Shown: one piece after another, positions 1 through 49,272 of the stretch | How the letters are laid out: each line of letters begins with the position of its first letter | How positions within the stretch are numbered: position 1 is the stretch's first letter | Assembly: GCA_905331485.1 (NCBI GenBank) | Contig: CAJNYT010000219.1 | Location: 1 to 49,272 of the forward strand | From: Rotaria socialis | Lineage: Eukaryota | Length of the DNA: 49,272 bases | Reading direction: 5' to 3' | Translations under genes and position numbers: made by a program | Notes under the pieces: model-generated | Database searches by the model: none | Seen by the model: the letters and a program-made list of their open reading frames with translations, nothing else | Told to the model about the DNA's origin: nothing

Positions 1-2164
1 TCGATATCTTTCTTATTTCTCAACTAATCGTTGAAAACGCAGAACAAAAAATGATCAGCGCAAAAATCTCTACAAGATGAAACCAATAAAACGGGATTTG
101 AAAACTTTTCTGTAAATGGTGGGAGGAAGCTGGTGGAAACACCCAGTTAGAATATAGAAAAATGCAATGATTAGAGAACAGTAAATGATTTACCATAAGG
201 ATGTAGGGGAAGATACAGAAATGTATGAAGTGCAACTAGTTCAAGTGGCTTTTTGTAACAGATGTTTTCAAAAAGAAAACTGCCAAATTTATTGATTTCT
301 TCGACTTGAAAAGCTAGTAGTTGTTGTACGTAACATTTGACTTTGTACATTTTACAGACAAAAGCACACGTTTTACCATCATAAAGAATCCATCGAATTT
401 TACCAATTATTGGTAGATTTGGAAATTTTTCTTTTGACACATTCAAGACTGTGCTTTGTGAATATTTATGACCACCAATAATTGCTTATATCAGCATATA
501 TCAGTTTCATTTTATAAATATATCTATGAAAAGAATCCACTCGAATATAAAGACATTGTCTATATATCTAATCATTTTAAAGGATGTCGGATATAAAAGA
601 ACAAAATTAAATATAAGCAGCTTTTGTTAAATTATTTATTAAATGCCAAGATTTATTTTTCTGATCGATAGAATGTATCACTTTTCGTTGATACGACATT
701 TAATGATATTTTTCACTCATCAATATGCCCGAACGATAATGTGAATGAAGAAGCATTCATTATTTCGTCTGATACAGATATGTTGATGAGAAACAGTTAT
801 CAAGAAGAGACGAATGCACACTGTTTCAATGCGGTACCACCGGAATCATCTATCTTTGAAAAAGATAAGATAACTGACAATTGCGAAGATCCTAATAGTG
901 AATGTACTGTCGATGAAGATTCATTTTTATTATCAATTGCTCGTTTCATATCATCACCTATGTTTTTAAATGATACAGACAGGTTGAGTGATGGATTGAA
1001 TAGCACAAATACTGATAAACCGAAATTGAGGCGTTCTAGAAAGTTTAATTCGCGATCTTATTACTATAAGCGGAAGGTTAGTTGTCACTTCAATCAATAA
1101 AACACATGTAACCATATTGATTTCATTAGATTACAAATGATATTCGAAGAAGATTATCAACATTATCTCATCGTAGCCAATCGGGCGCTGGAAGTCGTGG
1201 TTCAGCATGTCGTGAAGATGCTTAAAAATCACCGATAGATGAACTAATTACTTGGGTTACAGAACAAGTACAAGATAAACTTATTTCTTTGAATGAAATC
1301 AAAGACAAGTTAAGAAGTATTATATGTACCCATCACCAGAAAAAACTAGATGATATACAATTGAGAAGTGATTGGGTACAGCGACAGGTGCAAAAGTATT
1401 CGCCTGAGAAGTTTTGGTTCGGCAAGATTGCTAAGCGTCTTGGAACATATATTGGTCTAAATAACATCAATGATCATTTACAAAATAGTTTGTCATCGTC
1501 CTTTTCTTAGAATTTATCGCAATACAATTTTACGGCTACTACTGAACAAGATGATTTAATACAAAGTAACGGAAAGAAACAATTGTCTAGCACTATTTAC
1601 AGCAGTTACCACGTTGCGTGAGCAAATTCGAGAGAATAATCATCTGATTCAAGTCTTCCATAAAGAACCTGAGAATATTACTAATATGACGTCTGGCTTA
1701 TTGAATAGTCTTATTCCAATGTTGTTGAGAAATTTTATTGGTATGTTAACAGCAAGCAATCGCAAGTTTTCTAAAATAAAAAGTGAATATGTGTAAGATA
1801 CATATATATTCAAGCCATTACACTAAATATGAATATGTTGTTTTCTATTTTTAGATATTTAGATACATTTGATATTGATTTGTTTCGTTGTAGTGAAGAC
1901 TGGCTCAAAAATACTTCTATTTGCTATGACATCATTAATATTCAAAAGTACTGGTAGATAATACTAACTAAATACTTTACATACCCTCGACTCATGATTA
2001 AGTCAAGCGAATTCTTTTTTATTCTAATCGGATAGAGCCGATTACTGACTATTCAATCGACTGATACTACAAGATAATCATCTAGTATCTGAATTGATCT
2101 TATTCATGAAATGTGGCAAGCAGCACCAGTCACCAAAAATTGTCACAATGTCTTCTTTGATTCA

Positions 2165-2770
2165 TGTTACTTACGAGGGAGGATCACCAGCTGTTCAATC
2201 CCTTTTGCATTGAAACTATTTACATTATGTAGCTCCCAAGGAGTTATGGATACGCTGAAAATATTTTGGGCGGACAGTTTGTTGTTATGAAAATAGTCCA
2301 TCTTAAAGGTATGGTTTTTAATGAGTACCTGGACTCCCCTCAGGAACCTTGAAAAAAATTGATTTTTGAATTTCGACTTGAAACTTTACATAGAAATACA
2401 CCTCAACAAGAATAGTGTTTTGTGAATGTTTTTGGTCAGTGAATTTGTTTGTTTCATAAAATCTGCTACCTTATTTAAAAGATGTAAAATAAAAATTTCA
2501 TAATAGCTGTGTGTACTGATAGGATATCGTAGAATGGTCTGAAACGGCCACGAAACACTATTCTCGTTAAGGCATATTTCTATGTAAATTTTCAAGGTTC
2601 CTGAGCGGAGTTCAGGCACTCACTAAAAACCATACCTTACAAATGGGCTATTTTCGTAACAACAAGCCATCCACCCAAAATATTTTCAGTGTATCCATAA
2701 CTCCTTGGGAGCTACATAATGCAAATATTTTCAACGCAAAAGCGATTGAACAGTTGGTGACCTTCCCTCG
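2165..2770. repeat. ~600-bp foldback palindrome (arms ~270 bp, ~85-90% identical, central loop ~2440-2545)
   Basis: 2170-2275 'ccagctgttcaatcccttttgcattgaaactatttacattatgtagctcccaaggagttatggatac' is the reverse complement of 2690-2765. The arms extend inward ('ggttcctgag...' at 2590 versus 'cctcaggaacc' at 2350). Confidence 0.8.
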
Positions 2771-3560
2771 TTAGATATAATTATTTTCTGTAACATAAAG
2801 TTAGACAAGTAAGTAATCATTCATAAGCAGTAACAAATTGTTTTCATGACACACTTGCCAAAAAAGTCCATAGTGGTCCATAGAGTATGATTAAAAAGAA
2901 TAAGTAAATGAGCATTAATTGAATACATGGATATCGACTATTATCTAGATGTGATACATATCGGATGATGCATAAAGAATTATTCCTGTTGTGTTTTTGG
3001 TATTTTTCCTGTATTATCCTGTTAAGTCAAAATTTCTTTTAATCAAAGATAACACTTGCAATTCTACAAAAAATTAAGTAGCCTATTTAATTAATATATA
3101 TATAGCTTCTTCCATTTTACTGGATTCACATCAATTGTACAGTTAGATCGAATATAAAATGTAAATTTCTTATTTTTCTCTTTTTCTCACGACAGACTAT
3201 ATTTCGTCTACCGATGTTGCCGTTGTGATAGCATGATCTCAATAGATAGCTTCAATCAATTAATTCTAGGGTATGCGTGTCGGTGTAGATGTTATTTAGT
3301 TATTTTTGCACAATCACACCCACACCCTCAAGAAGTTAAGAAAAAGATGTTTAATAATTTCTAAGTTTTGCTCGTCAAAGCTTTGCTCGCATGTTGAATG
3401 TTCTTCTTAACTTTAATGATTGCGTGATGATTGTCTTCAAATGTTTTGTGGTAAATAAGCAAAGCTTTTAAAAAACAATGGAAGGTTTGCGGATAGTTTC
3501 CAGTTGAAAAATGAATACTTCCTGTATTGTTGTAAATAAAATCAATAACAGGGCCTTGAG

Positions 3561-3620
3561 GGTGTGGGGTGTACATATATTTATCACCTATAAATACACA
3601 TCCACACCCACACCCACACC
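3561..3620. repeat. Inverted telomeric-repeat module: (TGTGGG)n - 22-bp filler - (CCCACA)n
   Basis: gggtgtggggtgt ... tccacacccacacccacacc; a smaller cacacccacaccc tract lies at 3315-3327. Confidence 0.85.
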
Positions 3621-4279
3621 AACGATAAAAAAGGATATATAACTGTATAAATTTATCAAACAAGACTCGATGTAATACCATTTGTGTCTGAAACTGTTTT
3701 TACTTTTTTCAGAGAGCTCATATTCTAACCAAGTTTACCATTGTAAATGGTAATTAGCAACAAAGTTTAATAAGGTTATGCCATACATGGTTTTACTCAT
3801 CGATTCAAATAGTTCTCTCTCTCTCTCAAGTTAGATTAGGAAGTTCTTCTGATTAGAATTTGACTTTCTGCGTCGATTTGTACAAGCAGATTTTTCTATA
3901 GCACATAATTAGTTTCAAGTAGTACCGTTTGATCGCTCTTGGGTGTTCCTGTATTAATGGTTTTGAGCGGAACACAAATCAACATTCACATCTACAACCC
4001 ATTCGAAATATTTACAAGCCCTGTTGTTTTTTTTTGTGAAGTTTATAATAGAGGTCAATAACGACGAAAACATCACACACACAATCTTGTTTATTTAAAT
4101 CTTAATAATGTAGATTCTGGTGGGGGTTCTTTTCACGCATACCCTCCCCCCCCCCCACTAAACCCTAAATTTCTGTCTCCCCGTCTCTCTCTCTCTCTCT
4201 GTGTTGTCGATAAATCAATATGTAGTCTTGTTTTTAACAGTAGCATCCAGTCAAAACTAGTGTGATAGTATTTCGGTGA

Positions 4280-5362
4280 TCAAATTGATCTATCTATTAC
4301 TTGGTTGTTTCTTGGGCCTGTACCTATCAGCACCACAGGAATGCCTGTTTCACGTTCCATCATTTCTATATACTGCTTGGATTTTTCTGAAAGCTGATCA
4401 TATTGTGTGATACCAGCATCATCATAGTTGATATACTGTATGAAGTTAACTGCCAATTTGTTAACACCTGTCAGTTTCACTGCACGTTTGATACGATTCA
4501 CATCAATTTCAAATACCCGTCGTAATTTCTTAGTAACAGTTGTTAATTCTTTCGAAGAAAATGTCCCAATAGGGGCACCTGCTCGTTGTTCTACTTCTTC
4601 CCATGTGATTTCTTTTCCACCATCCCCTGAATATGCTTCACCTCCATCAGATTTAGCCATGTCATTAGAAATACGAATTGGATATGTACGAATGACACCA
4701 TAGATATCTCGAATATGTTTCGGAGGAATACCGTTATCTGAAAGTCCTTGCATTGGTGAACATTCTCTGCTGGTACAATGTGGATATTGAAAACCATGAT
4801 TAATACCTAATTCAAAACCTTGTGCTATTTCTAAAATACCTGTTTTTCCTTGTTCCAAATCATCGCAAGCCATTTCAGCTGTGTCTGCCAAAAAATTCGA
4901 CCACTCTCGAATGTCATGCATTAATTTATGATCTGGATGCCGCATTACTTTGAATGCACTAGCTGCACCAACACCTTTAAATGTACTTCCAGAGCGTATA
5001 TTCTCCTTTTCCCAATCACGATGTGTTTGTTGGATAACCGATGCTCTTGGATGAATAAAAAGACGGCCTTTTGCTTTTTCTTTGCCGCCAAGATACTGAT
5101 CAACTTCATTTTCAAGCTGTACCAAATCGATAACAGCGCCAGCACCTATATATAATTTCGTACTATCATTAATTAACGCTTGTGGCAACTGTTGGAAAAC
5201 ATATTTGGTGCCATCTTGTTTTATTACCGTATGACCTGCTTGTACACCATAGCTTTCAATAGCAAAATCATATTTGTGCTTTGTAGCTAAATATCCACCA
5301 ATAAGTCCTTTCCCGCACGATCCAAAGCAGAGATCAAGAATAATATCCAACGATCGTTCCAT
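4280..5362 (-). CDS. Short-form adenylosuccinate synthetase family protein (archaeal PurA / PurZ-type length), 360 aa, single exon
   Basis: Colinear with PurA throughout: 'QAGHTV' matches the NAGHT His motif, 'KGVGAASAF' the GTTGRGIGP region, 'LEIAQGFELGINHGFQYPHCTS' the EGAQG..DHGTYPYVTSS block, and the C-terminal 'EYDKLTEKGKAFI..ERVGVPV.IISTGP' of archaeal PurA aligns with 'QYDQLSEKSKQYIEMMERETGIPVVLIGTGP'. At 360 aa it has the archaeal/PurZ size, not the ~450 aa eukaryotic size. The N-terminal P-loop reads 'FGSCGKGL' where the canonical sequence is 'WGDEGKGK'. A true ATG (cat on the plus strand at 5360-5362) starts the ORF, and it has no intron. Confidence 0.8.
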   Translation of the reverse strand: MERSLDIILDLCFGSCGKGLIGGYLATKHKYDFAIESYGVQAGHTVIKQDGTKYVFQQLPQALINDSTKLYIGAGAVIDLVQLENEVDQYLGGKEKAKGRLFIHPRASVIQQTHRDWEKENIRSGSTFKGVGAASAFKVMRHPDHKLMHDIREWSNFLADTAEMACDDLEQGKTGILEIAQGFELGINHGFQYPHCTSRECSPMQGLSDNGIPPKHIRDIYGVIRTYPIRISNDMAKSDGGEAYSGDGGKEITWEEVEQRAGAPIGTFSSKELTTVTKKLRRVFEIDVNRIKRAVKLTGVNKLAVNFIQYINYDDAGITQYDQLSEKSKQYIEMMERETGIPVVLIGTGPRNNQVIDRSI

Positions 5363-6863
5363 CTGAATGCGTACCTAAAGTTGAACAAATATACATCATA
5401 TCATATAACAACAGCTATAGTGTTATTATGTGTGTACAATTGTTCTAAATAACAACGTATGATACAATACGAATGAATTCAAGTCGTAACCATTTTTCAT
5501 TATACAAAGCATTGATTGAGAGCTCTCATGTTAGTCATTTAAAAGTATCCAATTTAAAAAATAATGGTCTAAGATGATTACAAGGTAACTAAACAGATCT
5601 ATGTTTTTCTATAGGTTTCATAGGGCCTATTAGGATCTGCTAGAATCAAGCAGAGTCTAAAGGCTCGATTAAACTTCATAGAATCAACTAGCGCCCTCAT
5701 TATATGGATTCTATCTGAGGCTTTCGTGATCCCCTCACCCTAGAGATAATATATGTTGTCTTCTCTTCCATCCTCGTTCTGAAGAGTATTACAGACTCTA
5801 GCAAACCCTGTTAGATCCTGGGGGGGGGGACTATTATGACTTATTACATAAATTATATAGAATAGAATTGTTATGGAGTTTATTTGTGCCATTCAGTGAA
5901 AACCAATCTAGAAGCTAATCCCATACGTCACAGCCATCTCATCAGTTTTAATCCAAACAGAAATAAAGCTAAGACGACGAATAATATGAAAACCACAAAG
6001 CTATTTGCATGTAAATATATTACTTTAGAAGCAGTCTCGCGCTTCCCATCTCTACTATGTTTAAAATTATGATATCATCTTTCCGCTGAAAGTTGTTTTG
6101 CAGATTTTTATTGATGCATTTCAAGCAAAAGAAACATTTTTTTTAAAAAGGAATACAAACTGGGTACTATGAAAAGAAAAGTAATCCTACATTTTCTTGT
6201 TATTTCTCGTAAATTCGTTTTGATAACTAGTGTTTTGTCTTCACCTAGCTTGTATCTTTGCTAGACGTTGACATACCTCTTCGTTTGTTCTTTCGGTAGG
6301 AAGCACCTTTATATATATATATAAGTCGATATCTTGGAAATTTTCAGTATATCTACAAAACAAGGGAAAAAATCATGGCTATAATATGGATGGTATTGGC
6401 CAGCCCAGTGCTGGATCAATGTTTATTTATTTTATTTCTTTATGTCACTCTCATCATAATCAATTAGGTATCCGTATCACCAATATCAGTAACTTTATTT
6501 TTATATTTAATTAGACGGGCAATTTTCTTACTCATCGCATTTACCTATTCTTTTTCTTCTTCTCCATTAATAGACAAATATACTATATGTCTTTTACTTT
6601 TACTGACCGAAAACACAACACATGTAACATATGTTATTCGATGTCTATACAGATAATGAGGATAGAAATGCAAAAAAAAGAGAAAGAATTGGGGAATATA
6701 TGCTATCAATTGGGACACTTTCTCTTCTTTTCTCTAGTATATGTGTCTATTAATGGAGAACAAGAAAAATAATAGGTAAATACGATGAGTAAGAAAGTTG
6801 CACCATCATATTAAATAAGAACAAGAAAATTACTGATATAAGCGATACGGACATTTTATCACT

Positions 6864-6958
6864 GGGCGTGGGTGTGGGTGTGTGGATGAAGCAGAGAATA
6901 TGCAACACCCACACCCACACCCACACCCACACCCACACCCACACCCACACCCACACCC
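6864..6958. repeat. Inverted telomeric-repeat module with the longest C-strand tract, about 9 x CCCACA
   Basis: gggcgtgggtgtgggtgtgtgg - 19 bp filler - (cacccaca) for about 54 bp. Confidence 0.9.
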
Positions 6959-7575
6959 TGGTATTGCACGAAGTCTAGCACACTTCGAAACTTCTAAATG
7001 GTTTCACTCGTTAGTATGATTATAAATGCTTCTTTTGAAAGAGGTGAATAATAAACCCTTCTAATCAAAATATGATATTTACAACTCTAACTCTTAATTC
7101 TGTCTCATTTTTTTATGATGTACATTAAATAGATCAAAAAATGAGCATTGAAAAATATTTTAAAGACAAAAAGAAAATATTATTAAAATTCGAATAAAGA
7201 ACACTTGCCGAATTTAACCTTACAAATTCCACTGTTAAGCCACACATTTGCATTATGTTTGAAGAAAACAAATAAAATTTAAAATGAACATCTGGTTTAT
7301 TGAATATGTGAGTGAGAGAAAAGACAGCGCATAACTTATTTGTTAAACTGATAGATTGAAAAAAAAGAAAACCCTTAAAATGATCACTCTATCAATAAGT
7401 ATATGAATGCAGTGACGAATTCGAAAGTACCAAAAATTGGTAACATGCAGTAGAACGCATAGGCGCAGAAATTATTCAAAAATTGGATAGTCACTACATA
7501 ACAATTTTCGGGATTATATGCAAGCAGGTAACACAAAATATAAACATATCGTAAATTAAAAACACTAATAATAAA

Positions 7576-9954
7576 TTAGACTTCTTTAAATAATATTCCG
7601 TAGGGTCGAACATTCTGTGAATTGTTACACGTCCATATATCTCGATTGTGCTTTGCGATCGAACTATTATTAATTCTCACTTGAAACATAACTTGCAATT
7701 GTCGGCCATTGTATGGTGTTGGCCTAGAGTAGTGTCTACTCCCGGAATATGATGGATTAGGCGATAAATATATGCCTCGACCATGAGCAGAACCATTAAC
7801 AATAGGTATCCCATTACTACCTCCAGCAATTAAACCATTACGTAGTATAGCTAAAGCATTGGCAGTTGCAGTACCATGATAAGCTACAGGCCATGCATCT
7901 TTGCCCTCCGCTAGCCATTCAGCATTTTCATATTTTCCAAGTACTTTAATAGCCTTTCTATACCATCCGCATGGCCTTGTATAAGGTTCTGGTCCACGTT
8001 GAAAAGTTCGACCGGCATCATTTCTTGTTGTAAAATCGTAGTCGTAAGTGCTATCAAGAAACTCTTCATCTAGCATAACACGATTTACAAAACGATTAGT
8101 CCGAGCAGTAGCACTTGAAAAATGTGGAATATAAGCTGCAATTGAACTCTGATTGTATTGATAAAATCGAACGTTTTGATCATCTTCCCATCGATTTATA
8201 TCATTATCAATATTCCAATAACTTAATCGAATACTTTCAGGACATGTATATTCAGATGGTTCATTTATTATTAATAGTGGACAATGCTCTTTTTTATCAC
8301 TAAATTGAATATGATCAGCTTTGAAATGAATAACTGATATAATTCGATTATAATTTTCTTCTAATGTTCCTTTGTCCGGTACATAATCTTCGTTTTTCCA
8401 TACAGTATTTGGTAAGGATTTACTTACTACGGACTTTGATTCTGATTCTTGTGCTATTTTATATTCCATTATTCGAGAAGAATAATACATAACAGCATTA
8501 CTTTCATACATATCAGCCTTTTCACACTGAGGACACTTTATTTTTACAGTAGAATTAGACTCTTGTTTAATGGTTGATGTTAGTTTATCATTTAATCTTT
8601 TACAGCACTGGTAACAAAATAAAGCTGAACAATTTGGATTAAGACATAATCTATGTTTTTCAGGTATTAAACGACAATATAAACATTCTAAAGCCGAAGT
8701 TCCTTCCATTTCAAATTTATCAATAATTTTTGATTTACGGTATTCTGATAATCGAACTTTCTTGTAACATGTTGGACAATGATGTTCATGATTTGTATTA
8801 TCACAACTGGATTCAATACAAATGCGACAAAATACTTGTGTACAATATGGGCATTCTAAATTATCATCATTAAGTTGTGATAAACAATTTAGACATTCAG
8901 GTTTATCTATGAAAATTAATGAAGATGTTGACGGTTTATTAATTAAAGTAGCTGAATTAAAATCCGTTTCAACTGCTTGTGCTAAATTAGTTTCATTGGA
9001 TGGCGTTTCTTTTTTTGAGGATATAATTGGATTTGACTGAGTAGGATTTATTTTCTTAATGTTAACTTTATCAATCTGATTATTCAATTCATTGATTTTT
9101 GTTGATATCTTCATCCAATTGCATGATGATTTTAAATTATCGATCAAGAAATCGTTGCTCCCAATAGAAATTGTTGTTGATTTTTTATTTCCAATTGTTT
9201 GTTTTGCTTGCTGGGCGGATTTAATCACATTGATGGTCTCAACTGGAAACATTAAAATAATTGTATTATTATCCAATCGAGCTTCACATTCATAATTTAT
9301 TATAGCAAATTTATCCTTATTGATGTCTGAAACTTTTTGACAGCGATCACTAGGTTGGACTGCATTAATCTGAGATGACCCTATATCTCCGTCGACGATA
9401 GTATCAGGCTGAATATTAAATTTTAATTGAACAATAGAACCAGGATTAATTCCTAAATCCAACATTGGAATATATGCATTTTTATTTAATGAGTAATATT
9501 TTCCATTAGCCATAATTCCTTGCGCATAGCGACCGTCGCAACATCTTACTTTACAAAATTGAGATAACAATAAACGATCATAGGGTAATGCTATTAATAA
9601 TGGATAATCATATATTTGGACTGATTTGAACATGGCCGTTTTTATTAATTTAATATGTGACACGTCAGCATTAGCTGAAATGAATATTTTTTCTAGTAAT
9701 TCAAAGTAATTTTCTACATTCATTGTAATTTTTTCTGATAAATGATTAGTTTGAATCATTTTACCAATATGTTGACATAATTTATTATATCTGAGTGGAT
9801 GAATTAATTGGGACGAAGGAATAATTCCCATTTTAATTTCAGTTATTGGCCAATATCTGAGATCTTGATCTTTACTAACAGCGCTAATAGGTTTATTATA
9901 ATCAGAATTTTCACTTTCTAATTGATTAGTGTTATCGGCAATTAAATGAAACAT
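7576..9954 (-). CDS. Large (792 aa) protein with several Cys-rich zinc-finger clusters (RING/IBR/B-box-like) and a C-terminal PARP-type (H-Y) ADP-ribosyltransferase-fold segment
   Basis: Cys clusters 'CLNCLSQLNDDNLECPYCTQVFCRICIESSCDNTNHEHHCPTC', 'CLYCRLIPEKHRLCLNPNCSALFCYQCC' and 'CPQCEK'. The C-terminal 'WPVAYHGTATANALAILRNGL...GSAHGRGIYLS' matches the PARP H-G-S/T ... IL..GF ... G-x-G-I-Y-F pattern. The ORF stops before the third catalytic position of the ART triad. True ATG start. Confidence 0.6.
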   Translation of the reverse strand: MFHLIADNTNQLESENSDYNKPISAVSKDQDLRYWPITEIKMGIIPSSQLIHPLRYNKLCQHIGKMIQTNHLSEKITMNVENYFELLEKIFISANADVSHIKLIKTAMFKSVQIYDYPLLIALPYDRLLLSQFCKVRCCDGRYAQGIMANGKYYSLNKNAYIPMLDLGINPGSIVQLKFNIQPDTIVDGDIGSSQINAVQPSDRCQKVSDINKDKFAIINYECEARLDNNTIILMFPVETINVIKSAQQAKQTIGNKKSTTISIGSNDFLIDNLKSSCNWMKISTKINELNNQIDKVNIKKINPTQSNPIISSKKETPSNETNLAQAVETDFNSATLINKPSTSSLIFIDKPECLNCLSQLNDDNLECPYCTQVFCRICIESSCDNTNHEHHCPTCYKKVRLSEYRKSKIIDKFEMEGTSALECLYCRLIPEKHRLCLNPNCSALFCYQCCKRLNDKLTSTIKQESNSTVKIKCPQCEKADMYESNAVMYYSSRIMEYKIAQESESKSVVSKSLPNTVWKNEDYVPDKGTLEENYNRIISVIHFKADHIQFSDKKEHCPLLIINEPSEYTCPESIRLSYWNIDNDINRWEDDQNVRFYQYNQSSIAAYIPHFSSATARTNRFVNRVMLDEEFLDSTYDYDFTTRNDAGRTFQRGPEPYTRPCGWYRKAIKVLGKYENAEWLAEGKDAWPVAYHGTATANALAILRNGLIAGGSNGIPIVNGSAHGRGIYLSPNPSYSGSRHYSRPTPYNGRQLQVMFQVRINNSSIAKHNRDIWTCNNSQNVRPYGILFKEV

Positions 9955-10016
9955 AATTAATTGTAAAACTGAAATGGACTCATTTTCTGATAATAGTGTT
10001 TTTGATTCTTTACGTT

Positions 10017-10688
10017 CTAATAATAATAATCGGATTTATGAATAATTAATAATCGAAATGGTGGTAATGCAACACGATTTAATCGAAAAGAAAGTTTTAA
10101 AATTTCTTCGTATAATTCTTTTGCTTCATTTTCTAATGAAATCATTATATTTTCATATACTAATACATAATCAGCAAGATCAACAGGTATTGTGTCAATG
10201 TTATCACTATATAGTATAGTGGATAATATCAGATGAGCTGCACCAATAGTCATAGATTTCGGCAACCAAATCGATTTTAATTGACTATTTTTTGTTGTAG
10301 AAGATAATGAATTTAATGATTTAACTGAATAAATTTCATATTTAACCATACCAGCATCAGTGGTCTGATTTATATTATTAACAGTAATAAAATTACTAAA
10401 AGTTGTATAGAGATCATTGACAAATTCGTGTAAGATTGGATTGCCTTTTAAGTCTAAGACTTTTGTTTGTGCTTGTTGTTGAGATTTCTCAATTGTTTCT
10501 TTAACTATTTTACCGTGATCTTTTGATGAAAATGAATTAAAACAATACTTTTCACTTTCAAATAATGCTTTTAATATATTGACAGTTGTTGGGGTGTCAT
10601 AGATAATATTACTTATTGTGTTGTTTCGGTTATTCGCATTAAGATCATTAGTATCGCTTTGATTGGGAACAGTGGAGGAATTACCCAT
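10017..10688 (-). CDS. 223-aa ORF with an MGNSS N-terminus (N-myristoylation-type motif); unknown function, possibly a separate upstream gene or 5' partner of the 7576..9954 gene
   Basis: Uninterrupted ORF on the same strand immediately upstream of the 792-aa ORF. True ATG start. No recognisable domain. I could not find a usable donor that joins it in frame to the downstream ORF. Confidence 0.35.
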   Translation of the reverse strand: MGNSSTVPNQSDTNDLNANNRNNTISNIIYDTPTTVNILKALFESEKYCFNSFSSKDHGKIVKETIEKSQQQAQTKVLDLKGNPILHEFVNDLYTTFSNFITVNNINQTTDAGMVKYEIYSVKSLNSLSSTTKNSQLKSIWLPKSMTIGAAHLILSTILYSDNIDTIPVDLADYVLVYENIMISLENEAKELYEEILKLSFRLNRVALPPFRLLIIHKSDYYY

Positions 10689-11451
10689 TTTTTATTCGTT
10701 CGTAGGCAGAAAATCTGAAATTGTAGTCAAACTATAAAAGTAATACTAACATCGGATTAACTATAAAAATTTTGTGCTAATGATTCGAACAGAAACTCTT
10801 CTAATCGTCGTCCTTCTTCTATCTTAAGAAATTAAAAGACAAAAAGACCGCTTGATAACAGATAAAGAAGAATATTAAAATAAATAGAAGGATGTTTTCA
10901 TATTATCTAATCATTGCTGCTAGATCCTAATAGATATATTTGGCATTTGAATAGATAATTTTAACTTGTGTTCAATATCATATAACACTGTTGTATGGAA
11001 AAAATTTTTATTGCCAACGAAAAATCGTCAACCCACTTGTTTGAACAAGAATTTAAATATTTCAATTTTTTATTGTAGTGTTTTTTATGGGTCACCCTGT
11101 ATATAAACGAAACGAAAAGAAAAATGTAATATGAATCATTACTAACAACAAGAGACATGAAGAGAAACTCAAGGACACGCATATATAGTGAAATCTATAA
11201 TAAAGAAAGTACCAATAGTCTCCTCTGAACACAGTACAGATCATAACTATCTAATATAGATGAATAAATTATGAATATATCAGTGGCTGGCATGTGTAAG
11301 ATTTGCATAACTTGATGCAACCTAATTCACATATTCTTCAGTTCTATCTGAGTCGATTGAATGTAAAAGCTTTTCAGAATAAAGTAAAAATCATGCCAAC
11401 TTTAAAAAATTATTTCCTATGTAATGTTAACTGGCTGTCTCTTGTTTCAGC

Positions 11452-11508
11452 GGATGTGGATGTGTGTGCGCTATCTTTAACCCAGCCTACGCCCACACCC
11501 ACACACCC
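11452..11508. repeat. Degenerate inverted telomeric-repeat module
   Basis: ggatgtggatgtgtgtgcg ... cgcccacacccacacaccc. Confidence 0.6.
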
Positions 11509-11542
11509 TTATGATACTTGACGTCTCTTATTGATCCTTGTA

Positions 11543-12551
11543 TTAGAGATCTGAGCTACGTAAACTCCAGAGTTTAATTATCCATTTGTTTGCGATTTCA
11601 TCAAAGTGGCACGATGTTACCTTAGCAGGAAAACCATCGAAAATCAAAAGTTCTTGTTCATCCGGATAATTTGAATATGGGGACATATCCAGAGAGCCGG
11701 TATCTTTTTCGAGGTCAATGACAAAAAGAAAGTTGCTGCCAAAGAATTCGGCCACGTTCGGATTAAGAGTAGTTGAGGTAAACGCCGGTAATTGGATTTT
11801 TCTTTCAGAGACAACGCATAGTCGAAATTGTTCAATTTGTTCGTTAGTCATCGTTGCTCCTCGATATACTATCATATTAGTGGGAGTAAAATTCATAGCT
11901 GAATTCAATAGTACAGCAAATGGGCCGTTTGGCCATCCATTCACCTTCTCGTTGCTTCCCCACCTTTTTCGCTTCGATTATAAATCCTTCCGCTGCCTTT
12001 TCTATCCACATCTCAAGTACTGACTGACAAGTGATACCTTTCTCCCAACCAACGCCGTAATGAGAACAAGCTTCTTGAACAAAATCAGGAGTTGTTGGTT
12101 CAATTTGCCAGTTTATGAAACTGTTCGAAGGCAAAACTGAATCTTCCAAGAAACGTTCCGCTCTTACTCGTTTCTCTCGTTCATCCTTGTTACGATCAAC
12201 TATACGTTTCACTGGCCGTTGTTTCTTTTCGTCATTATTAGAGATTTGCATAGAACGTGCAAAAACGATATGATAGTCGTCGAGAAGAGCTTCTGGTAAG
12301 CCTTGTTGGAATGCTTCTTCGATGATTTCAGTTTCTACATCGGTGTATTTTCGCCATTCAGCAGGTTCTGCAAAACAGAAAGGAAGCGCATTAGATTGCC
12401 ACAGCCACTCTATATACTGCTTGGCAATCAATGCAGTAGTAGTCATATACGCAACGACCAAACGGTAGCAGTAAAGATTAGATGTGATAGTAAAAAGAAA
12501 GAAAATGAAAGATATATTTCGTTTCATTATTGACTCTTTTTGTTGTTCCAT
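11543..12551 (-). CDS. Secreted R-S-E clade mono-ADP-ribosyltransferase (arginine-specific type), two exons (12551..~11945 and ~11898..11543), ~320 aa
   Basis: The 224-aa ORF has a signal-peptide-like N-terminus (MKRNISFIFFLFTITSNLYC) and the helical N-domain. The 133-aa ORF carries the catalytic triad: 'VYRG' (R), 'FTSTT' (S-T-T) and 'DEQELLIFDG' ([Q/E]-x-E). The two ORFs overlap in different frames. A 46-nt segment with a GTGAAT donor and a TTCAG acceptor removes the overlap and joins the frames exactly (...KQRE-A-MNFTPTNMIVYRG...). The second ORF's 'M' is GTG, which is consistent with it being internal to an exon. Confidence 0.75.
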
Positions 12552-12797
12552 TCTGTGGCTGGAAGAAAGAAAAAAAAGAAAGGAAATGAAAGGAAATGAA
12601 AGGAAAGAAAAGAAGGAGACAATGTTGGTTAACTTCTGTTATGACACGTCTATAAGCTGTGTCATAAGATGAAAGGTATCACCCAAATATCTTGAGGATG
12701 TGTATAGTAAACAGAGACGTGCACAGGATATAATTTTTTCTCCTGCTCTTGCCTGTCCTGTTACCTACCTTGGTTCTGGTGGGCGGCAGGACAGGAG

Positions 12798-12867
12798 AGG
12801 GTGTGGGTGTGGGGTGTGTAGAGGTGGATGTGTGAGGTGATGCTTCTCTTCACTCACACTCACACCC
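12798..12867. repeat. Inverted telomeric-repeat module
   Basis: gggtgtgggtgtggggtgtgtagaggtggatgtgtgaggtg ... cactcacactcacaccc. Confidence 0.8.
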
Positions 12868-13387
12868 TAAAAATGGAAAGAAAACAAAAACGTATGACGA
12901 AAAAGCAGTAGGTCTCATTAAGTTTTGAGTCTCGATATATCTATAACAAAGGTTGAAGAGGAGCTGGCCATGCAATTTTGGCAGAGAAAAATTTGCTGTA
13001 TCAAACGAAATATTATTCAAAAAGGTTCTGATAGCTTACTACAAAAAACATAACTAAATACTAACTTAACCAATTTTCTATAAAAAAAAGTCGTTTTATT
13101 GAACTGTTGAGTGCGCATTGTTTTTTATTTTGCCATAACTGACGACCTGTAGATCCTTACATGTTGAGGGCGTATTCAATGCGTACTTCATAACATTTTA
13201 GCAGTGACCTAGAGTAAGCTAAATATTTGGATTTGTAGGTTTTTTTATCTTGCTCTTTCATTTCCTATCACAAAGTATAGCGTCTAAAATTTTTGGAAGT
13301 GCGATCCTGTGAAAAAAGATTCGATTTTCTCACGGAGCGTCTCTGAATTCACACTATTAAAATTCAGTATTTAGCGGGTGACTAAGG

Positions 13388-13510
13388 ATGTGGGGAGTGT
13401 GGTGTGGGTGTGGGTGGGTGTGGGTGTGAGTGTGTGTGAATCGCCAAACAAAACACCTATAGGGCACCCACACCAGCACCAACTCACGCCCATACACCAA
13501 CACCCACACC
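13388..13510. repeat. Inverted telomeric-repeat module (long and degenerate), abutting a TIR element
   Basis: G-strand 13388-13438 (gtgggtgtgggtgggtgtgggtgtgagtgtgtgtg), C-strand 13466-13510 (cacccacaccagcacc...cacccacacc). Confidence 0.8.
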
Positions 13511-13516
13511 AGAGAC

Positions 13517-14460
13517 CGTCACAGGGCAGGGCAAAAGTTTTTGCCCTGCGCCCTGATAATTTTTCCTATAAACTGATATACAGCATATTTTTCAGTAGAT
13601 TATGCTGACATGGTGATGGATTATAATGTATGTCATTATGCGCCAGTCACTGTGAAATTTGTTACTATGTCTAGTTCGGACAATACCAGTTTACTCATTT
13701 ATTATCATATAATTCAATTATAAAAATAAAATACTGCTTCTAAGAGAAATGCAAAACATGGTAGAATCATTTAATATTGTATAAGAGAACGAGCTAATTT
13801 AAGAATTATGTGTATGATGAGCTTTTTTTCTAAATGATTTCAGACATGAGCTTAGTATTCCAGAGGAAATTTCACTTGAAGATTCAACATGTTCTAATGG
13901 TAACTTTCTTCGCATGTTTTAGTTTTGTATGCTTAGTTCTCTATGTTTTAAATTATTTTCACTTGATATGAACTCGCCCGGTTTTACAAAATTAGAAGAT
14001 CTCTTATTTCATGATAAATCTTACCGCCCCATAATACACAATGAATCTCTTGCTACTGGTACATTTTGAAGAGTCTTTATTTACCCAGCACGATGAGTTG
14101 AGGAGAATACATGTGAAAGATTTACTTGATTTCTCACTTATTCAAATTATGTACATATTCAATCGCCAGATCACGATAAGCGCATTATTTTTGCAGTGAA
14201 CTGATTTTTGTGATAATCTTAATTGCTGTTTGCTACTCATACTTAATTATGTTTTCAGCGCATATCTATATTTTCTCGAATATAGATAAATAAAAATACG
14301 AGTACTTTACTTTTCAGCGGTTACAACATTTTCATTTAGTCTTTACCTTTTTCAATATTTCAGTTCAATTTATAATCACGCCCTGTCCTGCCCTGAGACA
14401 GGGCAGGATATAGCAGGGCGCAGGGCAGGACAGGGCAAAAAGTTGCCCTGTGACGATCTC
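13517..14460. mobile_element. TIR-bounded element (~940 bp) with GC-rich palindromic termini (CGTCACAGGGCA...GCCCTGCGCCCTG), flanked on both sides by telomeric repeats
   Basis: Left 'cgtcacagggcagggcaaaagtttttgccctgcgccctg' (13521-13559); the reverse complement of the right end (14395-14458) is 'cgtcacagggcaactttttgccctgtcctgccctgcgccctg'. No ORF. Confidence 0.6.
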
Positions 14461-14475
14461 TGATCCACACCCAGC

Positions 14476-14545
14476 TTTTGTTAAATTATTTATTAAATGC
14501 CAAGATTTATTTTTTCTGATCGATAGAATGGTATTTGTGTATTGA
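14476..14545. repeat. Dispersed ~70-bp repeat; second copy at 619-690
   Basis: 'gcttttgttaaattatttattaaatgccaagatttatttt(t)ctgatcgatagaatg' at both sites. At 14475 the homology starts exactly after a CACACCCA telomeric tract. Confidence 0.75.
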
Positions 14546-17500
14546 ATGAGAAGGGAAATGAAAATTTTTCACTTCTATAAAAACATAGTTGTAAAATATT
14601 TTAACAGTTAAAATAAATATTAAATTCGATTTTACTCATCAATTAATTGAAATTAATAGTTTAGAAAAATCTATTCTATTATGAGCAGAAATTATCAAAG
14701 GTTAAATGAATTTACATAGTACAGAACAAAAATATATGAATCGTTACTATTGCGATGTAATCGAACAAATGCTTCGAGTGCTAGAGGCATCATTATATAT
14801 TGAACTATGTAGAAGTTTATTAATAATAATCTATGAAACTCATTTAGTCTCGGAATATTATCTTCGTAGACATTGAAATTTTGTAAAAATACAATTTTAG
14901 TTTTAGTTTTCTATCATTTGAAATAGGAAATGACTTTTATTGTAATTAAGAAAGCAGTAAAATATCTTATCATCGAAGTCATCCATGATATCTAAGTGAA
15001 ATTATTAGAGATAATCAAGTTGATTTGTTCCGAATTTCATTTCAACACGTTTTGTATTCGTTTTCAATTGTATTTAATAACTGATAAACATGGTCAAGTA
15101 TTATTCAAATATGAATAATTCTGTTGTATTTAAACATAAAGATTTCGATTGAACATACGAAGAGAAACTTTCATTGCTAATGAAAAATATTGAATAATCA
15201 TTGAGACATTTGAACGACTTGTCTTCGCTTTTAAGAATGACGCCAAAATATAAACCTATTTTAATTAGTTCGACACACAGCTATTTAGTCACGCTCGATT
15301 AAATATATATAATTATTTACTTGTAAACAAATTATTTTTTAAAAAATAATTGTATATTTAAATGGCAAATATATTTACAAAAAAAAGTGTTGCTTGAAGT
15401 TCACTGTGATAATGGTTGTGGTTTACTTGTCAATGAAAATTGTCGAGAAAATCTTTTGTTTTTTTTCTTTATTGAATAATCTTTCTCTTCATTTTTGTTA
15501 ATTAGTCAATACATTTATTAAATTATATTCGAACTCATTATTATTTGTCATCATCAATAAAAAATGGATTTATGTTTAATAAATAGTGGAGAACCATTGC
15601 ATCTTTCATCATCTGATACAAAAATTATTTCATCAGGAAGATATTGTTTTCCGTCTCTTTTTCATTGAAGATCTGGATGCATGATATTCACCTCACACAT
15701 TCTACTCTTGTCTTAGTGCATGGGAAAAGACACATATATTTTTGTTGAACAGAAATCTTATTTTCAATCTTTTTTATTTGCTTAGTTTAACAGCTTTGGT
15801 GTGAATGAGAGATGAGCACAATATGCTCTCCCATCCACACGTTTGCCTTCGAGCTATTTTTAATTATTTGTCTCTAGAATAATGATAAAATTGTTAAACT
15901 TGAAAAAAAATCATTCATAAATATGAAATATCTAATAACTTATCAATATATATTCGAGTTTTATGATAGCACATCAATATGCGTATAAAATTCTCCATAG
16001 GTGCACACTTATCAATAAGGAAATGGATGATCTTAACCATTCTATCGTTTCTAGTACTATAATGGGCCACTTCTACAGTTCGATATATCAAAAATTAATA
16101 GATTACATCTACATTGAAAATATCTGGTAAATAGTTTCATCGGATTAATTCACCTATATATTTCTTTTTTTCTATAAGGAATCTTTTTGTTAACATAATT
16201 GATTATCAATGATCGGCTATCATTTAGACGATGTCCGTCAAGCATTGTATAAGTATACGTCTATTCTATTATCCGATAGACACATTATATCGACAATGAA
16301 TTCTTTATCAGGTATGAGTATGTGTAGCTCTTTGATAATATCATTTATTTGTATTATTCTTCTGTACAGAAGACTCCATGCAGCTGGTCGATTTACTTGA
16401 TGAGTTAATTTTAATTATCATGTACAAAGTGAAACCTAAAGTGTTATTGCTTTGTTCTACTATCACTATTGATAATAATCGTTTAGCAAAACTTGCACTT
16501 GATATGTATCATTCAATTGATTTAACTTTTAAGTATTTTCAATCACCATATCAATTTATTATTCCACGTTTTTACACACATTTTATGCCTTGTATCATTA
16601 ATAATATTCAACTTACACATTAGGTAAACTATGATTAACTATCGCTTTAGTTCATTTTCTACTTATAAAATAAGATAAATTCTTATTTTTTCAGAATTAA
16701 AAAAAAAGAACTCTACTTTAAATATAGAAGATTCAAGTGGCTTTTTAGGAACATTTAAGCAGAAAAGATGTGAGACTTTTTTAAGTATTCATTGCGATAA
16801 AAACTTTATGATCAAAATTGTGTTCCTTAAAAATCTTATATTTCGATCATAATACATTTAAAAAGAAGGAACCATTAGATGATATGCTAGTCTACTAGCC
16901 TCCTATCTCTGACCAGAATATGAGCTTTAAACATTATAATAACCTGGTTGATTCTTCTTCTCCTTAGATATTCCTAAAAAACAACTCGAATCTTCTGTAT
17001 TTCGAGTGGAAGTCGACAAAAACCTTTTCCAAAAAAATGGTTGAATACCGATGATTTTACCCTTCTGATAAAATCTATACTTAGGAAAACATTGATATTT
17101 GTATATATTATTAGGCAATAACCTTTACTGTGTTTCGCGGTGTTTTACTCTCTTCTCAAATATACCTCAATTTTCTGTACGTACTGGATAAGAGCAATAC
17201 TGCTCGCACTTGATCTAAATTCTTTTGTTCACTATCTGTGTCTTCTATTGTATCTTTCGAATTGGATGATGATTGTATTTTAAAAAATATATTTTAAAAT
17301 GGCGATGATTTAATTTTTCCTGAATCAATCCATCTGACTCTTATTCGAATAATATTATTTGAATTCGAACGTTGCATTTTTTTACTTAATCAATTGGGCT
17401 CATAATTATGTTCATTCGTTGTAAGTGTGTGGTGTTTGTTTCTGCATCAGATGTTGGTATTTTTTCTAAAATTAAATCAGTAAGCAATATTTAGTAATTG

Positions 17501-17899
17501 CAAATCTCATTTAATTAATTCATAAAGATTTCATGTCCTAATTTGAAACGATTGGCAATGAAAATTTGTTTCTTCCTGTTTTACAATGTTGATCAAATTT
17601 CGAATATTTAATATTATTATTAGCTATTGAATTCAAAAGAAATACACCCAAACGTTTTATTGATGGATTTGATTTGGATAAACACATTATTTTATGCATG
17701 CCTCATTTATGTCAATTTCATATTCGTTCAATATTACCAAATGCTGCTCATGTAGAAATCGAGAATGAACTTGAGCGACAAGAAAAAATAGAAACGACAA
17801 CAAATAATCTTGAATTTACTCATTTAACTACTCTGATTTTATTTGATATTCATTTGGATTATGCTGAACAATTACTTTGTCGAAGCCATTTTCCTTCTC

Positions 17900-18720
17900 T
17901 TATTGTGCAGCGGTAGGCTTTTCATTTAAGGAAATGTGCTCCAACCGCATTAGACCATCCATACGTATAGGCTTCTGTTTTTGTTTACTTTCAATACAAA
18001 CGCCATTAGCTACAGTACGAAATAGCTGCGTAATATCTTTATTTGGCTTTGCTATGTGTTTCAATAGATGTTTGGCGAATAATCCATTTCTATCAGTAGT
18101 ATCACCATCAGAGGCAATTTGATTTGGGCTACATGCAAAGACGACGTAGCTGCCATCCGGTACTTCCATTGCATGTAAACTAATACCTTCGAGCTTCGCT
18201 AAAACAACGATACGTGATACATCTTATACGGCACAATTTTGACTAGTTTTTGCTACCAACCGTTTCTTTGCCTTTTGTTTTTTGGATAGTGTACTCGACA
18301 ACAATCTAGTATAAATACCGTCACAAAGGATGGATTTTTTTGTCTTAATTGATGAAGAGTGCGTTCGGCACAAGTACAATAATCCTCAACATCTTCATCA
18401 GATTTAATTAAATCATCATCTACGTGAGCCAAATATGTTCTGCCATTAACGTGATAGCCATGGCCAGAAAAGTAGAACATAACCAAATCGCCGTCAACGA
18501 TTGTCTCAGCAAAAGCGGATATTGTAGAGGCCATTTGTGACTTTGTAAGATCACGTGCCGTTTTTACCTGAAATTTAATATTTCGTAGCACGTTACTAAG
18601 ATCATTAGCATCATTGATACAATGACGAAGTCTATCTTCAGATTGAATATAATTCTGGTTTCCGATAACTAATGCTATTTTACGGCGAGGCCTTGAGGCA
18701 GTAGAATTCAGAGTAGCCAT
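17900..18720 (-). CDS. Caspase-family (peptidase C14-like) protein: p20-like part (18253..18720) plus p10-like part (17900..18169), split by a short intron or frameshift
   Basis: 'KIALVIGNQNY...CINDANDL...FQV', 'FYFSGHGY' (catalytic His-Gly) and 'ILDCCR' (catalytic Cys, D-x-C-R type) sit in the first ORF. 'GSYVVFACSPNQIASDG...NGLFAKHL' in the second ORF is the typical small-subunit motif. The open frame upstream of the second ORF extends to '...RIVVLAKLEGISLHAMEV'. A candidate 62-nt intron (weak GTTGGT donor, TTGTTTTAG acceptor) would join the two parts. Confidence 0.6.
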
Positions 18721-18889
18721 GAGAATTATTTTTTTCTAAAAGAAAATAACTCAGTTAAATTACACGGCTGATAAGTATCGGACACTCAGGATACTTTAAT
18801 AAATAGACTGCAGATAGATTTTTGATGTATTTTAACTTTGTATCTGTGTGATACACTTACATATTGTATTGTTCTCTTAGAACGGTTCT

Positions 18890-19480
18890 CAATAGCATAT
18901 GAGCGCATGCGGTAAGTCTTTTTCCTGAAAAACTCTTCCACTCATTCTCTGCAAATGGCACTTGTACTTTTCCGCGGCACAATCAAACACATCATTTAGT
19001 ACGAGCAATGTCGTAATCAGTTTTCCTTCCCGTTTCGCCATATTTCAGTCCATGAGCATCGCGAAAAATAAAGTACGCTGAAGGATGGACTAGTAGACGT
19101 TTTGATTGTAAACGATCAGTATTATTCATGTATAGAAAACGATTTTAGAGAATATTAATTATGCTGAATATTTACTTATAAACAATCAAAAGCACAACGA
19201 AACCTTGTCAAACCGTTTTCTATACATGAATAATACTGATCGTTTACAATCAAAACGTATAATAGTCCATCCTTCAGCGTACTCTATTTTTCGCGATGCT
19301 CATCGACTGAAATATGGTGAAACTGGAAGGAAAACGGATTCCGACATTGAAACATGTAAATGGAATAATATGTTTTTGAACGCTGCTCGTGCTAAATGAT
19401 GCGTTTGATTGTGCCACTGAAAACTACAAGCGTCAATTGCAGAGAATGAGTCGAAGAGTTTTTCAGAAAAAAGGCTTACC
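18890..19480. repeat. ~590-bp foldback palindrome (arms ~255 bp, loop 19142-19212)
   Basis: 19041-19141 is the reverse complement of 19213-19312 with near-perfect identity. The outer arms still match ('agagaatgagtggaagagtttttcaggaaaaag' at 18925 versus 19441). The ORFs 19205..19399 and 19300..19482 are mirror-image artefacts. Confidence 0.8.
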
Positions 19481-20126
19481 ATATACGCTCATATGCTGCT
19501 GAGAAGCATGCAAAATACAAGGAGGCCTATTATTTTTGTCTGTCCATTATAAGAGTGATTTATAAGCAGCTACGTAAAGAACATGATATATTTTTTCACC
19601 TTAGGCAAATATTAGTTTTGGCTCATGACGCGAACTTTCGAAATGTTTTATTAATATTTCACAATACGTATTTTTGATGACGTCATTACTCTGAATAACA
19701 GATGAGATATGTTTTAATCACAGTCAAGTTATTAGAATTTTCAACGTTGTTTTAACAAAAAATACGTCTAAGTGATATAGGTAAAGTTAGCACCAAATTC
19801 GGTTATTTTTTGTCCGGATTAGCTCAAGAACGTGCGTTCGATGTAAAATTAAATTCTACGTCGAATTGCATTATTTTCAATAGTGGTCATCGAGCAAGAA
19901 AAGGGGCTCAGGATGAAATACTAGAGTTCGGGTGCACGATACCATAATCTTGATAGGCATTATTGAAGTTGGTCAAAAGATTTCAATCGCCACATAGGGT
20001 TGGACCGTTTGTTAGCTATAATATGTATAGAATGAAAGAAAGATATAAGGAATGAAAGAGGGATATATAGAGAGTGAAAGAGACAAGCAGTGTCACTGAT
20101 GTTATGTGACAGAACGAAGAAAAATA

Positions 20127-20198
20127 TGACCTTCATGGAGATCGAACCCATACCTTCTGCTATCCAGGCAGATGTCCTACCAGTTAGACTAGAAGAAC
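20127..20198 (-). tRNA. tRNA-like Pol III element (72 nt cloverleaf with A and B boxes); aberrant anticodon loop, so a tRNA pseudogene or SINE head is possible
   Basis: Minus strand: acceptor GTTCTTC/GAAGGTC (one mismatch), D-arm GTCT-AACTGGTA-GGAC, anticodon stem TCTGC/GCAGA with loop CTGGATA (anticodon GGA, but position 37 is T), T-arm ATGGG-TTCGATC-TCCAT, discriminator A, then a T5 terminator. Confidence 0.35.
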
Positions 20199-21252
20199 GT
20201 ATTAATCTTCGTTTAGCGTTATTGTGATCCGTCACTAACGCTATCACCGTTGATTTTAATTTGAGTTAATTAAGAGAGTTAATTAAGTGGTTTTACTTAA
20301 CACTTAATATTACATTAACGTAAACTGACACCCCTATAGCCACGTGACAGACGAGATCCTTCTTCATAGGAGAGCAAATCTAGCTGACAAGAAATTGAAT
20401 CAATAGCACACGAAATTAGCTTTATTCTCGACTCGAATGACTCGATCAACACTACTGTTTTAACGAGGAGCACCTTTTATGGCAAGACTATCATGATATT
20501 GTTTCAGAACAACAAATTTGGCCAGTAAGTGATACAAAAATTGAACTAACATGGCAGAAGTAGCTGTTCCCGTCTCTTGAATATAGGATGAGATGATAGC
20601 TACACTGTAAAAAAAAGAGGGTTTATGAAAGTGCAACGTGACACATACCCTTTTTTCCGTTTTTGAAATATCTGATAAACCCCTTTTCCAAATCATAAAC
20701 CTAAAAACTGTTTATTATCTTCGTCATATGCGGAAAAAAAGTTTATGACACGTTGCACTTTCATAAACCCCTTTTATTGGGTGCGGGTGTGTAAGAAACT
20801 ACCACGACGCTTTTCGACTGATGCTTAGTCAGTCTCATCAGGTGACTTAGTGTCTCTAGTTCGATTCAAAAAAATTTGAACAAAAAAATTCAAAATCAAT
20901 TCGAGAATATTATTCTGCTCTAATTCACGATGAAGTAGAATGGTAATATCTTGATGGTGTGGGTGTGTATTAAGTTTAGAAATTAACTACAACTAGTTTC
21001 GATTTTTCTGATGGGTCTTCATCAGATGGTTTAAGCGCTGTATAAGATATCAAATTGAAAGGAAAATTTCAAAAAAAAAATTCCTGGAACTTTTAATATC
21101 AAAGCAAAGAAGAGAATTCTCAACACTTAGTACAATGCTTGATCCAAAGATCATTGCAAAATACTTAGAAGAACTAAAAGTGTACGCGGAAGTGAAATTT
21201 TTAGCTAAAATAGACAAGCGAGTGTGAGAAGAATAATCATAGTAAATTTTGA

Positions 21253-21304
21253 GGATGTGGGTGTAAGCAATCTTTGTATTAACAATCCCACTCACACCCA
21301 CACT
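21253..21304. repeat. Inverted telomeric-repeat module; isolated G-tracts also lie at 20771-20790 and 20941-20958
   Basis: gatgtgggtgta ... cactcacacccacac. Confidence 0.6.
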
Positions 21305-21699
21305 TTACAGTATCTGAGCTTTGGATGAACCCATTTTCTGACTAATGGAAGATCGGATAGGAAAAATGACGGTGGATTCGGGTTCCTGGATCTCCATGAC
21401 CTATTGCAAATTTTGATAGTTTCGAAGAATCTGTTTCGCGTCTTGGTGTAAGCGTGTGTCTCTTCACGACATAGAGCATCTGTGAAACCCGTAAGAAACA
21501 TGAAGGAATACAAGCATAGTTTTTCATAAAAATTTAGCGTTAAATGCTGATGTGGTTTGTATTAGGTTTGATACAGGAGCATTGACTATGTACAGGAAAT
21601 GTAGAGATGGTGATCGGATCCTATTGAAAACTGATCGAAAACGATAGTAGGAAAGTATATTGATTCCGACTTTTGAATCCGTTGTCGGATTCTGTATAG

Positions 21700-22010
21700 A
21701 ATTGATCGAGCTGATGAGTTGTAGTCATTAGAAACAATCGATTGTTAATCAAACAATTCGATTGTAAAATATTTGGATTTCAATCGGTAGAGAAGATTTT
21801 AATCGATTGTAAAATTAAAATCAGTTTCAACTGCTGTAATTAGAAATAACCGATTGATAATCTATCAATTTGATTTTCCAAGATTGAAATTTCAATTGAT
21901 TGGGAAGATTTCAATCAATTGTTCGATTAAAATCAGAGTTTAAGGGGTAAAATCATCAATAATTGATAGAATAGATTAAAACTTGAATCAATTGCTGGAT
22001 TTTAGTCGGA
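21700..22010. repeat. Satellite-like low-complexity block built from CAATCGATTG / TTGATTGAAA-type units
   Basis: Repeated 'caatcgattg', 'aatcaattg', 'gattgaaat' and 'ttcaatcg' motifs over about 300 bp. Confidence 0.55.
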
Positions 22011-22256
22011 TTAATTATATTACAAAAAGAGGTAGTTTGGTTCGAGAAATCGGATTTGGTCAACCATAATTAAACATAATCACGATTTTATGAGGGATAT
22101 TTTTCACTGGAAAGTAATAACAAACAAACAAACAACAAATAAGTAAATACAATGATCGAAAAGAAAGAAAACATGAAAGAGTTACACATAACGACGATAA
22201 AGATAGATGCTGTAACTTGAAAAAGGTATAGACATATTCGTCAATTGATTAAAAGA

Positions 22257-22940
22257 TACCCTAGACAAACATCTTGTAAGCAAGATCTTGGTCAAGATAC
22301 AAGGTACAGATATGTTAACAGATCTTGGAAATTCAGGTACAAGATAACTGTATTATCTTGTACCCAAGATCTAATTACAGATCTTACATAAGAATTCATT
22401 AAATCTTGGATGCACACTAAAATAATACCTGCTGCATTCTTTTATATTTTTTCAATATATTTTCATTTTAATTATTCCTCTTCCGAATTCCAGCAAGTCA
22501 GATGTTGCGATCTGACTGGCTATAAATTGGTCTGATATCCGCCGGACCAATTAGGGAAGTCCTCTCTCGATCATCGATCGAGATCAGCATTCTCTCGAAT
22601 AATCGAGAAATAGTTGAGAAAAAAAATTTTGAAAATTTGTATTTTGTATGTTCAACCATGCTGTTTATATACAGCTGTGTATCCATTTTAAAACGGTGAA
22701 TGACTAGAGAGCATGTAAATACACTAATGATGTCGCTTTCTGTTTCGCTCAAGATCTTATCGGAAGATAATAGTACACGATATTTTTTCCATGATCTTGA
22801 CAAGTTCTTAAGTACAGATTTATCCGATACAACCAAGATATGTACATGCAAATTATCTTTTTAAGACCTTAATAAGATCTTACTTACCGATCCCAAGATT
22901 CCCAGATCTTGCTTACAAGATGTTCGACTAGGGTAGACCA
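22257..22940. mobile_element. TIR-bounded non-autonomous element (~680 bp) with ~35-bp terminal inverted repeats and multiple subterminal AAGATCT motifs
   Basis: Left end 'taccctagacaaacatcttgtaagcaagatcttgg'; the reverse complement of the right end is 'taccctagtcgaacatcttgtaagcaagatctgg'. The internal 117-aa ORF (22498..22851) has no recognisable domain. Confidence 0.65.
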
Positions 22941-23098
22941 TATGGCAATCTCGGAGTTGATCGTTTCTTCGTTCTAATAACAACTTCGTTCAGTATTATT
23001 TTTAAATTATTAGCATTCAGCAAGGACTTCTTATTGAATACTATAGTTCATTTTATCAGTCGCCTTAAACTTTTGGAAGTTTGACATTCATTCCGATT

Positions 23099-23162
23099 TG
23101 TGTGTGGGTGTGGGTATGGGCTGATCATGAGTCAGATAGGCACCTGCACCCACACCCACCCT
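23099..23162. repeat. Inverted telomeric-repeat module
   Basis: gtgtgtgggtgtgggtatggg - filler - cacccacacccaccc. Confidence 0.8.
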
Positions 23163-24862
23163 CGTGACTCACGCATGGTGAAAACCCCACCTCGCTATCT
23201 TGTTCCTATCAAAAGTTATTCAAAAAATACCCACCGCCTTTTTTTAAATGGGCAGTAGGTTCTTTTAGAATTTAGTTAATATACTGTGCAGATTATTGCA
23301 CTTTGTTTGTGATTTCTTTTGAATAAATTGAAATCATTTAAAACACGTATGGCAGAGTCATTACCATCTGATGACTTCATTAAACTAGGACGAAATCTGG
23401 ATCATGGTATGCTTGACACACCCACAACGTCTTTTTATCACACACCAAATCCAGTAATTAATCAACTGTTACACAAAAACAACTCGTCAATTCTGTCGCC
23501 ACCTCATCAATCACCATTGCCACATCATCCACCACTAAATCAGATCGTATCATAAACATTTTTATTCATAATCAGCACCTAACGTTTGCTTTTTTTCATC
23601 GTATTTGAATTACTTTATCATCAGCTTTTCTCTTTTTAATCATCTCGCATATTGTTTCTAGTGAACAATATGAATTATCTGAAGTTTTTCGTTCTTTTTA
23701 CTCTTACTATATTCTTTTCGGTTTTGTGGAACTCACATATATTTTCGAAGAAAATGGTGAGAGTAAGTTTAAAAGCGAGATTTTTGCGGCTCCCCACCCC
23801 CTCCCCATTACAGGCATTAATTAGCTTAAAATTGTGCTAATTAGGAGCTTGACTAATTAGGCTGCTGTTTCTTCCTTTTTTAAACTACAGACTGCACGAA
23901 AAAGCGATGCTTGCCCATTACAGACCATAGAAACTAGTATCTGTCATTGATAAATATACGAGCTAACAATTAATACTCAATTACAGATATAAGCAAATAG
24001 GCAATAACCTAATTATAAGCTTTGGAAATCAGGGTAGATTTTTTAGATGAACTATTTTGAATTATTTTAGTAAGCCAAAGGGATATATGTGAGTTCCACA
24101 TTTTAGCCACAAAGGGGCTGTACTAATAAGCTTTTCTTCTTCTTCTTATCATGGTGTTTGAATCGTTTCAATCTCGTATTCTATTGTTATGTGAAGGTCC
24201 TTACTACCTTTCCGCTGTATATATATTCAAATAAGTAAACCCAAAAGTGTCCCTACTACATAACTAACTAGCTATATATAGCGACAGAGAGAACACAGAG
24301 AGAAAGAAGATAGACCATGAACATATAGATAGTACGAATCAAACAACAGGCGAGATGTAGGAAGATAATAAGAGATACTGTAGATGGGGCGACTCTACGA
24401 CCTAACCGGAGAGCAGGTCGTAACACCACCCCGCAACTAACAAGATGCGCGCCCGCGCATCAACAGAAATGGAAAAAAAACCAGGAATACATAGGAGAAA
24501 AAAGAAAGTGGAAAAAAAACGAAAAAAACGAGAAAACTAGAAAAGGGTTAATGAGATTGACAGATGATTGTAGTCGAGGACAAAACCCTAACCAATTTGG
24601 CTTGTCATGTTGTCGATCGATGTCGATGATTGACATAAAGTCATTTCCTCGGACGATCGCCATTGCCACACCGTCGAGCCGCCTTCGCCACCTTGTTGAA
24701 GGAAGACAATGATAATGAAGAATGGGCACCGTCGCCACCCCGGCGACACCTGCTTTGTTGAAGCATATGCTGTTGAGAAGAGGATCACAACAGGCTCGGT
24801 TAATCTGCCAACAATGCTACGTTGTGCCGCTCTAGCACTTGTCGAAGTTGACTAACATGGCT

Positions 24863-24954
24863 GGGTGTGGGTGTGAGATGTGGGCGGGCATAATTTTGAT
24901 TGTGCGTACATGAGACAATAGAATAATATTCATACCCACAACCACACCCACACC
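24863..24954. repeat. Inverted telomeric-repeat module (58-bp filler)
   Basis: gggtgtgggtgtgagatgtgggcggg ... catacccacaaccacacccacacc. Confidence 0.8.
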
Positions 24955-25437
24955 GATTTAACCATAAACTCGCTGATGGAATTAGTTAGGCATTCTTTTT
25001 TGAAATTATATTTATTTCAAAGCAAATTTTGAAATTATTATTTTGTTGTCAGGTAGGACGATTATTGAAACTCTAGAGTTAAGACTAACAGATTGATTTA
25101 TATGAAAGACATACGGATAGGAATTCACTAGTACAGTCGGACTGGTACACCCACCTTCAATCTCATCCCCAGTCTGACCCTTCGAGTGGGGAACCCAAAA
25201 CGGTCCCGTTCCGGATGGGACTGAATTCGGAACCAAAAAATAATTTTTTGTGGAACCGGGACTAAATACTTTTTTAGTCAGTCCCGAGCAAATTTTTTAA
25301 AGAAAAAAAATCGTCTATAGTACTTGGTTCTTTTATTTTCAAGAAGTAATTTCACTATTTTCCCTTTCATATATTTTATAATACAAGAAAATCTTCACAA
25401 ATAAATATTCAAAATTTTAAAACAACACGATAAACTT

Positions 25438-25495
25438 GAGGGTGTGGGTGTAGACTGAATTAAAAACAGCGTATCCACATCGACACCCACACCCA
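25438..25495. repeat. Inverted telomeric-repeat module
   Basis: gagggtgtgggtgta ... cgacacccacaccc. Confidence 0.8.
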
Positions 25496-25832
25496 AAATA
25501 GAAGTGTGTTTCAGAAAATCGGGACCTGGACTGAAAAAAATTAGTCGGGCTTGGGATGGGATCGGGACCAAAAAGGGTGGTCCCTCATTTCCCTACCTTC
25601 CAGAGATAAGGCTTTATTTTGAAACTAGTTTTTGTATGCAAACTCACATGTTGTAAAATGTTTTTTTTTATTCTGTGCGATGATAATATTAGGAAAAATA
25701 GATAAGAGAAATTGCGTTGTACAGAATGAAATAAGCACAACGGAAAAATTATTTATTTTAATATTTGATATTCAACACAAGAAGACAGGCAAAAATACAT
25801 TATATTTTAACGAAAATTCATTTTAGGAGTTC

Positions 25833-27707
25833 ATGACTTCATTAACGAAAAATCTTGAAGGTCTGACTATTGTATGGCTTGATGTTGATCGTATTCATCA
25901 AAACACCGATGATTATTTTGATACGAAAAATCGTCTACGACAATGCAATAATTATATAGAAATATATCATGATCCAAATGAGTGTATTCATGGTATAATA
26001 GCGAATGGATACGTTTTTCTAATCGTTTCTGGTTCAATCTGCGAAACATTTATTCCGCTGATTTTTGAAATCAAACAGATCGTATTTATTTACGTTCTAT
26101 ATTCGGATAATCAATTGACGGACACCTGTGAACTAAAAACTATTTCAAAACTTCATGGAATATTCTCAAGTAAAAACCAACTTATTGAAAAACTGAAACA
26201 AGACGTCAAATCATATTTGAAGAGTTTGCCACTAACATGTATCGTCAATGAAAAGTCAATTCGTGCTTTAAACAAAGAATATTCTACGTTTATGTGGACT
26301 CAATTGCTTATGGACGTTTTAATTCAAATACCTCAAACAGATCGTGCAAAAATGATGATGTTAGAAGATTGCCGATTGCATTATGCTGATAATAAAGCTC
26401 AATTAGATGATATTAACGAGTTTCAAGAAAAATATGAACCAGACTTTGCAGTTTGGTGGTATACACGTGAGAGTTTCGCATATAAACAATTAAACCAAGC
26501 ACTACGTACACAAGATATTGACATTATTTTTAAATATCAATTTTTTATAAGAGATCTTTATGTACTATTGAAAGAATTATATGAAGAATCTATGCCATCC
26601 TTAGAAGAAATATCGATTGTCTACCGTGGCCAACATATCAATTGTGATGAATTGGAAAAAATAAAAAATAATGTGAACGGTCTTATTTCAATGAATTCAT
26701 TTTTATCAACAACTCGAAACAAGAATCGAGCTTTAATATCCGCCGGTGATGGTTCAAATAGGCCCTCGCTTGAATCCATCTTATTTGAAATTACGATTAA
26801 TAAAAATGTTGCTGCTAAAACTAAACCATTCGCTGACATTACAAAGATGAGTCAATTTGGCAAGGCAGAAGAAGAAATACTATTATCGATTGGAAGTATA
26901 TTCAAGATTCAGTCAGTTGAACAGTTAGCTGAAAATGCTCATGTTTGGGACGTTAAGCTAATATTAAATGAATCAGTGGTGATTAATGAAATAGACATGT
27001 TATTCAATTATTTCAAAATGAATTCAACTACAAGTATATCGAATGTCGGTACATTAGGTTTACTATTAGGAGAGATGGGAGAATATGAAAAAGCGGAAAA
27101 ATATTATCAAATGATGCTTGATGAATTATCAACAGATCATTGCGGAGTTCCAATAATATTAAATAATATGGGAGTATTATACAATGATATGGGTAATGAT
27201 GAAAAAGCATTAGAATATTATAAGAAATCATACGAAAGTTATAAAATGCAAAACGTATCAGAAAATGATCTTCTCTTAGCGAATTTATATCATAATATGG
27301 GTTCATTGTATTATGAAAATGAGTATAATAAAACAGCATTGAAATATTTTAAAAAAGCTTTTAAAATTTGTAATAATAATTCTACGCTACCCAGTCTTTT
27401 ATTATCTGCAACATTATATACAGACGTGAGTGGAATATATCAAGATAATGAAGATTCTGTTAATGCATTGGATCAGTTGCAACACACATTTGAAATCCAA
27501 AAAAGAATTCTACCATCAACTCATTTCAGAATCGCTGCAACATACAATAACATAGGAAGTGTTTATCTTTGTAAAGGAGATTATGCAAAAGCATTAGAAA
27601 ACTTTGAAATAGCCTTGAATATTGGATTAAAATCTTTGCCAGCCGATCATGAACATATTCAAACATATCGTGAAAATATAAAACATGCTAAAGAAAGAAT
27701 AAAGTAA
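25833..27707 (+). CDS. ART-TPR protein: R-S-E mono-ADP-ribosyltransferase domain followed by about 4 TPR repeats, with an uncharacterised N-terminal domain; 624 aa
   Basis: 'ISIVYRGQ' (R), 'SFLSTTRN' (S-T-T) and 'GKAEEEILLSIGS' (E-x-E). The C-terminal TPR-like repeats include 'LGEMGEYEKAEKYYQMML', 'MGVLYNDMGNDEKALEYYKKS', 'MGSLYYENEYNKTALKYFKKAF' and 'IGSVYLCKGDYAKALENFEIAL'. True ATG with an in-frame TAG three codons upstream. Confidence 0.85.
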   Translation: MTSLTKNLEGLTIVWLDVDRIHQNTDDYFDTKNRLRQCNNYIEIYHDPNECIHGIIANGYVFLIVSGSICETFIPLIFEIKQIVFIYVLYSDNQLTDTCELKTISKLHGIFSSKNQLIEKLKQDVKSYLKSLPLTCIVNEKSIRALNKEYSTFMWTQLLMDVLIQIPQTDRAKMMMLEDCRLHYADNKAQLDDINEFQEKYEPDFAVWWYTRESFAYKQLNQALRTQDIDIIFKYQFFIRDLYVLLKELYEESMPSLEEISIVYRGQHINCDELEKIKNNVNGLISMNSFLSTTRNKNRALISAGDGSNRPSLESILFEITINKNVAAKTKPFADITKMSQFGKAEEEILLSIGSIFKIQSVEQLAENAHVWDVKLILNESVVINEIDMLFNYFKMNSTTSISNVGTLGLLLGEMGEYEKAEKYYQMMLDELSTDHCGVPIILNNMGVLYNDMGNDEKALEYYKKSYESYKMQNVSENDLLLANLYHNMGSLYYENEYNKTALKYFKKAFKICNNNSTLPSLLLSATLYTDVSGIYQDNEDSVNALDQLQHTFEIQKRILPSTHFRIAATYNNIGSVYLCKGDYAKALENFEIALNIGLKSLPADHEHIQTYRENIKHAKERIK

Positions 27708-27722
27708 TCGAATATTAATAAT

Positions 27723-27778
27723 GGGGTGTGTGGTGTGGGTGTGGATATGATCCAGACTGGAAAATTCACCCACACCCA
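27723..27778. repeat. Inverted telomeric-repeat module immediately 3' of the ART-TPR gene
   Basis: ggggtgtgtggtgtgggtgtgg - 22 bp filler - cacccacaccc. Confidence 0.85.
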
Positions 27779-28478
27779 TAAATGGTAAACAAAGGAACCT
27801 ATAAAAACAGAACGTATACACATCAGCAGTCTACTTGTTGGCCAATAGCAGAAGAAAAGCAACGAATTTCTGTCTGGCAGATTATTACGTGTAACAGGCT
27901 AATTAATAAGAAAATAATGCGTCTTCAATTTTAAATTTTGTTTCCTTTTACTTCTTAAGAGATGGCATTTTGTTTATTTAAAACTGTAGGATAAGCTAGT
28001 GTTGCTTATGACTAAGAAACATACTATCAATTTACCAGAAAAATGAGACCTACTCAAATACAAAAGTACCAATAAATTTAAGTGTCAATGCTGGATGTGG
28101 GCGTAAGTGTTAGTAAAATTCCTGATTGCCATCAGGTGGAATATTGTATGATTGATATTTTTCTTATGCAAACTTTTAAAAGTCTAATATTTTGAGTGTA
28201 TAAGTAACTCGATTATGACTACATGGTCATAAAATCTGTGAGTATTCGTGGATGTTTGCATACTTTACACAAGGCGGTGGTAGCTAACAATTTAACCTTG
28301 TTAGTTTGGCAGTGAAAATTTTCATTTGATCCGAATATATACGATCCCTTTTATTGACGGCACAGTCGATATTTCGATTTTCAAAGCGATCAAACTATAC
28401 CATATCCGTGACATGTCAAATCTAATAGGAGACAATTCAATAAAAAATATCTCTGAAAAAATCTTGACAAGGTAAATG

Positions 28479-30061
28479 TTATTCTGCTAGTTCTGCTTCT
28501 ATAAGACGAACACAATGACTAAGTCCATCTTCATTTTTAATTAATTCGCTAATCTTTTTAGCACTGGTTTTATAAATGTTATAATTGTCAATCATAAGAT
28601 CACGAATTGCATTAGTTAAATTCTTCACATTGGTGTGACGTATGGAAATAGATCTTGGTCCTAATCTATTGATAAATATTCGATCACCGTTAAATGGTTG
28701 ATCGGCTCCAAAAGATAATACTAATGTAGGCAATCCATACCAAAGACTTGCATGTGTAGTACCGGCACCACCATGATGAATTGTTGCTGACATATAAATA
28801 AATAACCAAGAATGTGGAATGGCATGTGTCAAATAAAATATATTATCAGCTGTGGATAACGTACTGGCATCTGCGCTTTTAAATCCAACTAATGACATAA
28901 CTGCTTTACAATTATTTCTATCAAGAGCCAATAAAATTTTGCGTATAAATTCCATTTGTTCATCTGCTCCAAACATGGTACCCATCATTGATCCAAGACC
29001 AACATAGATAATCTTCTCGTTTTTCCATTTGGTCAAGAAGTCAAGAATAGGAGTTGGCGGTTGAAAATTCTCATTTTCTTTTTCAAGTATTGGACCGACC
29101 ATATGATCATTTTCGTGCCAATCGGATGGACATGGTATTAAATATTTGGAATAGATCGTTGCAGATACCAATGGCTTACGAAACAGGGATTGAGTCATAC
29201 GTTCATAATTTAATTTCATTGGTGGTAAATCATTAGTGGCACGAAGTTCATTGAGTTTATCATTATAGATGCTTGACATAGCATAGTCGACTATTTTCCA
29301 TTTCAATAAATTGGTCCACTTGAACAAACTACCACTTTTCCCACCTAAACCAGGCGGCGAAAAATGAACTGTTCGTATCACTGGGAATGTGTAGATTCCA
29401 ATTGCTTTAATATTAGGAAATTTCTCAATACAACTTAATCCAGGGAAAATAGATGCAACTGTTAGAACAATTAAATCAGCGTCTTTTACACCAGACAGAA
29501 TTCCATTAAACCATTCTTCAATCGCTGGTTGAAATATACGTTTTACTAATCCCATTTTTAAAATACTTGGATTCCGTCGGAGCTCGATTCCTTCTGGGCT
29601 TGTCGATAAAAAATGTTCTAGGTCACCACCGATTTCAACTACATCGAAACCTGAATAAACAAATAGAAGGTGATATCATGGAAATATTAATGAAAGAACT
29701 CTTCAATATTAGATTTAGATTTATATTGTGCGATGATACAATGATAATATGGGAAAGTATCAAGCGATTGTTGGATTTAAGATTGATAGTACTTACCAGC
29801 AGCTTTTACTATGTCTTGATAACGTCGATGTACACCAAGCCATACGATATGTCCACGTTTTTTAAGTTCTTCGGCAAGTATCATAAAAGGTTTCACATCT
29901 CCTAGAGTGCCAGTCGCCGGAATAAAAATCTTTTTAACTCTAGTATTCTTGCTACTGTCATTAATTTCTTTGGCAATCGAGCTTTCTTCCTGGCTTTCCA
30001 AGTCCATGAGATGTGAATCTTCACTTATATTTCTAAAATTGAAATCAATAATGTGTTTCAT
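28479..30061 (-). CDS. GT1-family UDP-glycosyltransferase (sterol 3-beta-glucosyltransferase / macrolide-GT type), two exons (30061..29797 and 29650..28479), ~480 aa
   Basis: Exon 1 'KKIFIPATGTLGDVKPFMILAEELKKRGHIVWLGVHRRYQDIVKAAG' is the GT-B N-terminal signature. Exon 2 carries 'HHGGAGTT' and 'GLPTLVLSFGADQPFNGDRI' (C-terminal UDP-sugar motif). A GTAAGT donor at 29796 and a TTATTCAG acceptor at 29651 give a 146-nt intron. That joins the frames exactly: ...VKAAG|FDVVEIGGDLEHF..., matching the UGT51-type 'GLEFFPIGGDP'. There is no GRAM/PH N-terminus. The track start at 30079 is TTG; the first ATG is at 30061. Confidence 0.8.
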
Positions 30062-33000
30062 ATAGAAATATAATCGCAAGAGACAGAATAATCAAATGTT
30101 ATATGTTGTAGATCGGATGACATGAATCGTTAACTCCTAAGTACATAATAGAAAAACAACGGTCCATCATCCTATTGGCTAAAAACAATTGAAATAAATA
30201 AGGCAAATACATTATCACCACAAAAGCTTAAAGTATAATGTTGACAAGAAGAAAAACTATCATGTCACAATTGCAATAAAGATAAGAACGATTCATAAAA
30301 CAAAAACATGCTTTTACACGACGTATAAAGTTGTGCTATAAAAAAAGCATACATTTAATTACATAGTTGCTGCTTTCATGTATCTATGTTGTCACTGACG
30401 GCAAATCTCTATCGAATAATAAATAAGATTTTCATTATTTAAGTCACCAGCAAACATAAAGTCTATATTACATGAATGAATATACATGTTTTCATGCATA
30501 ATATCATACAATTCTAACGTTTTCTTTGTTATACTAGTTATATAGCGTGTGATTCTTATCTTTAGCACAAGCGTTTTTGAAAAAAGAGAACAGAAACGAA
30601 GTGCAACACTCGAAAATGTATTAAATTTCGTTCATTTCGAAGTACTTTTAAAATAAGATAAAGAACGAAGTTTACTCTAAAAAGAATTTTTCTTTTTTAA
30701 AATACTTATTTCTACAATACGCAGCATGCAGCGGCGGAGCCAGGGAAGGACTAGGGGGATTGAGCCCCCTTGCTAAATTTTTGAAGGATGAATTTTTTCT
30801 ATAAAAAGATGTATAAGTCTTTGTAATTGAATATTTGAATGCTTTAGTTATTGGGTGAAGCTCGTAGTTGTTTCGGAAGAAAATAAAATACCGTAATTCT
30901 AATTTCCAATCAAGTTTTAAAGGTTATAATCTATCCTTACAACACATAACTAATGATTGAAAGATTTGAGGGTACGGTTTTGTTTATTGCCACTCAACTA
31001 GTTAGAAGGCATCTCAGACGAGTCGAAAGTTATTCTATGGCTAAAGCTTTGCGCTTTTTCGAAGATGATCTTATAAATGTTATGTATATTTTTATTCAAA
31101 TATAGTGAAGGACTTAGTGCAGAGCGTAAAAAGTTACTTTCAATGATGCGCGAACATTTTTTTGTTTGAACTGTAAGCTACGTTACGAAGATGTTAAGAG
31201 TTGTCGTAGTCCGTGATTTTCTTGAGCGGATACTTCCCGACAAAAAGGGGGATATTGATTTAAACTAGTTTTAACTCAATTAATTCTACACGCATTTATT
31301 AGGAGCTCCTCTTAACGTAAAATGATTTTGTTGAAAAGTCAATTTTTCAGAAATGAGTTTTGAGAAGAACAAAAGCTGAGATGTCTCAGCGAAAGCTAAA
31401 AAACTTCATGTAGTACATATTTTAGGGTATTTTAGGTTCTGCAAGCTGATTTATAGGGCAAGATAAGAAGTTTTCGATTTGAGTTGTAAAGCAAAATACA
31501 AAAATGAACGGAAGAAGTTTCCATCTTCACCTATTTGTTTGCTTTTCTGAAGAATATTTCACTGATTACTTTCGAAGAAAAACTGAATTCTAGGTCAATT
31601 TCCAAAACAGGTACCAAATTTTGATAGTAACTAATAATAGTTTTGAGCAAGTCGAAAATACTTTCTGTCAAGTTGAACGCGAAAAAACATTTTGCTTGAA
31701 AGCTTTCCGACCGCGCACGAATAAACTTTTGGATTAGTCAAAAAGACATTTTTCAAAAATCTCTTCAGATATGAGTAATAGTCGGCGAACAGCAACAGTC
31801 AAGTTATAAAAACTTTTTGAGTTTTTGCTGATTATTTTTTTCTCTTTTCGGAATTAGGAACATGCATCAATTTGATGCAGTTTTGTTGCACTATCAGATA
31901 TAATAATAGTAAAAAGTTTTGTAACTCATTCTAATGAAAAAATCAAAGTACTTAGAAAAAATTTGTCGTACGACACAATGTATCTATAAACGTTTCCAGG
32001 CGAGAATTAAAAAAAAACGCAGCAAACACCTGGTGATTGAAACAGACTTGTGAAACCAACGGTTATCACCATTATTCATATCGCACATTTAACAATGTAT
32101 TATTTCAAACAACGCAACTATACCAAACTGACAGAGAAGACAAACACAGGATGAGAGAGAAAGCACATACATACTAAAACACAGCCAATCCACACACCCC
32201 AGAAAATGACGCACACAAAAATATAGCTAATGATTCAAGACAAAATTATATCTCATAAAACATCTTCCCAGCAAAATAAAGCGTAAGAGCTCAAACTTTC
32301 CATTCAAACAAGCAACAATCATTCCAAATATTCAGATCTTGAAATGTACCAACTGCAACGACCACCGAGACTTATGAGTACTTCCAGTTACATTAACAGC
32401 ATTGATCCTATACGGGTTATGTCTTAATTTAAAATATGATCAACTCCATCTATGTATTCAATAGGAAAATTCAATCATTTACTGATATACTTGCTTCAAG
32501 AACTTTTCAAGGAGAACTATTATAGGTGCTATCTGCTGGGGCCACTACTGGTAGTTGTCGTCTGAACTTATATTTATCGATTTAGATAACGTGATGAATG
32601 AAAAGCATGAAAACCTATCAATTTCGTTGTTTAATAGGCAATTTTAGCAAAATAACATAAAATATCTTCGAATTCTAAGGAACTCCGTGGAACTTCAAGG
32701 AGTTGGAGTCTGCCGTTTTCTCCTTTGTTTAACGGGCAGAGCTGTCTCAATTTTTCAGAATTTCTACCTTAGCACTGTCACTTATTTAGCAAATTAAAAT
32801 TGTTTTTGAAAACCTTCTATTTTCATGATTTAGAACAATTAGCGACGAGGTTCATAATAAAATGCATTAACGTTGAGCTTCATGAAGTATGAAATTTTCC
32901 ATGGTATACCGACTATTTCAGCAGCTTGTGCAATAACTCAACGTGCAGAACTGAAAGGAAATATATGAACAACATTTGCCTACTCCTTGTTTTTTTCTCT

Positions 33001-33100
33001 TTTGCTTTACATGGAGTAACGCGTAACCACATTAGTTATCACACGATTCTATTGAAAATCGATCATAAAATGGAGACGTTCGCAGATTGATTATTTTCAG

Positions 33101-36100
33101 ATGAAACCAACTACTACCTCTACTTCATTATTATCACCATTCAATGGCAAAAGCATTGTACTCGAACTTGGCCATGAAGTAGGTTTCAAAGCTAAGCAAG
33201 AATTGATCAATTATTTACGAGAACAGCAAGCACATATTTCGTATATTTTGACAGCCAGTGTATGTTCGCGTGTTATTTCATCAAACATGTGGTTGGAGTT
33301 ACCTTTCTTTTAGACTGATTATGTTCTAACTACGACTAATGTAGATAGCTACAAAATACGTCGTGCCAAACGGCTTGGCTTACCGGTAGTGAATGTTGAA
33401 TATGTACACAAATGCCGTTGTTTGCGACCTGGTCAAACACCTATTGATATTAGCAAATTTATTATCAAGTCAGCAGAAGATCAAGAGAACTTTATAAAAA
33501 CCGGCACTATTTCCATGCAAGGTATTAGAAGTTCTTGTAAAAATCATGTCAGACATCTTTGTTTATTAGAAACTCGAGTAAACGTGACTAAAGCCAATAG
33601 ATTCGATTTGACTAAAATCAAGCTGTGGAATTCGGACGATGTAAATTTGCCTCGTTTCGATGAGCTGGCACATTGTGAGCTTGGCAGATGGGCGATTTTC
33701 AAAGTAGATTTGTATTCATTTCTAGCTGTTATTCTCTTATATTTCTATTGTTCATAGCAGGAAACCAATGATAATTCAAGTGTATTTTTTGTTCTTGAAC
33801 TTCAAGTTATTCCCGAAGAGTACTATGATCGAACAACGAGTGATTATCAACTACGATTTCGATATGAAAAACAGACTATTACCGACGAAGTTTCACAACA
33901 CGATAAAAAAGTATTGGTACAATACGCATTCAGTGATGATCCAAACGAACAACAACAGTTGTTTGCGTCGTACTATTATCGTGTGGCTGCAATGCCACGT
34001 ATAACACGAATTAGTGAGATGTTACCTAACAAATTAGGATCAAAATTATTATTACGTGTATGCAAATGACATTGATAAAAGAATATAATTTAGTTTTTAC
34101 ACATAAAAGAAATTGTTTCTAGTCTTTATTTACACAACGTATCGACACACAAATACTCGATGAAAATGTATGTCAATTGATTGAATCGATTTGGCTAGAA
34201 TCGATTGGTGATCTGAATAAAATTTTGAGCATATCACCTGAATCGATTACTCTCAAAACAGTATGTGTACACTTTCATATTACTGTGTGTTCTAAACATC
34301 CAAATAGATCATTGAGGCCGAAGCTGCACTACTCGAACTCAAAGCGACCAACAATCCTGCTGCTGCACTTCGTTTCTATTCACTTATACCACATCGACCA
34401 GAGTACAATATTGATCTAATCAAGAATCATCGAGCGTTGATCGAAAAAATAGACCTATGTCAGGTATGTCAATCTTGTTTTAAATTGTTTTACTTGATCT
34501 TTTCCCCGTTCAGATGCTTCGAGATATGCATACAGTCAACGAACTGACCAATTGGAATGTTAAAGCACCAATCGAAGCTAAATATCGAGCATTGAAATGT
34601 CATATTGAAACAGTAGCGAGTTCAACATTCGACTTTAAGAATATTGCTAAGCTCATTCAGTCGTCGACTAATAGGCGAGAGAATTTAACATTCTATTTCA
34701 TAATGATTGTTTTTTGTTTATTAGTGGTGAAGAAATTTTAATTCACAACATATTCAGTGTGACTAGACAGACAGATGCACTCAATTTTCGTACAACACTC
34801 TCCCACCAATGGCAGCTGTTTCATGGATCGAAATATGTCAATTTTCTTGGGATTCTTTCACGGTAAAATACTCATTTCGTTCTCTAGACAACATTTATAT
34901 GGCGGTTGTGCGTACGTTTAGTGGTTTAGTCATGCCTAAAATTGTAGTGGACCAATTGGGCGTTGAACGTACTGACGTGGGTTGTCTCGGTTATGGGATA
35001 TATTTTTCAGATTCTGCTTCGACGTCTTTGAAATATACGACAGCAAGTAGAATACGGCCAGGTCGTCGTTTGTTATGCATTTGTCAAGTAGCACTTGGTG
35101 AATCAGCCAATTATTATTTGTTTTCGCCGACTCTCACCAAACCTCCTGATGGTTTTCATAGTACACATGGAGTCAAACAAACAGAAGAAAATCAATCAAA
35201 GTTCACTGTAAGTGAAATGCTAGAAGGATTTATTAATTATGATACTATTTCACAAATCTACTTTGCGTTCTATCGAAATAGGATAATGAATATGCCATCT
35301 ATCAAGTTGAACAACAACGTTTACTTTATGTTGTGGAAGTTTCATGGTCGCCGATTGATGCTCTCAGTATCACTTTAGAACGACTACCTATTGTTCACCA
35401 TCAAGAACATGCATTGAAATTAAGTGAGCACGGTAATGATAAGCTATGATTTCTTGTTGGAATAAACAATTGACTAAATTTTTCTCAAAATATTCTAGCT
35501 GAAGTTCCATTAACGATGGAGGATGAAATCATTGAAGTAGCCGAACAAGACTATGGTTTGATATGTTCATCATCGAGAGACCTTGTACCACTTAAATCAT
35601 TTCATATTCGTGCTCAAATTGTTGATGTTACAGTTGAAGTAATTATATCTACGTTTCGATTGAAGTAAAATACTAATTCCTCATGTTTCTATCTAATGAA
35701 AAGGTTGTTCTCTATCAAGTCTATCATAATACGAGTTCGATACCTATCGAAGCTAAGTATGTGTTTCCTCTTGATGAAAATTCAACTGTATGCGGTTTCG
35801 AAGCACATATTAACAATAAAGTTATCAAAGGTGTCGTTAAAGAGAAAGAACAAGCCAAACGCGAGTATAGAGAAGCAATTGAAAAGGGTCATGGCGCCTA
35901 TTTAATGCATCAAGAAGAAGCTCAAGTGTTCAGCGTTGCGGTTGGTAATTTGCCAGCGCATACTGAAGTTATCATCAAAATAATTTATGTTGCCGAATTA
36001 GAAATCGAAAATGATGACATTATTTTTCGCCTTCCAGCCAAAATGACTTCATGGCAATCGAAAAAAGCTGTCGAAACCAAAGATCAATCGATTTTACGAT

Positions 36101-38538
36101 CTATCGGTATTGTCGATGAAAAAGTTGAATTCAGTTTCAAAGCATCGATTCGAATGCCCTATAAAATAACGAAATTATTTTCCCCAACACATCATCTACG
36201 TCGGAAAGTAACCGATTGTATAGCTATGATTGAACTTGTTGATAATGTCTTAATTGATCAAGATTTTATTCTTTCGATCACACTCAACAGTCCTAATTTA
36301 CCTCGAATAGCAAATGAAACATTGCCATTGGATGGCAACAGTGAAACAACTGACACATCGAACAGCCATCAATCTCAAACATGTATGCTTACCTTTTATC
36401 CACGATTCGAAACATTGACGACTTCGAAAGAACAAGTTGAAATTATTTTCATTGTTGATCTATCAAATTCAATGGATGGCAGTCACGTACAGCAAGCTAA
36501 ACAGTTAGCTCATTTGTTTCTTACGAATTTGAAAGTTGAAGATGAGAATACATATTTTAATGTAATTACTTTTGGATCAGGTAATAAGATGATATTCTAC
36601 AGCGTTATTGCGCATTCAAAACACTATAACGCTTTCAAAATATCATTTGATTTTGATGAAATTTCGCACACAGAATCGTCTCATCAATATTTCGAGCAAG
36701 TTCGAGGATGACAATGATTCGCAGTGGGTTATACTAAAAAATGCCATTATTTCCTTCGTTTTCTCTATGGGAACATTGGCCTATCCAGGTTACGTGGACG
36801 CACTTTTTGGTCCTCTAGTACTATATTATGAAAATCAATTGAAATATTATAGTGAAGTATATTAAGTCATACACAAAGGTAAGCTATCTCAGCTTGGTTT
36901 CTGAGATTCAGAAACAGGCACCTAAATATTACAAGATTTTGCACAGTCACGAAGATCTAATGGATCGCCTTGACCCATGCGACGTGATATATACCGTTCG
37001 ATAGAGAATTTTACGGGCTAAAAAAATGATCAGTCTAGATAATTAGGCTGGGTCATCGTAATCAGCCGAGTTACTTTTTGAAGTACATATAGTATTAGGA
37101 TCTACATTTATTTTACTATTGAAATTGCAACTATTTAGATAACGATGAATGTTTTCCTATGTCAGCACCAACTACAAAAGAAAATCTCGATAAAGCCAAA
37201 CACTTTGTTCTAGTTAGTAGTTTATTTTTTGAATCTGATTTTTCTATTGAAATATCCGTTTTCATAAATTCTAGCATTCACGTGTCCATCGTGGTAATAC
37301 GGATCTATTTGCTGTCCTTCAACGTTATTCGTTATTACGATCGTCGTTATCGTCGAAATTTGGCCGTCAAATCGTTCTTTTATCCGATGGACATATTCAC
37401 GACCTCAATTCAATTCTGGCTCTACTCAAACATCGACCAACTATGCGTCGTGATCGTTTGTTTACATGCTCAATTGGTAATGTTGCAAACAAACATGTTT
37501 TGAAACAGTTAGCTAATGGAGCAAATGGAGGTGGTCTAACAATAGTATTCGATTCAAACTATCGATCGAAGTGGAAAACAAAAGTATTTAACATCCTCGA
37601 ACAGATTCGACAACCGTGTGTAACAAATATATCAATCGACTGGCATGGCTGTTTGAATAAAGAGCAAAAACTCAATATGCAAGCACCGAAAAAGATTCGA
37701 TCTTTGTTCAATGGAATGCGACTTACTGTTTATCGATTCATAGAAAATTGTCACAAGGCAACATTGGCGGCTACTATTGACGAACAAGAATTTGTTACGA
37801 CTGTATTTAGTAGTGCAATGACAACGACCAGAGGACGTATTTTACACTGTCTAACCACTCGAGCGATTATTGATGATTATGACAACGGGCTATTGGATGT
37901 CGACGAGAGCGAAAACGAATTGATCAAAGTTCAATACAAACGAGATCTCATCGATCTCAGCATCAAACATTCTGTTGTCAGTAAATACACTAGTTTTGTT
38001 GCCATCGAAGAACGTGATGTCAACACGGATATAAAAACTGTTCAACCAGGTTAGTAAAATAATAGCAGAAAAGCAAAAATTTATCTGTATGTTTCTTACA
38101 CTATGGATCAAAAATCTTACTAGCACCAAAATTGAAGTATCTACATCACTATTGAAACATGTACTCTCTGTTATAGGTGTTCGTTTGCTTGAAGTTATGC
38201 TGGAACGCGATGTTGACTTACTACCATGCATGGGATGGGATGGTGATGTTTCAAATTTGACTTCAATCAAACAGAAATTGGCCGATGCGCGTATTTCACT
38301 GGAATGTGCATCGATTCAGGGCAAAAAAGAAACAATTGTTGATATTGAAAAACTTTGTCAAAAAGTTTCCTATCGAGCAGGTGGTGATGCGAAATTTGCT
38401 ATCATGATGGCTATCATACGCACATATCGACATTCATTGAATGATTACGATAAAGCAGATGAACTAAAAGATAAAATGCAAAAGGGTATGCTAATTGATC
38501 TAGGACCAAAATCTACATATATCGAATTTAAAAAATGA
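33101..38538 (+). CDS. Vault-PARP (PARP4)-like multi-exon gene: BRCT - PARP catalytic - VIT - vWA, at least 10 exons with 45-75 nt introns
   Basis: BRCT-like exon 33101-33313 continues as '...YKIRRAKRLGLPVVNVEYVHKC'. PARP signature exons follow: 'ALKCHIETVASSTFDFKNIAKLIQ', 'QWQLFHGSKYVNFLGILSR', and after a 60-nt intron 'GLVMPK...GYGIYFSDSASTSLKY...LLCICQVALGES...EGFINYD'. The VIT domain reads '...AQIVDVT|VVLYQVYHNTSSIPIEAKYVFPLDENSTVCGFEAHINNKVIKGVVKEKEQAKREY'. vWA reads 'EIIFIVDLSNSMDG...NVITFGSG', and the exon from ~37274 gives '...IVLLSDGHIHDLNS...RLFTCSIGNVANKHVLKQLANGANGG' (VWA5A/ITIH-like). Exact exon borders were not all resolved. Confidence 0.7.
34514..35378 (+). CDS. PARP catalytic-core exons of the PARP4-like gene (H-Y-E type)
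   Basis: H-G-S in 'LFHGS', G-x-G-I-Y-F in 'GYGIYFS', and an E in 'SEMLEGFINYD' corresponding to the NEYIVYD block. Donor GTAAAA after 'tcacg' and acceptor 'cgtacgtttag' (60-nt intron) keep the frame. Confidence 0.65.
35683..36711 (+). CDS. VIT domain plus the first half of the vWA domain (largest exon of the PARP4-like gene; 3' border may be the GTAATAAG donor at ~36581)
   Basis: The VIT consensus is reproduced. The vWA MIDAS-type 'DLSNSMDG' is followed by '...ITFGSG'. Confidence 0.65.
   Translation: MFLSNEKVVLYQVYHNTSSIPIEAKYVFPLDENSTVCGFEAHINNKVIKGVVKEKEQAKREYREAIEKGHGAYLMHQEEAQVFSVAVGNLPAHTEVIIKIIYVAELEIENDDIIFRLPAKMTSWQSKKAVETKDQSILRSIGIVDEKVEFSFKASIRMPYKITKLFSPTHHLRRKVTDCIAMIELVDNVLIDQDFILSITLNSPNLPRIANETLPLDGNSETTDTSNSHQSQTCMLTFYPRFETLTTSKEQVEIIFIVDLSNSMDGSHVQQAKQLAHLFLTNLKVEDENTYFNVITFGSGNKMIFYSVIAHSKHYNAFKISFDFDEISHTESSHQYFEQVRG
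37274..38054 (+). CDS. Distal vWA-domain exon of the PARP4-like gene
   Basis: The open frame from 37275 aligns with VWA5A '...LFVFTDGEVTDT...FSFGIGEGTS...LIKGIARASGG'. A probable acceptor 'ttctag' lies at ~37268-37273. Confidence 0.6.
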
Positions 38539-39770
38539 ATAGATATAATGACCGAAATGATTAGTGCAACCGTAGAAGAACGGCAAGCATTACAGCAACA
38601 ATGTCTAGCGAACAATTTAATAATCACAAATGACGAATTGTAAGTGAAAGAAAGGAAAGAAACATTTAAAAATTATTTCGTGTATCCTTTCTCTTGCAGC
38701 GGATCATTAATTAACTACGATGGTAAGAGGGAAACTCGGTCATTCTACTTCGGAAACGGTGGTAGAAAGCTTCGGTGAAGTGACATTAAATGGAACCACT
38801 TGGATGTTTTGAAAGAATTATATAGTCTAAATTTAAACCCCGACCTATACTGAGTAGAACATGTTAAGATCATCACAATGAATACCGCGTTGAAAACGTG
38901 TAGGTGGTTTTCAGAGAAATGTTTATATTTCATTTTCATAGATTTGATTCGTATGCTTGGAGCTGGTTCCAAGGATTTAACAACAGTTGAACAAATGGAT
39001 AAGGTAAGAAAGCTAGTTATACAATGATGATAAGCACCCGATTTTATTAATGAATTATTTATATCAACAGCAACATAAAACCTCTCAACAATACCTTAAA
39101 ACCAATTTCCAACTACAGATAACATGAAGATAAAGGTGCGTGAGTGAAAGAGGGATCATCACCACAGCTACACCTTGACTGGCAAACAAATTTTCCTATA
39201 AGGGTCTTTCGTTCGCAGTAAACGTATCTCCAAAATACTTTATGCAGCTGAGTTGATATTGATTCCGATGCTAAGCCGTTGTTGTAGAAAGAGTATGGTA
39301 AACAATAGAGCACAAAACATCAAACTGCGGGCGATTCGTGGGTGGTGCCAAAATCAACAAAGAATCTATATTGACGTCAGATAAATCTTTCGCTACAAAA
39401 TACACATGTTTCAGGATAATATTAAATAAAAGGCAGCATTGATAGTGCTTAGATGTAATTATTGATCTGTGAAGTAACATGATTTAGTGATTAAAAGCAA
39501 AATTGAGCTTTATTCAGGGTAATCTTATATAAAAATCTGATGGTTTTTCTCAAAACTGGTGTAAATATTTGAAAGGGAAAAAGGAACAGTTTATTAAGAA
39601 AAGGATGGCTTTGATTGATATAAATACAAGATGTATGTATTTCGAAAGAAGAGACTTCACATTCACAACATGTCTCTATAGAGAAACAATCAACTTCTTT
39701 TAAGAGATCTATTGATTCCTTGCTGATACAAGGTCTTCCGGACTATAAGCATAATAAATCAAATAGGAAT

Positions 39771-39826
39771 GGGGTGTGGGTGTGGGTATGTCTTTTTCAG
39801 CGCATGCCGACACCCACATCCACACC
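39771..39826. repeat. Inverted telomeric-repeat module just upstream of the calmodulin-like exons
   Basis: ggggtgtgggtgtgggtatg ... cgacacccacatccacacc. Confidence 0.85.
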
Positions 39827-39968
39827 TTCAATTTAATCTGCTTTAAGTATTTGTTAAATTTTCAATAACAACAATTCCTGTTGAAATTTTATTATTATGA
39901 TATCAGTTGAATAGGGATGAAACGGCATAGAAAAACTGTTGTGTACCCCTAAGTATTATTCATTTTAG

Positions 39969-41675
<1,707 letters not shown>

Positions 41676-42479
41676 GTAAGATCAAACAAAGATCTATTTA
41701 AAGAACAATGTACAGGTTTCTTCGATAACTAGCGTTCGTCCAATCAGAGTATTCCAGCTTGGAATCTAAACCAATTACGGGTTTTCAGTGTTGGATTTCT
41801 GACGAATAAGATTTCGGCTGTTTGAAATTTCAGTTGTTGAAACGTCTTCAGGAAAAAACAAACGACAATTTCACAGCGACGTTTCACTAGCGTAAACATA
41901 AAGCATCTTATTTATAGATATATGTGCCTTTGCCTGCTTACTGTCAGGTACCTATTGAGGACTCTTACATCATAAATCCGGTAATTGTTTTCAGTTAGCG
42001 AAACACGAATATGTTTGGTTGTGAATACGGGAGAATAAGTTATTGTGAAAGTAACATTCAACATGGGGATTCCATTAATAAAAAAAACTCCACTTTAACG
42101 CAGTTTTATAGCAAGACCGAGAAAAGAATTGTGTGCATATTTGAAGCAGAGATGGCCATGGCTTGAGTTCGTAAATTTTGAACCGAAGCGAAACTGAGAG
42201 AAATTCAAGTAGAGCTAAACGACTAGCTGTTTCATTTCAGTTCAAAAATAGCTCAAAATTAAAAAAAAGATATGCATCAAGATACAGGAAACCACAGATA
42301 GATTTCATCTGAATTATAAAACATAGTCAAGTTAGCCTATTTTCCACCATCTTGATGCCTTCTAGCAGTTTTCAGAAAACTGTTTTCTCAGATGACTTCG
42401 AAGAAGGAAAAATTGAGTATAATCCACGTAAGTACCATTCATATCTCATTTGATAGAGTATATAGCGGTAGTAAAAATC

Positions 42480-42740
42480 TCAAAAGCGCTTTGGTCCATG
42501 ACTTTTGAAAAGTTATACCCCTTTTAGTGAATTTTTGACCTATTCCTAGGTATGCACTAAAAAGATAAAATTAAGCAATTTCGATCTGAAACTTTGCCCT
42601 CGGATTAGTCTAAGAACCCTTAGAATATCGTGAAAGTTTCAGATCGAACTTGCTTAATTTGATTTTTTTAATAAATATCTAGGAATAGGTCAAAAAATGC
42701 AGTGAAAGGACCATAAATTTTGAAGAAAGAGCCATGGGTC
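42480..42740. repeat. ~260-bp foldback / MITE-like palindrome
   Basis: 'gacctattcctaggtatgcactaaaaagataaaattaagcaatttcgatctgaaactttgccc' versus its reverse complement at 42633-42700. The outer 'ggtccatgacttttgaaaag...' arms are also mirrored. Confidence 0.7.
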
Positions 42741-43740
42741 GAAACCATTGTGGGCTTTTTACAAATATACTTTTAGCATGATAATATATTCAAAATATCA
42801 GCTTCAACTATTTTTTCAGGGACATATATGGATTATTCTTATATCGAATTGTTTTTTGACATATGAGATTTGTAGATTGGCATGATGTAGACATTTAATT
42901 TAGCACTGGAGTATCTGTGATAATGTTTTATAGTTTATTGCAGCTGTAGTCAGCGAGGAAGAGTAATTAATTTGATGTAATGGTTTGGTTTTTTATTAAA
43001 AATGAATAATTTATGTGTCACTTCTCTAGACAGTAGTATTTTTTAGCATGGCAACTACCAGAATTCCGATCGAAAATAAGTGGTTTGCAACAAGAATCAT
43101 TAGAGGAATATGAAAAGGCTGATTCAGATAAGGGCAAGGGCACTGACGCTGGCGATGGCAATAGTTTCAGTGGCGATTTACCTTCGCTTCGGTTTACAGA
43201 CACTCGTGGGCCTTCGCCGATGAGTCATGATTTTCCCACTTGGAAGACCACTCTAGATAATGGAAATGAACGCTTAAAAGAACCGACTGGTCTTAATATA
43301 TTTTCGAAATTAGAAGATCAACCGGTACCAATATCTACTGTTTATAACAAACTGGCAGGAAAGAAGAAGAGAGGTAAGGTCATCATTATTATCAAGCTTA
43401 TTACATTATATCCGTTATAGGGTCATTGTCTGCGCCACTATCAGGGCTATCACTCGAACCGCCTCCAAAACAATCAAGTAAGATTTGAATAATAGATTGT
43501 TTGTATACGATCAAGAGTTCCGAATGTTGTACACTTATTTCCGAGAAGAAAACAGCAATTTATGAATTTGATTGAGTTTTAGTGATTTTTGCCCGATATT
43601 TTAAATTCAGAGTTACTGAGACTCCATCGAGTTTACAAAAAGTAATTAAAAGTTAGAAATGTTATGTTTCGACTACTGTCACTGATAAGTAATATTCGTG
43701 TTCTTATTCATATTATTGCTAACCTTTCCCTAACGAAAGT

Positions 43741-45178
43741 TTGAAGTTTACAAGTTCAGAAAATTACCTTTACATGAATGTGAATAACGGTGAATCTTCC
43801 TGTTACGTATATCTACCCTTACATTCGCACTCTCTTAAATATTTTTGCTGGAGTAGAAAGAACGATGGTAAGAAATTGAGCTATCAAAGTGCGGCACCCT
43901 TATTAGTTTGTTGCCAGCTGTGCACATTAAACATGCTACGTTCTGATTTGCTATCCATGTTAGGCGTTGAATTGGCAGAACCATTCGATTTTTACGGCCT
44001 TATCACTGATACTTCTGCATGGGCTTCTCTTTCTTTTCCCAAGCCACTGTCACCAGACATATCATGTCGAACAATATCATCCTGCACTAATGACAGCTAT
44101 ATGCCATCTCCAATAGCATTAAAACCGAACCCAAGTGTTGGTAAGTTAGAACCACATAAATTTCTCGATTACTTTAATTAATGGATCATGAACATAGAAC
44201 CATCTTTAGAAATGTCGTCATTTGGTGGTAGACACGATAGCATACAAGTTGCTACAAGTGAATCAAAAAGCTCGGAAGAAGCGAATATGTCAACGAAAAA
44301 ATCAGTTCGATACACTAAAGTACGTACATTAAAATGCAAGTTTTACAGAAACATCATCCAATTTTAGGAGCACCGATATGACGATAGAACGATAGACTTT
44401 GCACGTGAAAGTGCGCAACCAAAATCCACGATTTGTAAACAGACAAGAGAATTAGAGACGTGAGTTTTAAAAGGCTTGACGAGGATATGCAATGATTCGT
44501 TATTGATTGTCATTTTCGATCGATGGCTCTTTCTTTTTAATGATAACGAAATGAAAATTTAGATTTATGAAAATTTAGATTTCGAAGACAATTTGCACTT
44601 AATTTAACGTCCAACATATCTGTCTGTAATCTACTTCTTCTGGACGTATGCCCACTTGGTCTGGGCATCGAAGATATTAAGGGTGAGATGCATACATTGG
44701 TACGCCGTAATACAGTTATTCCAACGCGAACTCAACTTTATCCTATATTCACAAATGCTTATGCCTATCAGGCAACAGCTACCATTCGAATATTTGAAGG
44801 TGAACATTATCTCACAAAATACAATGTATATAGTGTTCTAACTTCATAAATTTTATTTTCTAATCGTCCTCTATTGCAGAGATTATTGGGCGAGTTTAGT
44901 CTTCCTGGTCTAACAAGCAACTTCTCTGCTCAGACACTCGAAATAGCTATTCGTATGGATATTGATGCTAATGGGATACTTCATGTCGATGCTGAAGAAG
45001 CACGTTCGGGCGCGAAAGCTTCGTTTATTCTTGGATCTGATCAGCAAAGTTCGACAATTACTCAGATATTTCATACCATCGCTAAATGCCTTTTATATTT
45101 ATCTAGGATTGAGCAAAAATGATATTGAGCGACATATTGCATATGTAGAAAGTGATGCAAATGTTGCAGCTAAATCTG
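43741..45178 (+). CDS. Divergent Hsp70-family protein (NBD subdomain IIB through SBD-beta and lid start), multi-exon
   Basis: The NBD-like exon ending at 44140 contains '...LLSMLGVELAEPFDFYGLITDTSAWASL' (Hsp70 '[20 protein letters not shown]'). The SBD exon ~44590-44825 reads 'NLLLLDVCPLGLGIEDIKGEMHTLVRRNTVIPTRTQLYPIFTNAYAYQATATIRIFEGEHYLTKYN'. Exon 44880-45048 reads 'RLLGEFSLPGL...LEIAIRMDIDANGILHVDAEEARSGAKASFILGSDQQ'. Exon 45107-45178 reads '(R)LSKNDIERHIAYVESDANVAAKSG'. All junctions are in phase. The N-terminal ATPase exons were not recognised. Confidence 0.55.
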
Positions 45179-45835
45179 GTTAGTGTGTAAAAAGGATAAA
45201 TGATGTTCAATTATTGTTATTTTGTAGTTCATGATCACAAACCCAATGATCGATTGTATTTAGTTCGTATTATGTCATCTTTTCATAGTTCGATTGTTCA
45301 CTTTTTCTGTTTTTTCTCAGCTGGCTGGCCAAATTACATCTGTAATACGTGACTTTTCTGGTGAACTTATAACATCATTCGGTAATTTGTCCTTCGTTGT
45401 TGTTTGAAAGATATAGCGAAAATGGTGTATGAATTCAGGTCAAACAATTGGTGCTCCACTTCTCATTCAACTGAAAAATGTTCGATTTTCAAAAACGTTA
45501 ACTGAAGAGCTCATCAAAATTCAATCTGAGGTAATTGATACTATTTTCAAGTCTTATTACCAAATCATTGTTTTGCATTTGATTCGAACATAGGACGGTT
45601 CATTTACGTTGAATAAAGATTTAGCTGATATACTTCATGTCAATGTTGATATTTTCGATGGCCTAGAACAATACTTACGCGCACTAGGTTTTAACTCGCT
45701 CGGTAAGATCGTAAGATTTATTATAGAGATATGACCTTTAATTTTTTTTTAGCTTTGAACACACAAAATGAAATTCTTCGTTTAATTGGTACAGGTGTCA
45801 TTCTGTTTTGGCTCGCTCTTCAAATGCAAGACTCA

Positions 45836-46031
45836 CCACAAAACACGTGTCCATTTTTATTTAACATTGAACAAATCAAAGTGAATTGATTTTTTCCAAT
45901 CTTTGCAATTTATATCCTACTCTCTTTATGTTGCCACAAAACACGTGTCCATTTTTATTTAACATTGAACAAATCAAAGTGAATTGATTTTTTCCAATCT
46001 TTGCAATTTATATCCTACTCTCTTTATGTTG
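45836..46031. repeat. Perfect tandem duplication, 2 x 98 bp
   Basis: 'ccacaaaacacgtgtccatttttatttaacattgaacaaatcaaagtgaattgattttttccaatctttgcaatttatatcctactctctttatgttg' occurs twice, head to tail, with no mismatch seen. Confidence 0.85.
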
Positions 46032-46667
46032 CTAAGGCTTTTCTCTGCAATCATTTATCTGCTAACACAAGTGAAAAACTTGACAAAGCGATCGGATTCT
46101 ATCAACAAATAAGTCAACGTAATCGTATCTATTGTAAACAATTAGAATTGAGCGATTCATCATGGGACATGTTTATTCAACGTATAGTTATCGGCATCGA
46201 TCATGGCGATAACTAAAAATTGATTTTCAGTGCCATCGATTGTTTTAATAATTTAACCATTACACTTTTATTATTCTAATCATGAATCACATCGATATTG
46301 TTTATTCTTGAGCACAAAAAAAAGCAAAGCATTCAAGCGTGCCGGTGGAAATGTGTGAGGGTAATAGTAAACATAAGGCGTACATCCTCATGTTTTTCAT
46401 GAGTCAGGTGTTGGAAAAAGTAGTTGCAAGAATCCTCAGTGCAAATTTTGGCGCGTTAGTAATTATGCTTGGCTTACGACTAAGAGGCATTGCACGTAAG
46501 CCACGACCAATTGCCACAGAACGTTGCTCAATGAATTTCACTGATTTGAGTGATCTTTTTACTGTGGGTAGATACCATAAAGTTATGGAGAGTCCCAAAA
46601 TTTCAACTCAAACGAATAAGCCGTTCCCGAAATATGAGTTTTGAAAATATGGAAATTTCAAAAAAAG

Positions 46668-46765
46668 GGGTGCGTGTGTGGATATTCCTGTAATTTGTTG
46701 TCACACCGAAACGCACGCTCCAGGCCCCCGACACACACCCGTCTACGCACCCGTCTACGCACCCA
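46668..46765. repeat. Degenerate inverted telomeric-repeat module inside a GC-rich island; contains an 11-bp tandem duplication (acccgtctacgc x2)
   Basis: ggggtgcgtgtgtgg ... cgacacacacccgtctacgcacccgtctacgcaccc. Confidence 0.55.
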
Positions 46766-48315
46766 AAACCCATACTCCGGTATGTTTCCGACAGGAATAC
46801 TGATTGCATCTTACGGGAATCTTTTCAGTAGGAATCAGCCGAAAAAGACGATGTTACCGGCGGGCCCCCGCCGGATTCTGTCAGAGAAATCATCGGCTTG
46901 TGTTTATTCACTCTGTAAATTGTCTTCTTTGCACACATGCATATACCTATAAGACTGTTTCTCGTTCCTTGTGATGAAATCATTTTCTGTTAGCATAATA
47001 ATCAAACGCTTTGGCGCTCTCCGCATCCAAATACAACACAGATTTTGTGTGATTTTTGCATGTGAGGTATCATCTTATTTCATGACCATGGTGAAAGTAT
47101 GCAAGGGTGTGTGAGTGTGGTGCAGGGTGGTCAGATCTTCTGAAAACCAGGGAAAATTTCTAAATTTTGAACATGTTCCTGATTATTTCTGAATTTGAAA
47201 TATTTTCAGATCGCTGCTTTGTCACTGAAATTAGGTACGATTATAACCCATTACTATAATAAATCAATTGCGTTTGATCAATTTTCTGTTTTAATCATCT
47301 TTTTATTCCTCGTTCAAATTCTGGAGTCGAATTGATTTTCGGTTATATGAAGCATTTATAGTTCGATTATCGTAATCTAGTAATACAAGTAACGCTCGTC
47401 GCTGTGCGATTCGCTTAACCCTCGACTGAAGAGTTTAAAGCAAGAATATATTATTCAATCTTACCCGGAAGAACTTTAACAATATCAAAGTACCGAATCT
47501 CCTCTACCACAATTATGTTATAGTTGACTTTCAAAACGTCCGCAGCTTCAAATGATAGTAATATCTGGATATAAAATTGATACGTTGCGCTAACATTTTG
47601 ATTAGATAAAGTCTTACAAAGATATATATCATAAAATTCTGATTTTCATATCACGATGGTCACAACAATATCTTGAAATGCTCTGAGATTTTTAATATGA
47701 AAACAATGTGTCTGTCAACACAAACTTATTCAGAATATGATACAGCGACCATTCATACTAGCGTTAGTTGATAAAGCCATTTGCCAAGACAAATATTATT
47801 CTATGGGGCAAATAATGAACTGAAAGAAGTTGATTCCAATTATCAGAAGTGGATATGGTTCTCCAGGGCTAGTTCGAATGTATAGCCAGAACACATGTAT
47901 ACCAAAATATTAGCTAAAAATGTACTTAAGATGAAACATGATTTCATTGTCGAATTTATGGGCCATCCTAGTCACATAGTACCATAAAATGATTTAATTA
48001 GAAGTATAAGATGGTATTGTAGCAGAGTGTGTTTATTCGTGAAATTCGATAACTAATCATGAATTACAAAGATATTAAATTTATAATGAAAAAAAGGAAT
48101 ATGGGATGAATATATAGAACAAAAGTAGTACCTGAATATTTCGCATATCATTTCATATGACGATAAAAAAAAGGAGACTACAGCTAATACATGCAATACG
48201 AGCAACAAAGTATAGTCAAATGTATAGATCATAGAGTAACTAATATAGAAAAGAAAATCATATACATAAAAATTGACACAAACTAGAGCAGTTTTCATGC
48301 AAAGCAGAAAAGATG

Positions 48316-49272
48316 TTACAACCATTCTGGAAAGCGTGCTTGGGTCTCTAAATATAGTTTATCGAGTCGTTCAATTTCTGTCAGTTGTGACTTGCTGGGT
48401 TTAATTAACAACACCTTGTAATCAAAATATCGCAAAATAACCAAATCAGTTAAGCGTTTTACCCGCGATAAGGGTACATAGACTGCAGCAATATCATCGG
48501 TTTCATTTGGCAGTTTTAAATCAATCACAACTTTATTCAATGTTTGACCTTGACTCTTGTGTGTTGTAATGCAATAAGCTGGTACAAGTGGTAATGCGCG
48601 CCGTTTAATTGATAACAGTGTTTTTCTATTTGATTTTGGTTTCTTATCTTTTGGAAGCATATCGCCTATATCGACTCGAAATGTTTGTTCCATTACCGGT
48701 ATTGGAATCAGTTTTGGCTGAAGTTGTTCTAAATTGCATTCGATCGTTGATTTGCTAATTTCCACCAAGGCGTACAGAGGTCGATGGACATATCGTGCAT
48801 TCTTGGAAAATTCTTCTGAAATAATATCAGTTGACACGGAATCTTCCTGGTAGACAAGCTGCCGAAAGATTCCGTTCACACCGTTGATAAGACCCAATTC
48901 AATTGCAATATTTTGCGTTAAAATTACAGGCATTCCAGGAACAAGAGGTAATAGACCTGGTAGATGCTCTGTTTTACTATCAGATAATTCTAATCATTTT
49001 TTAATAAGTGCTCGATCTTCAATTGGTTTGCCTTTGCAGGTGTCTTGGGCAATGCATACTATAGGTGTCTGTCCCACTTGTTGTGCTTTGTGACTAAGTG
49101 CCTTGTGATTTAATTGTGTTCGTATTTCGTTACGAAATACAAGAATCGGAGCCTAAAATGATGAAGATAGTGAATTGTCTAAATCTAGAAAAACAAATTT
49201 ACTTTATTCCATGGTGAATCACTTAACAAGGGTACGGAAGATTGCCCCACTATTCGTGTTAACAATAATTCG
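48316..49272 (-). mobile_element. Helitron / Pif1-like helicase C-terminal remnant (degenerate, runs off the window edge)
   Basis: 'ALPLVPAYCITTHKSQGQTLNKVVIDL...YVPLSRVKRLTDLVIL' is the Pif1/Helitron Rep-Hel C-terminal signature. Upstream helicase-like sequence ('LVFRNEIRTQLNHKALSHKAQQVGQTPIV...') is interrupted by an in-frame stop near 48990. Confidence 0.55.

Follow-up and report, generated by a model that had tools for sequence, protein, structure and literature searches.

No other animal is as rich in foreign genes as bdelloid rotifers, which also withstand massive breakage of their DNA, but we know of no described molecular mechanism for the incorporation of such broken or foreign DNA into their chromosomes. 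According to Nergadze and colleagues, telomerase reportedly inserts short interstitial telomeric sequences during double-strand-break repair. Head-to-head loci make up 3 of 41 in vertebrates and have been explained by the action of a second telomerase on the opposite side of the break (PMC8537989). In fusion-type interstitial telomeric sequences, such as human 2q13, facing arrays mark the joint of former ends (PMC7215372, PMC8537989), and in cancer genomes neotelomere formation can be followed by fusion of the new end to another end (PMC11293586). Bdelloid subtelomeres contain short TGTGGG stretches among foreign genes, repetitive-protein genes and transposons (PMC2861651, PMC8494291), and telomeric repeats occur at deletion breakpoints in lines of Adineta vaga (PMC13564844). 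We found no description of the paired, single-polarity arrangement with a spacer reported below, or of doubly capped blocks; an earlier description is possible in the original papers on bdelloid telomeres (PNAS 2007, Science 2008, MBE 2017).

We analysed a window of 49,272 nt from the bdelloid rotifer Rotaria socialis, in which 26 telomeric tracts were called as 12-mers with at most one mismatch to the repeat. Tracts no more than 100 bp apart were counted as adjacent pairs. All 10 pairs found under this strict call place a G-strand array before a C-strand array, head to head (0 C→G, 0 G–G and 0 C–C), and M3, whose G arm is degenerate, brings the number of modules to 11. Random placement and orientation of the 26 tracts gave a mean of 1.5 adjacent pairs (0.4 G→C), with a maximum of 5 in 20,000 trials. 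Read on the plus strand, each module consists of (TGTGGG)n, an unrelated spacer of 16–49 bp (median 24 nt across the 11 window modules) and (CCCACA)n. The G–spacer–C pattern and exclusive polarity of the original prediction are therefore real, but its count of at least 12 loci falls to 11. The end of its span, 46765, does not mark a telomeric locus either: positions 46736–46765 were rejected as telomeric and are a CACCCGTCTACG 12-mer repeat.

The 11 joints lie within 36 kb, 10 of them within 25 kb beside a conserved gene block. M1 (3557–3623) has its G arm at 3557–3572 and its C arm at 3597–3623, separated by 24 nt, with a hairpin z of −3.7; M2 (6863–6959) follows with a G arm at 6863–6885, a 17-nt spacer and nine perfect repeats in its C arm (6903–6959). 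The degenerate G arm of M3 (11452–11508) spans 11452–11468 and faces a C arm at 11489–11508 across 20 nt. M4 (12797–12867; G arm 12797–12818, C arm 12851–12867) has a 32-nt, partly degenerate spacer. In M5 (13389–13511), a long degenerate G arm (13389–13438) and a 26-nt spacer precede a C arm at 13465–13511 that resumes at 14465–14473, past an inserted element of ~950 bp (13512–14464). This element, whose termini are GAGACCGTCACAGGGCA and its complement (16 of 17 terminal bases match inverted), has C-strand repeats on both sides and is a secondary insertion, separate from the module. Further along are M6 (21253–21304; G arm 21253–21264, 24-nt spacer, C arm 21289–21304), M7 (23099–23161; G arm 23099–23120, 25-nt spacer, C arm 23146–23161), M8 (24861–24956; G arm 24861–24884, 49-nt spacer, C arm 24934–24956), M9 (25437–25497; G arm 25437–25453, 27-nt spacer, C arm 25481–25497) and M10 (27724–27780; G arm 27724–27746, 19-nt spacer, C arm 27766–27780). 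M11 (39771–39826; G arm 39771–39790, 16-nt spacer, C arm 39807–39826) is intronic. Two-sided modules outnumber solo tracts, of which there are about seven, among them a C-strand tract at 3314–3330 (TCACACCCACACCCTCA) with no G partner to its left, two G tracts at 20778–20791 (abutting a foldback element) and 20955–20968, a C tract at 23417–23428 and a degenerate G tract at 47105–47120.

Module arms are 12–57 bp long and are decaying by point mutation, and all 11 modules fold into hairpins with stems of 9–20 bp. As had been anticipated, the fillers are without common sequence, sharing only decayed repeat fragments such as CACCTATA. No template for the spacers was found within ±300 bp of flank, and no telomerase-RNA-derived sequence is common to them. 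Filler is present at every junction (at least 9–10 bp), an unusual trait if classical end joining made them. Repeats start in all six phases (counts 9, 8, 6, 4, 4 and 4), and no target-site or flanking duplications were found at the modules.

The blocks that the modules delimit are not all the gene-sized cassettes that had been proposed. They range from 0.2 to 12 kb, with some flanking blocks of only 226–521 bp; 4 of the 10 blocks between modules hold exactly one gene and about 4 hold no recognisable gene. The smallest, a further block to the left of M1 (3331–3556, 226 bp), with the solo C tract at 3314–3330 as its left cap and the M1 G arm on its right, carries a fragment of a TPR gene of the ART-TPR family on the minus strand. 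Residues 49–89 of ORF 3361–3681 (minus strand) match Pfam TPR_12/TPR_10, and blastx matches the block to residues 440–495 of an R. sordida ART-TPR protein (E = 5e-5). Because this internal fragment is repeat-capped at both ends, breaks were not confined to intergenic DNA.

Of the four single-gene blocks, that at 3624–6862 holds one intronless PurA/PurZ-type gene (4280–5362, minus strand; Pfam Adenylsucc_synt, 8e-42), whose product is a short adenylosuccinate-synthetase-like protein. Among proteins of solved structure, it is most closely related to the 363-aa 6fko/6fm1 group, 7odx (labelled PurZ) and the 339–340-aa 5k7x/2d7u, which we take to be phage PurZ and archaeal enzymes. A PARP-like gene occupies the block at 6960–11451 (ORFs 7576–9954 and 10017–10688, minus strand; Pfam PARP) and has an R. 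magnacalcarata orthologue with 95% amino acid identity and a homologue in Rotaria sp. Silwood1 with 71%. Between M3 and M4 (11509–12796) lies a WWE and ADP-ribosyltransferase gene (11543–12551, minus strand; Pfam WWE, ADPrib_exo_Tox and ART), which has a gene model in L004/L138 and a stop codon 34 bp from the M3 C arm. The fourth block (25498–27723) contains an intronless ART-TPR gene (25833–27707, plus strand; Pfam TPR families) that matches an R. socialis protein at 100% and ends with its stop codon 16 bp from the M10 G arm. Its homologues in Rotaria sp. Silwood1 and Silwood2, at ~80% nucleotide identity, have flanking modules of their own, placed elsewhere.

Comparison across six R. socialis assemblies showed M6–M10 to be byte-identical wherever both flanking anchors were found: M6 in the five assemblies covering the locus, M7 and M9 in six, and M8 in four. 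In R. magnacalcarata, M4 is identical and M3 has an orthologous module with the same spacer and 4 point differences, so that the two modules together differ at 4 sites in 128 bp, similar to the 2–4% divergence of their flanks. M3 and M4 were inherited vertically and are common to the two species. The identity of M6–M10 across assemblies, together with the presence of M3 and M4 in R. magnacalcarata, indicates that the modules are not assembly artefacts, a check that the original prediction had called for.

Against Silwood1, M3 and M10 reveal lineage-specific breakpoints. At M3, Silwood1 homology stops at 11451, within 2 nt of the G arm. At M10 it stops at 27723, where R. socialis reads TTAATAATG and then GGGTGTG, versus TTAATAATG and then AGAGTAAAA in Silwood1, which runs on for ~170 bp before a tract of its own. 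Beyond the R. socialis modules, the Silwood1 sequence that follows these two breakpoints is absent, and homology does not resume across either module. Judged from the alignments, homology that ends exactly at the outer edge of a tract is the classic footprint that breakage and de novo telomere addition would leave. The ART-TPR gene is module-flanked in three species and the PARP-like gene in two, with differing positions and neighbours.

We also counted polarity on a wider scale. Across 196 kb of non-redundant bdelloid loci, 20 pairs are G→C, none is C→G and 3 are G–G, bearing out the expected bias; the bdelloid sequence sampled came to ~240 kb in all, picked through gene homology. Non-bdelloid metagenome contigs with TGTGGG tracts contained 97 same-strand pairs versus 5 G→C pairs; since same-strand pairs dominate there, G→C pairing is not a property of the microsatellite itself. 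No modules were found at paralogue loci in A. vaga and D. carnosus or in a core region of R. socialis, which makes the phenomenon regional.

Modules had been expected to fall between genes, which is not always so: M11 is part of an R. socialis-lineage insertion of ~536 bp (39428–39963) in intron 1 of a calmodulin-like gene, composed of 343 bp, M11 and 137 bp. In a three-way alignment the insertion has no counterpart in two collinear relative contigs, L140 and L137, which thereby supply the orthologous empty site, free of repeats, that had been sought. More than repeats was gained between the flanks, as the insertion holds 480 bp of non-telomeric DNA. To produce M11, one step more is required: an internal break may have captured two tailed fragments, or a patch that already bore a module may have been copied in from elsewhere.

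The G→C geometry is to be expected only from two G-rich 3′ ends that point at one another, and we think that the modules are probably fossil head-to-head joints of two ends, each extended by telomerase before end joining. In the germline of the Rotaria lineage, a subtelomere-like region would have suffered repeated DNA breaks, perhaps triggered by desiccation-type breakage, and telomerase would have added 2–9 repeats to most exposed 3′ ends, from arbitrary positions. These short, uncapped neotelomeres would then have been joined head to head, leaving ~10–49 bp of unrelated filler between them. Pieces of 0.2–12 kb, including whole genes, gene fragments and non-coding DNA, would thus have been end-joined, often in a new order or place, and the joints inherited from then on as ordinary, neutrally decaying DNA. 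Telomerase, rather than another reverse transcriptase, presumably made the tracts, and end joining the junctions; filler may have been needed because two tails of G and T only cannot base-pair.

The simplest alternative, and the main model of the original prediction, is a scar made in place: both 3′ ends of one break are extended by telomerase and the same ends rejoined with filler, leaving gene order unchanged. The G→C geometry fits, vertebrate head-to-head interstitial telomeric sequences are explained likewise (PMC8537989), and the exons on either side of M11 are collinear in two relatives. The M11 empty site shows, however, that ~536 bp were gained, with 343 and 137 bp around the module; M3 and M10 have no Silwood1 continuation on their far sides, gene neighbours differ between species, and a doubly capped 226-bp gene fragment is impossible in this scheme. 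In-place scarring thus appears quite unlikely, and patchwork joining or capture of fragments, the serial route likewise put forward at the outset, is the better fit to the comparisons. Blocks might instead have accreted at a chromosome end, each cycle adding one block and one joint as telomeres fuse, the dicentric breaks hundreds of base pairs to a few kilobases beyond the joint, and telomerase heals the break. Terminal accretion predicts the same polarity and accounts for 10 modules in 25 kb beside the conserved gene block; the blocks come from typically subtelomeric gene families, and one Silwood1 contig ends in telomeric repeats and then modules. We nevertheless hold it to be unlikely: it offers no way to place the M11 insertion in an intron of a conserved, collinear gene block, it needs breaks very near every joint, and a gradient of tract decay along the array was not seen.

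The remaining explanations invoke elements or functions instead of joints. Athena/Terminon-type telomere-associated retroelements, or their fragments, could make the tracts if the C arm were the reverse-complement telomeric tail of the element RNA; Athena-type 3′ ends carry (ACACCC)n beside a hammerhead, attach to G overhangs and are telomere-capped, with host genes between (PMC6431247, PMC8557442). Yet no hammerhead family matches the window at E ≤ 10, and no reverse-transcriptase domain, Penelope-like or other, was detected in the 30 intact ORFs of at least 70 aa that were scanned against Pfam. Reasoning from the published mechanism, G-overhang addition and capping would give one orientation and not G→C pairs, and with spacers unrelated to one another this origin is highly improbable. 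Selection for functional hairpins (terminators, insulators, small-RNA hairpins, or programmed breakage and healing sites) in place of neutral scars would be consistent with the stems in all 11 modules, with the two genes ending 16 and 34 bp from a module and with the retention of M3 and M4 in two species. It is very unlikely, given that modules and flanks have diverged at a similar pace between R. socialis and R. magnacalcarata, that arms decay by point mutation, that positions are not conserved in more distant species, and that M11 is intronic and M5 split by a transposon. Finally, short inverted repeats around short spacers can mimic MITE ends or chimeric joins, as would arise from a transposon or MITE family with telomere-like terminal inverted repeats or from misassembly. 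The agreement between assemblies and with the sister species counters the latter; against the former, target duplications are absent, neither arm length nor start phase is constant, and the interiors, spacers as well as blocks, are unrelated. The earlier dismissal of a single transposon family stands, there being no mobile-element hallmark among the features above, and this last reading is extremely improbable, refuted as far as present data allow.

If the modules are head-to-head joints with telomerase signatures on both sides, they would form a readable and datable record of stitching events and mark the sites of lineage-specific rearrangements. The joints also suggest that, in these regions, telomerase and end joining are rivals for most ends. 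Being a simple sequence motif, the module moreover lends itself to genome-wide counts and to searches for de novo cases after irradiation or desiccation. A further, more doubtful possibility is that the Rotaria germline routinely caps both ends of free fragments, its own or foreign, with telomeric repeats and then end-joins these small linear molecules into subtelomeric arrays. Modules would in that event be the footprint of foreign-gene entry and shuffling, as for the short PurA/PurZ-type gene that M1 and M2 enclose, and their back-to-back telomere seeds could serve as preferred sites of re-breakage and re-healing. Should blocks include foreign DNA capped before integration, the route of bdelloid horizontal transfer would become directly testable.

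Set beside described systems, the Rotaria joints combine familiar elements in an unfamiliar density. Like the fusion-type sequence at human 2q13, they present G-strand and then C-strand arrays facing each other, but 36 kb of Rotaria DNA contain 11 joints where an ancient chromosome fusion leaves one, and here the arms are only 12–57 bp long, an unrelated spacer is always present, and the joined pieces are of 0.2–12 kb rather than chromosome arms. Ciliate gene-sized macronuclear chromosomes are short linear molecules with telomerase-added repeats at both 3′ ends, and, by analogy only, Rotaria blocks likewise read C-strand repeats, DNA, G-strand repeats; unlike the ciliate molecules, they now lie joined end to end within a chromosome and are known here only in that state. 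Comparison with an empty orthologous site shows the repeats of vertebrate telomerase-inserted sequences, like those of the modules, to have arrived abruptly. In vertebrates, however, one orientation is the rule and head-to-head loci are rare, whereas in Rotaria a single array in one orientation is confined to the ~7 solo tracts and found at none of the 11 paired loci, and flanks are usually not contiguous in relatives. Neotelomere fusion in cancer shares the proposed order of events (break, de novo telomere addition, fusion), yet is somatic and usually one-sided, with arrays of 0.6–1.7 kb, as against the germline, fixed, short, two-sided and serial joints of Rotaria. Rather than the distinct genomic mechanism first suggested, the modules are an unusually frequent, serial form of known processes (PMC8537989, PMC11293586).

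The window (66% A+T) carries 26 tracts of TGTGGG, the telomeric repeat of bdelloids (PMC7943196; PMC8494291), as called by scanning for 12-mers that depart from the repeat at one position at most. When tracts no more than 100 bp apart are paired, 10 pairs result, and all 10 run from G-strand repeats through a spacer to C-strand repeats (G→C); among the 26 tracts of the window we found neither reverse (C→G) nor same-strand pairs. M3 (11452-11508), in which the G arm is degenerate, makes an eleventh module, and about seven solo tracts lie beside the 11 modules. Simulations in which 26 tracts were placed and oriented at random (20,000 trials) gave a mean of 1.5 adjacent pairs, of which 0.4 were G→C, with a maximum of 5. 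The original prediction of a single polarity thus holds for every strict pair; its count of at least 12 loci is reduced to 11, and the end given for its range, 46736-46765, is an unrelated 12-mer repeat.

The same polarity was seen beyond the window. Among bdelloid loci totalling 196 kb of non-redundant sequence, neighbouring tracts paired as G→C in 20 cases, as C→G in none and as G-G in 3. A metagenome scan for (TGTGGG)3, aimed at environmental bdelloids, mostly returned contigs of other organisms with ~48% G+C, whose one use was as a negative polarity control: 519 kb of tract-bearing, mostly non-bdelloid contigs held 97 same-strand, 5 G→C and 0 C→G pairs. Many of these ~48% G+C contigs (within L016-L135, mainly the Ga03079xx series) contain numerous same-strand TGTGGG tracts, and evidently some other environmental organism uses the repeat abundantly; one metagenome contig (L100) has a long perfect palindrome of it in G+C-rich DNA. 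Loci around paralogues in A. vaga and D. carnosus and an R. socialis core-gene region contained no modules, so module occurrence is regional.

A 624-aa ORF at 25833-27707, 100% identical to an R. socialis protein, is present in six NCBI assemblies, which agree with the window at 99.7-100% over stretches of 15.8-37.7 kb. M6-M10 are byte-identical wherever both flanking anchors were found, in up to six assemblies, which answers the concern about assembly artefacts for these five. An apparent rearrangement in assembly L004 proved to be a scaffold join, because its junction holds an N.

All 11 modules can fold as hairpins, with stems of 9-20 bp. Their spacers are 16-49 nt long and, in keeping with the earlier reading, mutually unrelated apart from decayed repeat units at their edges; a weak excess of 7-8-mers that might have signalled a shared motif comes down to such units (CACCTATA/ATCCACAT). 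As templates for the spacers, the ±300 bp flanks did no better than shuffled controls, and the rest of the window offered only chance 11-12-mers. To the eye, tracts seemed to favour one phase at their outer junctions, starting with (A)GGGTGT, but this was rejected, all six phases being used. Nor do the modules derive from inverted duplication or fold-back, as their flanks are not reverse complements of one another.

Other elements lie among the modules. The C arm of M5 (13389-13511) is interrupted by a ~950-bp element (13512-14464) with 17-bp terminal inverted repeats (GAGACCGTCACAGGGCA), so that what looked like a solo C tract (14465-14473) is the remainder of that arm. In Rotaria sp. Silwood2 (L007, 14095), a similar start (CCACACCA|GAGACCG) also adjoins a C tract, and the element may belong to a transposon family targeting telomeric repeats. 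Positions 618-675 and 14472-14530 share a duplicated patch of 59 bp (98% identity); one copy directly adjoins the remnant of the M5 arm at 14465-14473, the other is 13.8 kb off in unrelated context, and the duplicate has the look of a repair patch that was copied. Inverted repeats of foldback or MITE-like type occur at three places, 19006-19349, 20611-20778 and 42532-42696, with arms of 140, 45 and 64 nt; in one assembly (L002) the first of them is inverted, and the second ends exactly at a solo G tract. A perfect tandem duplication of 98 bp (45836-46032) and a diverged tandem repeat of 112 bp (21727-21936; 77% identity) are unrelated to the telomeric modules.

The gene content of the blocks between modules was assigned by Pfam and PDB searches. 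M1-M2 holds a short adenylosuccinate-synthetase-like gene of PurA/PurZ type, M2-M3 a PARP-like gene, M3-M4 a WWE and ADP-ribosyltransferase (WWE-ART) gene, M5-M6 a caspase-domain gene together with a tRNA gene (20127-20198, minus strand; 49 bits), M9-M10 the ADP-ribosyltransferase and TPR-repeat (ART-TPR) gene, and M10-M11 a glycosyltransferase gene and a metazoan PARP4-like gene. In about four blocks, of 0.5-1.8 kb, no gene is recognisable, and the 226 bp from a solo C tract (3314-3330) to M1 are an internal fragment of a TPR gene. The description of the blocks as gene-sized cassettes therefore suits only 4 of the 10, and breakpoints also fall outside intergenic DNA. Stop codons can lie close to the arms: that of ART-TPR is 16 bp before the M10 G arm (27705-27724) and that of WWE-ART 34 bp from the M3 C arm (11508-11545). 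Judged against the Rotaria sp. Silwood1 homologue, ART-TPR has lost its original 3' flank. The PurA-like gene (4280-5362, minus strand) is an intronless 360-aa ORF whose best solved relatives are the 363-aa 6fko/6fm1/6tnh, 7odx (labelled PurZ) and the 339-340-aa 5k7x/2d7u, the 430-460-aa bacterial and eukaryotic enzymes not being among them. These relatives are phage PurZ and archaeal enzymes, so the gene is unusual for an animal and probably foreign.

Comparison with other Rotaria species places some modules in time. R. magnacalcarata shares the gene order and a 95% identical PARP-like protein, and has orthologues of both M3 and M4 (12797-12867) with the same spacers; 4 of 128 positions differ, about equal to the divergence of the flanks. 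These modules thus predate the R. socialis/R. magnacalcarata split and have evolved in a neutral-like manner. The R. magnacalcarata contig (L138) also carries a private 740-bp insertion (1934-2674, at window 12683/12688) upstream of the WWE-ART gene, and its synteny stops abruptly at window 13032, where there is no telomeric tract. In Silwood1 and Silwood2, ART-TPR homologues (~80% nucleotide identity) are likewise flanked by G-spacer-C modules, with spacers, positions and neighbours (hexokinase and FERM genes) that all differ from those of R. socialis. At M10 (27724-27780), R. socialis passes from TTAATAATG directly into GGGTGTG, whereas Silwood1 continues from TTAATAATG through ~170 bp more of unique sequence before its own tract; at M3, the match to the Silwood1 PARP-like locus ends no more than 2 nt from the G arm. 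When homology stops at the very point at which a telomeric tract starts, this is the classic sign of a break to which a telomere was then added de novo. Beyond M3 and M10, homology to Silwood1 did not resume.

M11 (39771-39826) differs in having empty sites. The block 32916-46285, comprising the PARP4-like gene, a calmodulin-like gene and the DNA after them, is collinear with two contigs of other bdelloid-like genomes (L137 and L140), both of which lack M11. The module sits in intron 1 of the calmodulin-like gene, whose exon 2 and EF-hand exons begin at 39973, and therefore does not fall between genes, the position proposed for the modules. The insertion is larger than the module: compared with L140, the intron of R. 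socialis has ~536 bp of inserted DNA, made up of 343 bp, M11 and 137 bp. A public gene model of ~2174 aa (33101 to beyond 40337) joins the PARP4-like and calmodulin-like genes across M11; a conserved ATG mini-exon near 39123-39136 suggests two separate genes.

Could a mobile element have produced the modules? Athena/Terminon addition yields, by its published mechanism, repeats of a single orientation (PMC6431247). Rfam searches of the window, at the gathering threshold and at E≤10, returned no hammerhead or Terminon signature, only the tRNA and sub-threshold miRNA-hairpin matches on modules; Pfam detected no reverse transcriptase in the scanned ORFs, and no target duplications were found at modules. 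Together with the six start phases and unrelated spacers, these results speak consistently against a mobile-element origin and agree with the earlier view that no single transposon family explains the array.

A G→C pair can only arise where one G-rich 3' end meets another head-on. The modules are best explained as end-joined broken ends: each end would have been extended by telomerase, and the extended ends then joined. As G+T-only tails cannot base-pair with each other, joining would depend either on extra nucleotides or on fill-in with subsequent blunt ligation, which suggests why filler is always present. The ends may have come together in one of three ways. Rejoining of a single break in place, as first proposed, fits poorly, since at neither M3 nor M10 does homology pick up again on the far side, M11 brought extra DNA with it, and one block consists of a gene fragment with a cap at each end. 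Repeated rounds of fusion, breakage and healing at the end of a chromosome account for the array but leave M11 unexplained. Joining or capture of fragments whose ends were already tailed covers all cases and is the more probable version. In aggregate, the core observation of the original prediction is real, several of its details were wrong and its interpretation is supported in part.

Related structures are known. Head-to-head interstitial telomeric sequences are a recognised mark of end fusion (PMC7215372); in vertebrates, rare short examples have been put down to telomerase activity at the two sides of one break (PMC8537989), and cancer genomes provide documented cases of neotelomeres that formed and then fused (PMC11293586). 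Among bdelloids, short telomeric stretches have been described in subtelomeres (PMC2861651) and, for A. vaga, deletion breakpoints that carry telomeric repeats (PMC13564844). What seems new, as judged outside the primary bdelloid telomere literature and with an earlier description possible, is the two-sided form itself: serial and dominant, with an obligatory spacer, bounding small blocks and recurrent in several Rotaria species.

Follow-up and report, generated by a model that had tools for sequence, protein, structure and literature searches.

How did a short adenylosuccinate synthetase homolog with an altered catalytic P-loop come to reside in an animal genome, and what does the enzyme do there? 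These questions are raised by a gene in a 49,272-nucleotide (49-kb) stretch of Rotaria socialis DNA, hereafter called the window. An initial annotation, made from the letters of the DNA alone, had described an intronless PurA homolog of 360 aa, and this description proved correct: a single reading frame on the reverse strand runs from an ATG to a TGA at positions 4280-4282, there is no other long ORF in that stretch, and the encoded protein matches PF00709 (Adenylsucc_synt) with E=8.3e-42 and 143.8 bits (cut-off 27). An ORF of 1083 nt with a Pfam E value near 1e-41, in DNA of about 33% G+C, has not arisen by chance. Databases list the identical protein for R. socialis (CAF3338393.1 and others) and for R. 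magnacalcarata. The features of the locus are collected in Table 1.

Table 1. Positions of the synthetase gene, its functional segments and the surrounding sequence features in the window.
Feature	Position	Strand	Evidence
PurZ-family coding sequence, 360 aa, intronless	4280..5362	-	ORF, PF00709, exact match in R. socialis
P-loop F13-G-S15-C16-G-K-G-L20	5303..5326	-	Sequence TTT GGA TCG TGC GGG AAA GGA CTT and alignment
Q41-A-G-H44-T45 block, catalytic His and triphosphate contacts	5228..5242	-	Alignment; roles from PMC8342488
Lineage-specific insertion, residues 232-253, after R230-I231	4604..4669	-	Segment lengths
T274-T-V-T-K-K-L-R-R282, aspartate-binding loop in PurZ form	4517..4543	-	Alignment
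N306-F307-I-Q309, adenine-binding form of the nucleotide-donor pocket	4436..4447	-	Alignment; roles from PMC8342488
Proximal upstream region, TTTAG followed by GTACGCATTCAG right before the ATG	5363..5393	-	blastn and upstream comparison
AATAAA hexamer, candidate polyadenylation signal, ~185 nt past the stop	4090..4095	-	Consensus match only
Bdelloid telomeric repeat (CCCACA-type), ~660 nt past the gene's 3' end	3597..3620	.	Tandem repeats, repeat families
Short telomeric repeat stretch	3309-3330	.	Tandem repeats, repeat families
Telomeric repeat block, ~1.5 kb upstream of the gene	6863..6958	.	TGGGTG x3 (6863-6882) facing (ACACCC) x9 (6905-6958)

The NCBIfam models leave the protein below their thresholds. 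The NCBIfam PurZ model NF038379 (amino_Aden_PurZ) gives 218.1 bits (cut-off 300), the archaeal PurA model NF003295 gives 218 bits (cut-off 368), and TIGR00184 gives 150 bits (cut-off 395.55). The protein also matches PHROG 1211 (E=3e-64), which PHROGs labels '2-aminooxy adenylosuccinate synthetase', a name that is likewise given to PurZ in phage records. The closest solved structures are those of phiVC8 PurZ (6FM1/6FKO, E=3e-42), whose P-loop reads F-G-S-T-G-K-G-L. The AlphaFold model of the rotifer protein (pLDDT 91.3, pTM 0.91) predicts the short-type adenylosuccinate synthetase fold; it superposes on Pyrococcus horikoshii PurA (5K7X) with TM scores of 0.86/0.91 and on phiVC8 PurZ with 0.80/0.84, and Foldseek gives a TMq of at least 0.80 against 6FM1, 7ODX and 7VF6. 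Because the short-type structures all match about equally well, the fold does not tell PurZ from PurA, and we dropped it as a discriminator.

The active site is more informative. We aligned the protein (MAFFT) with E. coli, P. horikoshii, phiVC8, S-2L and PurZ0 sequences. The segment F-G-S-C-G-K-G-L aligns with W-G-D-E-G-K-G-K of E. coli PurA and, therefore, the catalytic Asp13 of PurA is replaced by Ser15 (codon 5318-5320) and Glu14 by Cys16, as the initial annotation had read it. Of the two options offered with this reading, a neofunctionalised enzyme or a horizontally acquired gene, the second is supported. Because Ser occupies the Asp13 position in all 139 of the 139 non-PurA relatives examined, and in 100% of the phage PurZ group, for which it serves as a criterion (PMC12884076), the altered P-loop is, on sequence comparison, an inherited PurZ-group signature and not a change made in the animal. 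Cys16 is dispensable, since Adineta ricciae carries Ser at that position. The protein is indeed colinear with PurA, but the canonical PurA motif blocks that had been listed for it do not occur in it letter for letter; what the protein has is QAGHT, GSTFKGVG, EIAQGFELGINHGFQYPHCTSRE, TTVTKKLRRVF and LIGTGP.

The proposal that PurZ is the closest functional precedent is supported by the substrate pockets. Residues S15, T274 and Q309 match S23, T273 and Q308 of S-2L PurZ, three substrate contacts that have been described as unique to PurZ (PMC8342488). The dGMP pocket, using the residue list of that study, is identical to that of S-2L in 11 of 15 positions, the substituted ones being F13 (also present in phiVC8), Q41, H195 and I231, and the adenine pocket is identical in all five. 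Here N306, F307 and Q309 match S-2L N305, F306 and Q308, where a guanine-specifying T-K/M-x-D stands in PurA and PurZ0; the aligned rotifer protein thus lacks their GTP motif, which in canonical PurA reads (T/S)-K-x-D. Among the relatives, this donor-pocket motif is NFQ in 102 sequences and NFN in 28, with TMD or TKD in PurA and PurZ0. At the aspartate loop, whose tip (T273-T276) touches aspartate in S-2L (PMC8342488), PurA has (A/T)-(T/V)-T-G-R-R-R-R; in the alignment, the T-G-R-R-R-R part is absent from the rotifer protein, which has T-K-K-L-R-R instead, and the V-G-x-G-P-F-P-T-E block of PurA is also replaced. The block around the catalytic His corresponds to N49-A50-G51-H52-T53 of S-2L. 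I231 corresponds to S-2L V241, which blocks a ribose 2'-OH and is followed by the PurZ insertion (PMC8342488). The segment from R230 to T275 comprises 46 aa in the rotifer protein, versus 26-28 in PurA and 29-35 in PurZ, and the insertion within it is the sole low-confidence part of the AlphaFold model.

Comparison with the known systems places the protein near, but not within, classical PurZ as represented by Vibrio phage phiVC8 (6FM1/6FKO/6TNH), cyanophage S-2L (7ODX) and Acinetobacter phage SH-Ab 15497. It shares with these enzymes the short-type fold, the Ser in the G-S-x-G-K-G P-loop, the T-T-V-T-K-x-x-R-R aspartate loop, the N-F-x-Q/N adenine pocket, which predicts ATP or dATP as the phosphate donor, and the conserved residues C196-T197, R230, Q181, R141 and H44. 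It differs in being only 31-34% identical to them, in its separate clade and its score under the NF038379 cut-off, in having Cys for Thr after the Ser, Gln for Asn at position 41 and Ile for Val at position 231, in its longer R230..T275 segment, and in residing in an animal genome, with no datZ, mazZ or dpoZ at the rotifer loci examined. The PurZ0 enzymes (Gordonia phage Archimedes, 7VF6; Arthrobacter, Microbacterium and Streptomyces phages) also have Ser at the Asp13 position, and, like the PurZ0 phages, the donors described below carry PolA and an NDT-dUTPase (DmtZ-DutZ-like) fusion near the synthetase (PMC12884076). However, PurZ0 is 26-30% identical to the rotifer protein, has G-S-E-A-K-G and a guanine-type T/S-M-x-D that are both missing from it, and branches deepest among the Ser-bearing clades of the tree, with the rotifer protein elsewhere. 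The archaeal PurA of P. horikoshii (PH0438, 5K7X/2D7U) is the best structural match, is similar in length and lacks the same two segments of the PurA of bacteria and eukaryotes (~430-450 aa); yet its G-D-E-G-K-G, T-G-R-R-R-R and T-M-L-D motifs and its use of IMP and GTP have no counterpart in the rotifer protein.

The trees, which are neighbor-joining trees with bootstrap and no maximum likelihood, place the protein in a Ser-bearing group that is split from the E. coli and P. horikoshii PurA proteins with 100% bootstrap; it does not cluster inside metazoan PurA. The rotifer proteins are monophyletic (99.9%), and their clade groups with the phage-like sequences P0003, P0138 and P0004 in 96.7% of the replicates, while the phage-like sequences are monophyletic in only 0.4%. 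This rotifer/phage-like clade stands apart from phiVC8, S-2L, JeffCo and BCSR129 and lies outside the classical PurZ and PurZ0 clades. Identity to the window protein is 74-82% for P0003, P0004, P0005 and P0006, and the phage-like proteins among which the rotifer clade is nested, from contigs of 116-303 kb, are 75-85% identical to the rotifer proteins. Because the rotifer clade is nested within the phage-like clade, the gene was, as judged from the tree, acquired horizontally by the rotifer lineage from a bacteriophage-like element. Of the archaeal and viral origins that had been proposed together, only the viral one stands.

P0003, P0005 and P0006 are encoded on phage-like metagenome contigs of 31-303 kb (P0004 is on a 1.6-kb contig), where the synthetase gene lies in a dense, same-strand replication and nucleotide module with genes for an exonuclease, Sak4, an SSB-like DUF669 protein, PolA, RNR, a C5 methylase with an intein, Tmk, ADK and an NDT-dUTPase fusion. 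These copies have -35/-10 boxes, a GGAGG ribosome-binding site and hairpin terminators. Full-length matches to the NDT-dUTPase fusion (at least 80% of the query) were found in 110 phage records; the phages among the matches listed are mainly Arthrobacter phages, which have PurZ0-type 'PurA-like' genes, plus Streptomyces phages. The donor PolA was considered as a candidate DpoZ, but it is not specifically DpoZ-like: its closest solved match is the E. coli Klenow fragment, and its phage matches reach about 26% identity at most. A scan of IMG/VR for the donor returned only a relative with 36% identity. The donor lineage is represented by contigs Ga0207655_1000174, Ga0207866_1000009 and Ga0105244_10000045.

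Based on these comparisons, we favor, with moderate confidence, the reading that the rotifer gene encodes a domesticated PurZ-type enzyme of phage origin, which probably converts dGMP into a precursor of dZMP. In this reading, a PurZ-group gene entered a bdelloid ancestor once, by horizontal transfer. Its source was a group of large phage-like elements, none of them cultured, with a replication module that includes PolA, kinases and an NDT-dUTPase fusion such as Z-genome phages carry. Once in the animal, it shed the bacterial promoter and ribosome-binding site, remained intronless, acquired a rotifer-like base composition and was kept by purifying selection. The conserved residues suggest that the enzyme, where expressed, binds dGMP and phosphorylates its O6, with ATP or dATP as the source of the gamma-phosphate, which aspartate then displaces; the product would be N6-succino-2-amino-2'-deoxyadenylate (dSMP), which the adenylosuccinate lyase and nucleotide kinases of the rotifer could turn into dZMP and dZTP. 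Consistent with this view, about 24.7% of A was replaced by Z in yeast provided with phage PurZ, a dATPase and DUF550 (PMC13128860), so that the lyase, kinases and polymerases of a eukaryote are enough.

It should be noted that the other members of the Z pathway were not found next to the gene. Homologs of DatZ, MazZ, DutZ, DmtZ and DpoZ are absent from the 49-kb window and the other rotifer loci examined, where S-2L DatZ and MazZ and Archimedes Dut and PolA gave no match at E<=1; the DatZ/MazZ-like partners that the initial annotation had proposed to look for are thus missing, and with them the usual context of the pathway. In E. coli, purZ without its partners leads to lower substitution (PMC8342488). 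This is one of the observations that fit an alternative in which the enzyme is active and maintained but acts on another nucleotide, such as dIMP, GMP, XMP or damaged (d)GMP, in salvage, pool sanitation or conflict and defence, without any 2-aminoadenine entering DNA. Another is the closest large outgroup, which has an A-G-S-C-G-K-G-K P-loop (81 of 143 sequences) and comprises chromosomal genes of gut Bacillota, 'Tenericutes' and CPR MAGs, plus Bacillus phage vB_BpsS-140. These nearest non-donor relatives (40-46% identity) share the Ser-Cys P-loop, I231, the long insertion and N-F-x-Q with the rotifer protein, but they differ in being encoded within long chromosomal arrays of NUDIX, HD, Ham1/ITPase, MazG, NT5C and dUTPase genes and in often being fused to NUDIX (about one quarter of the matches listed). 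Since this outgroup belongs to house-cleaning arrays and not to phages, a function of the subfamily outside Z-DNA is possible. The subclade's own substitutions (S-2L N49 to Q41 and V241 to I231), its longer insertion beside the sugar-discriminating residue, and the PARP-like, WWE-ART, caspase and TPR genes that surround the synthetase in R. socialis can be read in the same way. However, the contacts to the guanine 2-amino edge and the aspartate loop of the solved PurZ structures are kept, the donors have the gene next to PolA and to an NDT-dUTPase fusion of a type characteristic of phages with Z genomes, and positive evidence for any alternative substrate is lacking; we therefore consider this alternative unlikely, though worth keeping in mind.

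A second alternative would be that the gene is a mere passenger, a foreign sequence that landed in a fast-evolving region rich in telomeric repeats, is unexpressed or unused, and is intact because it arrived recently. The region is indeed dense in telomeric repeats, the flanks of the R. socialis and A. ricciae copies are not syntenic, the gene was detected in only some bdelloid species, and it goes without mention in the supplements of three papers on horizontal gene transfer in bdelloids (PMC11258130, PMC3499245, PMC4632278). Against this, comparison of the R. socialis copy, the A. ricciae copy and a third rotifer-like copy, that is, Rotaria versus Adineta-type genes, gave dN/dS values of 0.09-0.10 at dS 0.9-1.2, which are approximate because dS is near saturation. 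The rotifer-type sequences, seven in number, are all intact, one of them showing a single-base frameshift that is probably a sequencing error, because its contig is labelled '2x'; the catalytic residues are all conserved, and two diverged copies are kept in A. ricciae. The base composition has been ameliorated (GC3 of 15-29% in the rotifer copies and 22-53% in the donors), and the bacterial promoter and ribosome-binding site present in the donors are absent from the rotifer copies, having been replaced. To judge from the substitution rates, purifying selection holds the gene across two bdelloid families, which makes an unused passenger very improbable.

Less probable still is that the protein is an ordinary isozyme of adenylosuccinate synthetase of the short archaeal type, converting IMP, Asp and GTP into adenylosuccinate. 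Both Pfam and UniRef name it adenylosuccinate synthetase, the P. horikoshii enzyme is its closest fold, and the archaeal PurA and PurZ models of NCBIfam score it equally. Such an enzyme, however, would be expected to show neither Ser for the catalytic Asp nor N-F-x-Q for T-K-x-D, T-K-K-L-R-R for T-G-R-R-R-R and a replaced V-G-x-G-P-F-P-T-E block, and neither the scores far under every PurA equivalog cut-off nor the fully supported separation from the E. coli and P. horikoshii proteins agree with it. Finally, contamination of the assembly by mis-joined phage DNA, which the phage-like nature of the nearest relatives might suggest, has a negligible probability, as five or more independent assemblies of R. 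socialis contain the same locus with its PARP-like and WWE-ART neighbors, which identifies this species as the host, R. magnacalcarata and A. ricciae have the gene as well, a single gene of the phage module is present, GC3 is rotifer-like, Shine-Dalgarno sequence and promoter are lacking, and rotifer telomeric repeats lie 0.7-1.5 kb away on both sides.

The surroundings of the gene bear on how it is carried. The telomeric repeats reported on either side were confirmed, TGTGGG being the telomeric repeat of bdelloids (PMC7943196), and further (CCCACA)n/(TGTGGG)n stretches are scattered over the 49-kb window. No terminal inverted repeats bracket the gene, around which we found just telomeric repeats and an unrelated hairpin element, and carriage by a transposon was therefore rejected. 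We likewise rejected synteny between R. socialis and A. ricciae: the similarity covers the ORF and about 30 nt upstream (the blastn alignment reaches 5393) and nothing further. Within these nucleotides, TTTAG, with its junction at 5374/5375, resembles a splice acceptor and might act as one; in a side-by-side comparison with the phage-like copies, the upstream region of the rotifer copy showed no Shine-Dalgarno sequence. When 20 module proteins were compared by tblastn with the window and seven rotifer-type/R. socialis loci, the synthetase alone was found, and co-transfer of further phage-module genes was rejected. Two gene models also required correction. A putative intron at 9955-10016 between two PARP-like ORFs was rejected in favor of an allelic stop, because the single GT comes after the stop codon. 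A 953-aa 'R. magnacalcarata' protein is not a true fusion but a merged gene model of the synthetase and an unrelated 597-aa neighboring product, and the 597-aa proteins fall in the synthetase cluster because this model joins both.

Thus, a PurZ-group gene has become fixed in animal genomes, apart from its phage partner genes and under strong purifying selection, and the preferred reading, a domesticated PurZ-type enzyme, implies that an animal may be able to make the 2-aminoadenine precursor. It is doubtful, though conceivable, that bdelloids carry the pathway further, making 2-aminoadenine deoxynucleotides and placing measurable Z for A in some DNA, be it the animal's own, DNA of certain tissues or stages, or DNA of invaders. 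PurZ-type enzymes and 2-aminoadenine DNA have so far been reported from bacteriophages only (PMC13128860), and if this were true, bdelloids would be the first cellular organisms, and the first animals, with natural synthesis of the Z base. The question of whether any cell makes Z becomes directly testable in a culturable animal.

The transfer itself is an unusually clean case of gene flow from phage to animal. Like other horizontally acquired genes of bdelloids (for general background, see PMC3499245 and PMC4632278), the synthetase gene is of non-metazoan origin, intronless, set amid telomeric repeats and ameliorated in composition; unlike them, it has a donor lineage that is phage-like and can still be named at 75-85% identity. 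Our literature search returned no paper linking PurZ or adenylosuccinate synthetase to rotifers. Two uncharacterised branches of the family also come to light: a group of large phage-like elements, in which the ATP pocket is PurZ-type but the accessory genes are PurZ0-type, and a big chromosomal clade of gut bacteria, often fused to NUDIX. A thymidylate-kinase-like gene beside the synthetase in Adineta-type loci was considered as a co-acquired phage kinase and rejected, as it matches neither the donor Tmk nor any phage record. Nearly all database relatives of this neighbor are themselves rotifer-type in sequence.

The rotifer synthetase gene is very probably a phage-derived PurZ-group gene that has been kept by selection in rotifers. 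The initial annotation described the locus correctly: the gene is one uninterrupted 360-codon ORF whose product belongs to the adenylosuccinate synthetase family (Pfam PF00709, E=8e-42), alignment with the PurA proteins of E. coli and Pyrococcus horikoshii places the P-loop Ser and Cys at the positions of the catalytic Asp13 and of Glu14, respectively, and telomeric repeats lie around the gene. An AlphaFold model obtained with 67 homologues as input (pLDDT 91.3, pTM 0.91) is confident except for residues 231-250.

The locus is part of the animal genome. Annotations of Rotaria socialis include an identical protein (CAF3338393.1 and others), and the gene is found with the same neighbours, i.e. 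a ~1037-aa PARP-like gene and a gene encoding WWE and ADP-ribosyltransferase domains, in at least five assemblies, including GCA_905331295.1, which corresponds to R. socialis Rs_AK15 of Nowell et al. 2021 (PMC7943196). The telomeric repeat of bdelloids is TGTGGG (PMC7943196), the window has further ORFs encoding caspase, TPR, PARP, VIT-VWA and glycosyltransferase domains, the codon composition of the synthetase gene is rotifer-like, and comparison with the proteins of the donor module described below revealed no other phage genes in the window. Contamination is therefore ruled out. Proteins of R. magnacalcarata also fall in the 90% cluster of the rotifer synthetase, and Adineta ricciae has two copies (83% identity). 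A 953-aa R. magnacalcarata model (P0131 / P0122) is not a real fusion but an annotation artefact joining the synthetase to the unrelated 597-aa product of a neighbour, which explains why 597-aa proteins share this cluster. With respect to the surroundings, conflict/immunity-type domains are abundant near the synthetase. Four R. socialis assemblies have the upstream PARP-like gene as a single ORF of 1037 aa; in the window and in GCA_905332275.1 an in-frame TAG splits it into ORFs of 223 and 792 aa, which looks like an allelic stop and not an intron.

Features of the R. socialis window and of related loci (positions refer to the window unless a locus is named)
Feature	Position	Strand	Remarks
Synthetase ORF	4280-5362	-	360 codons, uninterrupted
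P-loop	5303-5326	-	F-G-S-C-G-K-G-L, residues 13-20
AATAAA	185 nt after synthetase stop
TGTGGG/CCCACA hexamer stretches	3309-3330, 3597-3620, 6863-6882, 6905-6958		several more elsewhere in window
C11 homopolymer	4148-4158		~120 nt past stop; brackets synthetase with G10
G10 homopolymer	5820-5829		~460 nt before start
TC/CT dinucleotide run	4184-4200
Long inverted repeat	6471-6585 and 6735-6851		adjoins telomeric block 6863-6958; core arms 67 nt, 93% complementary, 149 nt apart; additional 43-nt pair flanks; hairpin- or MITE-like
PARP-like gene	7576-9954 and 10017-10688	-	upstream of synthetase
Conflict/immunity-type set	11877-12551 (-), 18253-18720 (-), 25833-27707 (+), 34809-38538 (+)		WWE + ADP-ribosyltransferase, caspase, 624-aa TPR protein, PARP + VIT + VWA (vault-PARP-like) gene over several ORFs
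112-bp tandem repeat	21727-21936		1.9 copies, 77%
Glycosyltransferase	28479-29555	-	358-aa single ORF, EryCIII-like/UDPGT type; second bacterial-origin candidate in window
98-bp tandem duplication	45836-46032		perfect; 2.0 copies, 100% identity
Thymidylate-kinase-like gene	L099 6153-8640, L093 3270-3812, L111 777-1373	-	Adineta-type loci
Extra A in synthetase copy	L111 ~1900-1910		frame shifted after G-H-T
Donor synthetase loci	L097/L098/L113/L116 (gene at 10001-11083), L094/L115, L096
A-G-S-C-G-K-G-K loci	L007 (gene 10001-11110), L011 (10001-11533), L012-L063

A protein database search returned seven matches at 75-84% identity, four of them non-rotifer, followed by a drop to 45%. For three of the non-rotifer relatives (P0003, P0005 and P0006), the gene lies within a dense module of same-strand genes, conserved across samples, on contigs that are 31-303 kb long and have 41-47% G+C. 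The order of this module is PD-(D/E)XK exonuclease, Sak4-like annealing protein, DUF669 SSB-like protein, ATPase, DUF2201, PolA with a proofreading domain, sometimes the RNR large subunit, DUF3267, synthetase, intein-containing C5 DNA methylase, thymidylate kinase, adenylate kinase, a 331-333-aa nucleoside-deoxyribosyltransferase-like/dUTPase fusion, YdjM, TpcC and TcpE. Another relative, P0004, lies on a 1.6-kb contig (36% G+C) that has the module's upstream 148-aa gene. The donor synthetase genes are preceded by TTGAC(A/C)...TATAAT-like boxes and by GGAGG 6-9 nt ahead of the ATG, and hairpin terminators are present in two of the three flanks inspected downstream; these signals identify the donor as a bacterial virus or virus-like element. 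The contigs Ga0207655_1000174, Ga0105244_10000045 and Ga0207866_1000009 (116-303 kb) represent an uncultured large phage-like lineage, and the 21 kb of donor contig sequence examined contained no structural genes. In 110 phage records there is a protein that aligns with at least 80% of the dUTPase fusion; those listed belong mainly to Arthrobacter phages, in which PurZ0-type ('PurA-like') genes occur, and also to Streptomyces phages. The fusion has the same architecture as the DmtZ-DutZ proteins described for such phages (PMC12884076). The donors pair a PurZ-type synthetase, with an adenine-type N-F-x-Q pocket, with a fusion typical of PurZ0 phages, and they may represent a third kind of Z-genome system. 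The donor elements may contain Z-DNA, but their PolA is not specifically DpoZ-like.

The direction of transfer follows from neighbour-joining trees (Kimura distances, bootstrap). In a tree of 25 sequences (1000 replicates), the seven rotifer-type sequences (R. socialis, R. magnacalcarata, the two A. ricciae copies and three AT-rich environmental contigs) were monophyletic in 99.9% of the replicates and the phage-like sequences in 0.4%, and the rotifer sequences grouped with the proteins P0003, P0138 and P0004, without P0005 and P0006, in 96.7%; a 143-sequence tree agreed. The recipient clade is thus nested in the donor clade, so that the gene passed from a phage-like element to a rotifer, most simply once, before the split between Rotaria and Adineta-type lineages. 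Rooted on E. coli PurA, the branches follow in the order P. horikoshii PurA, PurZ0, two Woesearchaeota sequences, classical PurZ, a group of phage sequences around P0012, and then the A-G-S-C-G-K-G-K and rotifer/donor clades, the deeper nodes being weak (37-87%). The A-G-S-C-G-K-G-K clade, the nearest large outgroup, is itself large and chromosomal; it is present in MAGs of gut 'Clostridia/Bacilli/Tenericutes' (Bacillota and 'Tenericutes', e.g. Clostridium sp. CAG:575) and in some CPR/DPANN genomes. Its genes lie in long same-strand arrays with NUDIX, HD, Ham1/ITPase, MazG, NTPase, NT5C, dUTPase, dCMP deaminase, UDG, GNAT and methyltransferase genes, and many of the proteins are N-terminal NUDIX fusions of ~510 aa (one is a GNAT fusion). 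These house-cleaning arrays and fusions hint that the function concerns the nucleotide pool and is not necessarily Z-DNA synthesis.

Since its arrival, the gene has become domesticated. At third codon positions, the rotifer copies have 15-29% G+C and the donor genes 22-53%. The rotifer copies lack a Shine-Dalgarno sequence, and those of R. socialis and A. ricciae have in common, 11-12 nt before the ATG, the motif (T/A)TTAG|GTA, which resembles a splice acceptor. The genes flanking the synthetase are not alike in these two species, as expected for such regions. Pairwise Nei-Gojobori comparison of R. socialis, A. ricciae and a third rotifer-type copy gave a dN of 0.09-0.10, a dS of 0.9-1.2 and a dN/dS of 0.09-0.10, the ratio being approximate because dS is near saturation. 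As the rotifer sequences are monophyletic, these paths run within rotifers, and the purifying selection has therefore acted in the animal. One rotifer-type copy (L111, ENA contig ctg115543_2x_l) has a frameshift, which is probably a sequencing error and not a pseudogene mutation, since the contig is labelled 2x; without the extra A it encodes a complete 360-aa protein.

The best solved relatives of the rotifer synthetase are the phiVC8 PurZ structures 6FM1, 6FKO and 6TNH (E ~3e-42), with the P-loop F-G-S-T-G-K-G-L, followed by P. horikoshii PurA, S-2L PurZ (7ODX) and PurZ0 (7VF6). A PHROG match (3e-64) bears the label '2-aminooxy adenylosuccinate synthetase', as used for PurZ in phage records. 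The NCBIfam models for PurZ and for archaeal PurA both scored 218 bits, reaching neither cut-off (300 and 368, respectively), and fold comparison did not tell the short-type enzymes apart. Using the residue roles determined for S-2L PurZ (PMC8342488), we found all three substrate-contacting residues unique to PurZ (S15, T274 and Q309, equivalent to S23, T273 and Q308 of S-2L), identity to S-2L at 11 of the 15 dGMP-pocket residues (the others being F13, as in phiVC8, Q41, H195 and I231) and at all five adenine-pocket residues (N306, F307, Q309, G349 and P350), as well as the catalytic His44 and the dimer-partner Arg141. In contrast to PurA, the protein lacks the guanine-specifying T-K-x-D and the T-G-R-R-R-R loop and, unlike PurZ0, it has no T/S-M-x-D. 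Ser occupies the Asp13 position in all 139 non-PurA sequences of a 143-sequence alignment, and the same replacement has been reported for 100% of phage PurZ-group sequences (PMC12884076). Hence, the 'rewired' P-loop of the initial annotation is real as regards the loss of Asp, but it is a family trait and not an animal innovation. The Cys is not essential, since A. ricciae has Ser there. Q41 and I231 are subclade substitutions, and the R230..T275 segment comprises 46 aa vs 29-35 in assayed PurZ. In its residues the protein resembles classical PurZ and belongs to the PurZ group, but its NCBIfam score, clade and gene context are not those of classical PurZ; it is therefore a separate branch of this group, neither classical PurZ nor PurZ0.

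The enzyme family was already known; it is new that an animal hosts the gene, that the phage partners have been lost, that there is evidence of long-term constraint and that a phage-like donor lineage can be identified. Our literature search found no publication linking PurZ to rotifers or any eukaryote, and no record of the gene's expression turned up in three papers on bdelloid HGT (PMC11258130, PMC3499245 and PMC4632278). According to a 2026 paper, phages are the only known natural source of dZ-DNA (PMC13128860). The protein is listed in public records as 'unnamed protein product' or 'adenylosuccinate synthetase'.

Because the pocket is conserved, the enzyme is predicted to work like classical PurZ, converting dGMP, aspartate and ATP (or dATP) to N6-succino-2-amino-2'-deoxyadenylate; judged from these residues, dGMP would on balance be its substrate. 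PurZ-bearing phages leave the subsequent steps to host enzymes (PMC8342488), and in yeast provided with phage PurZ, dATPase and DUF550 ~24.7% of A was replaced by Z (PMC13128860), which shows that the route can be completed by the adenylosuccinate lyase, kinases and polymerases of a eukaryote. No dATP- or dGTP-hydrolysing partner is encoded near the rotifer synthetase; in E. coli, purZ without partners gave lower substitution (PMC8342488). A measurable level of Z in rotifer DNA seems improbable. At Adineta-type loci, the synthetase and a divergent thymidylate-kinase-like gene (~198 aa) are arranged head-to-head. The R. socialis window does not contain this second gene, which in A. ricciae is split into more than one ORF and hence likely contains an intron. 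Its database relatives are nearly all rotifer-type, the exception (43% identity) being on a 2.5-Mb contig, and it could be a functional partner (NMP kinase) of the synthetase.

Follow-up and report, generated by a model that had tools for sequence, protein, structure and literature searches.

The DNA analyzed here, a 49,272-nt window from the bdelloid rotifer Rotaria socialis, raises the question of why several ADP-ribosyltransferase (ART) genes and a caspase-like gene should lie close together on it. An earlier note had seen in this arrangement a subtelomeric immunity or conflict island assembled by gene capture. The proximity of the genes was confirmed in our analysis, and the 20–30 kb stretch that holds them is probably a mosaic generated by breakage, telomerase healing and rejoining, rather than a conserved immunity unit.

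Convergent telomeric repeats at the segment borders

The same gene order was recovered over more than 20 kb in six independent assemblies, with an identity of at least 94.6% and mostly above 99.4%. The window contains 33 telomeric-repeat sites against 0.03 expected, and 28 telomere-like runs against 0.8 in shuffled sequences. These form convergent pairs of the type (TGTGGG)n-spacer-(CCCACA)n that border the segments, such that every cluster gene lies within a separate segment, in agreement with the earlier description of cassettes separated by telomeric-repeat modules. Adjacent runs follow a plus/minus order in 8 of 9 pairs in the window and in 22 of the 25 pairs from the window and seven loci taken together, with no divergent (minus/plus) pair among these 25. 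Scars number 5.28 per 10 kb at this locus but 0.09 per 10 kb across 672 kb of metagenomic ART-TPR loci, an approximately 59-fold excess measured against a background that is biased toward easily assembled, scar-poor regions.

At least 10 convergent junctions, with arms of 10–150 bp and spacers of 20–70 bp, were detected in the 49 kb. They occur at 3560–3620, 6868–6958, 11452–11508 (with a degenerate plus arm), 13389–13510, 21256–21303 (with short arms), 23102–23159, 24862–24954, 25440–25495 (the left edge of the ART-TPR segment), 27724–27778 (its right edge, 17 bp past the ART-TPR stop codon) and 39772–39826 (separating the PARP4-like gene from a calmodulin-like EF-hand gene); a telomeric run at 12799–12818 on the plus strand has no clear partner arm. 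The junction at 6868–6958 can be aligned with counterparts in R. magnacalcarata and Rotaria sp. Silwood-1, the match across species being one at the level of the repeats together with a similar placement downstream of a gene. The junction at 3560–3620 cuts a TPR gene of the ART-TPR family, of which a 3' fragment is left (3355–3600, minus strand); its ORF runs into the telomeric repeat, and it drew tblastn matches from 21 ART-TPR family members along with weak Pfam TPR_12/TPR_10 matches below the cut-off. Neither an Athena/Terminon reverse transcriptase nor a hammerhead ribozyme was found within the window. In contig coordinates the locus lies at least 88 kb from the left end and at least 132 kb from the right end, and its subtelomeric position is unproven. 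Among the assemblies, L004 displays an apparent inversion of 10870–17596 and L001 a 231-bp duplication.

The genes of the window

The ART-TPR gene (25833–27707, plus strand) is an intact ORF coding for 624 aa, with a CheY/REC-like domain (aa 8–131), an R-S-ExE ART domain (approximately 140–385) and a TPR array (approximately 400–620). Pfam searches recovered the TPRs alone, with no ART match at E<0.01. The motifs VYRGQ (R265), LSTT (S292) and EEE (E346/E348) do not vary across 62 homologs, and a Foldseek search with the AF2 model (pLDDT 86.9) retrieved HopU1, Vis, C3 and Certhrax with e-values of 1e-8 to 1e-6, those of HopU1, Vis and C3 being about 1e-8, which upholds the original assignment. 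These motifs and the predicted fold suggest that the protein is likely an arginine-type mono-ADP-ribosyltransferase, with a TPR array that probably serves to bind a partner or ligand and a CheY-like domain that probably regulates the enzyme. The fold and the R/S-T-T/E-x-E motifs are common to known R-S-E ARTs such as the C3 exoenzyme, HopU1, Vis, ExoS and the vertebrate ecto-ARTs; however, the rotifer protein is intracellular-looking, lacks a signal peptide, combines an N-terminal CheY-like pseudo-receiver with a C-terminal TPR array, and has hundreds of homologs in bdelloid genomes and metagenomes. The family comprises at least 317 matches, and its dN/dS of 0.29–0.31 indicates purifying selection.

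The gene at 11543–12446 on the minus strand belongs to a WWE-ART family with 83 matches, its WWE domain lying at approximately 12204–12407. Relative to the intact 354-aa R. magnacalcarata ortholog, it has undergone a frameshifting 161-bp deletion at 11927/11926, through which the conserved Y..SF.Y..LN..R helices of the N-terminal part of the ART domain are lost; the R, STT and EQE motifs persist downstream, out of frame. A second R. socialis assembly carries the same deletion, and the published 275-aa model spans it by means of an unsupported 76-nt intron. Read from its sequence, the R. socialis copy is a decaying pseudogene. The ortholog and the paralogs start at a methionine at 12446, immediately ahead of the WWE domain, and the hydrophobic N-terminal extension upstream of it is probably not translated. 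The 'secreted R-S-E ART' that had been placed at 11543–12551 retains its family assignment, but is neither intact nor, given this start, likely to be secreted. Its ART domain aligns with that of ART-TPR across 183 aa (E 2e-7), so that for these two the supposed lack of relationship among the three ART-fold genes does not hold.

The RING-RING-PARP-like gene, here termed PARP-ZnF (7576–10688, minus strand), is a single gene with two exons (7576–9954 and 10017–10688) coding for about 945 aa. Its PARP-like domain lies at approximately 7579–8037 and its RING-like fingers at approximately 8599–8901. The Pfam PARP model PF00644 matches it with 30.1 bits (cut-off 26.7) and is present in its homologs too, its two RING fingers are RNF4-like, and PARP14 is a weak match; its earlier description as a Zn-finger/PARP-like gene is thereby sustained. 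The family alignment displays a conserved H (AYHGT) and Y (GIYLSP), with no conserved catalytic glutamate evident by eye in the third position. Judging from motifs and folds, the protein is likely a ubiquitin ligase whose PARP fold either acts as a mono-ART or is inactive. It is the product of a low-copy, bdelloid-only gene under purifying selection (dN/dS 0.37–0.52). The Silwood-1 ortholog lacks the PARP-like domain. In assembly L016 of R. magnacalcarata the ORF stops at ...TNRFVNR and continues without interruption as a (TGTGGG)n tract of about 120 bp. The tract comes after ...AATCGTG, where there is a short match to the telomeric repeat, and is succeeded by 16 bp of spacer and then by telomeric repeats of the C-strand; neither the PARP domain nor the PurA segment is present at this locus. 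In assembly L018 of the same species the gene is intact.

The caspase-like gene (17900–18720, minus strand; exons 18253–18720 and 17900–18169) codes for about 250 aa and shares its segment with a tRNA-Ser(GGA) at 20127–20198 on the minus strand. That it is a caspase-family peptidase, as first noted, is clear from its Peptidase_C14 (PF00656) match (E 2e-28) and from the MALT1 paracaspase being its best solved relative, with both residues of the catalytic dyad, His (SGHG) and Cys (DCC), kept and aligned to the H and C of MALT1. In a search that returned 27,617 representatives, bdelloid paralogs ranked first, and of the ten top matches looked up, a Microcystis (cyanobacterial) orthocaspase was the closest relative outside the rotifers. 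The C14 fold and the His-Cys dyad are common to MALT1 and the bacterial orthocaspases, but the R. socialis gene differs from them in consisting of the protease domain alone, without death, Ig or other partner domains. Motifs and folds suggest a likely Cys-His protease. In A. vaga 101 C14 proteins are reported (PMC11258130).

Apart from this cyanobacterial affinity of the caspase, two further genes agree with the earlier impression of foreign-looking neighbors. One is a short, single-exon PurA/PurZ-like gene of phage/archaeal type in a separate segment (4280–5362, minus strand; Pfam Adenylsucc_synt), which has phiVC8 PurZ, Pyrococcus PurA and S-2L PurZ as its closest relatives of solved structure, along with 206 phage matches. 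It scores almost alike with the PurZ model NF038379 (218.1 bits, cut-off 300) and the archaeal PurA model NF003295 (218.3 bits, cut-off 368), shares GSxGKG and TVTKKxRRVF with phiVC8 PurZ (GDEGKG and TVTGRRRRV in Pyrococcus PurA), and has a dN/dS of 0.14. The other is a two-exon GT1 glycosyltransferase of macrolide/EryCIII type (28479–30079, minus strand). In the same segment as the latter lies a multi-exon PARP-VIT-vWA gene (33101–38538, plus strand), the predicted PARP4-like gene, with its three domains located within 34809–36711. The order of PARP catalytic, VIT and vWA domains and the multi-exon structure are common to PARP4 (vault PARP); no BRCT domain was detected in its first exons, unlike in PARP4.

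Gene neighborhoods in relatives and at other loci

Between Rotaria species, the breaks in gene order coincide with telomeric junctions, which fits a piecemeal assembly. At the ART-TPR locus, homology between R. socialis and Silwood-1 is restricted to 25599–27723, that is, the ART-TPR segment, ending at the junction on its right; the neighbors in Silwood-1 are a hexokinase, a 2OG oxygenase and a FERM protein. Homology of PARP-ZnF with Silwood-1 likewise ends before the telomeric junctions on either side, and no coding homology was found past them. R. magnacalcarata, the sister species, has a collinear block of WWE-ART, PARP-ZnF and PurA, and sharing is limited to these three genes and that species. 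Caspase, PARP and WWE-ART neighbors were encountered neither at the orthologous loci in Silwood-1, Silwood-2 and A. ricciae, nor at three R. socialis paralog loci, which have housekeeping neighbors, nor at any of 80 metagenomic ART-TPR loci (672 kb). The last result indicates that the combination is unusual and not recurrent, and the proposed check for paralogous islands keeping the same gene set was negative.

These comparisons bear directly on whether ART, PARP, caspase-like and vWA genes have been kept together and co-regulated in one NAD+-dependent defense pathway, which we consider unlikely. It would account for the presence of domain types typical of conflict systems, for the expansion and fairly fast evolution of the families (dN/dS approximately 0.3–0.5) and for the block collinear in R. 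magnacalcarata; furthermore, the combination was not encountered in the 672 kb of background loci. Bdelloid gene models also include a caspase domain joined to ART-TPR (P0303, A. vaga) and a caspase-NACHT-HEAT architecture (P0363, R. socialis), although the former may be a merged model, as is the case with a PARP4+EF-hand model at the R. socialis locus. However, an island of this kind is hard to reconcile with WWE-ART being a pseudogene, with the loss of the PARP domain in Silwood-1 and one R. magnacalcarata assembly, and with a neighborhood that is shared with the sister species alone and recurs neither in other bdelloids nor at paralogous or metagenomic loci. The genes use both strands, are spaced up to 5–7 kb apart and have break scars between each and the next, and PADLOC recovered generic domain matches alone. 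The main text of a pathogen RNA-seq paper makes no mention of ART or PARP genes (PMC11258130).

A model for the assembly of the cluster

We favor a mosaic of about 10 DNA segments of 0.5–12 kb each, in which neighboring segments would have been joined where there once was a double-strand break. Both broken ends would have been capped by telomerase with TGTGGG repeats, and the resulting neotelomeres ligated head to head, leaving a convergent scar of (TGTGGG)n, a short filler and (CCCACA)n. What is observed is that scars are present and constant in orientation, that gene-order breaks fall on them, and that one gene-truncating junction varies between assemblies; the order of healing and then fusion is what we infer from the scars. 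The segments carry members of families greatly multiplied in bdelloids (ART-TPR, WWE-ART and caspase-like) as well as the low-copy, bdelloid-only RING-PARP-like gene and the foreign-type PurZ/PurA-like and GT1 genes. ART and caspase genes would thus adjoin because a scar-rich compartment gathers and reshuffles such segments, with the members of the cluster being independent genes with separate flanks and strands. Alignments to other Rotaria species suggest that some of the junctions are ancient, and at least one is apparently recent. The capture of genes proposed at the outset is supported by the cassettes, the foreign-looking genes and the breaks at telomeric junctions. Several points count against the mosaic: the 20–70 bp spacers are left unaccounted for by healing and fusion, caspase domains do become coupled to ART-TPR or NACHT-HEAT in bdelloid gene models (P0303 and P0363), the intact ART-TPR and PARP-ZnF genes are under purifying selection, and the lack of caspase, WWE and PARP neighbors in the 672 kb of metagenomic loci may point to selection or regional effects in addition to the abundance of the families.

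The families involved are large, the contig ends are distant and the cluster was chosen after the fact, all of which would be expected if members of large families had come to lie near each other in an ordinary region, with the telomeric repeats being irrelevant simple repeats. Such a plain coincidence is nevertheless quite improbable, given that the telomeric runs are far denser than at other ART-TPR loci, strictly convergent in orientation, and mark both gene-order breaks and a gene-truncating junction in one assembly, and given that the combination is absent from the background loci. A chimeric contig joined at telomere-like repeats is hardly credible, for although assemblers can be misled by repeats and L004 and L001 show the rearrangements mentioned above, the order is the same in six assemblies, gene order in the left part is matched by R. 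magnacalcarata, and junctions align to those of Silwood-1.

Relationship to known telomeric and fusion systems

Telomeric mosaic regions of bdelloids were reportedly described by Gladyshev and Arkhipova in 2007 and by Gladyshev, Meselson and Arkhipova in 2008. Published accounts of bdelloid telomeric and subtelomeric mosaics list short interstitial (TGTGGG)n and foreign genes together with ORFs of repetitive (TPR) proteins; they also record genes that are truncated and structures that vary from one haplotype or isolate to another (PMC2861651, PMC8494291, PMC6431247). All these features are common to the R. socialis locus, which differs in its distance from the contig ends, in having no Athena/Terminon reverse transcriptase or hammerhead ribozyme in the window, and in the strict arrangement of its repeats as convergent pairs around gene-sized segments, for which no description was found in the accessible bdelloid telomere literature.

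The convergent arrangement of G-strand followed by C-strand is common to fusions of the human 2q13 type, where head-to-head interstitial telomeric repeats mark an ancestral chromosome fusion. In contrast to these, the R. socialis junctions number at least 10 in 49 kb, border gene-sized pieces rather than whole chromosomes, and have arms of 10–150 bp around an unrelated spacer. Neotelomere formation, or chromosome healing, at double-strand breaks is known from ciliates, nematodes, yeast and mammals; there, as in R. magnacalcarata L016, repeats are added straight onto non-telomeric sequence at the break, whereas in Rotaria the two healed ends are proposed to have undergone a later head-to-head ligation that became fixed in the germ line. 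In A. vaga lines, telomeric repeats at deletion breakpoints have been interpreted as neotelomeres (PMC13564844).

Gene content and integrity of the locus

Pfam searches upheld most of the domain assignments of the earlier note, recovering PARP, WWE, ART, Peptidase_C14, TPR, GT1, PurA-like and PARP-VIT-vWA modules. A PARP catalytic domain was detected in the 792-aa exon of PARP-ZnF, a RING-RING-PARP-like gene at 7576–10688 (-), with 30.1 bits against a cut-off of 26.7; WWE and ADPrib_exo_Tox/ART domains lie in two overlapping ORFs at 11543–12551 (WWE-ART); Peptidase_C14 spans two exons at 17900–18720 (-, the caspase gene); TPRs are found at 25833–27707 (+) in ART-TPR, a CheY-like-ART-TPR gene; and PARP, VIT and vWA domains occupy 34809–36711 of the PARP4-like gene (33101–38538, +). 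An EryCIII-type GT1 and a PurA-like gene were also matched. PARP-ZnF carries two RNF4-like RING fingers and a PARP-like domain in which the H and Y are conserved and the Glu is not evident, and its family is small, with 11 matches of which all named ones are bdelloid. The nearest solved structure to the caspase-like protein is the MALT1 paracaspase, and its nearest relatives among the ten top matches looked up are Rotaria orthologues, bdelloid paralogues and a Microcystis orthocaspase. The ARTs, previously described as three unrelated genes, fall into two clades, the two R-S-E domains being homologous to each other (BLASTP 2e-7 over 183 aa). In the public annotations of loci L001–L006, a model of ~2174 aa covering 33101–41700 merges the PARP-VIT-vWA gene with an EF-hand (calmodulin-like) gene across a telomeric junction at 39772–39826; these are almost certainly two genes.

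The 624-aa ORF of ART-TPR exactly matches a Rotaria socialis protein and is present on contigs of six NCBI assemblies, whose loci show at least 94.6% identity to the window, mostly >99.4%, across >20 kb. Given this match in six R. socialis assemblies, and the collinearity of the left part of the window with the sister species R. magnacalcarata, the arrangement is not an assembly artefact. By contig coordinates, sequence continues for ~88 kb past the left end of the window on one contig and for ~132 kb past its right end on another; hence the locus does not lie at the tip of a chromosome, and the subtelomeric position proposed for it is unproven. In one R. socialis assembly (L004, GCA_965120295.2), the region 10870–17596 is seemingly inverted (L004:1–1768 matches 12637–10870 and joins 17597), which puts the WWE-ART pseudogene (see below) beside the caspase gene. 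No inverted repeats were found at the breakpoints (10870/17597), and the inversion may be either a genuine variant or an assembly error. Just downstream of the caspase gene, 231 bp that are single in the window (17498–17728) are tandemly duplicated in another assembly (L001, GCA_965120325.2).

The ART-TPR orthologue of Didymodactylos carnosus, on a 7.6-kb contig (L013), shows 76.7% nucleotide identity to 25833–27722, with a dS of 0.68 against 0.49 for Rotaria sp. Silwood-1, and is thus surprisingly close, in contrast to the Adineta PARP-ZnF orthologue, which is only 42% identical at the protein level. This closeness might reflect contamination, a transfer from one bdelloid to another or a slow rate of evolution. 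The same contig has in common with the window a palindromic element of ~165 bp (20610–20778).

Convergent telomeric junctions bound gene-sized segments

Telomere-like repeats occur at 33 sites in the window against 0.03 expected, and as 28 runs against 0.8 in shuffled sequences. The runs are nearly always paired, in the order (TGTGGG)n, an unrelated spacer of 20–70 bp and then (CCCACA)n, that is, a G-strand arm followed by a C-strand arm (+/-), an order that is invariant under reverse complementation and is expected for two telomere-capped ends meeting head to head. Eight of the nine adjacent pairs in the window are +/-, for which the chance, calculated by hand, is ~1e-4 if the four orientations are equally likely; the window together with seven other loci contains 22 +/-, 2 +/+, 1 -/- and 0 -/+ adjacent pairs. 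Convergent junctions were located at 3560–3620, 6868–6958, 11452–11508, 13389–13510, 21256–21303, 23102–23159, 24862–24954, 25440–25495, 27724–27778 and 39772–39826. The density of telomere-like runs is 5.28 per 10 kb at this locus as against 0.09 in other ART-TPR loci. Among the loci fetched for comparison, convergent pairs are also seen in L007, L010, L014, L016, L018 and L022, with arms of up to ~150 bp in L014 (1285–1433 / 1469–1615). A limited literature search found no description of strictly convergent telomeric pairs bounding gene-sized segments.

Each gene of the cluster described in the earlier note lies within its own inter-junction segment: PARP-ZnF in 6958–11452, WWE-ART in 11508–12799, the caspase gene, together with a tRNA-Ser, in 13510–21256, and ART-TPR in 25495–27724. 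The PurA-like gene is the sole occupant of 3620–6868, GT1 and the PARP4-like gene are found in 27778–39772, and a TPR gene fragment (3355–3600) is interrupted by a junction. Two R. socialis paralogues of WWE-ART, located among housekeeping genes, have telomeric runs 0.5–1.5 kb upstream (L021:8516–9414; L022:9438–9491), those in L022 forming a +/- pair, which hints that these paralogues moved as scar-bounded segments.

Junctions and gene order across species

The telomeric junctions mark REARRANGEMENTS. At the ART-TPR locus, homology between R. socialis and Silwood-1 is confined to 25599–27723, and the neighbours of the gene in Silwood-1/2 are a hexokinase, a 2OG oxygenase and a FERM protein. 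At the PARP-ZnF locus, Silwood-1 homology ends short of both junctions, and no homologous coding sequence lies beyond them; the junction at 6868–6958 aligns with a Silwood-1 junction, a match between repeat arrays being weak evidence of common position. A recent, gene-truncating instance of the same convergent scar is seen in one R. magnacalcarata assembly (GCA_965140935.1, L016:6960–7260, equivalent to window ~8078). Here the PARP-ZnF frame ends at ...TNRFVNR and is followed directly by ~120 bp of TGTGGG repeats, then by a spacer of 16 bp, a short telomeric run of the C strand and unrelated DNA. Neither the PARP domain nor any of the PurA segment is present at this locus, which has ART-TPR-like fragments downstream of the scar, while PARP-ZnF is intact in the other R. 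magnacalcarata assembly (L018). The scar agrees with a report on A. vaga lines in which telomeric repeats lay at the breakpoints of deletions (PMC13564844). The proposal that the locus was assembled by capture is supported. Its segments are bounded by scars, and the junctions coincide with breaks in gene order.

The gene cluster as a functional unit

The gene previously called a secreted R-S-E ART proved to be a pseudogene. Its R. magnacalcarata orthologue is an intact 354-aa ORF without introns, relative to which the R. socialis gene has a 161-bp deletion (junction 11927/11926) that shifts the frame and removes the conserved Y..SF.Y..LN..R helices of the ART domain; a second R. socialis assembly carries the identical deletion. 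Introns of 46 or 76 nt that would restore the frame were rejected because the orthologue lacks introns and the missing stretch has been deleted from the genome; the 275-aa database model masks this deletion with an invented intron. Two database models are hence corrected, this one with its fake intron and the PARP4 model fused to the EF-hand gene. The orthologue and paralogues start with the Met at 12446, so that the hydrophobic leader ahead of it is probably untranslated upstream sequence.

The earlier note had interpreted the cluster as an immunity or conflict island. We noted that purifying selection acts on the intact genes (dN/dS 0.29–0.52), that the ART/caspase/PARP combination is less common than in the background sampled, and that bdelloid gene models couple a caspase domain to ART-TPR (P0303, A. 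vaga UJR12444.1) or to NACHT-HEAT (P0363, R. socialis). P0303 has its caspase domain where the ART-TPR protein of the window carries the CheY-like domain, and P0363 has an NLR-like caspase, NACHT and HEAT architecture; however, P0303 may be two merged genes, like the PARP4 and EF-hand model, and P0363 is possibly merged too. These observations support conflict-type roles for the domains in general, but do not show that the cluster is a unit. A check of the kind proposed in the earlier note, on whether the gene set is retained at paralogous or orthologous loci, was negative: the A. ricciae PARP-ZnF gene is flanked by GTPases and methyltransferases, ART-TPR and WWE-ART paralogues in R. socialis sit among housekeeping genes, and 80 metagenomic ART-TPR loci (672 kb) contain eight extra ART domains, which are tandem copies, and no caspase, WWE, PARP-ZnF or PARP4 neighbours. 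Silwood-1 and one R. magnacalcarata assembly have lost the PARP-like domain of PARP-ZnF, and WWE-ART is broken. The cluster is lineage-specific, partly decayed and not repeated elsewhere; a functional island is not supported, and as an immunity island the locus makes a weak case. No specific match to known anti-phage defence proteins emerged, PADLOC returning generic caspase and TPR matches only, and a limited literature search found nothing specific on bdelloid ART expansions.

Origin of the mosaic

The locus adds one more case to the mosaic regions known from bdelloids, and most likely arose by breakage, telomerase healing and rejoining in an unusually scar-rich region, which gathers members of expanded families along with foreign genes. 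The scars, their orientation, their agreement with gene-order breaks and a junction that truncates a gene in one assembly but not in another are observed; the capping of both ends by telomerase before ligation, as well as the origin of the spacers, we infer. A Terminon/Athena origin of the repeats was rejected, as neither a hammerhead (Rfam found tRNA only) nor a reverse transcriptase ORF was seen in the window, and Athena addition would give repeats in the same orientation, whereas those observed are convergent. A MITE or transposon with telomeric inverted ends is contradicted by spacers that vary in sequence and length, and a retrocopy origin by the introns retained in several genes.

The locus clearly records, in nature, the way in which gene neighbourhoods of bdelloids are put together, with scars that delimit segments, match gene-order breaks and, in one sister-species assembly, truncate a gene. 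Neotelomere formation in A. vaga, at which recent experiments hint, is thereby connected to genome evolution over the long term, and the +/- pairs offer a simple sequence signature that can be counted genome-wide. Tentatively, and less likely than not, gene-sized segments with outward telomeric repeats on both sides may be the building blocks of such regions: broken or foreign fragments would receive telomerase caps at both ends and would then be joined, end to end, to the chromosome. If true, one mechanism would account both for the shuffling of host families (ART-TPR, caspase-like) and for the insertion of horizontally transferred genes, among them the PurZ/PurA-like gene, the sole occupant of one such segment.

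The PurZ/PurA-like gene and the right end of the window

The PurA homologue at 4280–5362 (-) is a single exon encoding 360 aa, of the short phage/archaeal type. It groups with phage PurZ and archaeal PurA, its NCBIfam scores for the two tying, each below the curated cut-off. Its best solved matches are phage PurZ enzymes, the makers of 2-aminoadenine; it has the GSxGKG and TVTKKxRRVF motifs in common with phiVC8 PurZ, and 30–40% identity to 206 phage genes. A literature search found no paper linking PurZ with rotifers. We flag this gene for its purifying selection in an animal (dN/dS 0.14 versus R. magnacalcarata). The right end of the window contains an Hsp70 fragment (44874–45122, Pfam E 2e-5), a PIF1/Helitron-like helicase C-terminal ORF (48316–48933, a weak UvrD_C_2 match) and a perfect 98-bp tandem duplication (45836–46032).

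Follow-up and report, generated by a model that had tools for sequence, protein, structure and literature searches.

A frameshifted Rotaria socialis gene encodes RING-like zinc modules and a compact PARP-type ADP-ribosyltransferase domain

INTRODUCTION

Interplay between ADP-ribosylation and ubiquitylation is under active study (DTX3L/PARP9, RNF146, and Legionella SidE), and most known cases involve separate proteins or bacterial effectors. In DTX3L-PARP9 and the DTX RING-DTC proteins, a RING ligase is joined to ADP-ribose chemistry, where DTX3L-PARP9 consists of two proteins that carry DTC and macrodomains. Within PARP-type ADP-ribosyltransferases (ARTs), the third residue of the catalytic triad is Glu in the polymerases and Ile, Leu, Tyr, or Thr in the mono-ARTs. 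PARP10 (H-Y-I) and PARP16 (H-Y-Y) are active without an acidic residue at this place, and the inactive human PARPs PARP9 and PARP13 have lost the triad His. A PARP domain already occurs together with a catalytic domain of the ubiquitin system, within one polypeptide, in the Dictyostelium U-box-Macro-PARP (DDB0232928) and the fungal PARP-UBCc proteins (Citarelli 2010, PMC2964712; bioRxiv 10.64898/2026.07.25.740670). By their descriptions, these proteins belong to clade 3 and clade 6 and carry a U-box or an E2, without a ubiquitin-like (UBL) region, a double RING, or an HF[ST] domain.

Here, we analyze a gene of the rotifer Rotaria socialis that resembles these precedents in its one-polypeptide layout but differs from them in its modules. 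It lies in a window of 49,272 nucleotides (contig CAJNYT010000219.1), the whole stretch of DNA that was analyzed. An earlier note, made from the letters of this stretch, had read the locus as a zinc-finger protein fused to a truncated PARP-like ART.

RESULTS

The locus contains two open reading frames (ORFs) on the minus strand, at 10688..10017 and 9954..7576 (all coordinates below refer to this strand), which are called as separate products of 223 and 792 aa in the public record of this contig. Upon tblastn searches with the homologs P0001 and P0003, residues 1 to 219 aligned in frame -2 (10688..10032) and residues 220 onward in frame -1 (10032..7579), with no further gap. An intact-frame relative on Rotaria magnacalcarata contig CAJNRE010002589.1 (L001) is 97.9% identical to the window across 3827 nt, and the sole gap between the two is the base at 10032. 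At this frameshift site (10032..10033), the window reads CC where L001 reads CCC (AAATCCGATTA versus AAATCCCGATTA). Because homologs read through the junction and a single 1-nt gap separates this copy from L001, the two ORFs are one intronless gene (7576..10688) of 1037 codons plus a stop, written in two frames owing to a 1-nt deletion, with 219 open codons on one side of the frameshift and 818 on the other. The annotated 223-aa and 792-aa proteins thus are the halves of one frameshifted gene; where P0001 overlaps the encoded protein, the two share 95 to 97% identity. Hereafter, we number residues along the frame-corrected protein of 1037 aa. A short intron joining the two ORFs is ruled out by the collinearity of the homologs across the junction, and a ciliate genetic code by the length of the ORFs under the standard code and by the best matches, which are from Rotaria. 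The earlier note had suggested that the 223-aa ORF could encode a membrane-anchoring partner and had raised the possibility of a further 3′ exon. The ORF turned out to encode residues 1 to 219 of this very protein, shifted out of frame through the 1-nt deletion, and the exon fell away since the homologs, as well as distant relatives, stop at the same place.

The window copy may be non-functional. We consider the odds to be balanced that a real frameshift has recently turned it into a pseudogene or null allele, in a family that is functional elsewhere; it would then yield, at most, an N-terminally truncated product of 792 aa from an internal Met. The loss of 1 nt within a run of merely two to three C is improbable as an assembly error, the public annotation likewise splits the gene, and the neighboring WWE-ART gene shows a 158-nt deletion and a lost frame when compared with L001. 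A dN/dS of 0.61 against L001 points in the same direction, although it derives from 48 substitutions only (14 synonymous and 34 non-synonymous). On the other side of the balance, both halves are otherwise open, the DNA has stayed nearly identical to L001 over the common 3.8 kb, and the frameshift was read from a single assembly of the haplotype, where an assembly error is possible.

The gene belongs to a family of bdelloid rotifer proteins, roughly 900 to 1030 aa in length, whose full-length members span 946 to 1033 aa. In the reading toward which we lean, the domain order is an N-terminal region, a probable UBL, a low-complexity linker, a C4C4 RING, a second RING-like module, a beta domain with HF[ST], and a compact ART. 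A full-length AlphaFold model built on an 18-sequence alignment (mean pLDDT of 45) gave no fold for the N-terminus, the zinc modules, or the pre-ART domain and was usable only in the ART domain. The N-terminal region (residues 1 to 219; 10032..10688) aligns with the N-termini of P0001 to P0004, P0007, P0008, P0010, and P0011, and it had no Pfam match and no recognized domain. It starts with MGNSST, where MGNS fits the loose N-myristoylation pattern; such a start occurs in only about half of the family N-termini. Further downstream, residues 355 to 427 (9409..9627) form a probable divergent ubiquitin-like (beta-grasp) region: In an hhalign comparison of the family sub-alignment with 132 ubiquitin domains, this region matched the C-terminal half of ubiquitin with a probability of 71% (E = 3.7e-5), and six other regions of the protein stayed below 1% in the same comparison. 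Pfam PF00240 gave no match in this region, which the model predicts with low confidence.

In mid-protein, an alignment of 12 family members shows 16 invariant Cys, which group into two 8-Cys modules. The first module (residues 599 to 641; 8767..8895) is best read as a C4C4 RING finger, by its eight invariant Cys and its closest profile matches in the PDB. Its spacing, C-x2-C-x10-C-x2-C-x4-C-x2-C-x13-C-x2-C, provides eight zinc ligands in cross-brace arrangement in all 12 sequences, and its profile matched the RINGs of TRIM37 (E = 3.8e-4) and TRIM32 (E = 3e-3), as well as those of RNF4 and BRCA1. Pfam RING models scored 14 to 15 bits on this module, which is below threshold (zf-RING_2, 14.7 versus a cutoff of 27.3). 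A TRIM37-type RING is its closest counterpart, with the CPxC-x4-C-x2-C ligand spacing common to both; however, the rotifer protein has no B-box, coiled coil, or MATH domain downstream. By eye, the Pro that follows the seventh Cys is retained, and the usual hydrophobic residue between the first and second Cys is replaced by an invariant Asn, two residues after the first Cys. In RING-E2 contacts, this position is usually Ile, Val, or Leu, and the invariant Asn would hence count against the ligase role that we favor below. The second module (residues 669 to 722; 8524..8685) is RING-like in its Cys conservation and PDB matches. It has the spacing C-x2-C-x9-C-x4-C-x4-C-x2-C-x23-C-x2-C, with seven invariant Cys and a nearly invariant eighth, and this pattern holds in two distant non-rotifer relatives. 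Its best PDB matches are RINGs, namely RNF4 (E = 0.0026) and TRIM37 (E = 0.15).

These data bear out the reading of the mid-protein Cys clusters as zinc fingers of ubiquitin-ligase type, and no unrelated DNA-binding zinc-finger family, the outcome that the earlier note had named as fatal to its reading, matched the clusters. The "IBR-like" label could not be retained. It is extremely unlikely, in our judgment, that the two modules make up a ligase of RBR type (RING1-IBR/Rcat) that carries a catalytic Cys. The C-x2-C-x9-C-x4-C-x4-C stretch of module 2 does resemble the first part of parkin RING2, and a CxDPxC motif is reminiscent of the CPxPxC in IBR domains. However, an RBR comprises three modules, including an IBR and an Rcat with a free catalytic Cys, and only two modules are present here, with all eight Cys taken up by two zinc sites and none left free. 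Pfam gave no IBR match, and ARIH1 appeared only at E values of 2.5 (for module 2) and 8.3, with plain RINGs matching better. We rejected a DTC domain of the DTX3L type as well, since neither DTC nor Macro domains occurred among the Pfam matches of the rotifer protein at E up to 1-10.

At the C-terminus, residues 876 to 1037 (7579..8064) form a complete, compact PARP-type ART domain of 162 aa, as judged from its predicted fold and from profiles. Pfam PF00644 (PARP) scored 30.1 bits against a cutoff of 26.7 at residues 690 to 763 of the 792-aa ORF, covering profile positions 51 to 120 of 199 only, and 31.3 bits on the C-terminal fragment. A profile of the domain matched PARP16 (E = 1.8e-5), PARP10 (E = 6.6e-5), and exotoxin A (E = 3.9e-4) in the PDB, and hhalign aligned it to verified PARP10/15 sequences with a probability of 95.5%. 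A structure prediction of the C-terminus, which the earlier note had proposed, yielded a PARP-type ART fold with a pLDDT of 92.3 and a pTM of 0.88, with Foldseek alignments covering the entire domain and with both sheets in place, including the C-terminal beta-hairpin. Hence, the AYHGT...GRGIYLS stretch does belong to a PARP-type fold, and RING-type zinc fingers and an ART occur within a single polypeptide, as the profile matches to both indicate. The domain has a large set of relatives: 924 representative clusters matched the family profile at E < 1e-10. Among the 150 matches listed, nearly all of those from outside the rotifer family aligned solely to profile positions of about 830 to 999, and in many of these listed relatives, the match extends to a few residues short of the protein C-terminus, in keeping with a complete domain. 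A viral scan with the ART domain found no relative.

Two residues of the catalytic triad are readily placed. The His of AYHGT (H938; 7876..7878) aligns with H862 of PARP1 and H887 of PARP10 and is kept in 105 of 105 relatives, and the Tyr of GIYLS (Y974; 7768..7770) aligns with Y896 of PARP1 and Y919 of PARP10 and is kept in 101 of 105. The third residue, which the earlier note had believed to be cut off, is most probably the Asp of RDIWTC (D1017; 7639..7641), at the position of PARP1 Glu988. In the model, D1017 lies two residues ahead of the strand W-T-C in the terminal hairpin and 13 residues ahead of the aromatic of the last strand; the same spacing occurs in the checked sequence of PARP10 and presumably in PARP1 and PARP16. 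The corresponding column holds Glu in 33 and Asp in 25 of the 105 relatives (58 of 105 acidic). An H-Y-D triad would thus follow from strand topology, spacing, and E/D enrichment. The hhalign comparisons with PARP1 and PARP10/15 end at the long strand and do not reach the strand of the third residue, to which a greedy extension assigned zero confidence, and a profile of the last 47 residues retrieved chance matches only from the PDB.

These placements also bear on whether the ART is an enzyme at all. Alternatively, it could be a pseudo-enzyme that merely binds NAD+ or ADP-ribose, as the earlier note had considered; it would then be a reader that steers the RING ligase to ADP-ribosylated targets. 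The third position is variable within the rotifer subfamily (D, N, F, or P), P0006 carries a Cys instead of the triad Tyr, and the structural matches of the model include inactive PARP folds such as PARP13, TASOR, and RCD1. We nevertheless consider a pseudo-enzyme unlikely: the domain is not truncated, the His that the inactive human PARPs have lost is invariant here and the Tyr nearly so, and the active mono-ARTs PARP10 and PARP16 dispense with an acidic third residue.

Most relatives of the ART module are ubiquitin-ART fusions, found in Glomeromycota, Dictyostelium, Rotaria, Bryopsis, a sponge, and fishes. They share the C-terminal ART module, tied to ubiquitin-fold domains, with 29 to 43% identity over 78 to 100% of its length (E from 1e-47 to 1e-61 among the best 120 relatives), but they measure only 160 to 320 aa, with one ubiquitin directly before the ART and without the RING, the second zinc module, or the HF[ST] domain. 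PF00240 was found in most of these best 120 relatives. The Gly-Gly end of ubiquitin is retained at 74 of 116 ubiquitin-ART junctions, and in 80 of the 116, the YDYDF motif of the ART begins 15 to 19 residues after the ubiquitin end. In the wider family, a ubiquitin domain that retains Gly-Gly thus usually stands before a C-terminal ART module. A few relatives (P0038, P0062, and P0048) have a pretoxin-HINT domain at the same junction, the genuine PT-HINT of polymorphic toxins. Together, the fusions with a cleavable Gly-Gly and those with pretoxin-HINT suggest that the ART module is an effector that can be released. The fusions carry the annotation "Ubiquitin-like domain-containing protein"; in the surveys of PARP families that we read, we found no description of them, and the name NEURL4 was absent among the best 120 relatives.

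In the rotifer protein, the corresponding junction is preceded by a small all-beta pre-ART domain (residues 793 to 860; 8110..8313). Its P, E-P, W, and H-F, the latter followed by S/T, are invariant in all 17 sequences compared, with identities as low as 22%, and HF[ST] is kept in all members that have the domain, including P0019 and P0041. The HFS codons (8116..8124) close the domain and lie about 25 residues ahead of the ART. Autocleavage is established for HFS and SFS motifs in which the Phe is buried and the Ser acts as the nucleophile (PMC3210808). The protein could, by analogy, be a pro-effector in which cis-autoproteolysis at HF[ST], like that at the HFS of PIDD/Nup98, frees the ART, with the RING/UBL part controlling stability or release. 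Such a design would fit the fixed distance of the motif from the ART across divergent sequences and the presence of other cleavage devices at this junction in relatives. PIDD, the Nup98 HFS, and the FIIND of NLRP1/CARD8 similarly have an [HS]-F-[ST] that ends a beta domain just before the effector. Yet the likeness is one of motif only, as no fold or profile similarity of the rotifer domain to the ZU5/Nup98 type could be detected. It had no match in the PDB (E up to 10), in Pfam, or in a 5.8-billion-protein word search, the Pfam ZU5 model matched none of the 17 members, and the full-length model gave no structure for it. We also rejected ZU5 homology from a direct hhalign comparison with a ZU5 alignment, which returned a probability of 1.4%, with the match on the mid-ZU5 PHC motif rather than on the position equivalent to UNC5b Leu677, where FIIND is cleaved (PMC3210808). 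We therefore deem autoproteolysis at HF[ST] quite unlikely.

DISCUSSION

Compared with described ADP-ribosyltransferases, the rotifer ART is nearest to the mono-ART PARPs (PARP16, PARP10, PARP14/15, and PARP12; ARTD, PF00644). It differs from the ARTD PARPs in its small size of 162 residues, in the absence of a helical regulatory domain, in its third residue, which is probably Asp, and in an extra N-terminal beta-hairpin that bears invariant residues peculiar to the family; the family-specific invariants of the domain are D10, R23-G24, Y28, P31, W50, Q128-x-R130, and R153-x-Y155. The loop from the long strand to the strand of the third residue measures about 12 residues, whereas it takes about 37 in PARP10 and is longer in PARP1. 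Unlike the two-protein DTX3L-PARP9 system, to which the earlier note had likened the fusion and where PARP9 and its partner carry DTC and macrodomains, the rotifer ART keeps its triad His.

We find it somewhat better than an even bet that the locus is a single gene of a rotifer family that combines RING, UBL, pre-ART domain, and a complete H-Y-D ART, whose intact protein would act as a mono-ADP-ribosyltransferase alongside the ubiquitin system. In such a protein, the RING would recruit E2~ubiquitin, and the ART would consume NAD+ to modify a substrate, the protein itself, or ubiquitin. The link to ubiquitin is drawn from the wider family, because its ART is usually located C-terminal to a ubiquitin that keeps Gly-Gly.

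A broader proposal, to which we assign a distinctly low likelihood, is that the ART module represents an unrecognized eukaryotic class of "packaged" ADP-ribosylating effectors, made as precursors and released at a fixed junction about 15 to 25 residues before the domain. The releasing device would be lineage-specific: a deubiquitinase cutting after Gly-Gly in most members, pretoxin-HINT in some, and HF[ST] autoproteolysis in the rotifer RING proteins. The RING/UBL half could then control degradation or release, for which the "functional degradation" of NLRP1/CARD8 would serve as a model, and the target could be ubiquitin.

To a smaller extent, the locus holds a lesson for annotation, in that two public protein calls belong to one frameshifted gene. 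More broadly, on our reading of the sequence, a single eukaryotic polypeptide here unites a RING, a probable ubiquitin-like fold, and a PARP-type enzyme of minimal size. Should the enzyme prove active, it would offer a very small PARP-like domain that is easy to handle in experiments, a natural setting in which to ask how ubiquitin-system modules couple or release ART activity, and candidates for new ubiquitin-directed ADP-ribosylation.

A single RING-ART gene interrupted by a frameshift

The minus strand of the window, which is AT-rich (GC about 0.33) and eukaryotic, carries an ORF of 223 aa with an MGNSS start (10688..10017) followed by one of 792 aa (9954..7576), and comparison with homologues identifies the two as one gene. 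Intact homologues of 946-1033 aa open with the residues encoded by the 223-aa ORF and pass without a break into those of the 792-aa ORF (junction in the homologue alignment: ...LLVIHKS-RLLLLERKESK...LIMFHLI...). In tblastn, residues 1-219 were found in frame -2 (10688..10032) and the remainder in frame -1 (10032..7579), with neither an intron nor a second interruption in the alignment of homologues. The closest protein matches came from bdelloid rotifers, namely Rotaria magnacalcarata (95% identity), Rotaria sp. Silwood1 (71%), and Adineta ricciae (42%). Against the R. magnacalcarata contig CAJNRE010002589.1, where the frame is intact, the window is 97.9% identical across 3827 nt with a single gap, at which that contig reads AAATCCCGATTA and the window AAATCCGATTA; restoring the base yields a protein of 1037 residues. 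The earlier note had considered the 223-aa ORF a possible myristoylated partner; it instead forms the N-terminal part of this one protein, in which the start methionine of the 792-aa ORF is, by the same alignment, an internal residue. MGNSST matches a loose N-myristoylation pattern, an MG start being present only in the Rotaria-like half of the family N-termini, and the N-terminal 350 residues had no match outside the family.

Three points favour a real frameshift that would mark a recent null allele or a decaying copy: The run of C at this site is only two or three long, dN/dS between the window and the R. magnacalcarata contig is 0.61 (14 synonymous, 34 non-synonymous changes), and the adjacent gene, encoding a WWE + R-S-E type ADP-ribosyltransferase (PF02825, PF03496, PF01129; 11543-12551, minus strand), also lacks 158 nt and is out of frame, its counterpart in that contig being intact at 354 aa. 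The window haplotype thus carries two disrupted genes side by side, although the frameshift is known from one assembly of it, and the window copy of the RING-ART gene may be non-functional. The 158 nt missing from the frameshifted neighbor correspond to codons 175-227 of its intact counterpart. Contig CAJOBR010003178.1 (GCA_905332275.1) is 100% identical to window 4576..12954 and shares its coordinates; it is listed at 13,702 nt, and the window has no visible gap at 13,702.

Several other genes were observed in the window. The plus strand carries a canonical PARP4/vault-PARP-like gene of several exons (34809-38054; PF00644 at 45 bits, then VIT and vWA) and a 624-aa ORF (25833-27707) with C-terminal TPR repeats (Pfam), in the middle of which an R-S-E ART-like motif set (YRG...STT...EEEILL) was seen by eye only, with no Pfam ART match at E up to 0.001. 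On the minus strand, long stop-free ORFs resemble adenylosuccinate synthetase (4280-5362; PF00709, 144 bits) and EryCIII/UDP-glycosyltransferase (28479-29555), and a further ORF (18253-18720) holds a caspase domain (Peptidase_C14, 100 bits). Dinucleotide microsatellites at 6750-6956, 11303-11521, and 3361-3681, whose ORF translations read WVWVWV, PTPTPT, and CGCGCG, flank the gene cluster.

Two RING-like modules and a pre-ART domain

Sixteen cysteines of the 792-aa product are invariant in a 12-sequence family alignment, where they form two eight-Cys modules. In the PDB, the family profile matched the RING of TRIM37 (E 3.8e-4), then those of TRIM32, RNF4, and BRCA1, and module 1 (C4C4 RING, aa 599-641 of the 1037-residue protein) has the same CPxC-x4-C-x2-C spacing as the TRIM37 RING; Pfam RING models reached only about 15 bits. 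For module 2 (aa 669-722; C-x2-C-x9-C-x4-C-x4-C-x2-C-x23-C-x2-C), the best PDB matches were likewise RINGs (RNF4, E 0.0026; TRIM37, 0.15). The RING-like cysteine clusters reported mid-protein in the earlier note are thus borne out, while its IBR-like finger is not, as ARIH1 matched module 2 only at E 2.5 and 8.3 and Pfam gave no signal in the protein for IBR, nor for B-box, DTC, Macro, or a DNA-binding zinc finger. The Cys ligands of module 2 also precede pre-ART and ART domains in two metagenomic, non-rotifer relatives, one of which (P0031) has a RING-like first module as well.

Upstream of these modules, residues 355-427 matched the C-terminal half of ubiquitin with 71% probability, compared to <1% for six control regions. 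Downstream, residues 793-860 are predicted to form a small all-beta domain (pre-ART), for which the PDB and Pfam returned no match; a profile comparison with ZU5, considered as a homologue, was not significant. Conservation in this domain is highest at an invariant His-Phe with Ser/Thr next to it on the C-terminal side (8116..8124), located ~25 residues before the ART and kept in relatives down to 22% identity.

The ART fold is complete

The C-terminal AYHGT...GRGIYLS motif scored 30.1 bits with Pfam PF00644 (PARP; curated cutoff 26.7), in a match spanning profile positions 51-120 of 199 only. Given this score and the invariant Cys modules, the features first read from the sequence are real and not chance; the ART profile, model, and Foldseek agree. 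A 40-sequence alignment of the ART module (aa 876-1037) matched PARP16 (1.8e-5), PARP10 (6.6e-5), PARP12, and exotoxin A (3.9e-4) in the PDB, and hhalign against PARP10 + PARP15 (sequences verified against PDB) gave 95.5% probability. An AlphaFold2 model from the same alignment reached pLDDT 92.3 and pTM 0.88, and Foldseek aligned its 162 residues to known structures over 155-171 columns. In the model, the His strand is followed by a helix, the Tyr strand, a short helix, a long strand, and a terminal hairpin (a short and a ten-residue strand), an order that we take to be the same as in the catalytic core of PARP10; in place of the long acceptor loop, the rotifer domain has ~12 residues.

The family profile matched 1856 of 1.84 billion cluster representatives at E<0.001 (924 at E<1e-10). 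Among the 150 matches listed, rotifer-family fragments aside, almost all cover only profile positions ~830-999 (the last ~165 residues), many with the alignment ending a few residues from their own C-terminus. The C-terminal domain is, as modeled, a complete ART fold: The terminal hairpin is included and homologue C-termini coincide to within a few residues. Neither the truncation proposed in the earlier note nor a missing 3' exon is supported.

Two triad residues align directly, namely His938 (7876..7878, minus strand) with PARP1 H862 and PARP10 H887, and Tyr974 (7768..7770, minus strand) with PARP1 Y896 and PARP10 Y919; they are kept in 105/105 and 101/105 relatives, respectively. As the third we propose Asp1017 (RDIWTC; 7639..7641, minus strand), based on model topology, spacing, and an E/D column (E in 33/105 relatives, D in 25/105), with a one-residue shift to Ile1018 being possible. 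Asp1017 lies two residues ahead of the first strand of the modeled terminal hairpin, and hydrophobic residues come after it, a pattern shared with I-F-V-I-F of PARP10 and, presumably, E-Y-I-V-Y of PARP1. It is 13 residues ahead of the last-strand aromatic, a spacing identical in PARP10 and probably, on partial sequence, in PARP1 and PARP16. Profile alignments (PARP1, PARP10/15, PDB search) all ended short of the third-residue strand. A tankyrase-2 chain, which we take to be the entry without the last two strands, aligned 25 residues fewer to the ART model than full tankyrase-1, a shortfall that fits a match of both terminal strands and lends indirect support to Asp1017. Within the rotifer subfamily, the third position is D, N, F, or P, and Cys replaces Tyr in one member. 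A variable third position is seen among mono-ART PARPs; the rotifer variation appears mono-ART-like and is also compatible with some inactive members.

Ubiquitin-ART relatives suggest a released precursor

Among the 120 top-ranking relatives of the ART module, most are 160-320 aa long and carry a ubiquitin domain (PF00240) immediately N-terminal of the ART; their sources include Glomeromycota, Rotaria, Dictyostelium, the green alga Bryopsis, sponge, and fishes, and all are unnamed or "ubiquitin-like domain-containing." The Gly-Gly at ubiquitin positions 75-76 is retained at 74 of 116 ubiquitin-ART junctions, and at 101 of the 116 a conserved YDYDF motif near the ART start lies 10-19 residues past the ubiquitin end. 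Such a Gly-Gly is usually lost in internal UBLs and kept in cleavable ubiquitin fusions of the UBA52/RPS27A type. A pretoxin-HINT domain (PF07591) is N-terminal of the ART in three relatives (P0038, P0062, P0048) and, by motif only, in P0047; two of the three carry it immediately after the ubiquitin Gly-Gly, the third being a fragment without its N-terminus. In these four metagenomic proteins, the pretoxin-HINT/intein-like domains between ubiquitin and ART start with Cys and end with His-Asn, followed by Ser/Thr/Gln/Asn. In bacterial polymorphic toxins, pretoxin-HINT acts as the module for release by autoproteolysis. Taken with the retained Gly-Gly, the pretoxin-HINT at the junction suggests frequent synthesis of the ART module in precursor form, with later release. 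From its motif and context, the His-Phe-Ser/Thr of the pre-ART domain is a candidate self-cleavage site freeing the ART, a role that we consider improbable. Another relative, the metagenomic P0032 (1426 aa), combines three protein-kinase domains with two copies of the ubiquitin-like domain plus ART module, the triad Tyr being replaced in both copies (GIITTP).

Proposed function

The sequence establishes the architecture and an intact NAD+-binding signature. The intact protein would most likely be a mono-ADP-ribosyltransferase coupled to ubiquitin signalling, in which the RING would engage E2~Ub and the ART would modify a substrate, itself, or ubiquitin. Fusions of ubiquitin-system and PARP domains are already known as Dictyostelium U-box-Macro-PARP and fungal PARP-UBCc (PMC2964712; bioRxiv 10.64898/2026.07.25.740670), and the fungal survey describes PARP1-type and PARP6-type enzymes only, with the Glomeromycota ubiquitin-ART proteins unmentioned. 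The RING-ART gene leads into a ubiquitin-linked ART family that appears to be undescribed.

Follow-up and report, generated by a model that had tools for sequence, protein, structure and literature searches.

A 161-nt deletion, very probably not bridged by a real intron, splits a WWE-ADP-ribosyltransferase gene copy of Rotaria socialis

The window analysed here, a 49,272-nt stretch of the Rotaria socialis contig CAJNYT010000219.1 (assembly GCA_905331485.1), carries on its minus strand two open reading frames, ORF1 (11877..12551, 224 aa) and ORF2 (11543..11944, 133 aa, GTG start), which overlap out of frame at 11877-11944 and raise the question of whether a working gene with a small intron or the remains of a gene is present. 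According to an earlier note on this DNA, removal of a 46-nt GTGAAT...TTCAG segment turns the two frames into one secreted, ecto-ART-like ADP-ribosyltransferase (ART) with a spliceosomal intron. The join itself was verified in the sequence: excision of 11944..11899 (GTGAATGG...GAATTCAG) leaves 607 + 356 nt, which encode 320 aa and end in a single terminal stop. The two frames are indeed the halves of one gene, as intact homologues read across both in a single ORF. According to our analysis, the locus is very probably a WWE-ART gene copy, originally intronless, that became a pseudogene recently, the 46-nt "intron" not being real. Had an ART resembling bacterial toxins gained both an intron and a signal for secretion, the locus would have made a neat case of a foreign gene being domesticated; as the evidence favours a damaged intronless copy instead, the present result serves mainly as a correction.

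The orthologue in R. magnacalcarata is a single intronless ORF of 1065 nt (354 aa) in three assemblies (L001-L003) and stands in a syntenic position, followed by the same PARP-domain gene (97.6% identity). A sister copy in R. socialis (L017, L018) is likewise an uninterrupted 1065-nt ORF of 354 aa, and one and the same assembly, GCA_905331015.1, holds a deleted copy (L009) together with an intact one (L018, encoding P0091). Three distant family members (L019-L021) are also single-exon. The window gene measures 904 nt compared with 1065 nt in the intact copies; outside a gap of 161 nt, its identity amounts to 98.0% with the R. magnacalcarata orthologue (L001 2671-3735) and to 97.9-98.1% with the intact R. 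socialis copies (L017, L018, 8001-9065). The missing DNA corresponds to nt 524-684 of the intact coding sequence, i.e., codons 175-228, and has a length of 3x53+2 nt; as GGC forms a 3-nt microhomology at the junction (11927-11923), the breakpoint can be placed only to within these bases. In DNA alignments, the gap is clean in the window, L004, L007, and L008; the R. socialis loci L005 and L009 align without that gap and carry the same deletion, and the gene range of L006 has the same 904-nt length. Because the deletion shifted the frame, translation ends 15 codons past the junction, and the out-of-frame tail of ORF1 has no counterpart in any homologue. A disabling lesion of 3n+2 nt relative to an intact orthologue is found together with an intact counterpart in the same genome, and the frameshifted pseudogene, which the earlier note had named as its alternative, is the better-supported reading.

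Table 1. Coordinates of the features discussed, in positions of the window
Feature	Position	Strand	Remark
Deletion-bearing intronless WWE-ART copy	11543..12446	-	ATG 12446-12444 (M36) to stop after ...SSDL
In-frame upstream extension MEQQKESIMKRNISFIFFLFTITSNLYCYRLVVAY	12447..12551	-	T/C-rich (polypyrimidine) tract
WWE domain	12204..12407	-	Residues 49-116 (320-aa numbering), PF02825
Deletion junction CAAAC/GGC/CCATT	11923..11927	-	DNA alignments
Out-of-frame ORF1 tail PICCTIEFSYEFYSH, then TAA 11879-11877	11877..11924	-	Frameshift-caused premature termination
Proposed 46-nt "intron" GTGAAT...TTCAG	11899..11944	-	Coding sequence from either side of deletion junction
Alternative 76-nt pseudo-intron GTGAAT...TGATAG	11869..11944	-	Deposited model P0001, junction KQRE/VYRG
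ART catalytic core remnant, out of frame with 5' part	11543..11926	-	Keeps R, S-T-T, E-Q-E
VYRG	11858-11869	-	R motif
FTSTT	11768-11782	-	S-T-T motif
EQELL	11645-11659	-	E-Q-E motif
CCCACA-type tract, just 3' of gene	11488..11509	.	Inverted pair with 12796-12819
GGTGTGGGTGTGGG tract, just 5' of gene	12796..12819	.	Inverted partner of 11488-11509

With orthologue and sister copy both single-exon, the claim of a spliceosomal intron does not hold: the 46 nt are the ancestral coding flanks of the 161-nt deletion. In intact genes, bases 11944-11925 encode (G)EWMAKR and bases 11926-11899 encode GPFAVLLNS; GEWMAKR and GPFAVLLNSAMNF, which lie in two frames in or beside the segment, are contiguous coding sequence in P0002, P0082, P0083, and P0091. 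The segment does have GT...AG ends, a donor context (AAG/GTGAAT) that could well serve for 5' splicing, and a length that suits the host, the neighbouring annotated introns being 58 and 62 nt where uniquely resolved and 47-70 nt in unresolved solutions. Its GC content is 46% compared with 28% and 35% in the two uniquely resolved neighbouring introns, a small comparison set, and with 20-32% in other plausible solutions for neighbouring introns, and no polypyrimidine tract precedes its AG (...CTATTGAATTCAG). It has neither an intron at the homologous position in its relatives, nor a frame restoration beyond chance (see below), nor the AT-rich, pyrimidine-rich composition of an intron. The 46 nt are identical to their counterpart in R. 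magnacalcarata, so nothing suggests that the splice signals became better once the deletion had occurred. Judged by these features, GTGAAT...TTCAG is a pseudo-intron made of coding sequence, which would not be spliced in vivo.

How easily such a segment arises was simulated with random out-of-frame deletions in the intact orthologue, counting GT..AG segments of 35-100 nt. For 96-99% of the deletions, one or more such segments could bridge the break, with a median of 9-12 options per deletion compared with 14 frame-restoring options at the real locus, and the exact join is therefore without evidential weight. Identical DNA has received three incompatible deposited gene models: the 46-nt intron in P0094 (CAF3338420.1); the 76-nt intron of P0001, found on a further eight R. 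socialis contigs of identical sequence; and a division into two genes, P0087 (189 aa) and P0093 (102 aa). BRAKER was run with one set of RNA-seq data on every R. socialis assembly (PMC7943196) and in most of them placed an intron at the deletion site. Neither the 224-aa ORF nor the deposited 285-aa model is on record in the assembly collection, Logan assemblies of sequencing runs included, nor is any transcript-derived ORF with either junction, and all members of the two 90% clusters are NCBI genome annotations, transcript assemblies contributing none. The candidate junction peptides of spliced products would be KQREAMNFTPTNMIVYR and KQREVYR, and that of the frameshifted tail is listed in Table 1. 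The models CAF3338420.1 (46 nt) and those of the P0001 group (76 nt) are probably frameshift-bridging artefacts and should neither be cited in support of intron gain nor be entered in phylogenies as ART sequences.

The catalytic signatures reported from the sequence, VYRG, FTSTT, and EQELL, are all present, and in a 56-member family alignment (P0002 numbering) they align with R249, S278, and E317/E319, of which the first three are invariant and E319 is nearly so. Membership of the R-S-E clade of cholera toxin, C3, and ecto-ARTs is likewise borne out, given that the 320-aa product passes the Pfam cut-offs of both ADPrib_exo_Tox (PF03496, 39.6 bits) and ART (PF01129, 26.3 bits). The arginine target is suggested solely by the family name and the E-x-E motif. 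What the deletion took away is the family's most conserved helical block, comprising the near-invariant residues L175, C190, L193, Y194, S198-Y201, N205, M208, L210, W220, K223, T226, and G228, the invariant R209, and the LYxxLNxxMRL motif common to HopU1. The PF01129 score is 37.1 bits for the intact P0002, whose match covers profile positions 47-215, compared with 126-218 in the window product, which leaves the ART domain incomplete. An AF2 model of the intact protein reaches a pLDDT of 90.8 and a pTM of 0.89; mapped on it, the deletion removes three whole helices (183-195, 199-209, and 214-222) and clips two others. The "spliced" product, instead, is modelled with a pLDDT of 80.0 (49-76 in the junction region) and a pTM of 0.60. 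The deleted copy has probably lost ART activity.

The N-terminal half does not correspond to the signal peptide plus N-domain of the earlier reading. Pfam identifies the N-domain as WWE (PF02825, 32.5 bits, cut-off 21.1), a domain that reads ADP-ribose inside the cell, and PDB entries for the WWE domains of Deltex, TRIP12, HUWE1, and RNF146 are matched by the family profile. The hydrophobic stretch taken for a secretion signal lies upstream of the family start M36, which directly precedes the WWE domain: every homologue and every deposited model begins at M36 or the equivalent residue. Such an extension is impossible in three distant paralogues, where in-frame stops occur 0, 21, and 30 codons before the start and no ATG intervenes. 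The in-frame hydrophobic extension, with a Kyte-Doolittle value of 2.39 in its core, is confined to this lineage, and all three substitutions that distinguish it from the other copies are nonsynonymous in that frame. As far as can be told from the sequence, the extension is most likely a 5' untranslated region, the family is one without a signal peptide, and the intact 354-aa protein is apparently intracellular, contrary to the label "secreted".

The course of events that we consider very probable starts from an intact, intronless gene for a 354-aa intracellular protein, with an N-terminal WWE domain and a C-terminal R-S-E mono-ADP-ribosyltransferase of the HopU1/C3 type. A 161-bp deletion with 3-bp GGC microhomology, which fits either end-joining or replication slippage, would have removed codons 175-228 and shifted the frame, so that translation from the normal start would end at the TAA and leave the catalytic core out of frame. 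The deleted copy would yield at most a truncated, WWE-only peptide, with the intact sister copy in the same genome supplying the function, and gene predictors would have drawn inconsistently on several of the 14 frame-restoring GT..AG segments.

Against pseudogenisation one may hold the pattern of substitutions, which a newly born intron would also accommodate: after the deletion, the spliceosome would have begun to use the pre-existing GTGAAT and TTCAG, removing 46 (or 76) nt, and a shortened WWE-ART of 285 aa (320 aa with the upstream ATG), as in the earlier note and the deposited P0094, would have been retained by selection. On the branch of the deleted copy, 5 nonsynonymous and 7 synonymous substitutions were counted (P=0.011 against neutrality, n=12), with a ratio of 1:4 downstream of the deletion (P=0.015; events before and after the deletion are inseparable) and of 4:3 in the 5' part (F25, R32, I82, and G133); in a relative rate comparison, the deleted copy has 12 substitutions against 3 (P=0.035). 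Given this synonymous bias, the ART part was under purifying selection for most of the branch, consistent with a very recent deletion as well as with ongoing translation of the ART; resting on 12 branch-specific substitutions, the test is underpowered and cannot date the deletion. A frame exactly restored, an acceptable donor, a length near that of local annotated introns, intact catalytic R, S-T-T, and E-Q-E motifs, and an intron predicted by BRAKER with RNA-seq hints in most assemblies are all in line with such an intron. We nevertheless regard it as very unlikely, because bridging is expected by chance, predictors picked two different acceptors, or none, on identical DNA, and the segment is unchanged ancestral coding sequence with a coding-like composition; moreover, the product lacks the most conserved ART block and models poorly, and its junctions have left no transcript-derived ORF on record in the assembly collection. 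That the birth of an intron has been caught in the act, the deletion having brought a GT and an AG within 46 nt and thereby rescued a shortened WWE-ART under selection, is quite unlikely, even if it would explain the synonymous bias downstream of the lesion.

The unspliced product might instead have found a use of its own. The 189-aa protein from M36 to the TAA at 11877, made up of the WWE domain, a linker, and the first helices, could be kept as a stand-alone reader of ADP-ribose or to regulate the intact paralogue; its WWE domain is intact and above the Pfam cut-off, the deposited P0087 is exactly this product, and transcription is plausible, since the promoter-proximal region shares 99.6% identity with that of the intact copy over ~7.8 kb. 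The 4:3 ratio in the 5' part looks relaxed rather than constrained, however, transcripts with premature stops are often degraded, and the WWE-only fragments in the family list resemble other partial models, which together make a neofunctionalised truncation very unlikely. Least credible of all, to the point of being negligible, is that the 161-nt gap is a mis-assembly of a gene that is really intact. The region is structurally unstable between assemblies, with different arrangements in L004, L007, and the window, and an intact 98%-identical copy with a near-identical upstream flank could confuse assemblers; but the same deletion with the same copy-specific substitutions recurs on at least six contigs of different assemblies, including the later GCA_9651203xx.2 versions, and an artefact was rejected as the cause. 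As it differs from the intact copy by 12 private substitutions, for example G at CDS nt 397 and T at nt 877, the deleted copy is a distinct molecule and not a collapsed pile of reads.

The intact proteins belong to what is apparently a large, undescribed bdelloid family in which a WWE domain, the ADP-ribose reader, is joined to an arginine-ART writer of the HopU1/C3 type. It comprises at least 357 clusters at 50% identity, carries the automatic UniProt name "NAD(P)(+)--arginine ADP-ribosyltransferase," and is intronless in all members tested. No description of a rotifer WWE + R-S-E ART family was found in the searchable literature, where the only rotifer mention concerned PARG. The paralogue P0004/P0005, considered as a possible intact second copy, was rejected, being a frameshifted fragment that lacks its 5' end and has S-R-S/T in place of S-T-S; it served only as an outgroup. 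When 185,579 genomes of bacteria and archaea were scanned for the family motifs, 154 pattern matches and no confirmed relative came up; the patterns being family-specific, this null is weak evidence against recent horizontal transfer. At this locus, a caspase / ART / PARP region, the WWE-ART gene adjoins a PARP-domain gene, and it lies between two inverted tracts (Table 1); TGTGGG is the bdelloid telomeric hexamer (PMC7943196), of which CCCACA is the reverse complement.

Among known systems, the 46-nt "intron" is to be filed with the frameshift-bridging pseudo-introns of automated pseudogene models, in which a short GT..AG segment is laid over the lesion, as here, and runs differ (46 nt, 76 nt, or none); we see no difference in principle. 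As for the protein, a single-sequence PDB search with the spliced product returned only a marginal match to C2-I (E=0.82), and the family profile was needed to find its relatives. By profile, the best solved one is HopU1, a type III effector mono-ADP-ribosyltransferase of Pseudomonas syringae (3U0J, E=8.3e-10), which also ranks second by fold (E=1.2e-8). HopU1 and the family share the R / S-T-S / E-x-E core and, ahead of it, the helix motif LYxxxNxxxRL, whereas HopU1 is a secreted bacterial effector without a WWE domain; the alignment starts (LYkklnevmRl / LYREVNNYLRL) at the very helix block that is missing from the window copy. The top fold matches of the intact model are C3-like exoenzymes and related toxins (C3bot 1GZF, ExoS, Plx2A, Certhrax, and C2-I), with Foldseek E=1e-8 and a TM to target of ~0.6 at a sequence identity of only 14-19%, and from these the rotifer proteins differ in being eukaryotic, WWE-fused, and apparently intracellular.

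The vertebrate ecto-ARTs ART1-5 (PF01129) belong to the same R-S-E clade, but the description of the locus as vertebrate ecto-ART-like is not sustained, its best solved relatives being HopU1, Vis, and the C3 exoenzymes, with no vertebrate ART among the sequence matches at E<=0.1 or the best 50 fold matches. Unlike the ecto-ARTs, the rotifer family has neither an N-terminal signal peptide nor a hydrophobic GPI-type C-terminus (it ends in ...LWSLRSSDL), and it is fused to WWE. The WWE domain itself is homologous to that of the E3 ligases RNF146, Deltex, HUWE1, and TRIP12. A parallel in architecture is offered by the WWE-PARPs (PARP11/12/13/14), which like the rotifer family fuse a reader and a writer of ADP-ribose in one protein, the writer being of the H-Y-E PARP type there and an R-S-E ART of the C3/HopU1 type here.

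According to our analysis, the minus-strand locus is very probably an intronless WWE-ART gene copy that a deletion has recently disabled; in a WWE-ART, an N-terminal WWE domain precedes a C-terminal R-S-E-type ADP-ribosyltransferase. An earlier note had joined the two ORFs through a 46-nt spliceosomal intron (11944..11899, minus strand; GTGAATGGATGGCCAAACGGCCCATTTGCTGTACTATTGAATTCAG) and taken the product for a secreted, ecto-ART-like protein. What it described is borne out in the AT-rich, ORF-poor, and seemingly eukaryotic window: the ORFs overlap out of frame, excision of the 46 nt joins 607 nt to 356 nt in a 320-aa product whose only stop is the terminal one, and VYRG, FTSTT, and EQELL are all found in the ART part. 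The observation is nevertheless without significance, and its interpretation largely wrong. Pfam places ADPrib_exo_Tox (PF03496, 39.6 bits) and ART (PF01129, 26.3 bits) at residues ~207-316 of the spliced product, and a WWE domain (PF02825, 32.5 bits), which had been missed, at residues 49-116. The top protein matches are from the bdelloid rotifers Rotaria socialis and R. magnacalcarata. The deposited R. socialis protein P0094 (CAF3338420.1, 285 aa) is identical to the spliced product from M36 on, so that the note had independently arrived at an existing automated gene model, the N-terminal extension excepted.

In three assemblies, the orthologue from R. magnacalcarata (P0002, 354 aa) is one uninterrupted 1065-nt ORF, at a locus syntenic with the window and with the same PARP-domain gene downstream (97.6% identity). 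DNA alignment showed that exactly 161 nt of the orthologue, which span codons 175-228 (nt 524-684) of the intact CDS, are absent from the window and from three other R. socialis loci (L004, L007, and L008); two more (L005 and L009) align with the window without such a gap. Since 161 = 3x53+2, the frame shifts. The deletion junction reads CAAAC/GGC/CCATT (window 11927-11923), and GGC also starts the deleted segment, which gives a 3-nt microhomology. The proposed intron spans this junction: its 5' part (11944-11925) corresponds to the (G)EWMAKR codons of the intact genes and its 3' part (11926-11899) to their GPFAVLLNS codons. Because both halves are coding in the intact genes, the 46 nt are two ancestral exon pieces joined by the deletion, not an intron. 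All family members tested for exon structure are single-exon, among them the distant members P0007, P0003, and P0022 (3/3).

That a GT..AG join is exact carries no more weight than chance. When 161 nt, or random lengths not a multiple of three, were removed from the intact CDS at random sites, and any GT..AG segment of 35-100 nt giving a stop-free ORF was counted as a success, 96-99% of the simulated deletions were bridgeable, and the median number of solutions was 9-12, against 14 at the real locus. Cryptic splicing that restores the frame of the deleted copy is a reading that we consider unlikely. It has the deposited 46-nt model on its side, yet identical DNA carries three incompatible annotation models. 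According to Nowell et al. 2021 (PMC7943196), BRAKER 2.1.2 was run on every R. socialis assembly with one common set of published RNA-seq data; from this incompatibility we infer that those data gave no consistent hint of a junction. The 46-nt candidate has a GC content of 46% and lacks a pyrimidine tract; the neighbouring introns that could be resolved uniquely, a small and annotated-only sample of two, measure 58 nt (28% GC) and 62 nt (35% GC).

Intact 354-aa copies are also present in R. socialis (P0082, P0083, and P0091), and assembly GCA_905331015.1 holds both an intact copy (L018) and a deleted one (L009). That the 161-nt gap is an assembly artefact is scarcely credible. The intact locus and the window have ~7.8 kb in common upstream at 99.6% identity, differ at 17-19 of 904 sites in the gene body, and are unrelated in the downstream flank. 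The deleted and the intact R. socialis copies group together by two derived sites that they share (nt 158 and nt 725). Private substitutions number 12 in the deleted copy, and the intact branch has ~3 (P=0.035). Five of the 12 are non-synonymous and seven synonymous (P=0.011 against neutral); those downstream of the lesion comprise one non-synonymous and four synonymous changes (P=0.015). The synonymous bias points to purifying selection on the deleted copy for most of its separate history, which leaves a recent deletion or, with lower probability, continuing translation of the part downstream of the lesion. Retention of a WWE-only truncation appears quite unlikely.

A third locus (P0004/P0005) holds a 5'-truncated, frameshifted ART fragment in which S-T-S has become S-R-S/T in both species. 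Annotated as a 185-aa 'NAD(P)(+)--arginine ADP-ribosyltransferase' (L010 ~5670-6558; L014 ~4580-5466), it has no WWE domain, its frameshifts and stops are common to both Rotaria species, and CCGG-rich and GTGTGGG-like repeats border it. It is another decayed ART copy.

Features of the window and deposited models of the deleted copy
Feature	Window position	Strand	Remarks
ORF1	11877..12551	-	224 aa; overlaps ORF2 out of frame
ORF2	11543..11944	-	133 aa; overlaps ORF1 out of frame
Deposited model P0094			46-nt segment removed
Deposited model P0001			76-nt segment removed (KQRE/VYRG); 8 contigs
Deposited models P0087 + P0093			ORFs annotated as two genes
Adenylosuccinate synthetase gene, part	4280-5362	-	
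PARP-domain gene	7576-10688	-	Split into ORFs of 223 + 792 aa
TGTGGG or complement tracts	11488-11509, 12796-12819, 13389-13440, 13463-13510		Bdelloid telomeric hexamer
Caspase-domain gene	18253-18720		
Nested imperfect inverted repeats	18877-19514		Adjoin caspase-domain gene
Inverted repeat pair	19006-19145 / 19210-19349		140 nt, 94% complementary
Inverted repeat pair	18877-19007 / 19384-19514		131 nt, 85% complementary
TPR-repeat ORF	25833-27707	+	624 aa
EryCIII-like/UDP-glycosyltransferase ORF	28479-29555	-	358 aa; bacterial-type Pfam match PF06722
VIT+VWA ORF	35683-36711	+	

The arrangement around the ART gene (window ~10870-22927) conflicts between R. socialis assemblies. In L007 an inverted caspase region follows past window position 10870; in L004 the deleted copy has an intact-type ART copy head-to-head with it, ~1.2 kb upstream and across an N gap; at the intact loci L017 and L018 the caspase-side flank is 99.6% identical to the window, and the downstream side differs from it, with a 419-aa gene and a Radial_spoke gene. 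These differences possibly reflect an inverted duplication or allelic structural variation. Telomeric-hexamer tracts flank the ART gene as an inverted pair, with more upstream, and the homology breaks between intact and deleted loci lie close to them. The excess of the hexamer (TGTGGG 21 and CCCACA 24, against ~4.5 of each expected by composition) suggests a subtelomere-like region that may be prone to rearrangement. The nested inverted repeats are possibly a foldback or MITE-like element, and the EryCIII-like ORF might be horizontally acquired. The 792-aa ORF of the PARP-domain gene matches Pfam PARP (30.1 bits). In L004 this gene is a single 3114-nt ORF (1037 aa, as also annotated in L005, L006, and L009), and the sole difference found in the stretch is CC in the window (~10033) versus CCC in L004, to be explained by a genuine frameshift polymorphism or by an error in sequencing; the gene is split likewise in L008, and into 197 + 792 aa in R. 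magnacalcarata L001.

As to secretion, every homologue and deposited model starts at a methionine directly ahead of the WWE domain, here M36. Three distant paralogues each have an in-frame stop ahead of this start, at a distance of 0, 21, or 30 codons, and no intervening ATG, which leaves the family without a signal peptide and the claim of a secreted product without support. In the lineage of the window gene, 58-121 codons upstream are open in this frame, within a T/C-rich tract that seldom yields a stop, and the copies differ at three places in the M1-Y35 extension, each time non-synonymously (3/3). The extension does contain a hydrophobic core, ISFIFFLFTIT, so that translation from M1 is conceivable, if unlikely. 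The assignment to the R-S-E clade is right, and the nearest solved structures are bacterial R-S-E enzymes (C3bot, E=1e-8; HopU1, ExoS, Plx2A, Certhrax, and C2-I). The ecto-ART part is not supported, with no vertebrate ART among the 50 best fold matches or among sequence matches at E<=0.1, and no GPI-type hydrophobic tail at the C terminus (...LWSLRSSDL).

In the intact protein, a WWE domain is fused to a mono-ART of the arginine type whose R / S-T-S / E-x-E site is intact. The family profile shows WWE homology to RNF146, Deltex, and HUWE1; the WWE domain of these proteins and of WWE-PARPs binds iso-ADP-ribose/PAR. By analogy, this fusion suggests an intracellular writer that would be recruited to ADP-ribosylated targets. 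The family is large: clustering at 50% identity gives 357 clusters for E<=1e-30 and 1179 for E<=1e-10. Its named members are all bdelloid (Rotaria, Adineta, and Didymodactylos), and some matches carry extra domains, e.g., a ubiquitin fusion in P0068. A limited pattern scan returned no bacterial relative, and our literature search found no publication describing a WWE + R-S-E ART family. Drawing attention to it is one part of the value of the finding; correction of the deposited gene models is the other.

Among the codons lost, those for L175, C190, L193, Y194, S198, F199, L200, Y201, N205, M208, L210, W220, K223, T226, and G228 are each at least 90% conserved across 56 aligned full-length members, and that for R209 is invariant. 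In the AlphaFold model of intact P0002 (pLDDT 90.8, pTM 0.89), five helices precede the first catalytic strand (165-176, 183-195, 199-209, 214-222, and 224-235), of which the deletion takes out three whole and clips two. At equal alignment depth the spliced 285-aa product reaches pLDDT 80.0 (49-76 near the junction) and pTM 0.60, a fall in confidence that is supportive only, AlphaFold being no stability predictor. The best solved relative of the family profile is the Pseudomonas effector HopU1 (E=8.3e-10), whose alignment begins within the deleted block (LYkklnevmRl versus LYREVNNYLRL). In iota, C2, and C3-type toxins, the corresponding Y-x-x-x-N helix helps to form the NAD pocket.

Follow-up and report, generated by a model that had tools for sequence, protein, structure and literature searches.

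A probable fossil chromosome end in a subtelomere-like region of the bdelloid rotifer Rotaria socialis

How does a telomeric tract come to lie well inside a contig, directly against a repeat that it cuts short, with a transposon-like element next to it? We studied this question in 49,272 nucleotides of Rotaria socialis DNA (contig CAJNYT010000219.1, positions 1 to 49,272; hereafter the window), where an earlier sequence-only reading had described a breakpoint composed of a telomeric module, a TIR element, a second tract on its right-hand side and a short sequence repeated near the start of the window. All four elements are present. The hexamer TGTGGG is the telomeric repeat of bdelloid rotifers (PMC7943196, PMC8494291), and we conclude that the region is probably a fossil chromosome end in an R. 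socialis subtelomere-like region, that is, a healed break that was joined head-to-head to another end, decayed and was then hit by a transposon.

The junction at 14472 and the transposon beside it

The features at and around the junction are:

483–675, plus strand: copy A of the repeat unit (415 bp or more) shared with copy B, truncated on its 3' side at 675
12713–12798, plus strand: degenerate terminus of a related hAT-like element (CAGAGACGTGCACAGGA..., ...GGCAGGACAGG), read from the sequence and kept in R. magnacalcarata
13386–13438, plus strand: left arm of module M6, a degenerate (TGTGGG)n G-strand tract (53 nt; TRF period 6, 82% matches)
13439–13463, no strand: non-telomeric spacer of M6, 25 bp, AATCGCCAAACAAAACACCTATAGG
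13464–13509, plus strand: right arm of M6, a degenerate (CCCACA)n C-strand tract
13502–13509: left copy of the target-site duplication, ACCCACAC, the last 8 bp of the left part of the M6 C-tract
13510–14462, no strand: putative non-autonomous hAT-like TIR element, 953 bp, assigned from TIRs and target duplication
14463–14470: right copy of the target-site duplication, ATCCACAC
14463–14473, plus strand: remnant of the M6 C-tract, ATCCACACCCA, continuing the 13464–13509 tract beyond the transposon
14472–14727, plus strand: copy B of the unit (415 bp or more), cut off on its 5' side exactly at the telomeric tract

The repeat on the right had been recognized earlier as a match of about 70 bp between 14476–14545 and 619–690. 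The repeat is there, but it had been drawn about 12–15 bp too long: BLAST aligned 618–675 with 14472–14530 (58 of 59 positions match, with one T indel; E = 3e-22), and the similarity of the copies to which these segments belong (483–675 and 14472–14727) is lost beyond 675 and 14530. Homology does start at the end of a tract as had been proposed, though at 14472 and not at 14475, the CA at 14472–14473 being common to the C-tract and the repeat; on the top strand the junction reads ...ACACCCACAC/CCA, then GCTTTTG. A third copy of the unit, copy C, lies on a different R. socialis contig (L010 6053–6466) and carries no telomeric tract. In a three-way alignment, copy C is unbroken across the point at which copy B is cut off, and copy A also extends upstream past the position matching 14472. 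The 58-bp match is due to a second copy of the unit, at 483–675, whose truncation lies at another point; what had been taken for a segment duplicated at the breakpoint is the overlap of two copies that were cut at different places. The sequence flanking M6 on the left bears no relation to the portion of the repeat that is missing from copy B.

The exact truncation at the tract, the expected orientation of that tract (the C-strand reads 5' to 3' into the retained DNA at 14472, a geometry shared by 12 of 12 modules in the window) and the continuity of L010 6053–6466 through the breakpoint support the earlier proposal of healing by telomere addition, and the junction at 14472 behaves accordingly. 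Broken end and telomeric repeat overlap by 2 nt only (CA, 14472–14473). Copy C stands in an unrelated context and is therefore a paralogue, which gives no proof of the ancestral state of the locus. The uninterrupted configuration was sought in the other R. socialis assemblies and in R. magnacalcarata, whose contigs are non-collinear from window position 13032, and no intact or empty-site allele or orthologue of the break at the same locus was found in them.

The G/C telomeric module previously placed at 13388–13510 has its limits at 13386–13509, and the element with GC-rich palindromes, estimated before at about 940 bp, measures 953 bp. Its TIRs (left, 13510–13529; right, 14443–14462) have termini, CAGAGAYCGTCACAGGGCA, that agree at 19 of 20 positions and are short and start YARNG, as is the criterion for hAT elements. 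Each TIR is followed by a CAGGGCAA..TTGCCCTG palindrome, and the element also holds GC-rich subterminal CAGGGCA/TGCCCTG repeats. The two copies of its 8-bp target-site duplication agree at 7 of 8 positions, and the right copy conforms to the hAT target consensus nTnnnnAn. No ORF of 70 aa or more lies within the element, and the ORF listed at 13378–13608 begins in the G-tract. The element resembles those of the hobo/Ac/Hermes type in its 8-bp target duplication, its TIRs of about 20 bp starting CAGAG and its short subterminal repeats; unlike them it has no transposase, and the family is assigned from termini and target duplication alone. Judged from these sequence features, it is an ordinary non-autonomous hAT-like transposon that would have inserted later into one continuous C-tract, breaking up the tract and not the repeat. 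The picture of an element that belongs to the junction, sandwiched between telomeric tracts and interrupting the duplicated sequence, gives way to that of a late insertion into a single C-tract with 8 bp duplicated, and nothing shows the element to be telomere-associated. Among the fetched loci its termini were seen at this orthologous site only. No empty site for it was found: the element is present in all R. socialis assemblies, and R. magnacalcarata is non-collinear there.

Copies A and B might instead have once been a single repeat copy, parted in two when the intervening 13.8 kb arrived, with the 58 bp representing a long target duplication or the fill-in of a staggered break. Copy A is cut on its 3' side and copy B on its 5' side, fitted together they would restore a single unit, overlapping by 58 bp, and within this overlap they have two states in common that copy C lacks. 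Work cited in PMC8557442 reports target duplications of great length for the rotifer R9 element. We nevertheless consider such a split unlikely, given that at least five module-bounded segments with three genes make up the 13.8 kb, a mosaic and not one element, that the junction at 675 has neither a telomeric tract nor a TIR, that the empty allele was not found and that identity to copy C is only 84% for copy A against 95% for copy B (the latter over L010 6211–6466). Far less probable is that the locus is an assembly artefact, a chimeric join made through repeats. The two short-read contigs of the window do end and start within the TIR element, at 13702 and 14263, and the joins of L007 and L010 differ inside that element, with a single N each. 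Against this, three other R. socialis assemblies (L008, L009 and L011) are collinear with window positions 1542–22465 (L011 from 4124) at 99.5–99.9% identity and are 100% identical to the window over 14400–15000, and six further loci carry M6 base for base, its G-tract being unchanged in all R. socialis assemblies that cover it. The structural variants of L007 and L010 had been candidates for natural alternative configurations; with a single N at each join (L007 8730; L010 7952 and 11538), they were treated as scaffold joins.

Head-to-head telomeric modules across the window

The window contains at least 12 equivalent head-to-head modules, M6 among them, a point that the sequence-only reading had missed. 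With at most one mismatch, ACACCCACACCC occurs 40 times in the window against 0.03 expected. The modules, each made up of a G-tract, a short spacer and a C-tract, are located between genes and recur every 0.3–12 kb; their arms are often degenerate, and their spacers are non-telomeric and about 16–54 bp long. Besides M6 they are:

3277–3330, no strand: M1
3557–3621, no strand: M2
6864–6958, no strand: M3, whose C-tract is a perfect (ACACCC)9
11455–11508, no strand: M4, 37 bp 3' of the WWE-ART stop codon, kept in R. magnacalcarata
12799–12867, no strand: M5, G-tract, CTTCTCTT-containing spacer and C-tract, kept in R. magnacalcarata
21253–21303, no strand: M7
23100–23161, no strand: M8
24863–24955, no strand: M9
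25437–25497, no strand: M10, 336 bp upstream of the TPR gene
27724–27780, no strand: M11, beginning 17 bp past the TPR stop codon
39772–39825, no strand: M12

The G-tract precedes the C-tract in every case, both in the window (G-then-C, 12; C-then-G, 0) and across five independent Rotaria loci (19 and 0, respectively), and in 20,000 shuffles, of positions or of labels, a count of 12 G-then-C pairs was never reached. Since this order holds throughout, the segments between modules, which often contain one gene, are flanked on either side by telomeric repeats that face outward, as in a capped linear fragment. A TGAGGG/CCCTCA variant frequently forms the outermost repeat unit. Most spacers are unrelated to one another in sequence, and among 51 modules taken from several species, about 12 have a CTTCTCTT-like core immediately 3' of the G-tract. 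Two ideas about the spacers were dropped: as templated copies of nearby DNA they gave longest matches of 9–13 nt, equal to those of random 25-mers, and as parts of whole-module palindromes they failed because the telomeric arms alone pair and the spacers are not palindromic. Scanning metagenomes for modules gave 52 contigs, of which about 25 had a bdelloid-like GC content; the contigs were too short and too mixed with unrelated GC-rich organisms for an unbiased count of orientations.

Modules adjoin WWE-ART paralogues at four loci, which could mean selection or a dedicated mechanism instead of scars. The WWE-ART protein encoded in the window (275 aa) is 100% identical to an R. socialis protein, and the TPR protein is present in six Rotaria assemblies.

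Ends of homology at tract edges

In seven of the seven available comparisons, homology stops at the edge of a telomeric tract. Between copies B and C it stops at the C-tract, as described above. In an R. magnacalcarata haplotype (L014/L015) the PARP gene is cut short at the point corresponding to window 8078, where a 124-bp C-tract caps it with an ACAC overlap (4–5 nt match), and stands head-to-head with a G-tract and unrelated DNA; the same gene is intact in L016/L017. Two comparisons concern M3: R. magnacalcarata has an extra fragment there that is a copy of window 32330–32486 and starts at a C-tract (about 415 bp, comprising the fragment, a second module and 37 bp, vs about 40 bp in R. socialis), and the (ACACCC)9 of R. 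socialis abuts TGGTATTG, where R. magnacalcarata has further sequence. The paralogous 3' half of WWE-ART at L007 shares the C-tract, the spacer and part of the G-tract of M4 (L007 7948–8003) and diverges from the window at the outer edge of that G-tract. Synteny between R. sordida and R. sp. Silwood1 (about 80% identity) stops to the base at a G-tract edge; this breakpoint came from a search, by way of the neighbouring CorA gene, for an "empty" orthologue of the module-flanked WWE-ART cassette, in which the hits were paralogous loci. The seventh case is the hAT-like terminus at 12713–12798, which is cut off by the M5 G-tract. M3, M4 and M5 are found at orthologous positions in R. magnacalcarata (about 97% identical), and the flanks on either side come from separate sequences that are not contiguous with each other at M6, at L014 and in the comparison of R. 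sordida with R. sp. Silwood1.

Could the modules, 13386–13509 included, be functional cis elements under selection and not repair scars? Candidates would be bidirectional GU-rich or G-quadruplex terminators, poly(A) downstream elements, insulators, sites for telomere-repeat-binding factors, and RNA or DNA hairpins. All modules lie outside the window's long ORFs and single-gene models, M3–M5 are kept between two species, the association with WWE-ART paralogues recurs, the G-rich arm comes first for transcripts on either strand, and M11 and M4 begin within a few tens of bp of a stop codon; in addition, all window modules can fold into predicted hairpins, 11 of the 12 better than their own shuffles (z −1.8 to −5.5). 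For other genes, however, the nearest sense-strand G-tract is 600–700 bp from the stop codon or absent, several module-bounded segments contain no gene, the arms vary from 9 to 124 nt and are often degenerate, and the two species, at 3% divergence, are too close to show constraint. A regulatory motif alone would not predict that seven of seven homologies end at a tract edge, and we regard selection for such a function as a rather unlikely source of the modules. It is quite improbable that the G-spacer-C unit is a small mobile or templated insertion into continuous DNA, whether a hairpin MITE with telomere-like TIRs or a read-through and snap-back product of telomerase or of the Athena reverse transcriptase. 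The recurrent CTTCTCTT-like core, the frequent TGAGGG/CCCTCA outermost unit and the fairly even spacer length would suit an insertion of this kind, but no target-site duplication was found around any of the 12 window modules, the spacers are mostly unrelated, the arms can be very unequal (21 vs 124 nt at L014; 25 vs 54 nt at M3), the flanks are non-contiguous wherever a comparator exists, and no hammerhead or other Rfam family was found for the unit. At the Rfam gathering score the sole match in the window was a tRNA, with no hammerhead, and within 11400–14600 no hammerhead appeared at E up to 5; a hammerhead or Athena 3' end beside the C-tracts was rejected as a candidate, this permissive scan having given generic sub-threshold miRNA-like hairpins only.

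A possible history and its relation to known systems

The history that we favor, a fossil chromosome end, would have begun when a repeat copy of at least 415 bp broke at the present position 14472 and telomerase extended the bottom-strand 3' end with TGTGGG, priming on ...CTG-3'; on the top strand, the result would be CCCACA repeats that lead into CAGCTTTTG. The truncation, the orientation of the tract and the CA overlap can be read directly from the DNA, and the action of telomerase is presumed. The capped end would then have been joined to another end carrying a G-strand tract (13386–13438), with 25 bp of non-telomeric filler between them; we infer head-to-head joining because of the geometry and because of the other modules. 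Point mutations would have built up in both tracts, and the 953-bp hAT-like element would have entered the C-tract 11 bp from its inner end, duplicating 8 bp; its TIRs and the duplication are visible today. The modules in general may be joints of two ligated telomere-capped ends, or of existing tracts that recombined. Simple telomere-to-telomere ligation does not predict non-telomeric spacers.

In 2007, Gladyshev and Arkhipova reportedly described bdelloid subtelomeres with healed ends and with telomeric repeats at interstitial sites. Telomeric fosmids of A. vaga contain "short stretches of telomeric repeats" (PMC2861651), and neotelomeres occur at deletion breakpoints (PMC13564844). The tracts in the window resemble bdelloid subtelomeric repeats in the hexamer TGTGGG, in forming short internal tracts among TEs, TPR-type genes and foreign-looking genes, and in repeats that sit directly on truncated sequences; they differ in that the published tracts cap 5'-truncated Athena elements or stand isolated. 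Obligatory head-to-head pairing with a short spacer, or genes framed in this manner, had no description in the searchable literature, and an earlier description is possible. De novo telomere addition (chromosome healing) is recorded in yeast, Plasmodium, ciliates and nematodes (cited in PMC13564844), and there too repeats start at truncated unique sequence, with an overlap of 2–5 nt (here CA at 14472 and ACAC at the R. magnacalcarata PARP gene); in contrast, the healed ends described here are no longer terminal, each being re-joined to another repeat-bearing end. Athena/Terminon Penelope-like retroelements attach to telomeres (PMC6431247, PMC8557442). They likewise use (ACACCC)n next to telomeres and form chains with host genes between units, but their attachment yields repeats in one orientation only; a Pfam scan of 20 window ORFs detected no reverse-transcriptase domain.

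Human 2q13 is a relic of head-to-head telomere fusion. The modules share with such relics inverted arrays, G-strand then C-strand, that lie inside a chromosome and decay by mutation; unlike in those relics, the arrays are 10–125 nt and not hundreds of nt long, and they recur every 0.3–12 kb instead of once per ancestral chromosome fusion. Where a fusion relic would have arrays that abut directly or through microhomology only, non-telomeric spacers of 16–54 bp lie between the arrays here.

For massive uptake of foreign genes, and for survival after the genome has been shattered, bdelloid rotifers are the textbook case, and to our knowledge the way in which pieces of DNA get stitched into their chromosomes is not known. 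We suggest, tentatively and with more doubt than confidence, that in Rotaria, and perhaps in bdelloids generally, telomerase capping followed by head-to-head ligation could be a routine form of DNA joining, by which genes or fragments, turned into telomere-framed cassettes, would be accreted, shuffled, deleted and duplicated. It would leave a polar signature (G-tract, a spacer often starting CTTCTCTT, C-tract) and could be the mechanism behind mosaic regions rich in foreign genes and gene families. If the joints are scars of "cap both ends, then ligate", the signature is countable genome-wide and could date and map every event, and the capture of genes, the expansion of gene families and structural polymorphism would all be tied directly to telomerase. 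More modestly, the locus itself would be a clean example of break healing followed by a transposon insertion. The CTTCTCTT-like core in about a quarter of spacers hints at a templated or common origin, unexplained by the joining of capped ends; if the telomerase RNA bases 5' of the template are AAGAGAAG, the core would be template read-through.

Head-to-head telomeric modules of the window

The window, from the bdelloid rotifer R. socialis, is AT-rich (GC ~33%). One of its genes specifies a TPR protein of 624 aa that six NCBI Rotaria assemblies share without change, and another a WWE-ART protein with 100% identity to a Rotaria socialis entry. Since bdelloid telomeres are built of (TGTGGG)n (PMC7943196, PMC8494291), the tracts that the sequence-only reading had called telomeric are the host's own hexamer, and that call was borne out. 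Allowing at most 1 mismatch, ACACCCACACCC occurs 40 times in the window vs. 0.03 expected. We found 12 instances (M1-M12) in which a G-strand tract is followed by 16-54 bp of unrelated DNA and then by a C-strand tract, and no case of the C-then-G order in the window.

Head-to-head modules of the window
3277-3330, M1
3557-3621, M2
6864-6958, M3
11455-11508, M4
12799-12867, M5
13386-13509, M6
21253-21303, M7
23100-23161, M8
24863-24955, M9
25437-25497, M10
27724-27780, M11
39772-39825, M12

In 20,000 shuffles, whether of tract positions or of tract labels, the count of 12 G-then-C pairs was never reached. Because the module pattern is its own reverse complement, each inter-module segment is bordered by a C-tract to the left and a G-tract to the right, which is how linear DNA with both ends capped is laid out. 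Four segments hold one gene each (adenylosuccinate synthetase, PARP, WWE-ART, TPR), one holds two, and several of 0.3-1.8 kb are without a long ORF. A glycosyltransferase gene (28479-30007, minus strand; best Pfam match EryCIII-like_C, NCBI model Glyco_transf_28), which was possibly acquired horizontally, shares a module-bounded segment with a vault-type PARP gene. Beyond M12 lies an EF-hand exon (39978-40337); the NCBI model, in which EF-hand domains form part of the VIT-VWA-PARP gene, may fuse two genes separated by a module.

Modules of the same form adjoin WWE-ART paralogues of R. socialis (L019, L024) and of R. sp. Silwood2 (L022) and are also present in R. sordida (L079), bringing the pooled Rotaria count over five independent loci to 19 G-then-C vs. 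0 C-then-G. The paralogues are distant (37-42% amino acid identity), with modules 0.3-3 kb away in each case (L019 9435-9495; L024 8514-8567, 9396-9459, and 11267-11315; L022 12785-12854 and 13904-13958); their gene neighbourhoods are otherwise ordinary, and the genes beside the paralogues are without modules. An exact-pattern scan of metagenomes matched 52 contigs, ~25 of which are low-GC, many with moss-type contig names, and show the same structure, with some arms >100 nt.

The M6 locus

Parts of the M6 locus
13386-13438, G-strand tract, degenerate (TRF 82% matches)
13439-13463, spacer, 25 bp
13464-13509, C-strand tract
13510-14462, TIR element, 953 bp, starting CAGAGACCGTCACAGGGCA and ending with inverted CAGAGATCGTCACAGGGCA

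The M6 arrangement is genuine: M6 is base-identical at six further loci, and window 1542-22465 is matched collinearly at 99.5-99.9% by three other R. socialis assemblies (one of them, L011, from 4124); the short-read contigs composing the window break within the transposon. The ends of the TIR element agree at 19/20 positions, a CAGGGCAA..TTGCCCTG palindrome follows each of them, and the flanking 8 bp (ACCCACAC before vs. ATCCACAC after) are 7/8 identical. We found no ORF inside its 953 bp; given this, the 8-bp duplication, and the CAGAG termini, it looks like a non-autonomous hAT-type transposon. Taking out the element and one 8-bp copy leaves one C-tract, ...ACACCAACACCCACACCCA, leading directly into GCTTTTGTT. 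The element entered an already existing C-tract and is separate from the junction itself. The proposals that it belongs to the junction and that it interrupts the duplicated sequence were not supported, nor was that of a telomere-associated element.

The duplication itself, noticed as a ~70-bp near-identity, was confirmed with corrected coordinates: 618-675 matches 14472-14530 at 58/59 positions with one T indel (E = 3e-22), the length having been overestimated because similarity ends at 675/14530. In another R. socialis assembly, unbroken sequence (copy C; L010 6053-6466) spans both window copies, its left part matching window 483-617 (84%, calculated across all of the 479-678 match), the 58 bp forming its centre, and its right part matching 14472-14727 at 95%. 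Since copy C is continuous, 483-675 is a 3'-truncated copy A and 14472-14727 a 5'-truncated copy B, and the 58-bp repeat is no more than the overlap of these two truncated copies. The full unit measures at least 415 bp; its right limit is uncertain because a MULE-type transposon comes after it in L010. The flanks of copy C, which may be an allele, a homoeologue, or a dispersed paralogue, are unrelated to the window. Copy B breaks off precisely where the C-tract ends on its inner side, with CA common to both, and the C-tract has the orientation that telomere addition to the broken end of copy B would give. Truncation at a tract in this orientation is classically the mark of chromosome healing. 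Healing by telomere addition, as had been suggested, finds support at the 14472 boundary. The M6 locus is a good yet unsurprising case of known bdelloid biology.

Homology at the tract edges

In every module comparison possible (seven cases), homology ceases at the outer tract edge, the first case being copies B and C. In R. magnacalcarata, one haplotype (two assemblies) has a PARP gene that breaks off at window position 8078 and is capped, with an ACAC overlap, by a 124-bp near-perfect C-tract; a G-tract faces this C-tract head-to-head, with 2.5 kb of unrelated DNA after it. The gene is intact in the other haplotype. An NCBI gene model (945 aa) spans this cap (L014 7019-7176; also L015). In the third case, R. 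magnacalcarata M3 holds an additional ~320-bp fragment and a second module, the fragment copying window 32330-32486 and starting exactly at the C-tract. In R. socialis M3, a perfect (ACACCC)9 abuts TGGTATTG and 37 bp of R. magnacalcarata are absent, which looks like recent healing and then recombination with an older tract. A paralogue of the WWE-ART 3' half (L007, 96-97%) carries the M4 C-tract, spacer, and part of the G-tract, and diverges beyond. Collinearity between R. sordida and R. sp. Silwood1 (~80% identity) holds to the exact first base of the R. sordida G-tract, past which the two are unrelated (L079 12950-13042 vs. L081 5607; the module lies between a CorA/EF-hand gene pair and a CAD (CPSase) gene). 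Lastly, a degenerate terminus of the hAT-like family (12713-12798) is truncated by the M5 G-tract.

M3-M5 occupy the same positions in R. magnacalcarata (~97% identical) and are therefore older than the split of the two species; the truncated PARP haplotype and the R. socialis (ACACCC)9 are recent. In the GCA_9651203xx assemblies, all joins differing from the window (L007 8730; L010 7952 and 11538) contain a single N; they look like scaffold joins and are not to be taken for structural variants.

Origin of the modules and their spacers

On the simplest reading, the modules would be joints of DNA ends each already bearing telomeric repeats, either newly synthesised at breaks or derived from tracts already present, and such tracts can also recombine among themselves. 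For bdelloids, earlier reports describe telomeric repeats interspersed in the genome and neotelomeres at breakpoints (PMC2861651, PMC13564844); obligatory head-to-head pairing or single-gene framing had no description in the searchable literature, with 2007 PNAS, 2017 MBE, and 2008 Science papers outside coverage. The modules may also serve a function, which is compatible with a scar origin: transcripts from both sides meet the G-rich arm first, and two modules begin 17 and 37 bp past stop codons, although for other genes the nearest tract is 600-700 bp off. This regular architecture, more than the M6 locus itself, merits genome-wide follow-up.

A spacer is not expected from plain telomere-to-telomere ligation. 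We found no spacer source in nearby DNA and no spacer palindromes, and most spacers are mutually unrelated. Directly 3' of the G-tract, about a quarter of the modules (~12 of 51, drawn from several Rotaria species and from environmental contigs of bdelloid-like character) have a CTTCTCTT-like core. GAGAA/TTCTC occurs in 11/44 spacers vs. 2/84 flank windows (Fisher 1.3e-4, uncorrected, with ~500 words tested). Among the carriers of the core, M5 and the second M3 module of R. magnacalcarata clearly resemble each other; core sites include window 12848-12855 (M5) and L017 8368-8395. The core makes the modules polar, and it could reflect common descent of some modules or templated addition, e.g., telomerase template read-through. 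In many tracts the outermost unit is TGAGGG, or CCCTCA for the C-strand, and a T frequently precedes this variant (window 3557-3562, 25437-25442, and 3325-3330; L043, L055, L075, L076, and others), which may represent either a proximal variant repeat or a favoured initiation register.

Elsewhere in the window, large inverted repeats (18877-19514, 2170-2774, 40234-41197, 6519-6801, and 42532-42696) look like foldback or MITE-like elements, and the inverted repeat at 19006-19349 has flipped orientation in assembly L002. A 98-bp unit is perfectly duplicated in tandem (45836-46031, copies 100% identical), and a tRNA-Ser(GGA) gene (20127-20198, minus strand) lies in the gene-poor stretch upstream of M7.

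Follow-up and report, generated by a model that had tools for sequence, protein, structure and literature searches.

A stand-alone paracaspase-like C14 protease gene in the bdelloid rotifer Rotaria socialis

Caspases (subfamily C14A in MEROPS) carry a QACxG motif and a basic S1 pocket (Arg179 and Arg341) and cleave after Asp; in metacaspases, the S1 pocket is acidic and the P1 preference basic. In MALT1 and the other type 1 paracaspases (C14B), the protease domain is preceded by a death domain and Ig domains and followed by an Ig3 domain, and Arg specificity is provided by an acidic S1 pocket formed by D365, D462, and E500. Metacaspases are further recognized by a DxCH motif and a Ca-binding p10 domain, and the DxCR motif has been described for paracaspases and many orthocaspases (PMC5756287). 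Type 2 paracaspases (Hulpiau et al. 2016) consist of the paracaspase domain only, with DxCR (PMC5978004, PMC5756287), and showed no MALT1-like activity in published tests (bioRxiv 10.1101/046789). Bacterial paracaspases with signal peptides are also on record (PMC3417536). Nowell et al. (2024, Nat Commun, PMC11258130) report large numbers of Peptidase_C14 proteins in bdelloid rotifers (101 in Adineta vaga and 69 in Adineta ricciae), which they characterize as a “bdelloid-specific expansion” and many of which they mark as candidates for horizontal gene transfer (HGT). In the accessible parts of that article, the family is confined to a single paragraph of the methods and a tree in the supplement, with no mention of its affinity to paracaspases, the S1 pocket, the intron conservation, or the locus discussed here.

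This locus lies in a 49,272-nucleotide stretch of Rotaria socialis contig CAJNYT010000219.1 (assembly GCA_905331485.1), referred to below as the window. A Peptidase_C14 protein of 252 aa is encoded by two exons on the minus strand (18720..17900), and there is good reason to regard it as a cytosolic single-domain clan CD/C14 cysteine protease of the paracaspase-like (DxCR) type, produced by an intact two-exon gene. Its exons correspond to two open reading frames, 18720..18253 (155 aa, containing FSGHGY and ILDCCR) and 18169..17900 (the C-terminal part of the C14 domain). Translation of the minus strand places the start ATG at 18720 and the TAA stop at 17902-17900; an in-frame stop is found 5 codons upstream of the ATG, and the start Met is common to the window protein and its homologs. 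An exact look-up of the protein encoded by the exon 1 ORF returned no record. The features of the locus are as follows, with residue conservation counted in an alignment of 48 homologs.

18261..18720, minus strand: exon 1, coding, Met1 through base 1 of codon 154 (ORF list, translation, Pfam); encodes strands β1-β4 of the caspase fold together with catalytic His87 and the D139-C140-C141-R142 motif
18610..18612, minus strand: Asp37 codon (IND37AND), predicted S1-pocket acid, aligned with MALT1 Asp365; conserved in 47/48
18460..18462, minus strand: catalytic His87 codon (FSGH87GY), aligned with MALT1 His415; invariant (48/48)
18295..18306, minus strand: D139-C140-C141-R142, aligned with MALT1 D462-M-C464-R
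18300-18298, minus strand: Cys141 codon, predicted nucleophile, aligned with MALT1 C464
18161..18294, minus strand: flexible basic loop, residues 143-166 (VHYPKNKRQRNAKLEGISLHAMEV), split by the intron; equivalent of the inter-subunit linker
18199..18260, minus strand: intron of 62 nt, phase 1, GTTGGTAG...GTTGTTTTAG (GTTGGT...TTTTAG), within the basic loop 3' of the catalytic Cys codon
17900..18198, minus strand: exon 2, coding plus TAA, from the last two bases of codon 154 to Gln252, with β5-β6, the C-terminal helices, and the S1-pocket residue Asp184
18107..18109, minus strand: Asp184 codon (IASD184G), predicted S1-pocket acid, aligned with MALT1 Glu500 in the profile alignment
17838..17843, minus strand: AATAAA, candidate polyadenylation signal 56 nt 3' of the stop (pattern search, consensus match only)

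The preliminary description of this locus proposed that its two halves are joined either by a 62-nt intron or by a +1 frameshift. The frameshift is impossible, since every reading frame meets a stop between 18255 and 18224: frame 2 at 18255-18253, frame 1, which is closed until the TAA at approximately 18226-18224, and also frame 0. Of the GT/GC..AG pairs enumerated, only the 62-nt intron joins the halves in frame with a junction (..RQRN|AKLEG..) like that of the homologs. Introns of 38, 74, 77, 98, and 101 nt would also give open frames, but the peptides they would create at the junction differ from those of the homologs, and none of them ends in the conserved TTTAG acceptor. The intron proposal is upheld by comparative data: R. 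magnacalcarata, R. sordida, and A. vaga all have an intron at the identical codon and in the same phase as the window gene. It is 62 nt long in R. magnacalcarata, with 6 mismatches over the 62 positions, 54 nt in R. sordida, and 50 nt in A. vaga, and the annotated gene models of the latter two splice there. This conservation dates the bdelloid C14 family to before the Adineta/Rotaria split, and splicing of the window gene at its GTTGGT donor can be inferred from it.

The same observations bear on the suggestion, also made in the preliminary description, that the gene was recently pseudogenised. Such a copy would give an unspliced message with a real stop after exon 1, and either a truncated 155-aa p20-like fragment or nothing at all would be made. 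The donor does differ from the canonical GTAAGT, but the GTTGGTAG donor is identical in R. magnacalcarata, and equally non-canonical donors occur elsewhere (GTCAAA in R. sordida, as opposed to GTAAGG in A. vaga). Exon 2 is open over 99 codons in the correct phase, the catalytic and S1-pocket residues are all intact in both exons, and the intron keeps its codon and phase at four loci in two genera. The dN/dS values of the window gene against four homologs are 0.30, 0.25, 0.25, and 0.21; the first of these, for R. magnacalcarata, the closest copy, reflects 23 synonymous and 27 nonsynonymous changes and deviates from neutrality at p=1e-4 (binomial). Given the conserved intron and this range of dN/dS, the locus is an intact gene kept by selection, and pseudogenisation is very improbable, even though exon 2 of the R. 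magnacalcarata ortholog has a deletion of 2 bp. That deletion in the closest ortholog does mean that the subfamily of the window gene can decay, unless it is an assembly error. Bacterial contamination or a chimeric assembly, which the bacterial nature of the closest non-rotifer homologs might bring to mind, is effectively refuted and has next to no probability. The GT..AG spliceosomal-type intron is conserved across bdelloid genera; the best nucleotide match of the locus is an R. magnacalcarata contig with 93% identity that includes the flanks; and identity to any bacterium is no higher than 37%. The coding sequence has a GC content of 38% and GC3 of 28.5%, judged similar to the GC3 of 19-24% of the other long ORFs in the AT-rich window. 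The window protein, unlike its bacterial homologs, has no signal peptide, and the neighboring ORFs are PARP-like, TPR-repeat (ART-TPR-like), and F-box-like.

In the spliced product, the Pfam domain Peptidase_C14 (PF00656) covers residues 13-231 with E=8.5e-39 (134 bits versus a cutoff of 21.4); the two halves are recognized separately with E=2.3e-28 (profile positions 1-129) and E=3.3e-07 (positions 162-222). No other Pfam domain scored above threshold in the 252-aa protein, and the description of the locus as a compact stand-alone C14 gene that has an intact His/Cys dyad and lacks death-fold or Ig domains is thereby confirmed. The window contains no other C14 copies: a tblastn search with the spliced protein found only the two exon blocks. 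The AlphaFold model (mean pLDDT 89.8, pTM 0.89) supports a confident prediction of the caspase/hemoglobinase fold. In this model, H87 follows strand E79-86 and C141 follows strand E133-140, so that the third core β-strand is followed by the His and the fourth by the Cys, as in family C14 (clan CD). The only internal stretch of low confidence comprises residues 143-166 (10-residue block means of 73 and 54), that is, the loop after the catalytic Cys. Homologs also have basic residues in this region, and the basic loop (KNKRQRNAK) is a plausible candidate for an autoprocessing or regulatory site. Searches for a specific defense-system assignment gave no support for one in either PADLOC, where only the generic “caspase” model matched (E=1e-10), or NCBIfam, where caspase_w_EACC1 stayed far under its cutoff (62 versus 140 bits).

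The active-site motif is nearly invariant in the homolog alignment (D139 in 48/48, C141 in 46/48, and R142 in 47/48), and the variable “x” of DxCR, position 140, is Cys in 26/48 and Ala, the residue found in bacteria, in 20/48. The D-C-C-R context, initially thought to be unusual, is a form of the known DxCR motif; it occurs throughout the bdelloid clade and in the Nematostella t1B and t2, Hydra t1B, and Acropora t1B paracaspases. Position 184 is Asp in 43/48 and Glu in 3/48 homologs. By homology, Cys141 would attack the scissile bond with His87 as the general base, and an acidic S1 pocket of Asp37, Asp139, and Asp184 (MALT1 Asp365, Asp462, and Glu500) would select Arg or Lys at P1. Because these three residues match the acidic S1 pocket of MALT1, the predicted cleavage is after Arg/Lys, as in paracaspases, orthocaspases, and metacaspases, rather than after Asp, as in caspases. 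If so, caspase (DEVD-type) assays would miss this enzyme.

The closest characterized and structurally solved relative is, by a wide margin, the MALT1 paracaspase. In a PDB search with the single sequence, MALT1 was matched with E=2.5e-17, compared to ∼1e-3 for caspases and metacaspases; with the family profile, MALT1 was matched over the whole domain with E=2e-35, caspase-1 with 1e-10, and metacaspases fell outside the top 60. In the Foldseek search against PDB, ranks 1 to 34 were all MALT1 (E from 9e-20 to 1e-11, TM-score up to 0.77), followed by GSU0716 and caspases at ∼1e-10. The window protein and MALT1 share the His/Cys dyad, the DxCR motif, and the three acidic S1 residues at ∼26% identity, and probably also have Arg-directed specificity in common. 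However, MALT1 has a death domain, Ig1/Ig2, and an Ig3 after the protease domain, all of which the window protein lacks: with C14 at residues 13-231 of 252 and the stop upstream of the ATG, it does not have the type 1 architecture, nor do the bdelloid sequences fall in the animal paracaspase clade of the neighbor-joining (NJ) tree. Its single-domain organization with DCCR is the architecture of type 2. The type 2 paracaspases of Nematostella (NvPCASPt2) and Trichoplax (TaPCASPt2) likewise have no death domain and no N-terminal Ig, and the former, with VLDCCR, is the best-scoring animal relative of the window protein. A long Ig3-like extension at the C terminus, absent from the window protein, is retained in the type 2 proteins of cnidarians and placozoans, whose scores against the window protein are far below those of the bacterial proteins (88 bits for Nematostella and 67 bits for Trichoplax, the two type 2 sequences compared). 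Metacaspases and caspases have the clan CD fold and the His/Cys dyad in common with the window protein, in which the Cys is followed by Arg rather than the metacaspase His, the motif reads DCCRV, and the residues equivalent to the caspase S1 pocket are Asp. Their PDB matches cover parts of the domain only (E=3e-3 to 5e-3 for metacaspases; for caspases, 1e-3 in the single-sequence search and 1e-10 in the profile search). Ordinary CARD/DED caspases, the homologs that the preliminary description held would count against it, are not the best matches.

A total of 32,515 representative proteins match at E≤1e-3, and the top matches split into those with DCCR and no signal peptide and those with DACR and a signal peptide. 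Among the top matches, all named DCCR proteins come from Rotaria, Adineta, or Didymodactylos, and they share the MA...RKxALVIGN start with the window protein. The bdelloid C14 clade has 88-92% NJ bootstrap support and consists, in every named member, of bdelloid sequences; the window subfamily groups with proteins of A. vaga and A. steineri at 99.5%. The window gene clusters with bdelloid sequences, apart from bacterial and animal homologs, and thus belongs to the bdelloid-specific C14 expansion, of which it is a fairly ordinary member. Its paralogs display C14-NACHT-HEAT, C14-ART-TPR, ART-C14, and C14-C14 architectures. The nearest non-rotifer relatives are bacterial “caspase family” proteins with 30-37% identity, which a scan of genome contigs with an 8-sequence alignment located in many phyla. 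Those with ILDACR, which are the orthocaspases in the sense of Klemencic and Funk and the bacterial paracaspases in the sense of Aravind and Koonin, are collinear with the window protein over residues 13-236 and share with it the motifs ALVIGNxxY, NDAxD, FY[FY][AS]GHG, NYL.P, ILDxCR, A.DG..RNG.[FY][TA]KHLLK, and KQ.P. The bacterial proteins differ in that they start with a signal peptide and, as a rule, also carry either C-terminal domains (DUF4189, Lcl_C, TPR) or tandem protease domains; they have Ala in place of the Cys before the nucleophile and no intron, compared to one in the window gene. The earlier statement that the protein resembles bacterial orthocaspases more than caspases, paracaspase, or metacaspases holds for the bacterial proteins as the nearest non-rotifer relatives and for the weak similarity to caspases and metacaspases, but not with respect to paracaspase, given that MALT1 is the closest characterized relative. 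The window protein would work like an orthocaspase, but orthocaspases are prokaryotic by definition and this gene, with its conserved spliceosomal intron and rotifer flanks, is eukaryotic, so it is not one.

A bacterial origin of the bdelloid C14 family is likely, although the nearest bacterial proteins reach no more than about 37-40% identity. Most likely, the family entered the bdelloid ancestor from bacteria, after which the signal peptide and the C-terminal domains would have been lost, one intron gained, and the copies expanded; in the paralogs, the C14 domain would have become the N-terminal module of NACHT-HEAT and ART-TPR proteins. The alternative is vertical descent: an old paracaspase lineage of animals (“t1B-like” or type 2) would have stayed close to bacteria in sequence, disappeared from the other bilaterians, and multiplied in bdelloids. 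The gene would then be equally functional and differ in its history alone. This scenario appears unlikely, although the cnidarian paracaspases named above share D-C-C-R, and two Nematostella proteins are the best animal matches of the window protein at 87-88 bits. Per-domain scores from the window protein are well above those of any animal paracaspase for the bacterial proteins (median, 114 bits; maximum, 136), compared to a median of ∼64, a maximum of 88, and a range of 50-88 for 13 invertebrate and 30 vertebrate paracaspases; the invertebrate and type 2 sequences were taken from the supplement of PMC5978004, as a search with the human MALT1 domain matched almost only vertebrates. Spiralian paracaspases, expected to be the closest under vertical descent, are among the lowest (Lingula, 79; Biomphalaria, 54; Capitella, 50), and no non-bdelloid animal is found among the named top matches. 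Human MALT1 is closer by score to bacteria than to the bdelloid proteins, and for the sampled invertebrate paracaspases the two scores are about equal. The absence of an Ig3-like extension after the protease domain and the presence of one intron or none in the gene also argue against vertical descent, as do the published HGT screens (PMC11258130), which flag many family members. In NJ trees with 12 vertebrate and 13 invertebrate paracaspases, the animal paracaspases form their own clade at 98% bootstrap, to the exclusion of the bdelloid sequences; these trees resolve the bdelloid and animal clades but not the point at which the bdelloid clade attaches. The two clades do join against the sampled bacteria at 60% bootstrap; however, this node unites the two longest branches and the bacterial sample is biased to top matches, so that long-branch attraction is likely.

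Taken alone, the locus matters little, being one more copy of a massively expanded, probably horizontally acquired protease family. What is added here is the correct gene model with its conserved intron, the paracaspase-like nature of the protein with a full MALT1-type acidic S1 pocket, and the paralogs in which the C14 domain is the N-terminal module of NACHT-HEAT and ART-TPR proteins. Within a conflict or stress-signaling repertoire, the stand-alone copy probably acts as a free protease with an effector or regulatory role. A bolder and rather doubtful proposal is that the stand-alone DCCR proteases serve as free effectors or amplifiers in an immune or cell-death network that is specific to bdelloids and derived from bacteria. 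The C14-NACHT-HEAT and C14-ART-TPR proteins of the clade would be its receptors, activation would follow from induced proximity or from cleavage of the basic loop in trans, and the vicinal pair Cys140-Cys141 might contribute a redox control of relevance to desiccation. If true, bacterial paracaspases acquired by horizontal transfer would here have been assembled into an innate-immunity module of an animal, parallel to the caspase/NLR inflammasomes. Should the family act in bdelloid immunity or in cell death linked to desiccation, it would clearly exemplify how an animal can put proteases of bacterial conflict systems to new use.

The C14 peptidase gene of the window lies on the minus strand and is split between two open reading frames (ORFs), the first of which carries both the FSGHGY (His87) and ILDCCR (Cys140, Cys141) motifs:

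18720..18253, minus strand: first ORF, 155 codons, from the ATG at 18720 to the TAG at 18255-18253
18260..18199, minus strand: 62-nt phase-1 intron, with boundaries acg/GTTGGTAG...GTTGTTTTAG/cga
18169..17900, minus strand: second ORF, continuation of the C14 domain
17843-17838: AATAAA, candidate signal 56 nt downstream of the C14 stop

Taken separately, the two halves match the Pfam profile PF00656 at positions 1-129 (E=2.3e-28) and 162-222 (E=3.3e-07). The intron was recognized by enumerating all GT/GC..AG pairs that restore a single open frame; its removal yields a 252-aa product in which PF00656 is unbroken over residues 13-231 (E=8.5e-39), so the caspase-fold gene reported at 17900-18720 does exist. 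The preliminary description allowed either a 62-nt intron or a +1 frameshift between the halves. Only the intron holds, since in a three-frame translation each frame is stopped somewhere in 18255-18224, and a frameshift is therefore ruled out. Given an in-frame stop five codons 5' of the ATG and a start Met common to homologs, the protein is a lone C14 domain with short tails, in agreement with its description as stand-alone and devoid of accessory domains.

The top database match of this protein is from Rotaria magnacalcarata (85% identity), followed by many Rotaria and Adineta proteins. Four homologous loci were compared with the window:

L001, R. magnacalcarata: 93% nucleotide identity over the gene and 5' flank; 62-nt intron with the same GTTGGTAG donor, 6/62 mismatches
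L002, R. sordida: about 71% nucleotide identity; 54-nt intron, GTCAAA...TTTAG
L003, metagenomic contig (ENA ERZ3572111 NODE_12511), 1076-1825: 60% amino-acid identity; uninterrupted, without intron
L004, A. vaga: 55% amino-acid identity; 50-nt intron, GTAAGG...TTTAG

The annotated models of R. sordida and A. vaga both require a phase-1 intron following the same Asn codon, so the intron is older than the Adineta/Rotaria split. The intron-free homolog implies that the intron was lost there or never acquired in that lineage; its contig has a bdelloid-like GC content of 35%, and the homolog adjoins an esterase gene. As the donor differs freely among species, GTTGGT is no sign of decay. Nei-Gojobori dN/dS values for the window coding sequence against each of the four homologs are 0.30, 0.25, 0.25, and 0.21; relative to the closest copy, 23 synonymous and 27 nonsynonymous changes depart from neutrality at p=1e-4. 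The catalytic and pocket residues are undamaged in both exons. All this speaks against the suggested recent pseudogenisation. Among the neighboring bdelloids, the R. sordida and A. vaga models splice at the same site. In R. magnacalcarata, exon 2 of the ortholog is missing 2 bp (CBCPNL020002107.1, about 4690-4700; alignment columns 739-740). The deposited protein model, P0001, bridges this deletion by an artificial intron, so that GDITERNGLFAKHLLKH is missing from the protein; past this point the model continues into a Ser/Thr-rich tail. Either this ortholog became a pseudogene recently or the deletion is an error of the assembly; the copy in the window is intact.

A PDB sequence search with the window protein alone retrieved ten MALT1 entries (E=2.5e-17 to 8.5e-16, residues 12-228), followed, over partial stretches, by an ancestral caspase (1e-3), metacaspase-1 (3e-3), and caspase-1 (about 1e-2). 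With a profile of 48 homologs, the E-value was 2e-35 for MALT1 versus 1e-10 for caspase-1 and GSU0716, and metacaspases were absent from the best 60 matches. The AlphaFold2 model based on the 48-homolog alignment (mean pLDDT 89.8, pTM 0.89) is of high confidence and weak only at the N-terminal tail and in the loop of residues 143-166. In a Foldseek comparison with the PDB, ranks 1-34 were occupied by MALT1 only (E 9e-20 to 1e-11, TM-score up to 0.77), with GSU0716, caspase-9, Sf-caspase-1, and CED-3 next at about 1e-10. The catalytic His87 and the nucleophile Cys141 align with MALT1 His415 and Cys464, and the S1 pocket residues Asp139, Asp37, and Asp184 align with Asp462, Asp365, and Glu500, respectively; across the family alignment, all five are invariant or almost so. 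For MALT1, the numbering and the S1 role are as in the published structures (Yu et al. 2011; Wiesmann et al. 2012), with the offset of the numbering verified against the PDB chain.

The alignment of Asp139 and Cys141 with MALT1 implies that D-C-C-R is the DxCR motif, with the second Cys as the nucleophile. This motif is characteristic of caspases and paracaspases, has been proposed for type II paracaspases, and is common in prokaryotic homologs (PMC5756287). The D-C-C-R form is also found in the Nematostella t1B and t2, Hydra t1B, and Acropora t1B paracaspases. Given this and the affinity to MALT1, the protein had been wrongly set apart from paracaspases, and its catalytic motif is not new.

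When 1.84 billion representative proteins were scanned exhaustively with HMMER, 32,515 matched at E<=1e-3; the best 150 of these split into two groups. Members of one group start with MA..(R/K)K.AL(V/I)IGN, contain DCCR, and have no signal peptide; those with a source name, among the matches listed, all belong to the bdelloids Rotaria, Adineta, or Didymodactylos. The other group combines a signal peptide with ILDACR, and its named members among the matches listed are bacterial (Microcystis, Methylococcales, Moduliflexus, Cloacimonetes). Among these 150 proteins, the first Cys occupies the variable position of DxCR; the residue there is Cys across the bdelloid clade, whereas nearly every bacterial homolog has Ala. 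Some bdelloid paralogs have DCCQ, DCCK, or DCCG instead. P0211, encoded on a 35.8-kb ENA contig, has a bdelloid-type N terminus (MMASGS...RKRALLIGN) without a signal peptide, but a bacterial-type LLDACR; it was placed within the bdelloid clade and may have kept the ancestral state, an Ala preceding the catalytic Cys.

When each GTDB species was represented by a single genome, collinear homologs with 30-37% identity turned up in Proteobacteria, Bacteroidota, Acidobacteriota, Nitrospirota, Desulfobacterota, Cyanobacteria, Verrucomicrobiota, and other groups. Both the signal peptide and the C-terminal domains of these homologs (DUF4189, Lcl_C, TPR) have been lost from the rotifer protein, which has four extra residues in the loop following the Cys.

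Per-domain phmmer bit scores (median; maximum)
Window protein vs bacterial proteins: 114; 136
Window protein vs vertebrate paracaspases: 63; 84
Window protein vs 13 invertebrate type 1/type 2 paracaspases: 64; 88
Human MALT1 vs bacterial proteins: 58; 78
Human MALT1 vs bdelloid proteins: 46; 63

The invertebrate sequences, taken from the PMC5978004 supplement, include Nematostella t2 (88 bits), Lingula (79), Biomphalaria (54), and Capitella (50). In neighbor-joining trees (200 bootstraps), support was 88-92% for the bdelloid clade, 98% for the animal paracaspase clade, and 99.5% for the subfamily that unites the window protein with A. vaga and A. steineri proteins. With invertebrates included, the bdelloid and animal clades joined against the sampled bacteria at only 60%. 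This node would agree with a bdelloid family that descends from an old type 2-like paracaspase of animals; however, it unites the two longest branches and depends on a bacterial sample biased toward top matches. That scenario appears less likely. On balance, a bacterial origin via horizontal transfer into the bdelloid stem seems the likelier history. It fits the marking of many bdelloid C14 genes as horizontal transfer candidates in PMC11258130, as well as the reported normal retention of a single type 1 paracaspase by bilaterians (PMC5978004; bioRxiv 10.1101/046789).

The C14 gene is single-copy within the 49,272-nt window, which also contains the following features:

4280-5362, minus strand: intron-less adenylosuccinate synthetase-like ORF (PF00709, E=8e-42)
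7576-9954, minus strand: PARP-like ORF, 792 aa, with PARP catalytic domain
16378-16623 and 17674-17916, plus strand: ORF fragments of an F-box-like, leucine-rich gene converging on the C14 3' end
18877-19145 and 19210-19514: large inverted repeat, arms of 140 nt at 94% and 131 nt at 85%
25833-27707, plus strand: uninterrupted ART-TPR-like ORF, 624 aa, with C-terminal TPR repeats
28479-29555, minus strand: EryCIII-like glycosyltransferase ORF, C-terminal domain
48316-48933, minus strand: PIF1/Helitron-like helicase fragment

The inverted repeat forms a palindrome of about 640 bp, centered near 19178 and about 160 bp upstream of the C14 ATG, that resembles either a promoter-proximal palindrome or an element of the foldback or MITE type; its arms each hold mirror-image ORFs. 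The last F-box-like ORF contains the C14 AATAAA, and its stop (17916) and the C14 stop (17900) overlap by 17 nt. Because many stops separate its fragments, this degenerate-looking gene is either multi-intronic or decayed. The ART-TPR-like ORF, 7 kb off, matches the ART-TPR part of the A. vaga fusion protein P0129 (30% identity, E=3e-44), which ties it weakly, in "Rosetta stone" fashion, to the C14 gene; the ART-TPR family may just be very abundant in bdelloids. Several of the other long uninterrupted ORFs may likewise have been acquired horizontally or be remnants of transposons.

The fold of the window protein, its dyad of catalytic residues, its conserved acidic pocket, and the purifying selection on its gene are established from the model, alignment, and dN/dS. 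By homology to MALT1, which is Arg-specific (PMC3304489), and to orthocaspases and metacaspases, which prefer a basic P1 residue (PMC5756287), it would be a cytosolic endopeptidase that uses Cys141/His87 to cut after Arg/Lys. The only disordered internal segment in the AlphaFold2 model, VHYPKNKRQRNAKLEG, occupies the position of the processing region of caspases and metacaspases. This region is basic in homologs as well, and auto- or trans-processing within it is plausible. Several bdelloid paralogs from its own clade are fusions:

P0254/P0126 cluster, Rotaria socialis: C14-NACHT-HEAT repeats, 1688 aa (P0254 is 40% identical to the window protein)
P0129, A. vaga: C14-ART-TPR (ADP-ribosyltransferase-TPR), 1105 aa
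P0251: ART-C14, protease domain downstream of ART, 576 aa
P0083: tandem C14-C14, 633 aa

They share the DCC[RQK] protease domain, which is N-terminal in the larger proteins P0254 and P0129. Such NLR-like or conflict-system-like architectures are typical of proteins that act in conflict and immune signaling. According to Nowell et al. (PMC11258130), the response to a fungal pathogen involves only a few C14 genes, mostly through downregulation.

By its sequence features, the window protein is a C14 peptidase that fits the type 2 paracaspase descriptors (domain only plus DxCR) and falls outside the definitions of type 1 paracaspases, metacaspases, and caspases. The orthocaspase label does not apply by definition, because the gene is eukaryotic. 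In function, the protein should nevertheless act like a paracaspase or orthocaspase. The gene belongs to a bdelloid-specific C14 expansion already noted in 2024 (PMC11258130). The paracaspase-type pocket, conserved intron, and domain fusions are helpful annotations rather than surprises.
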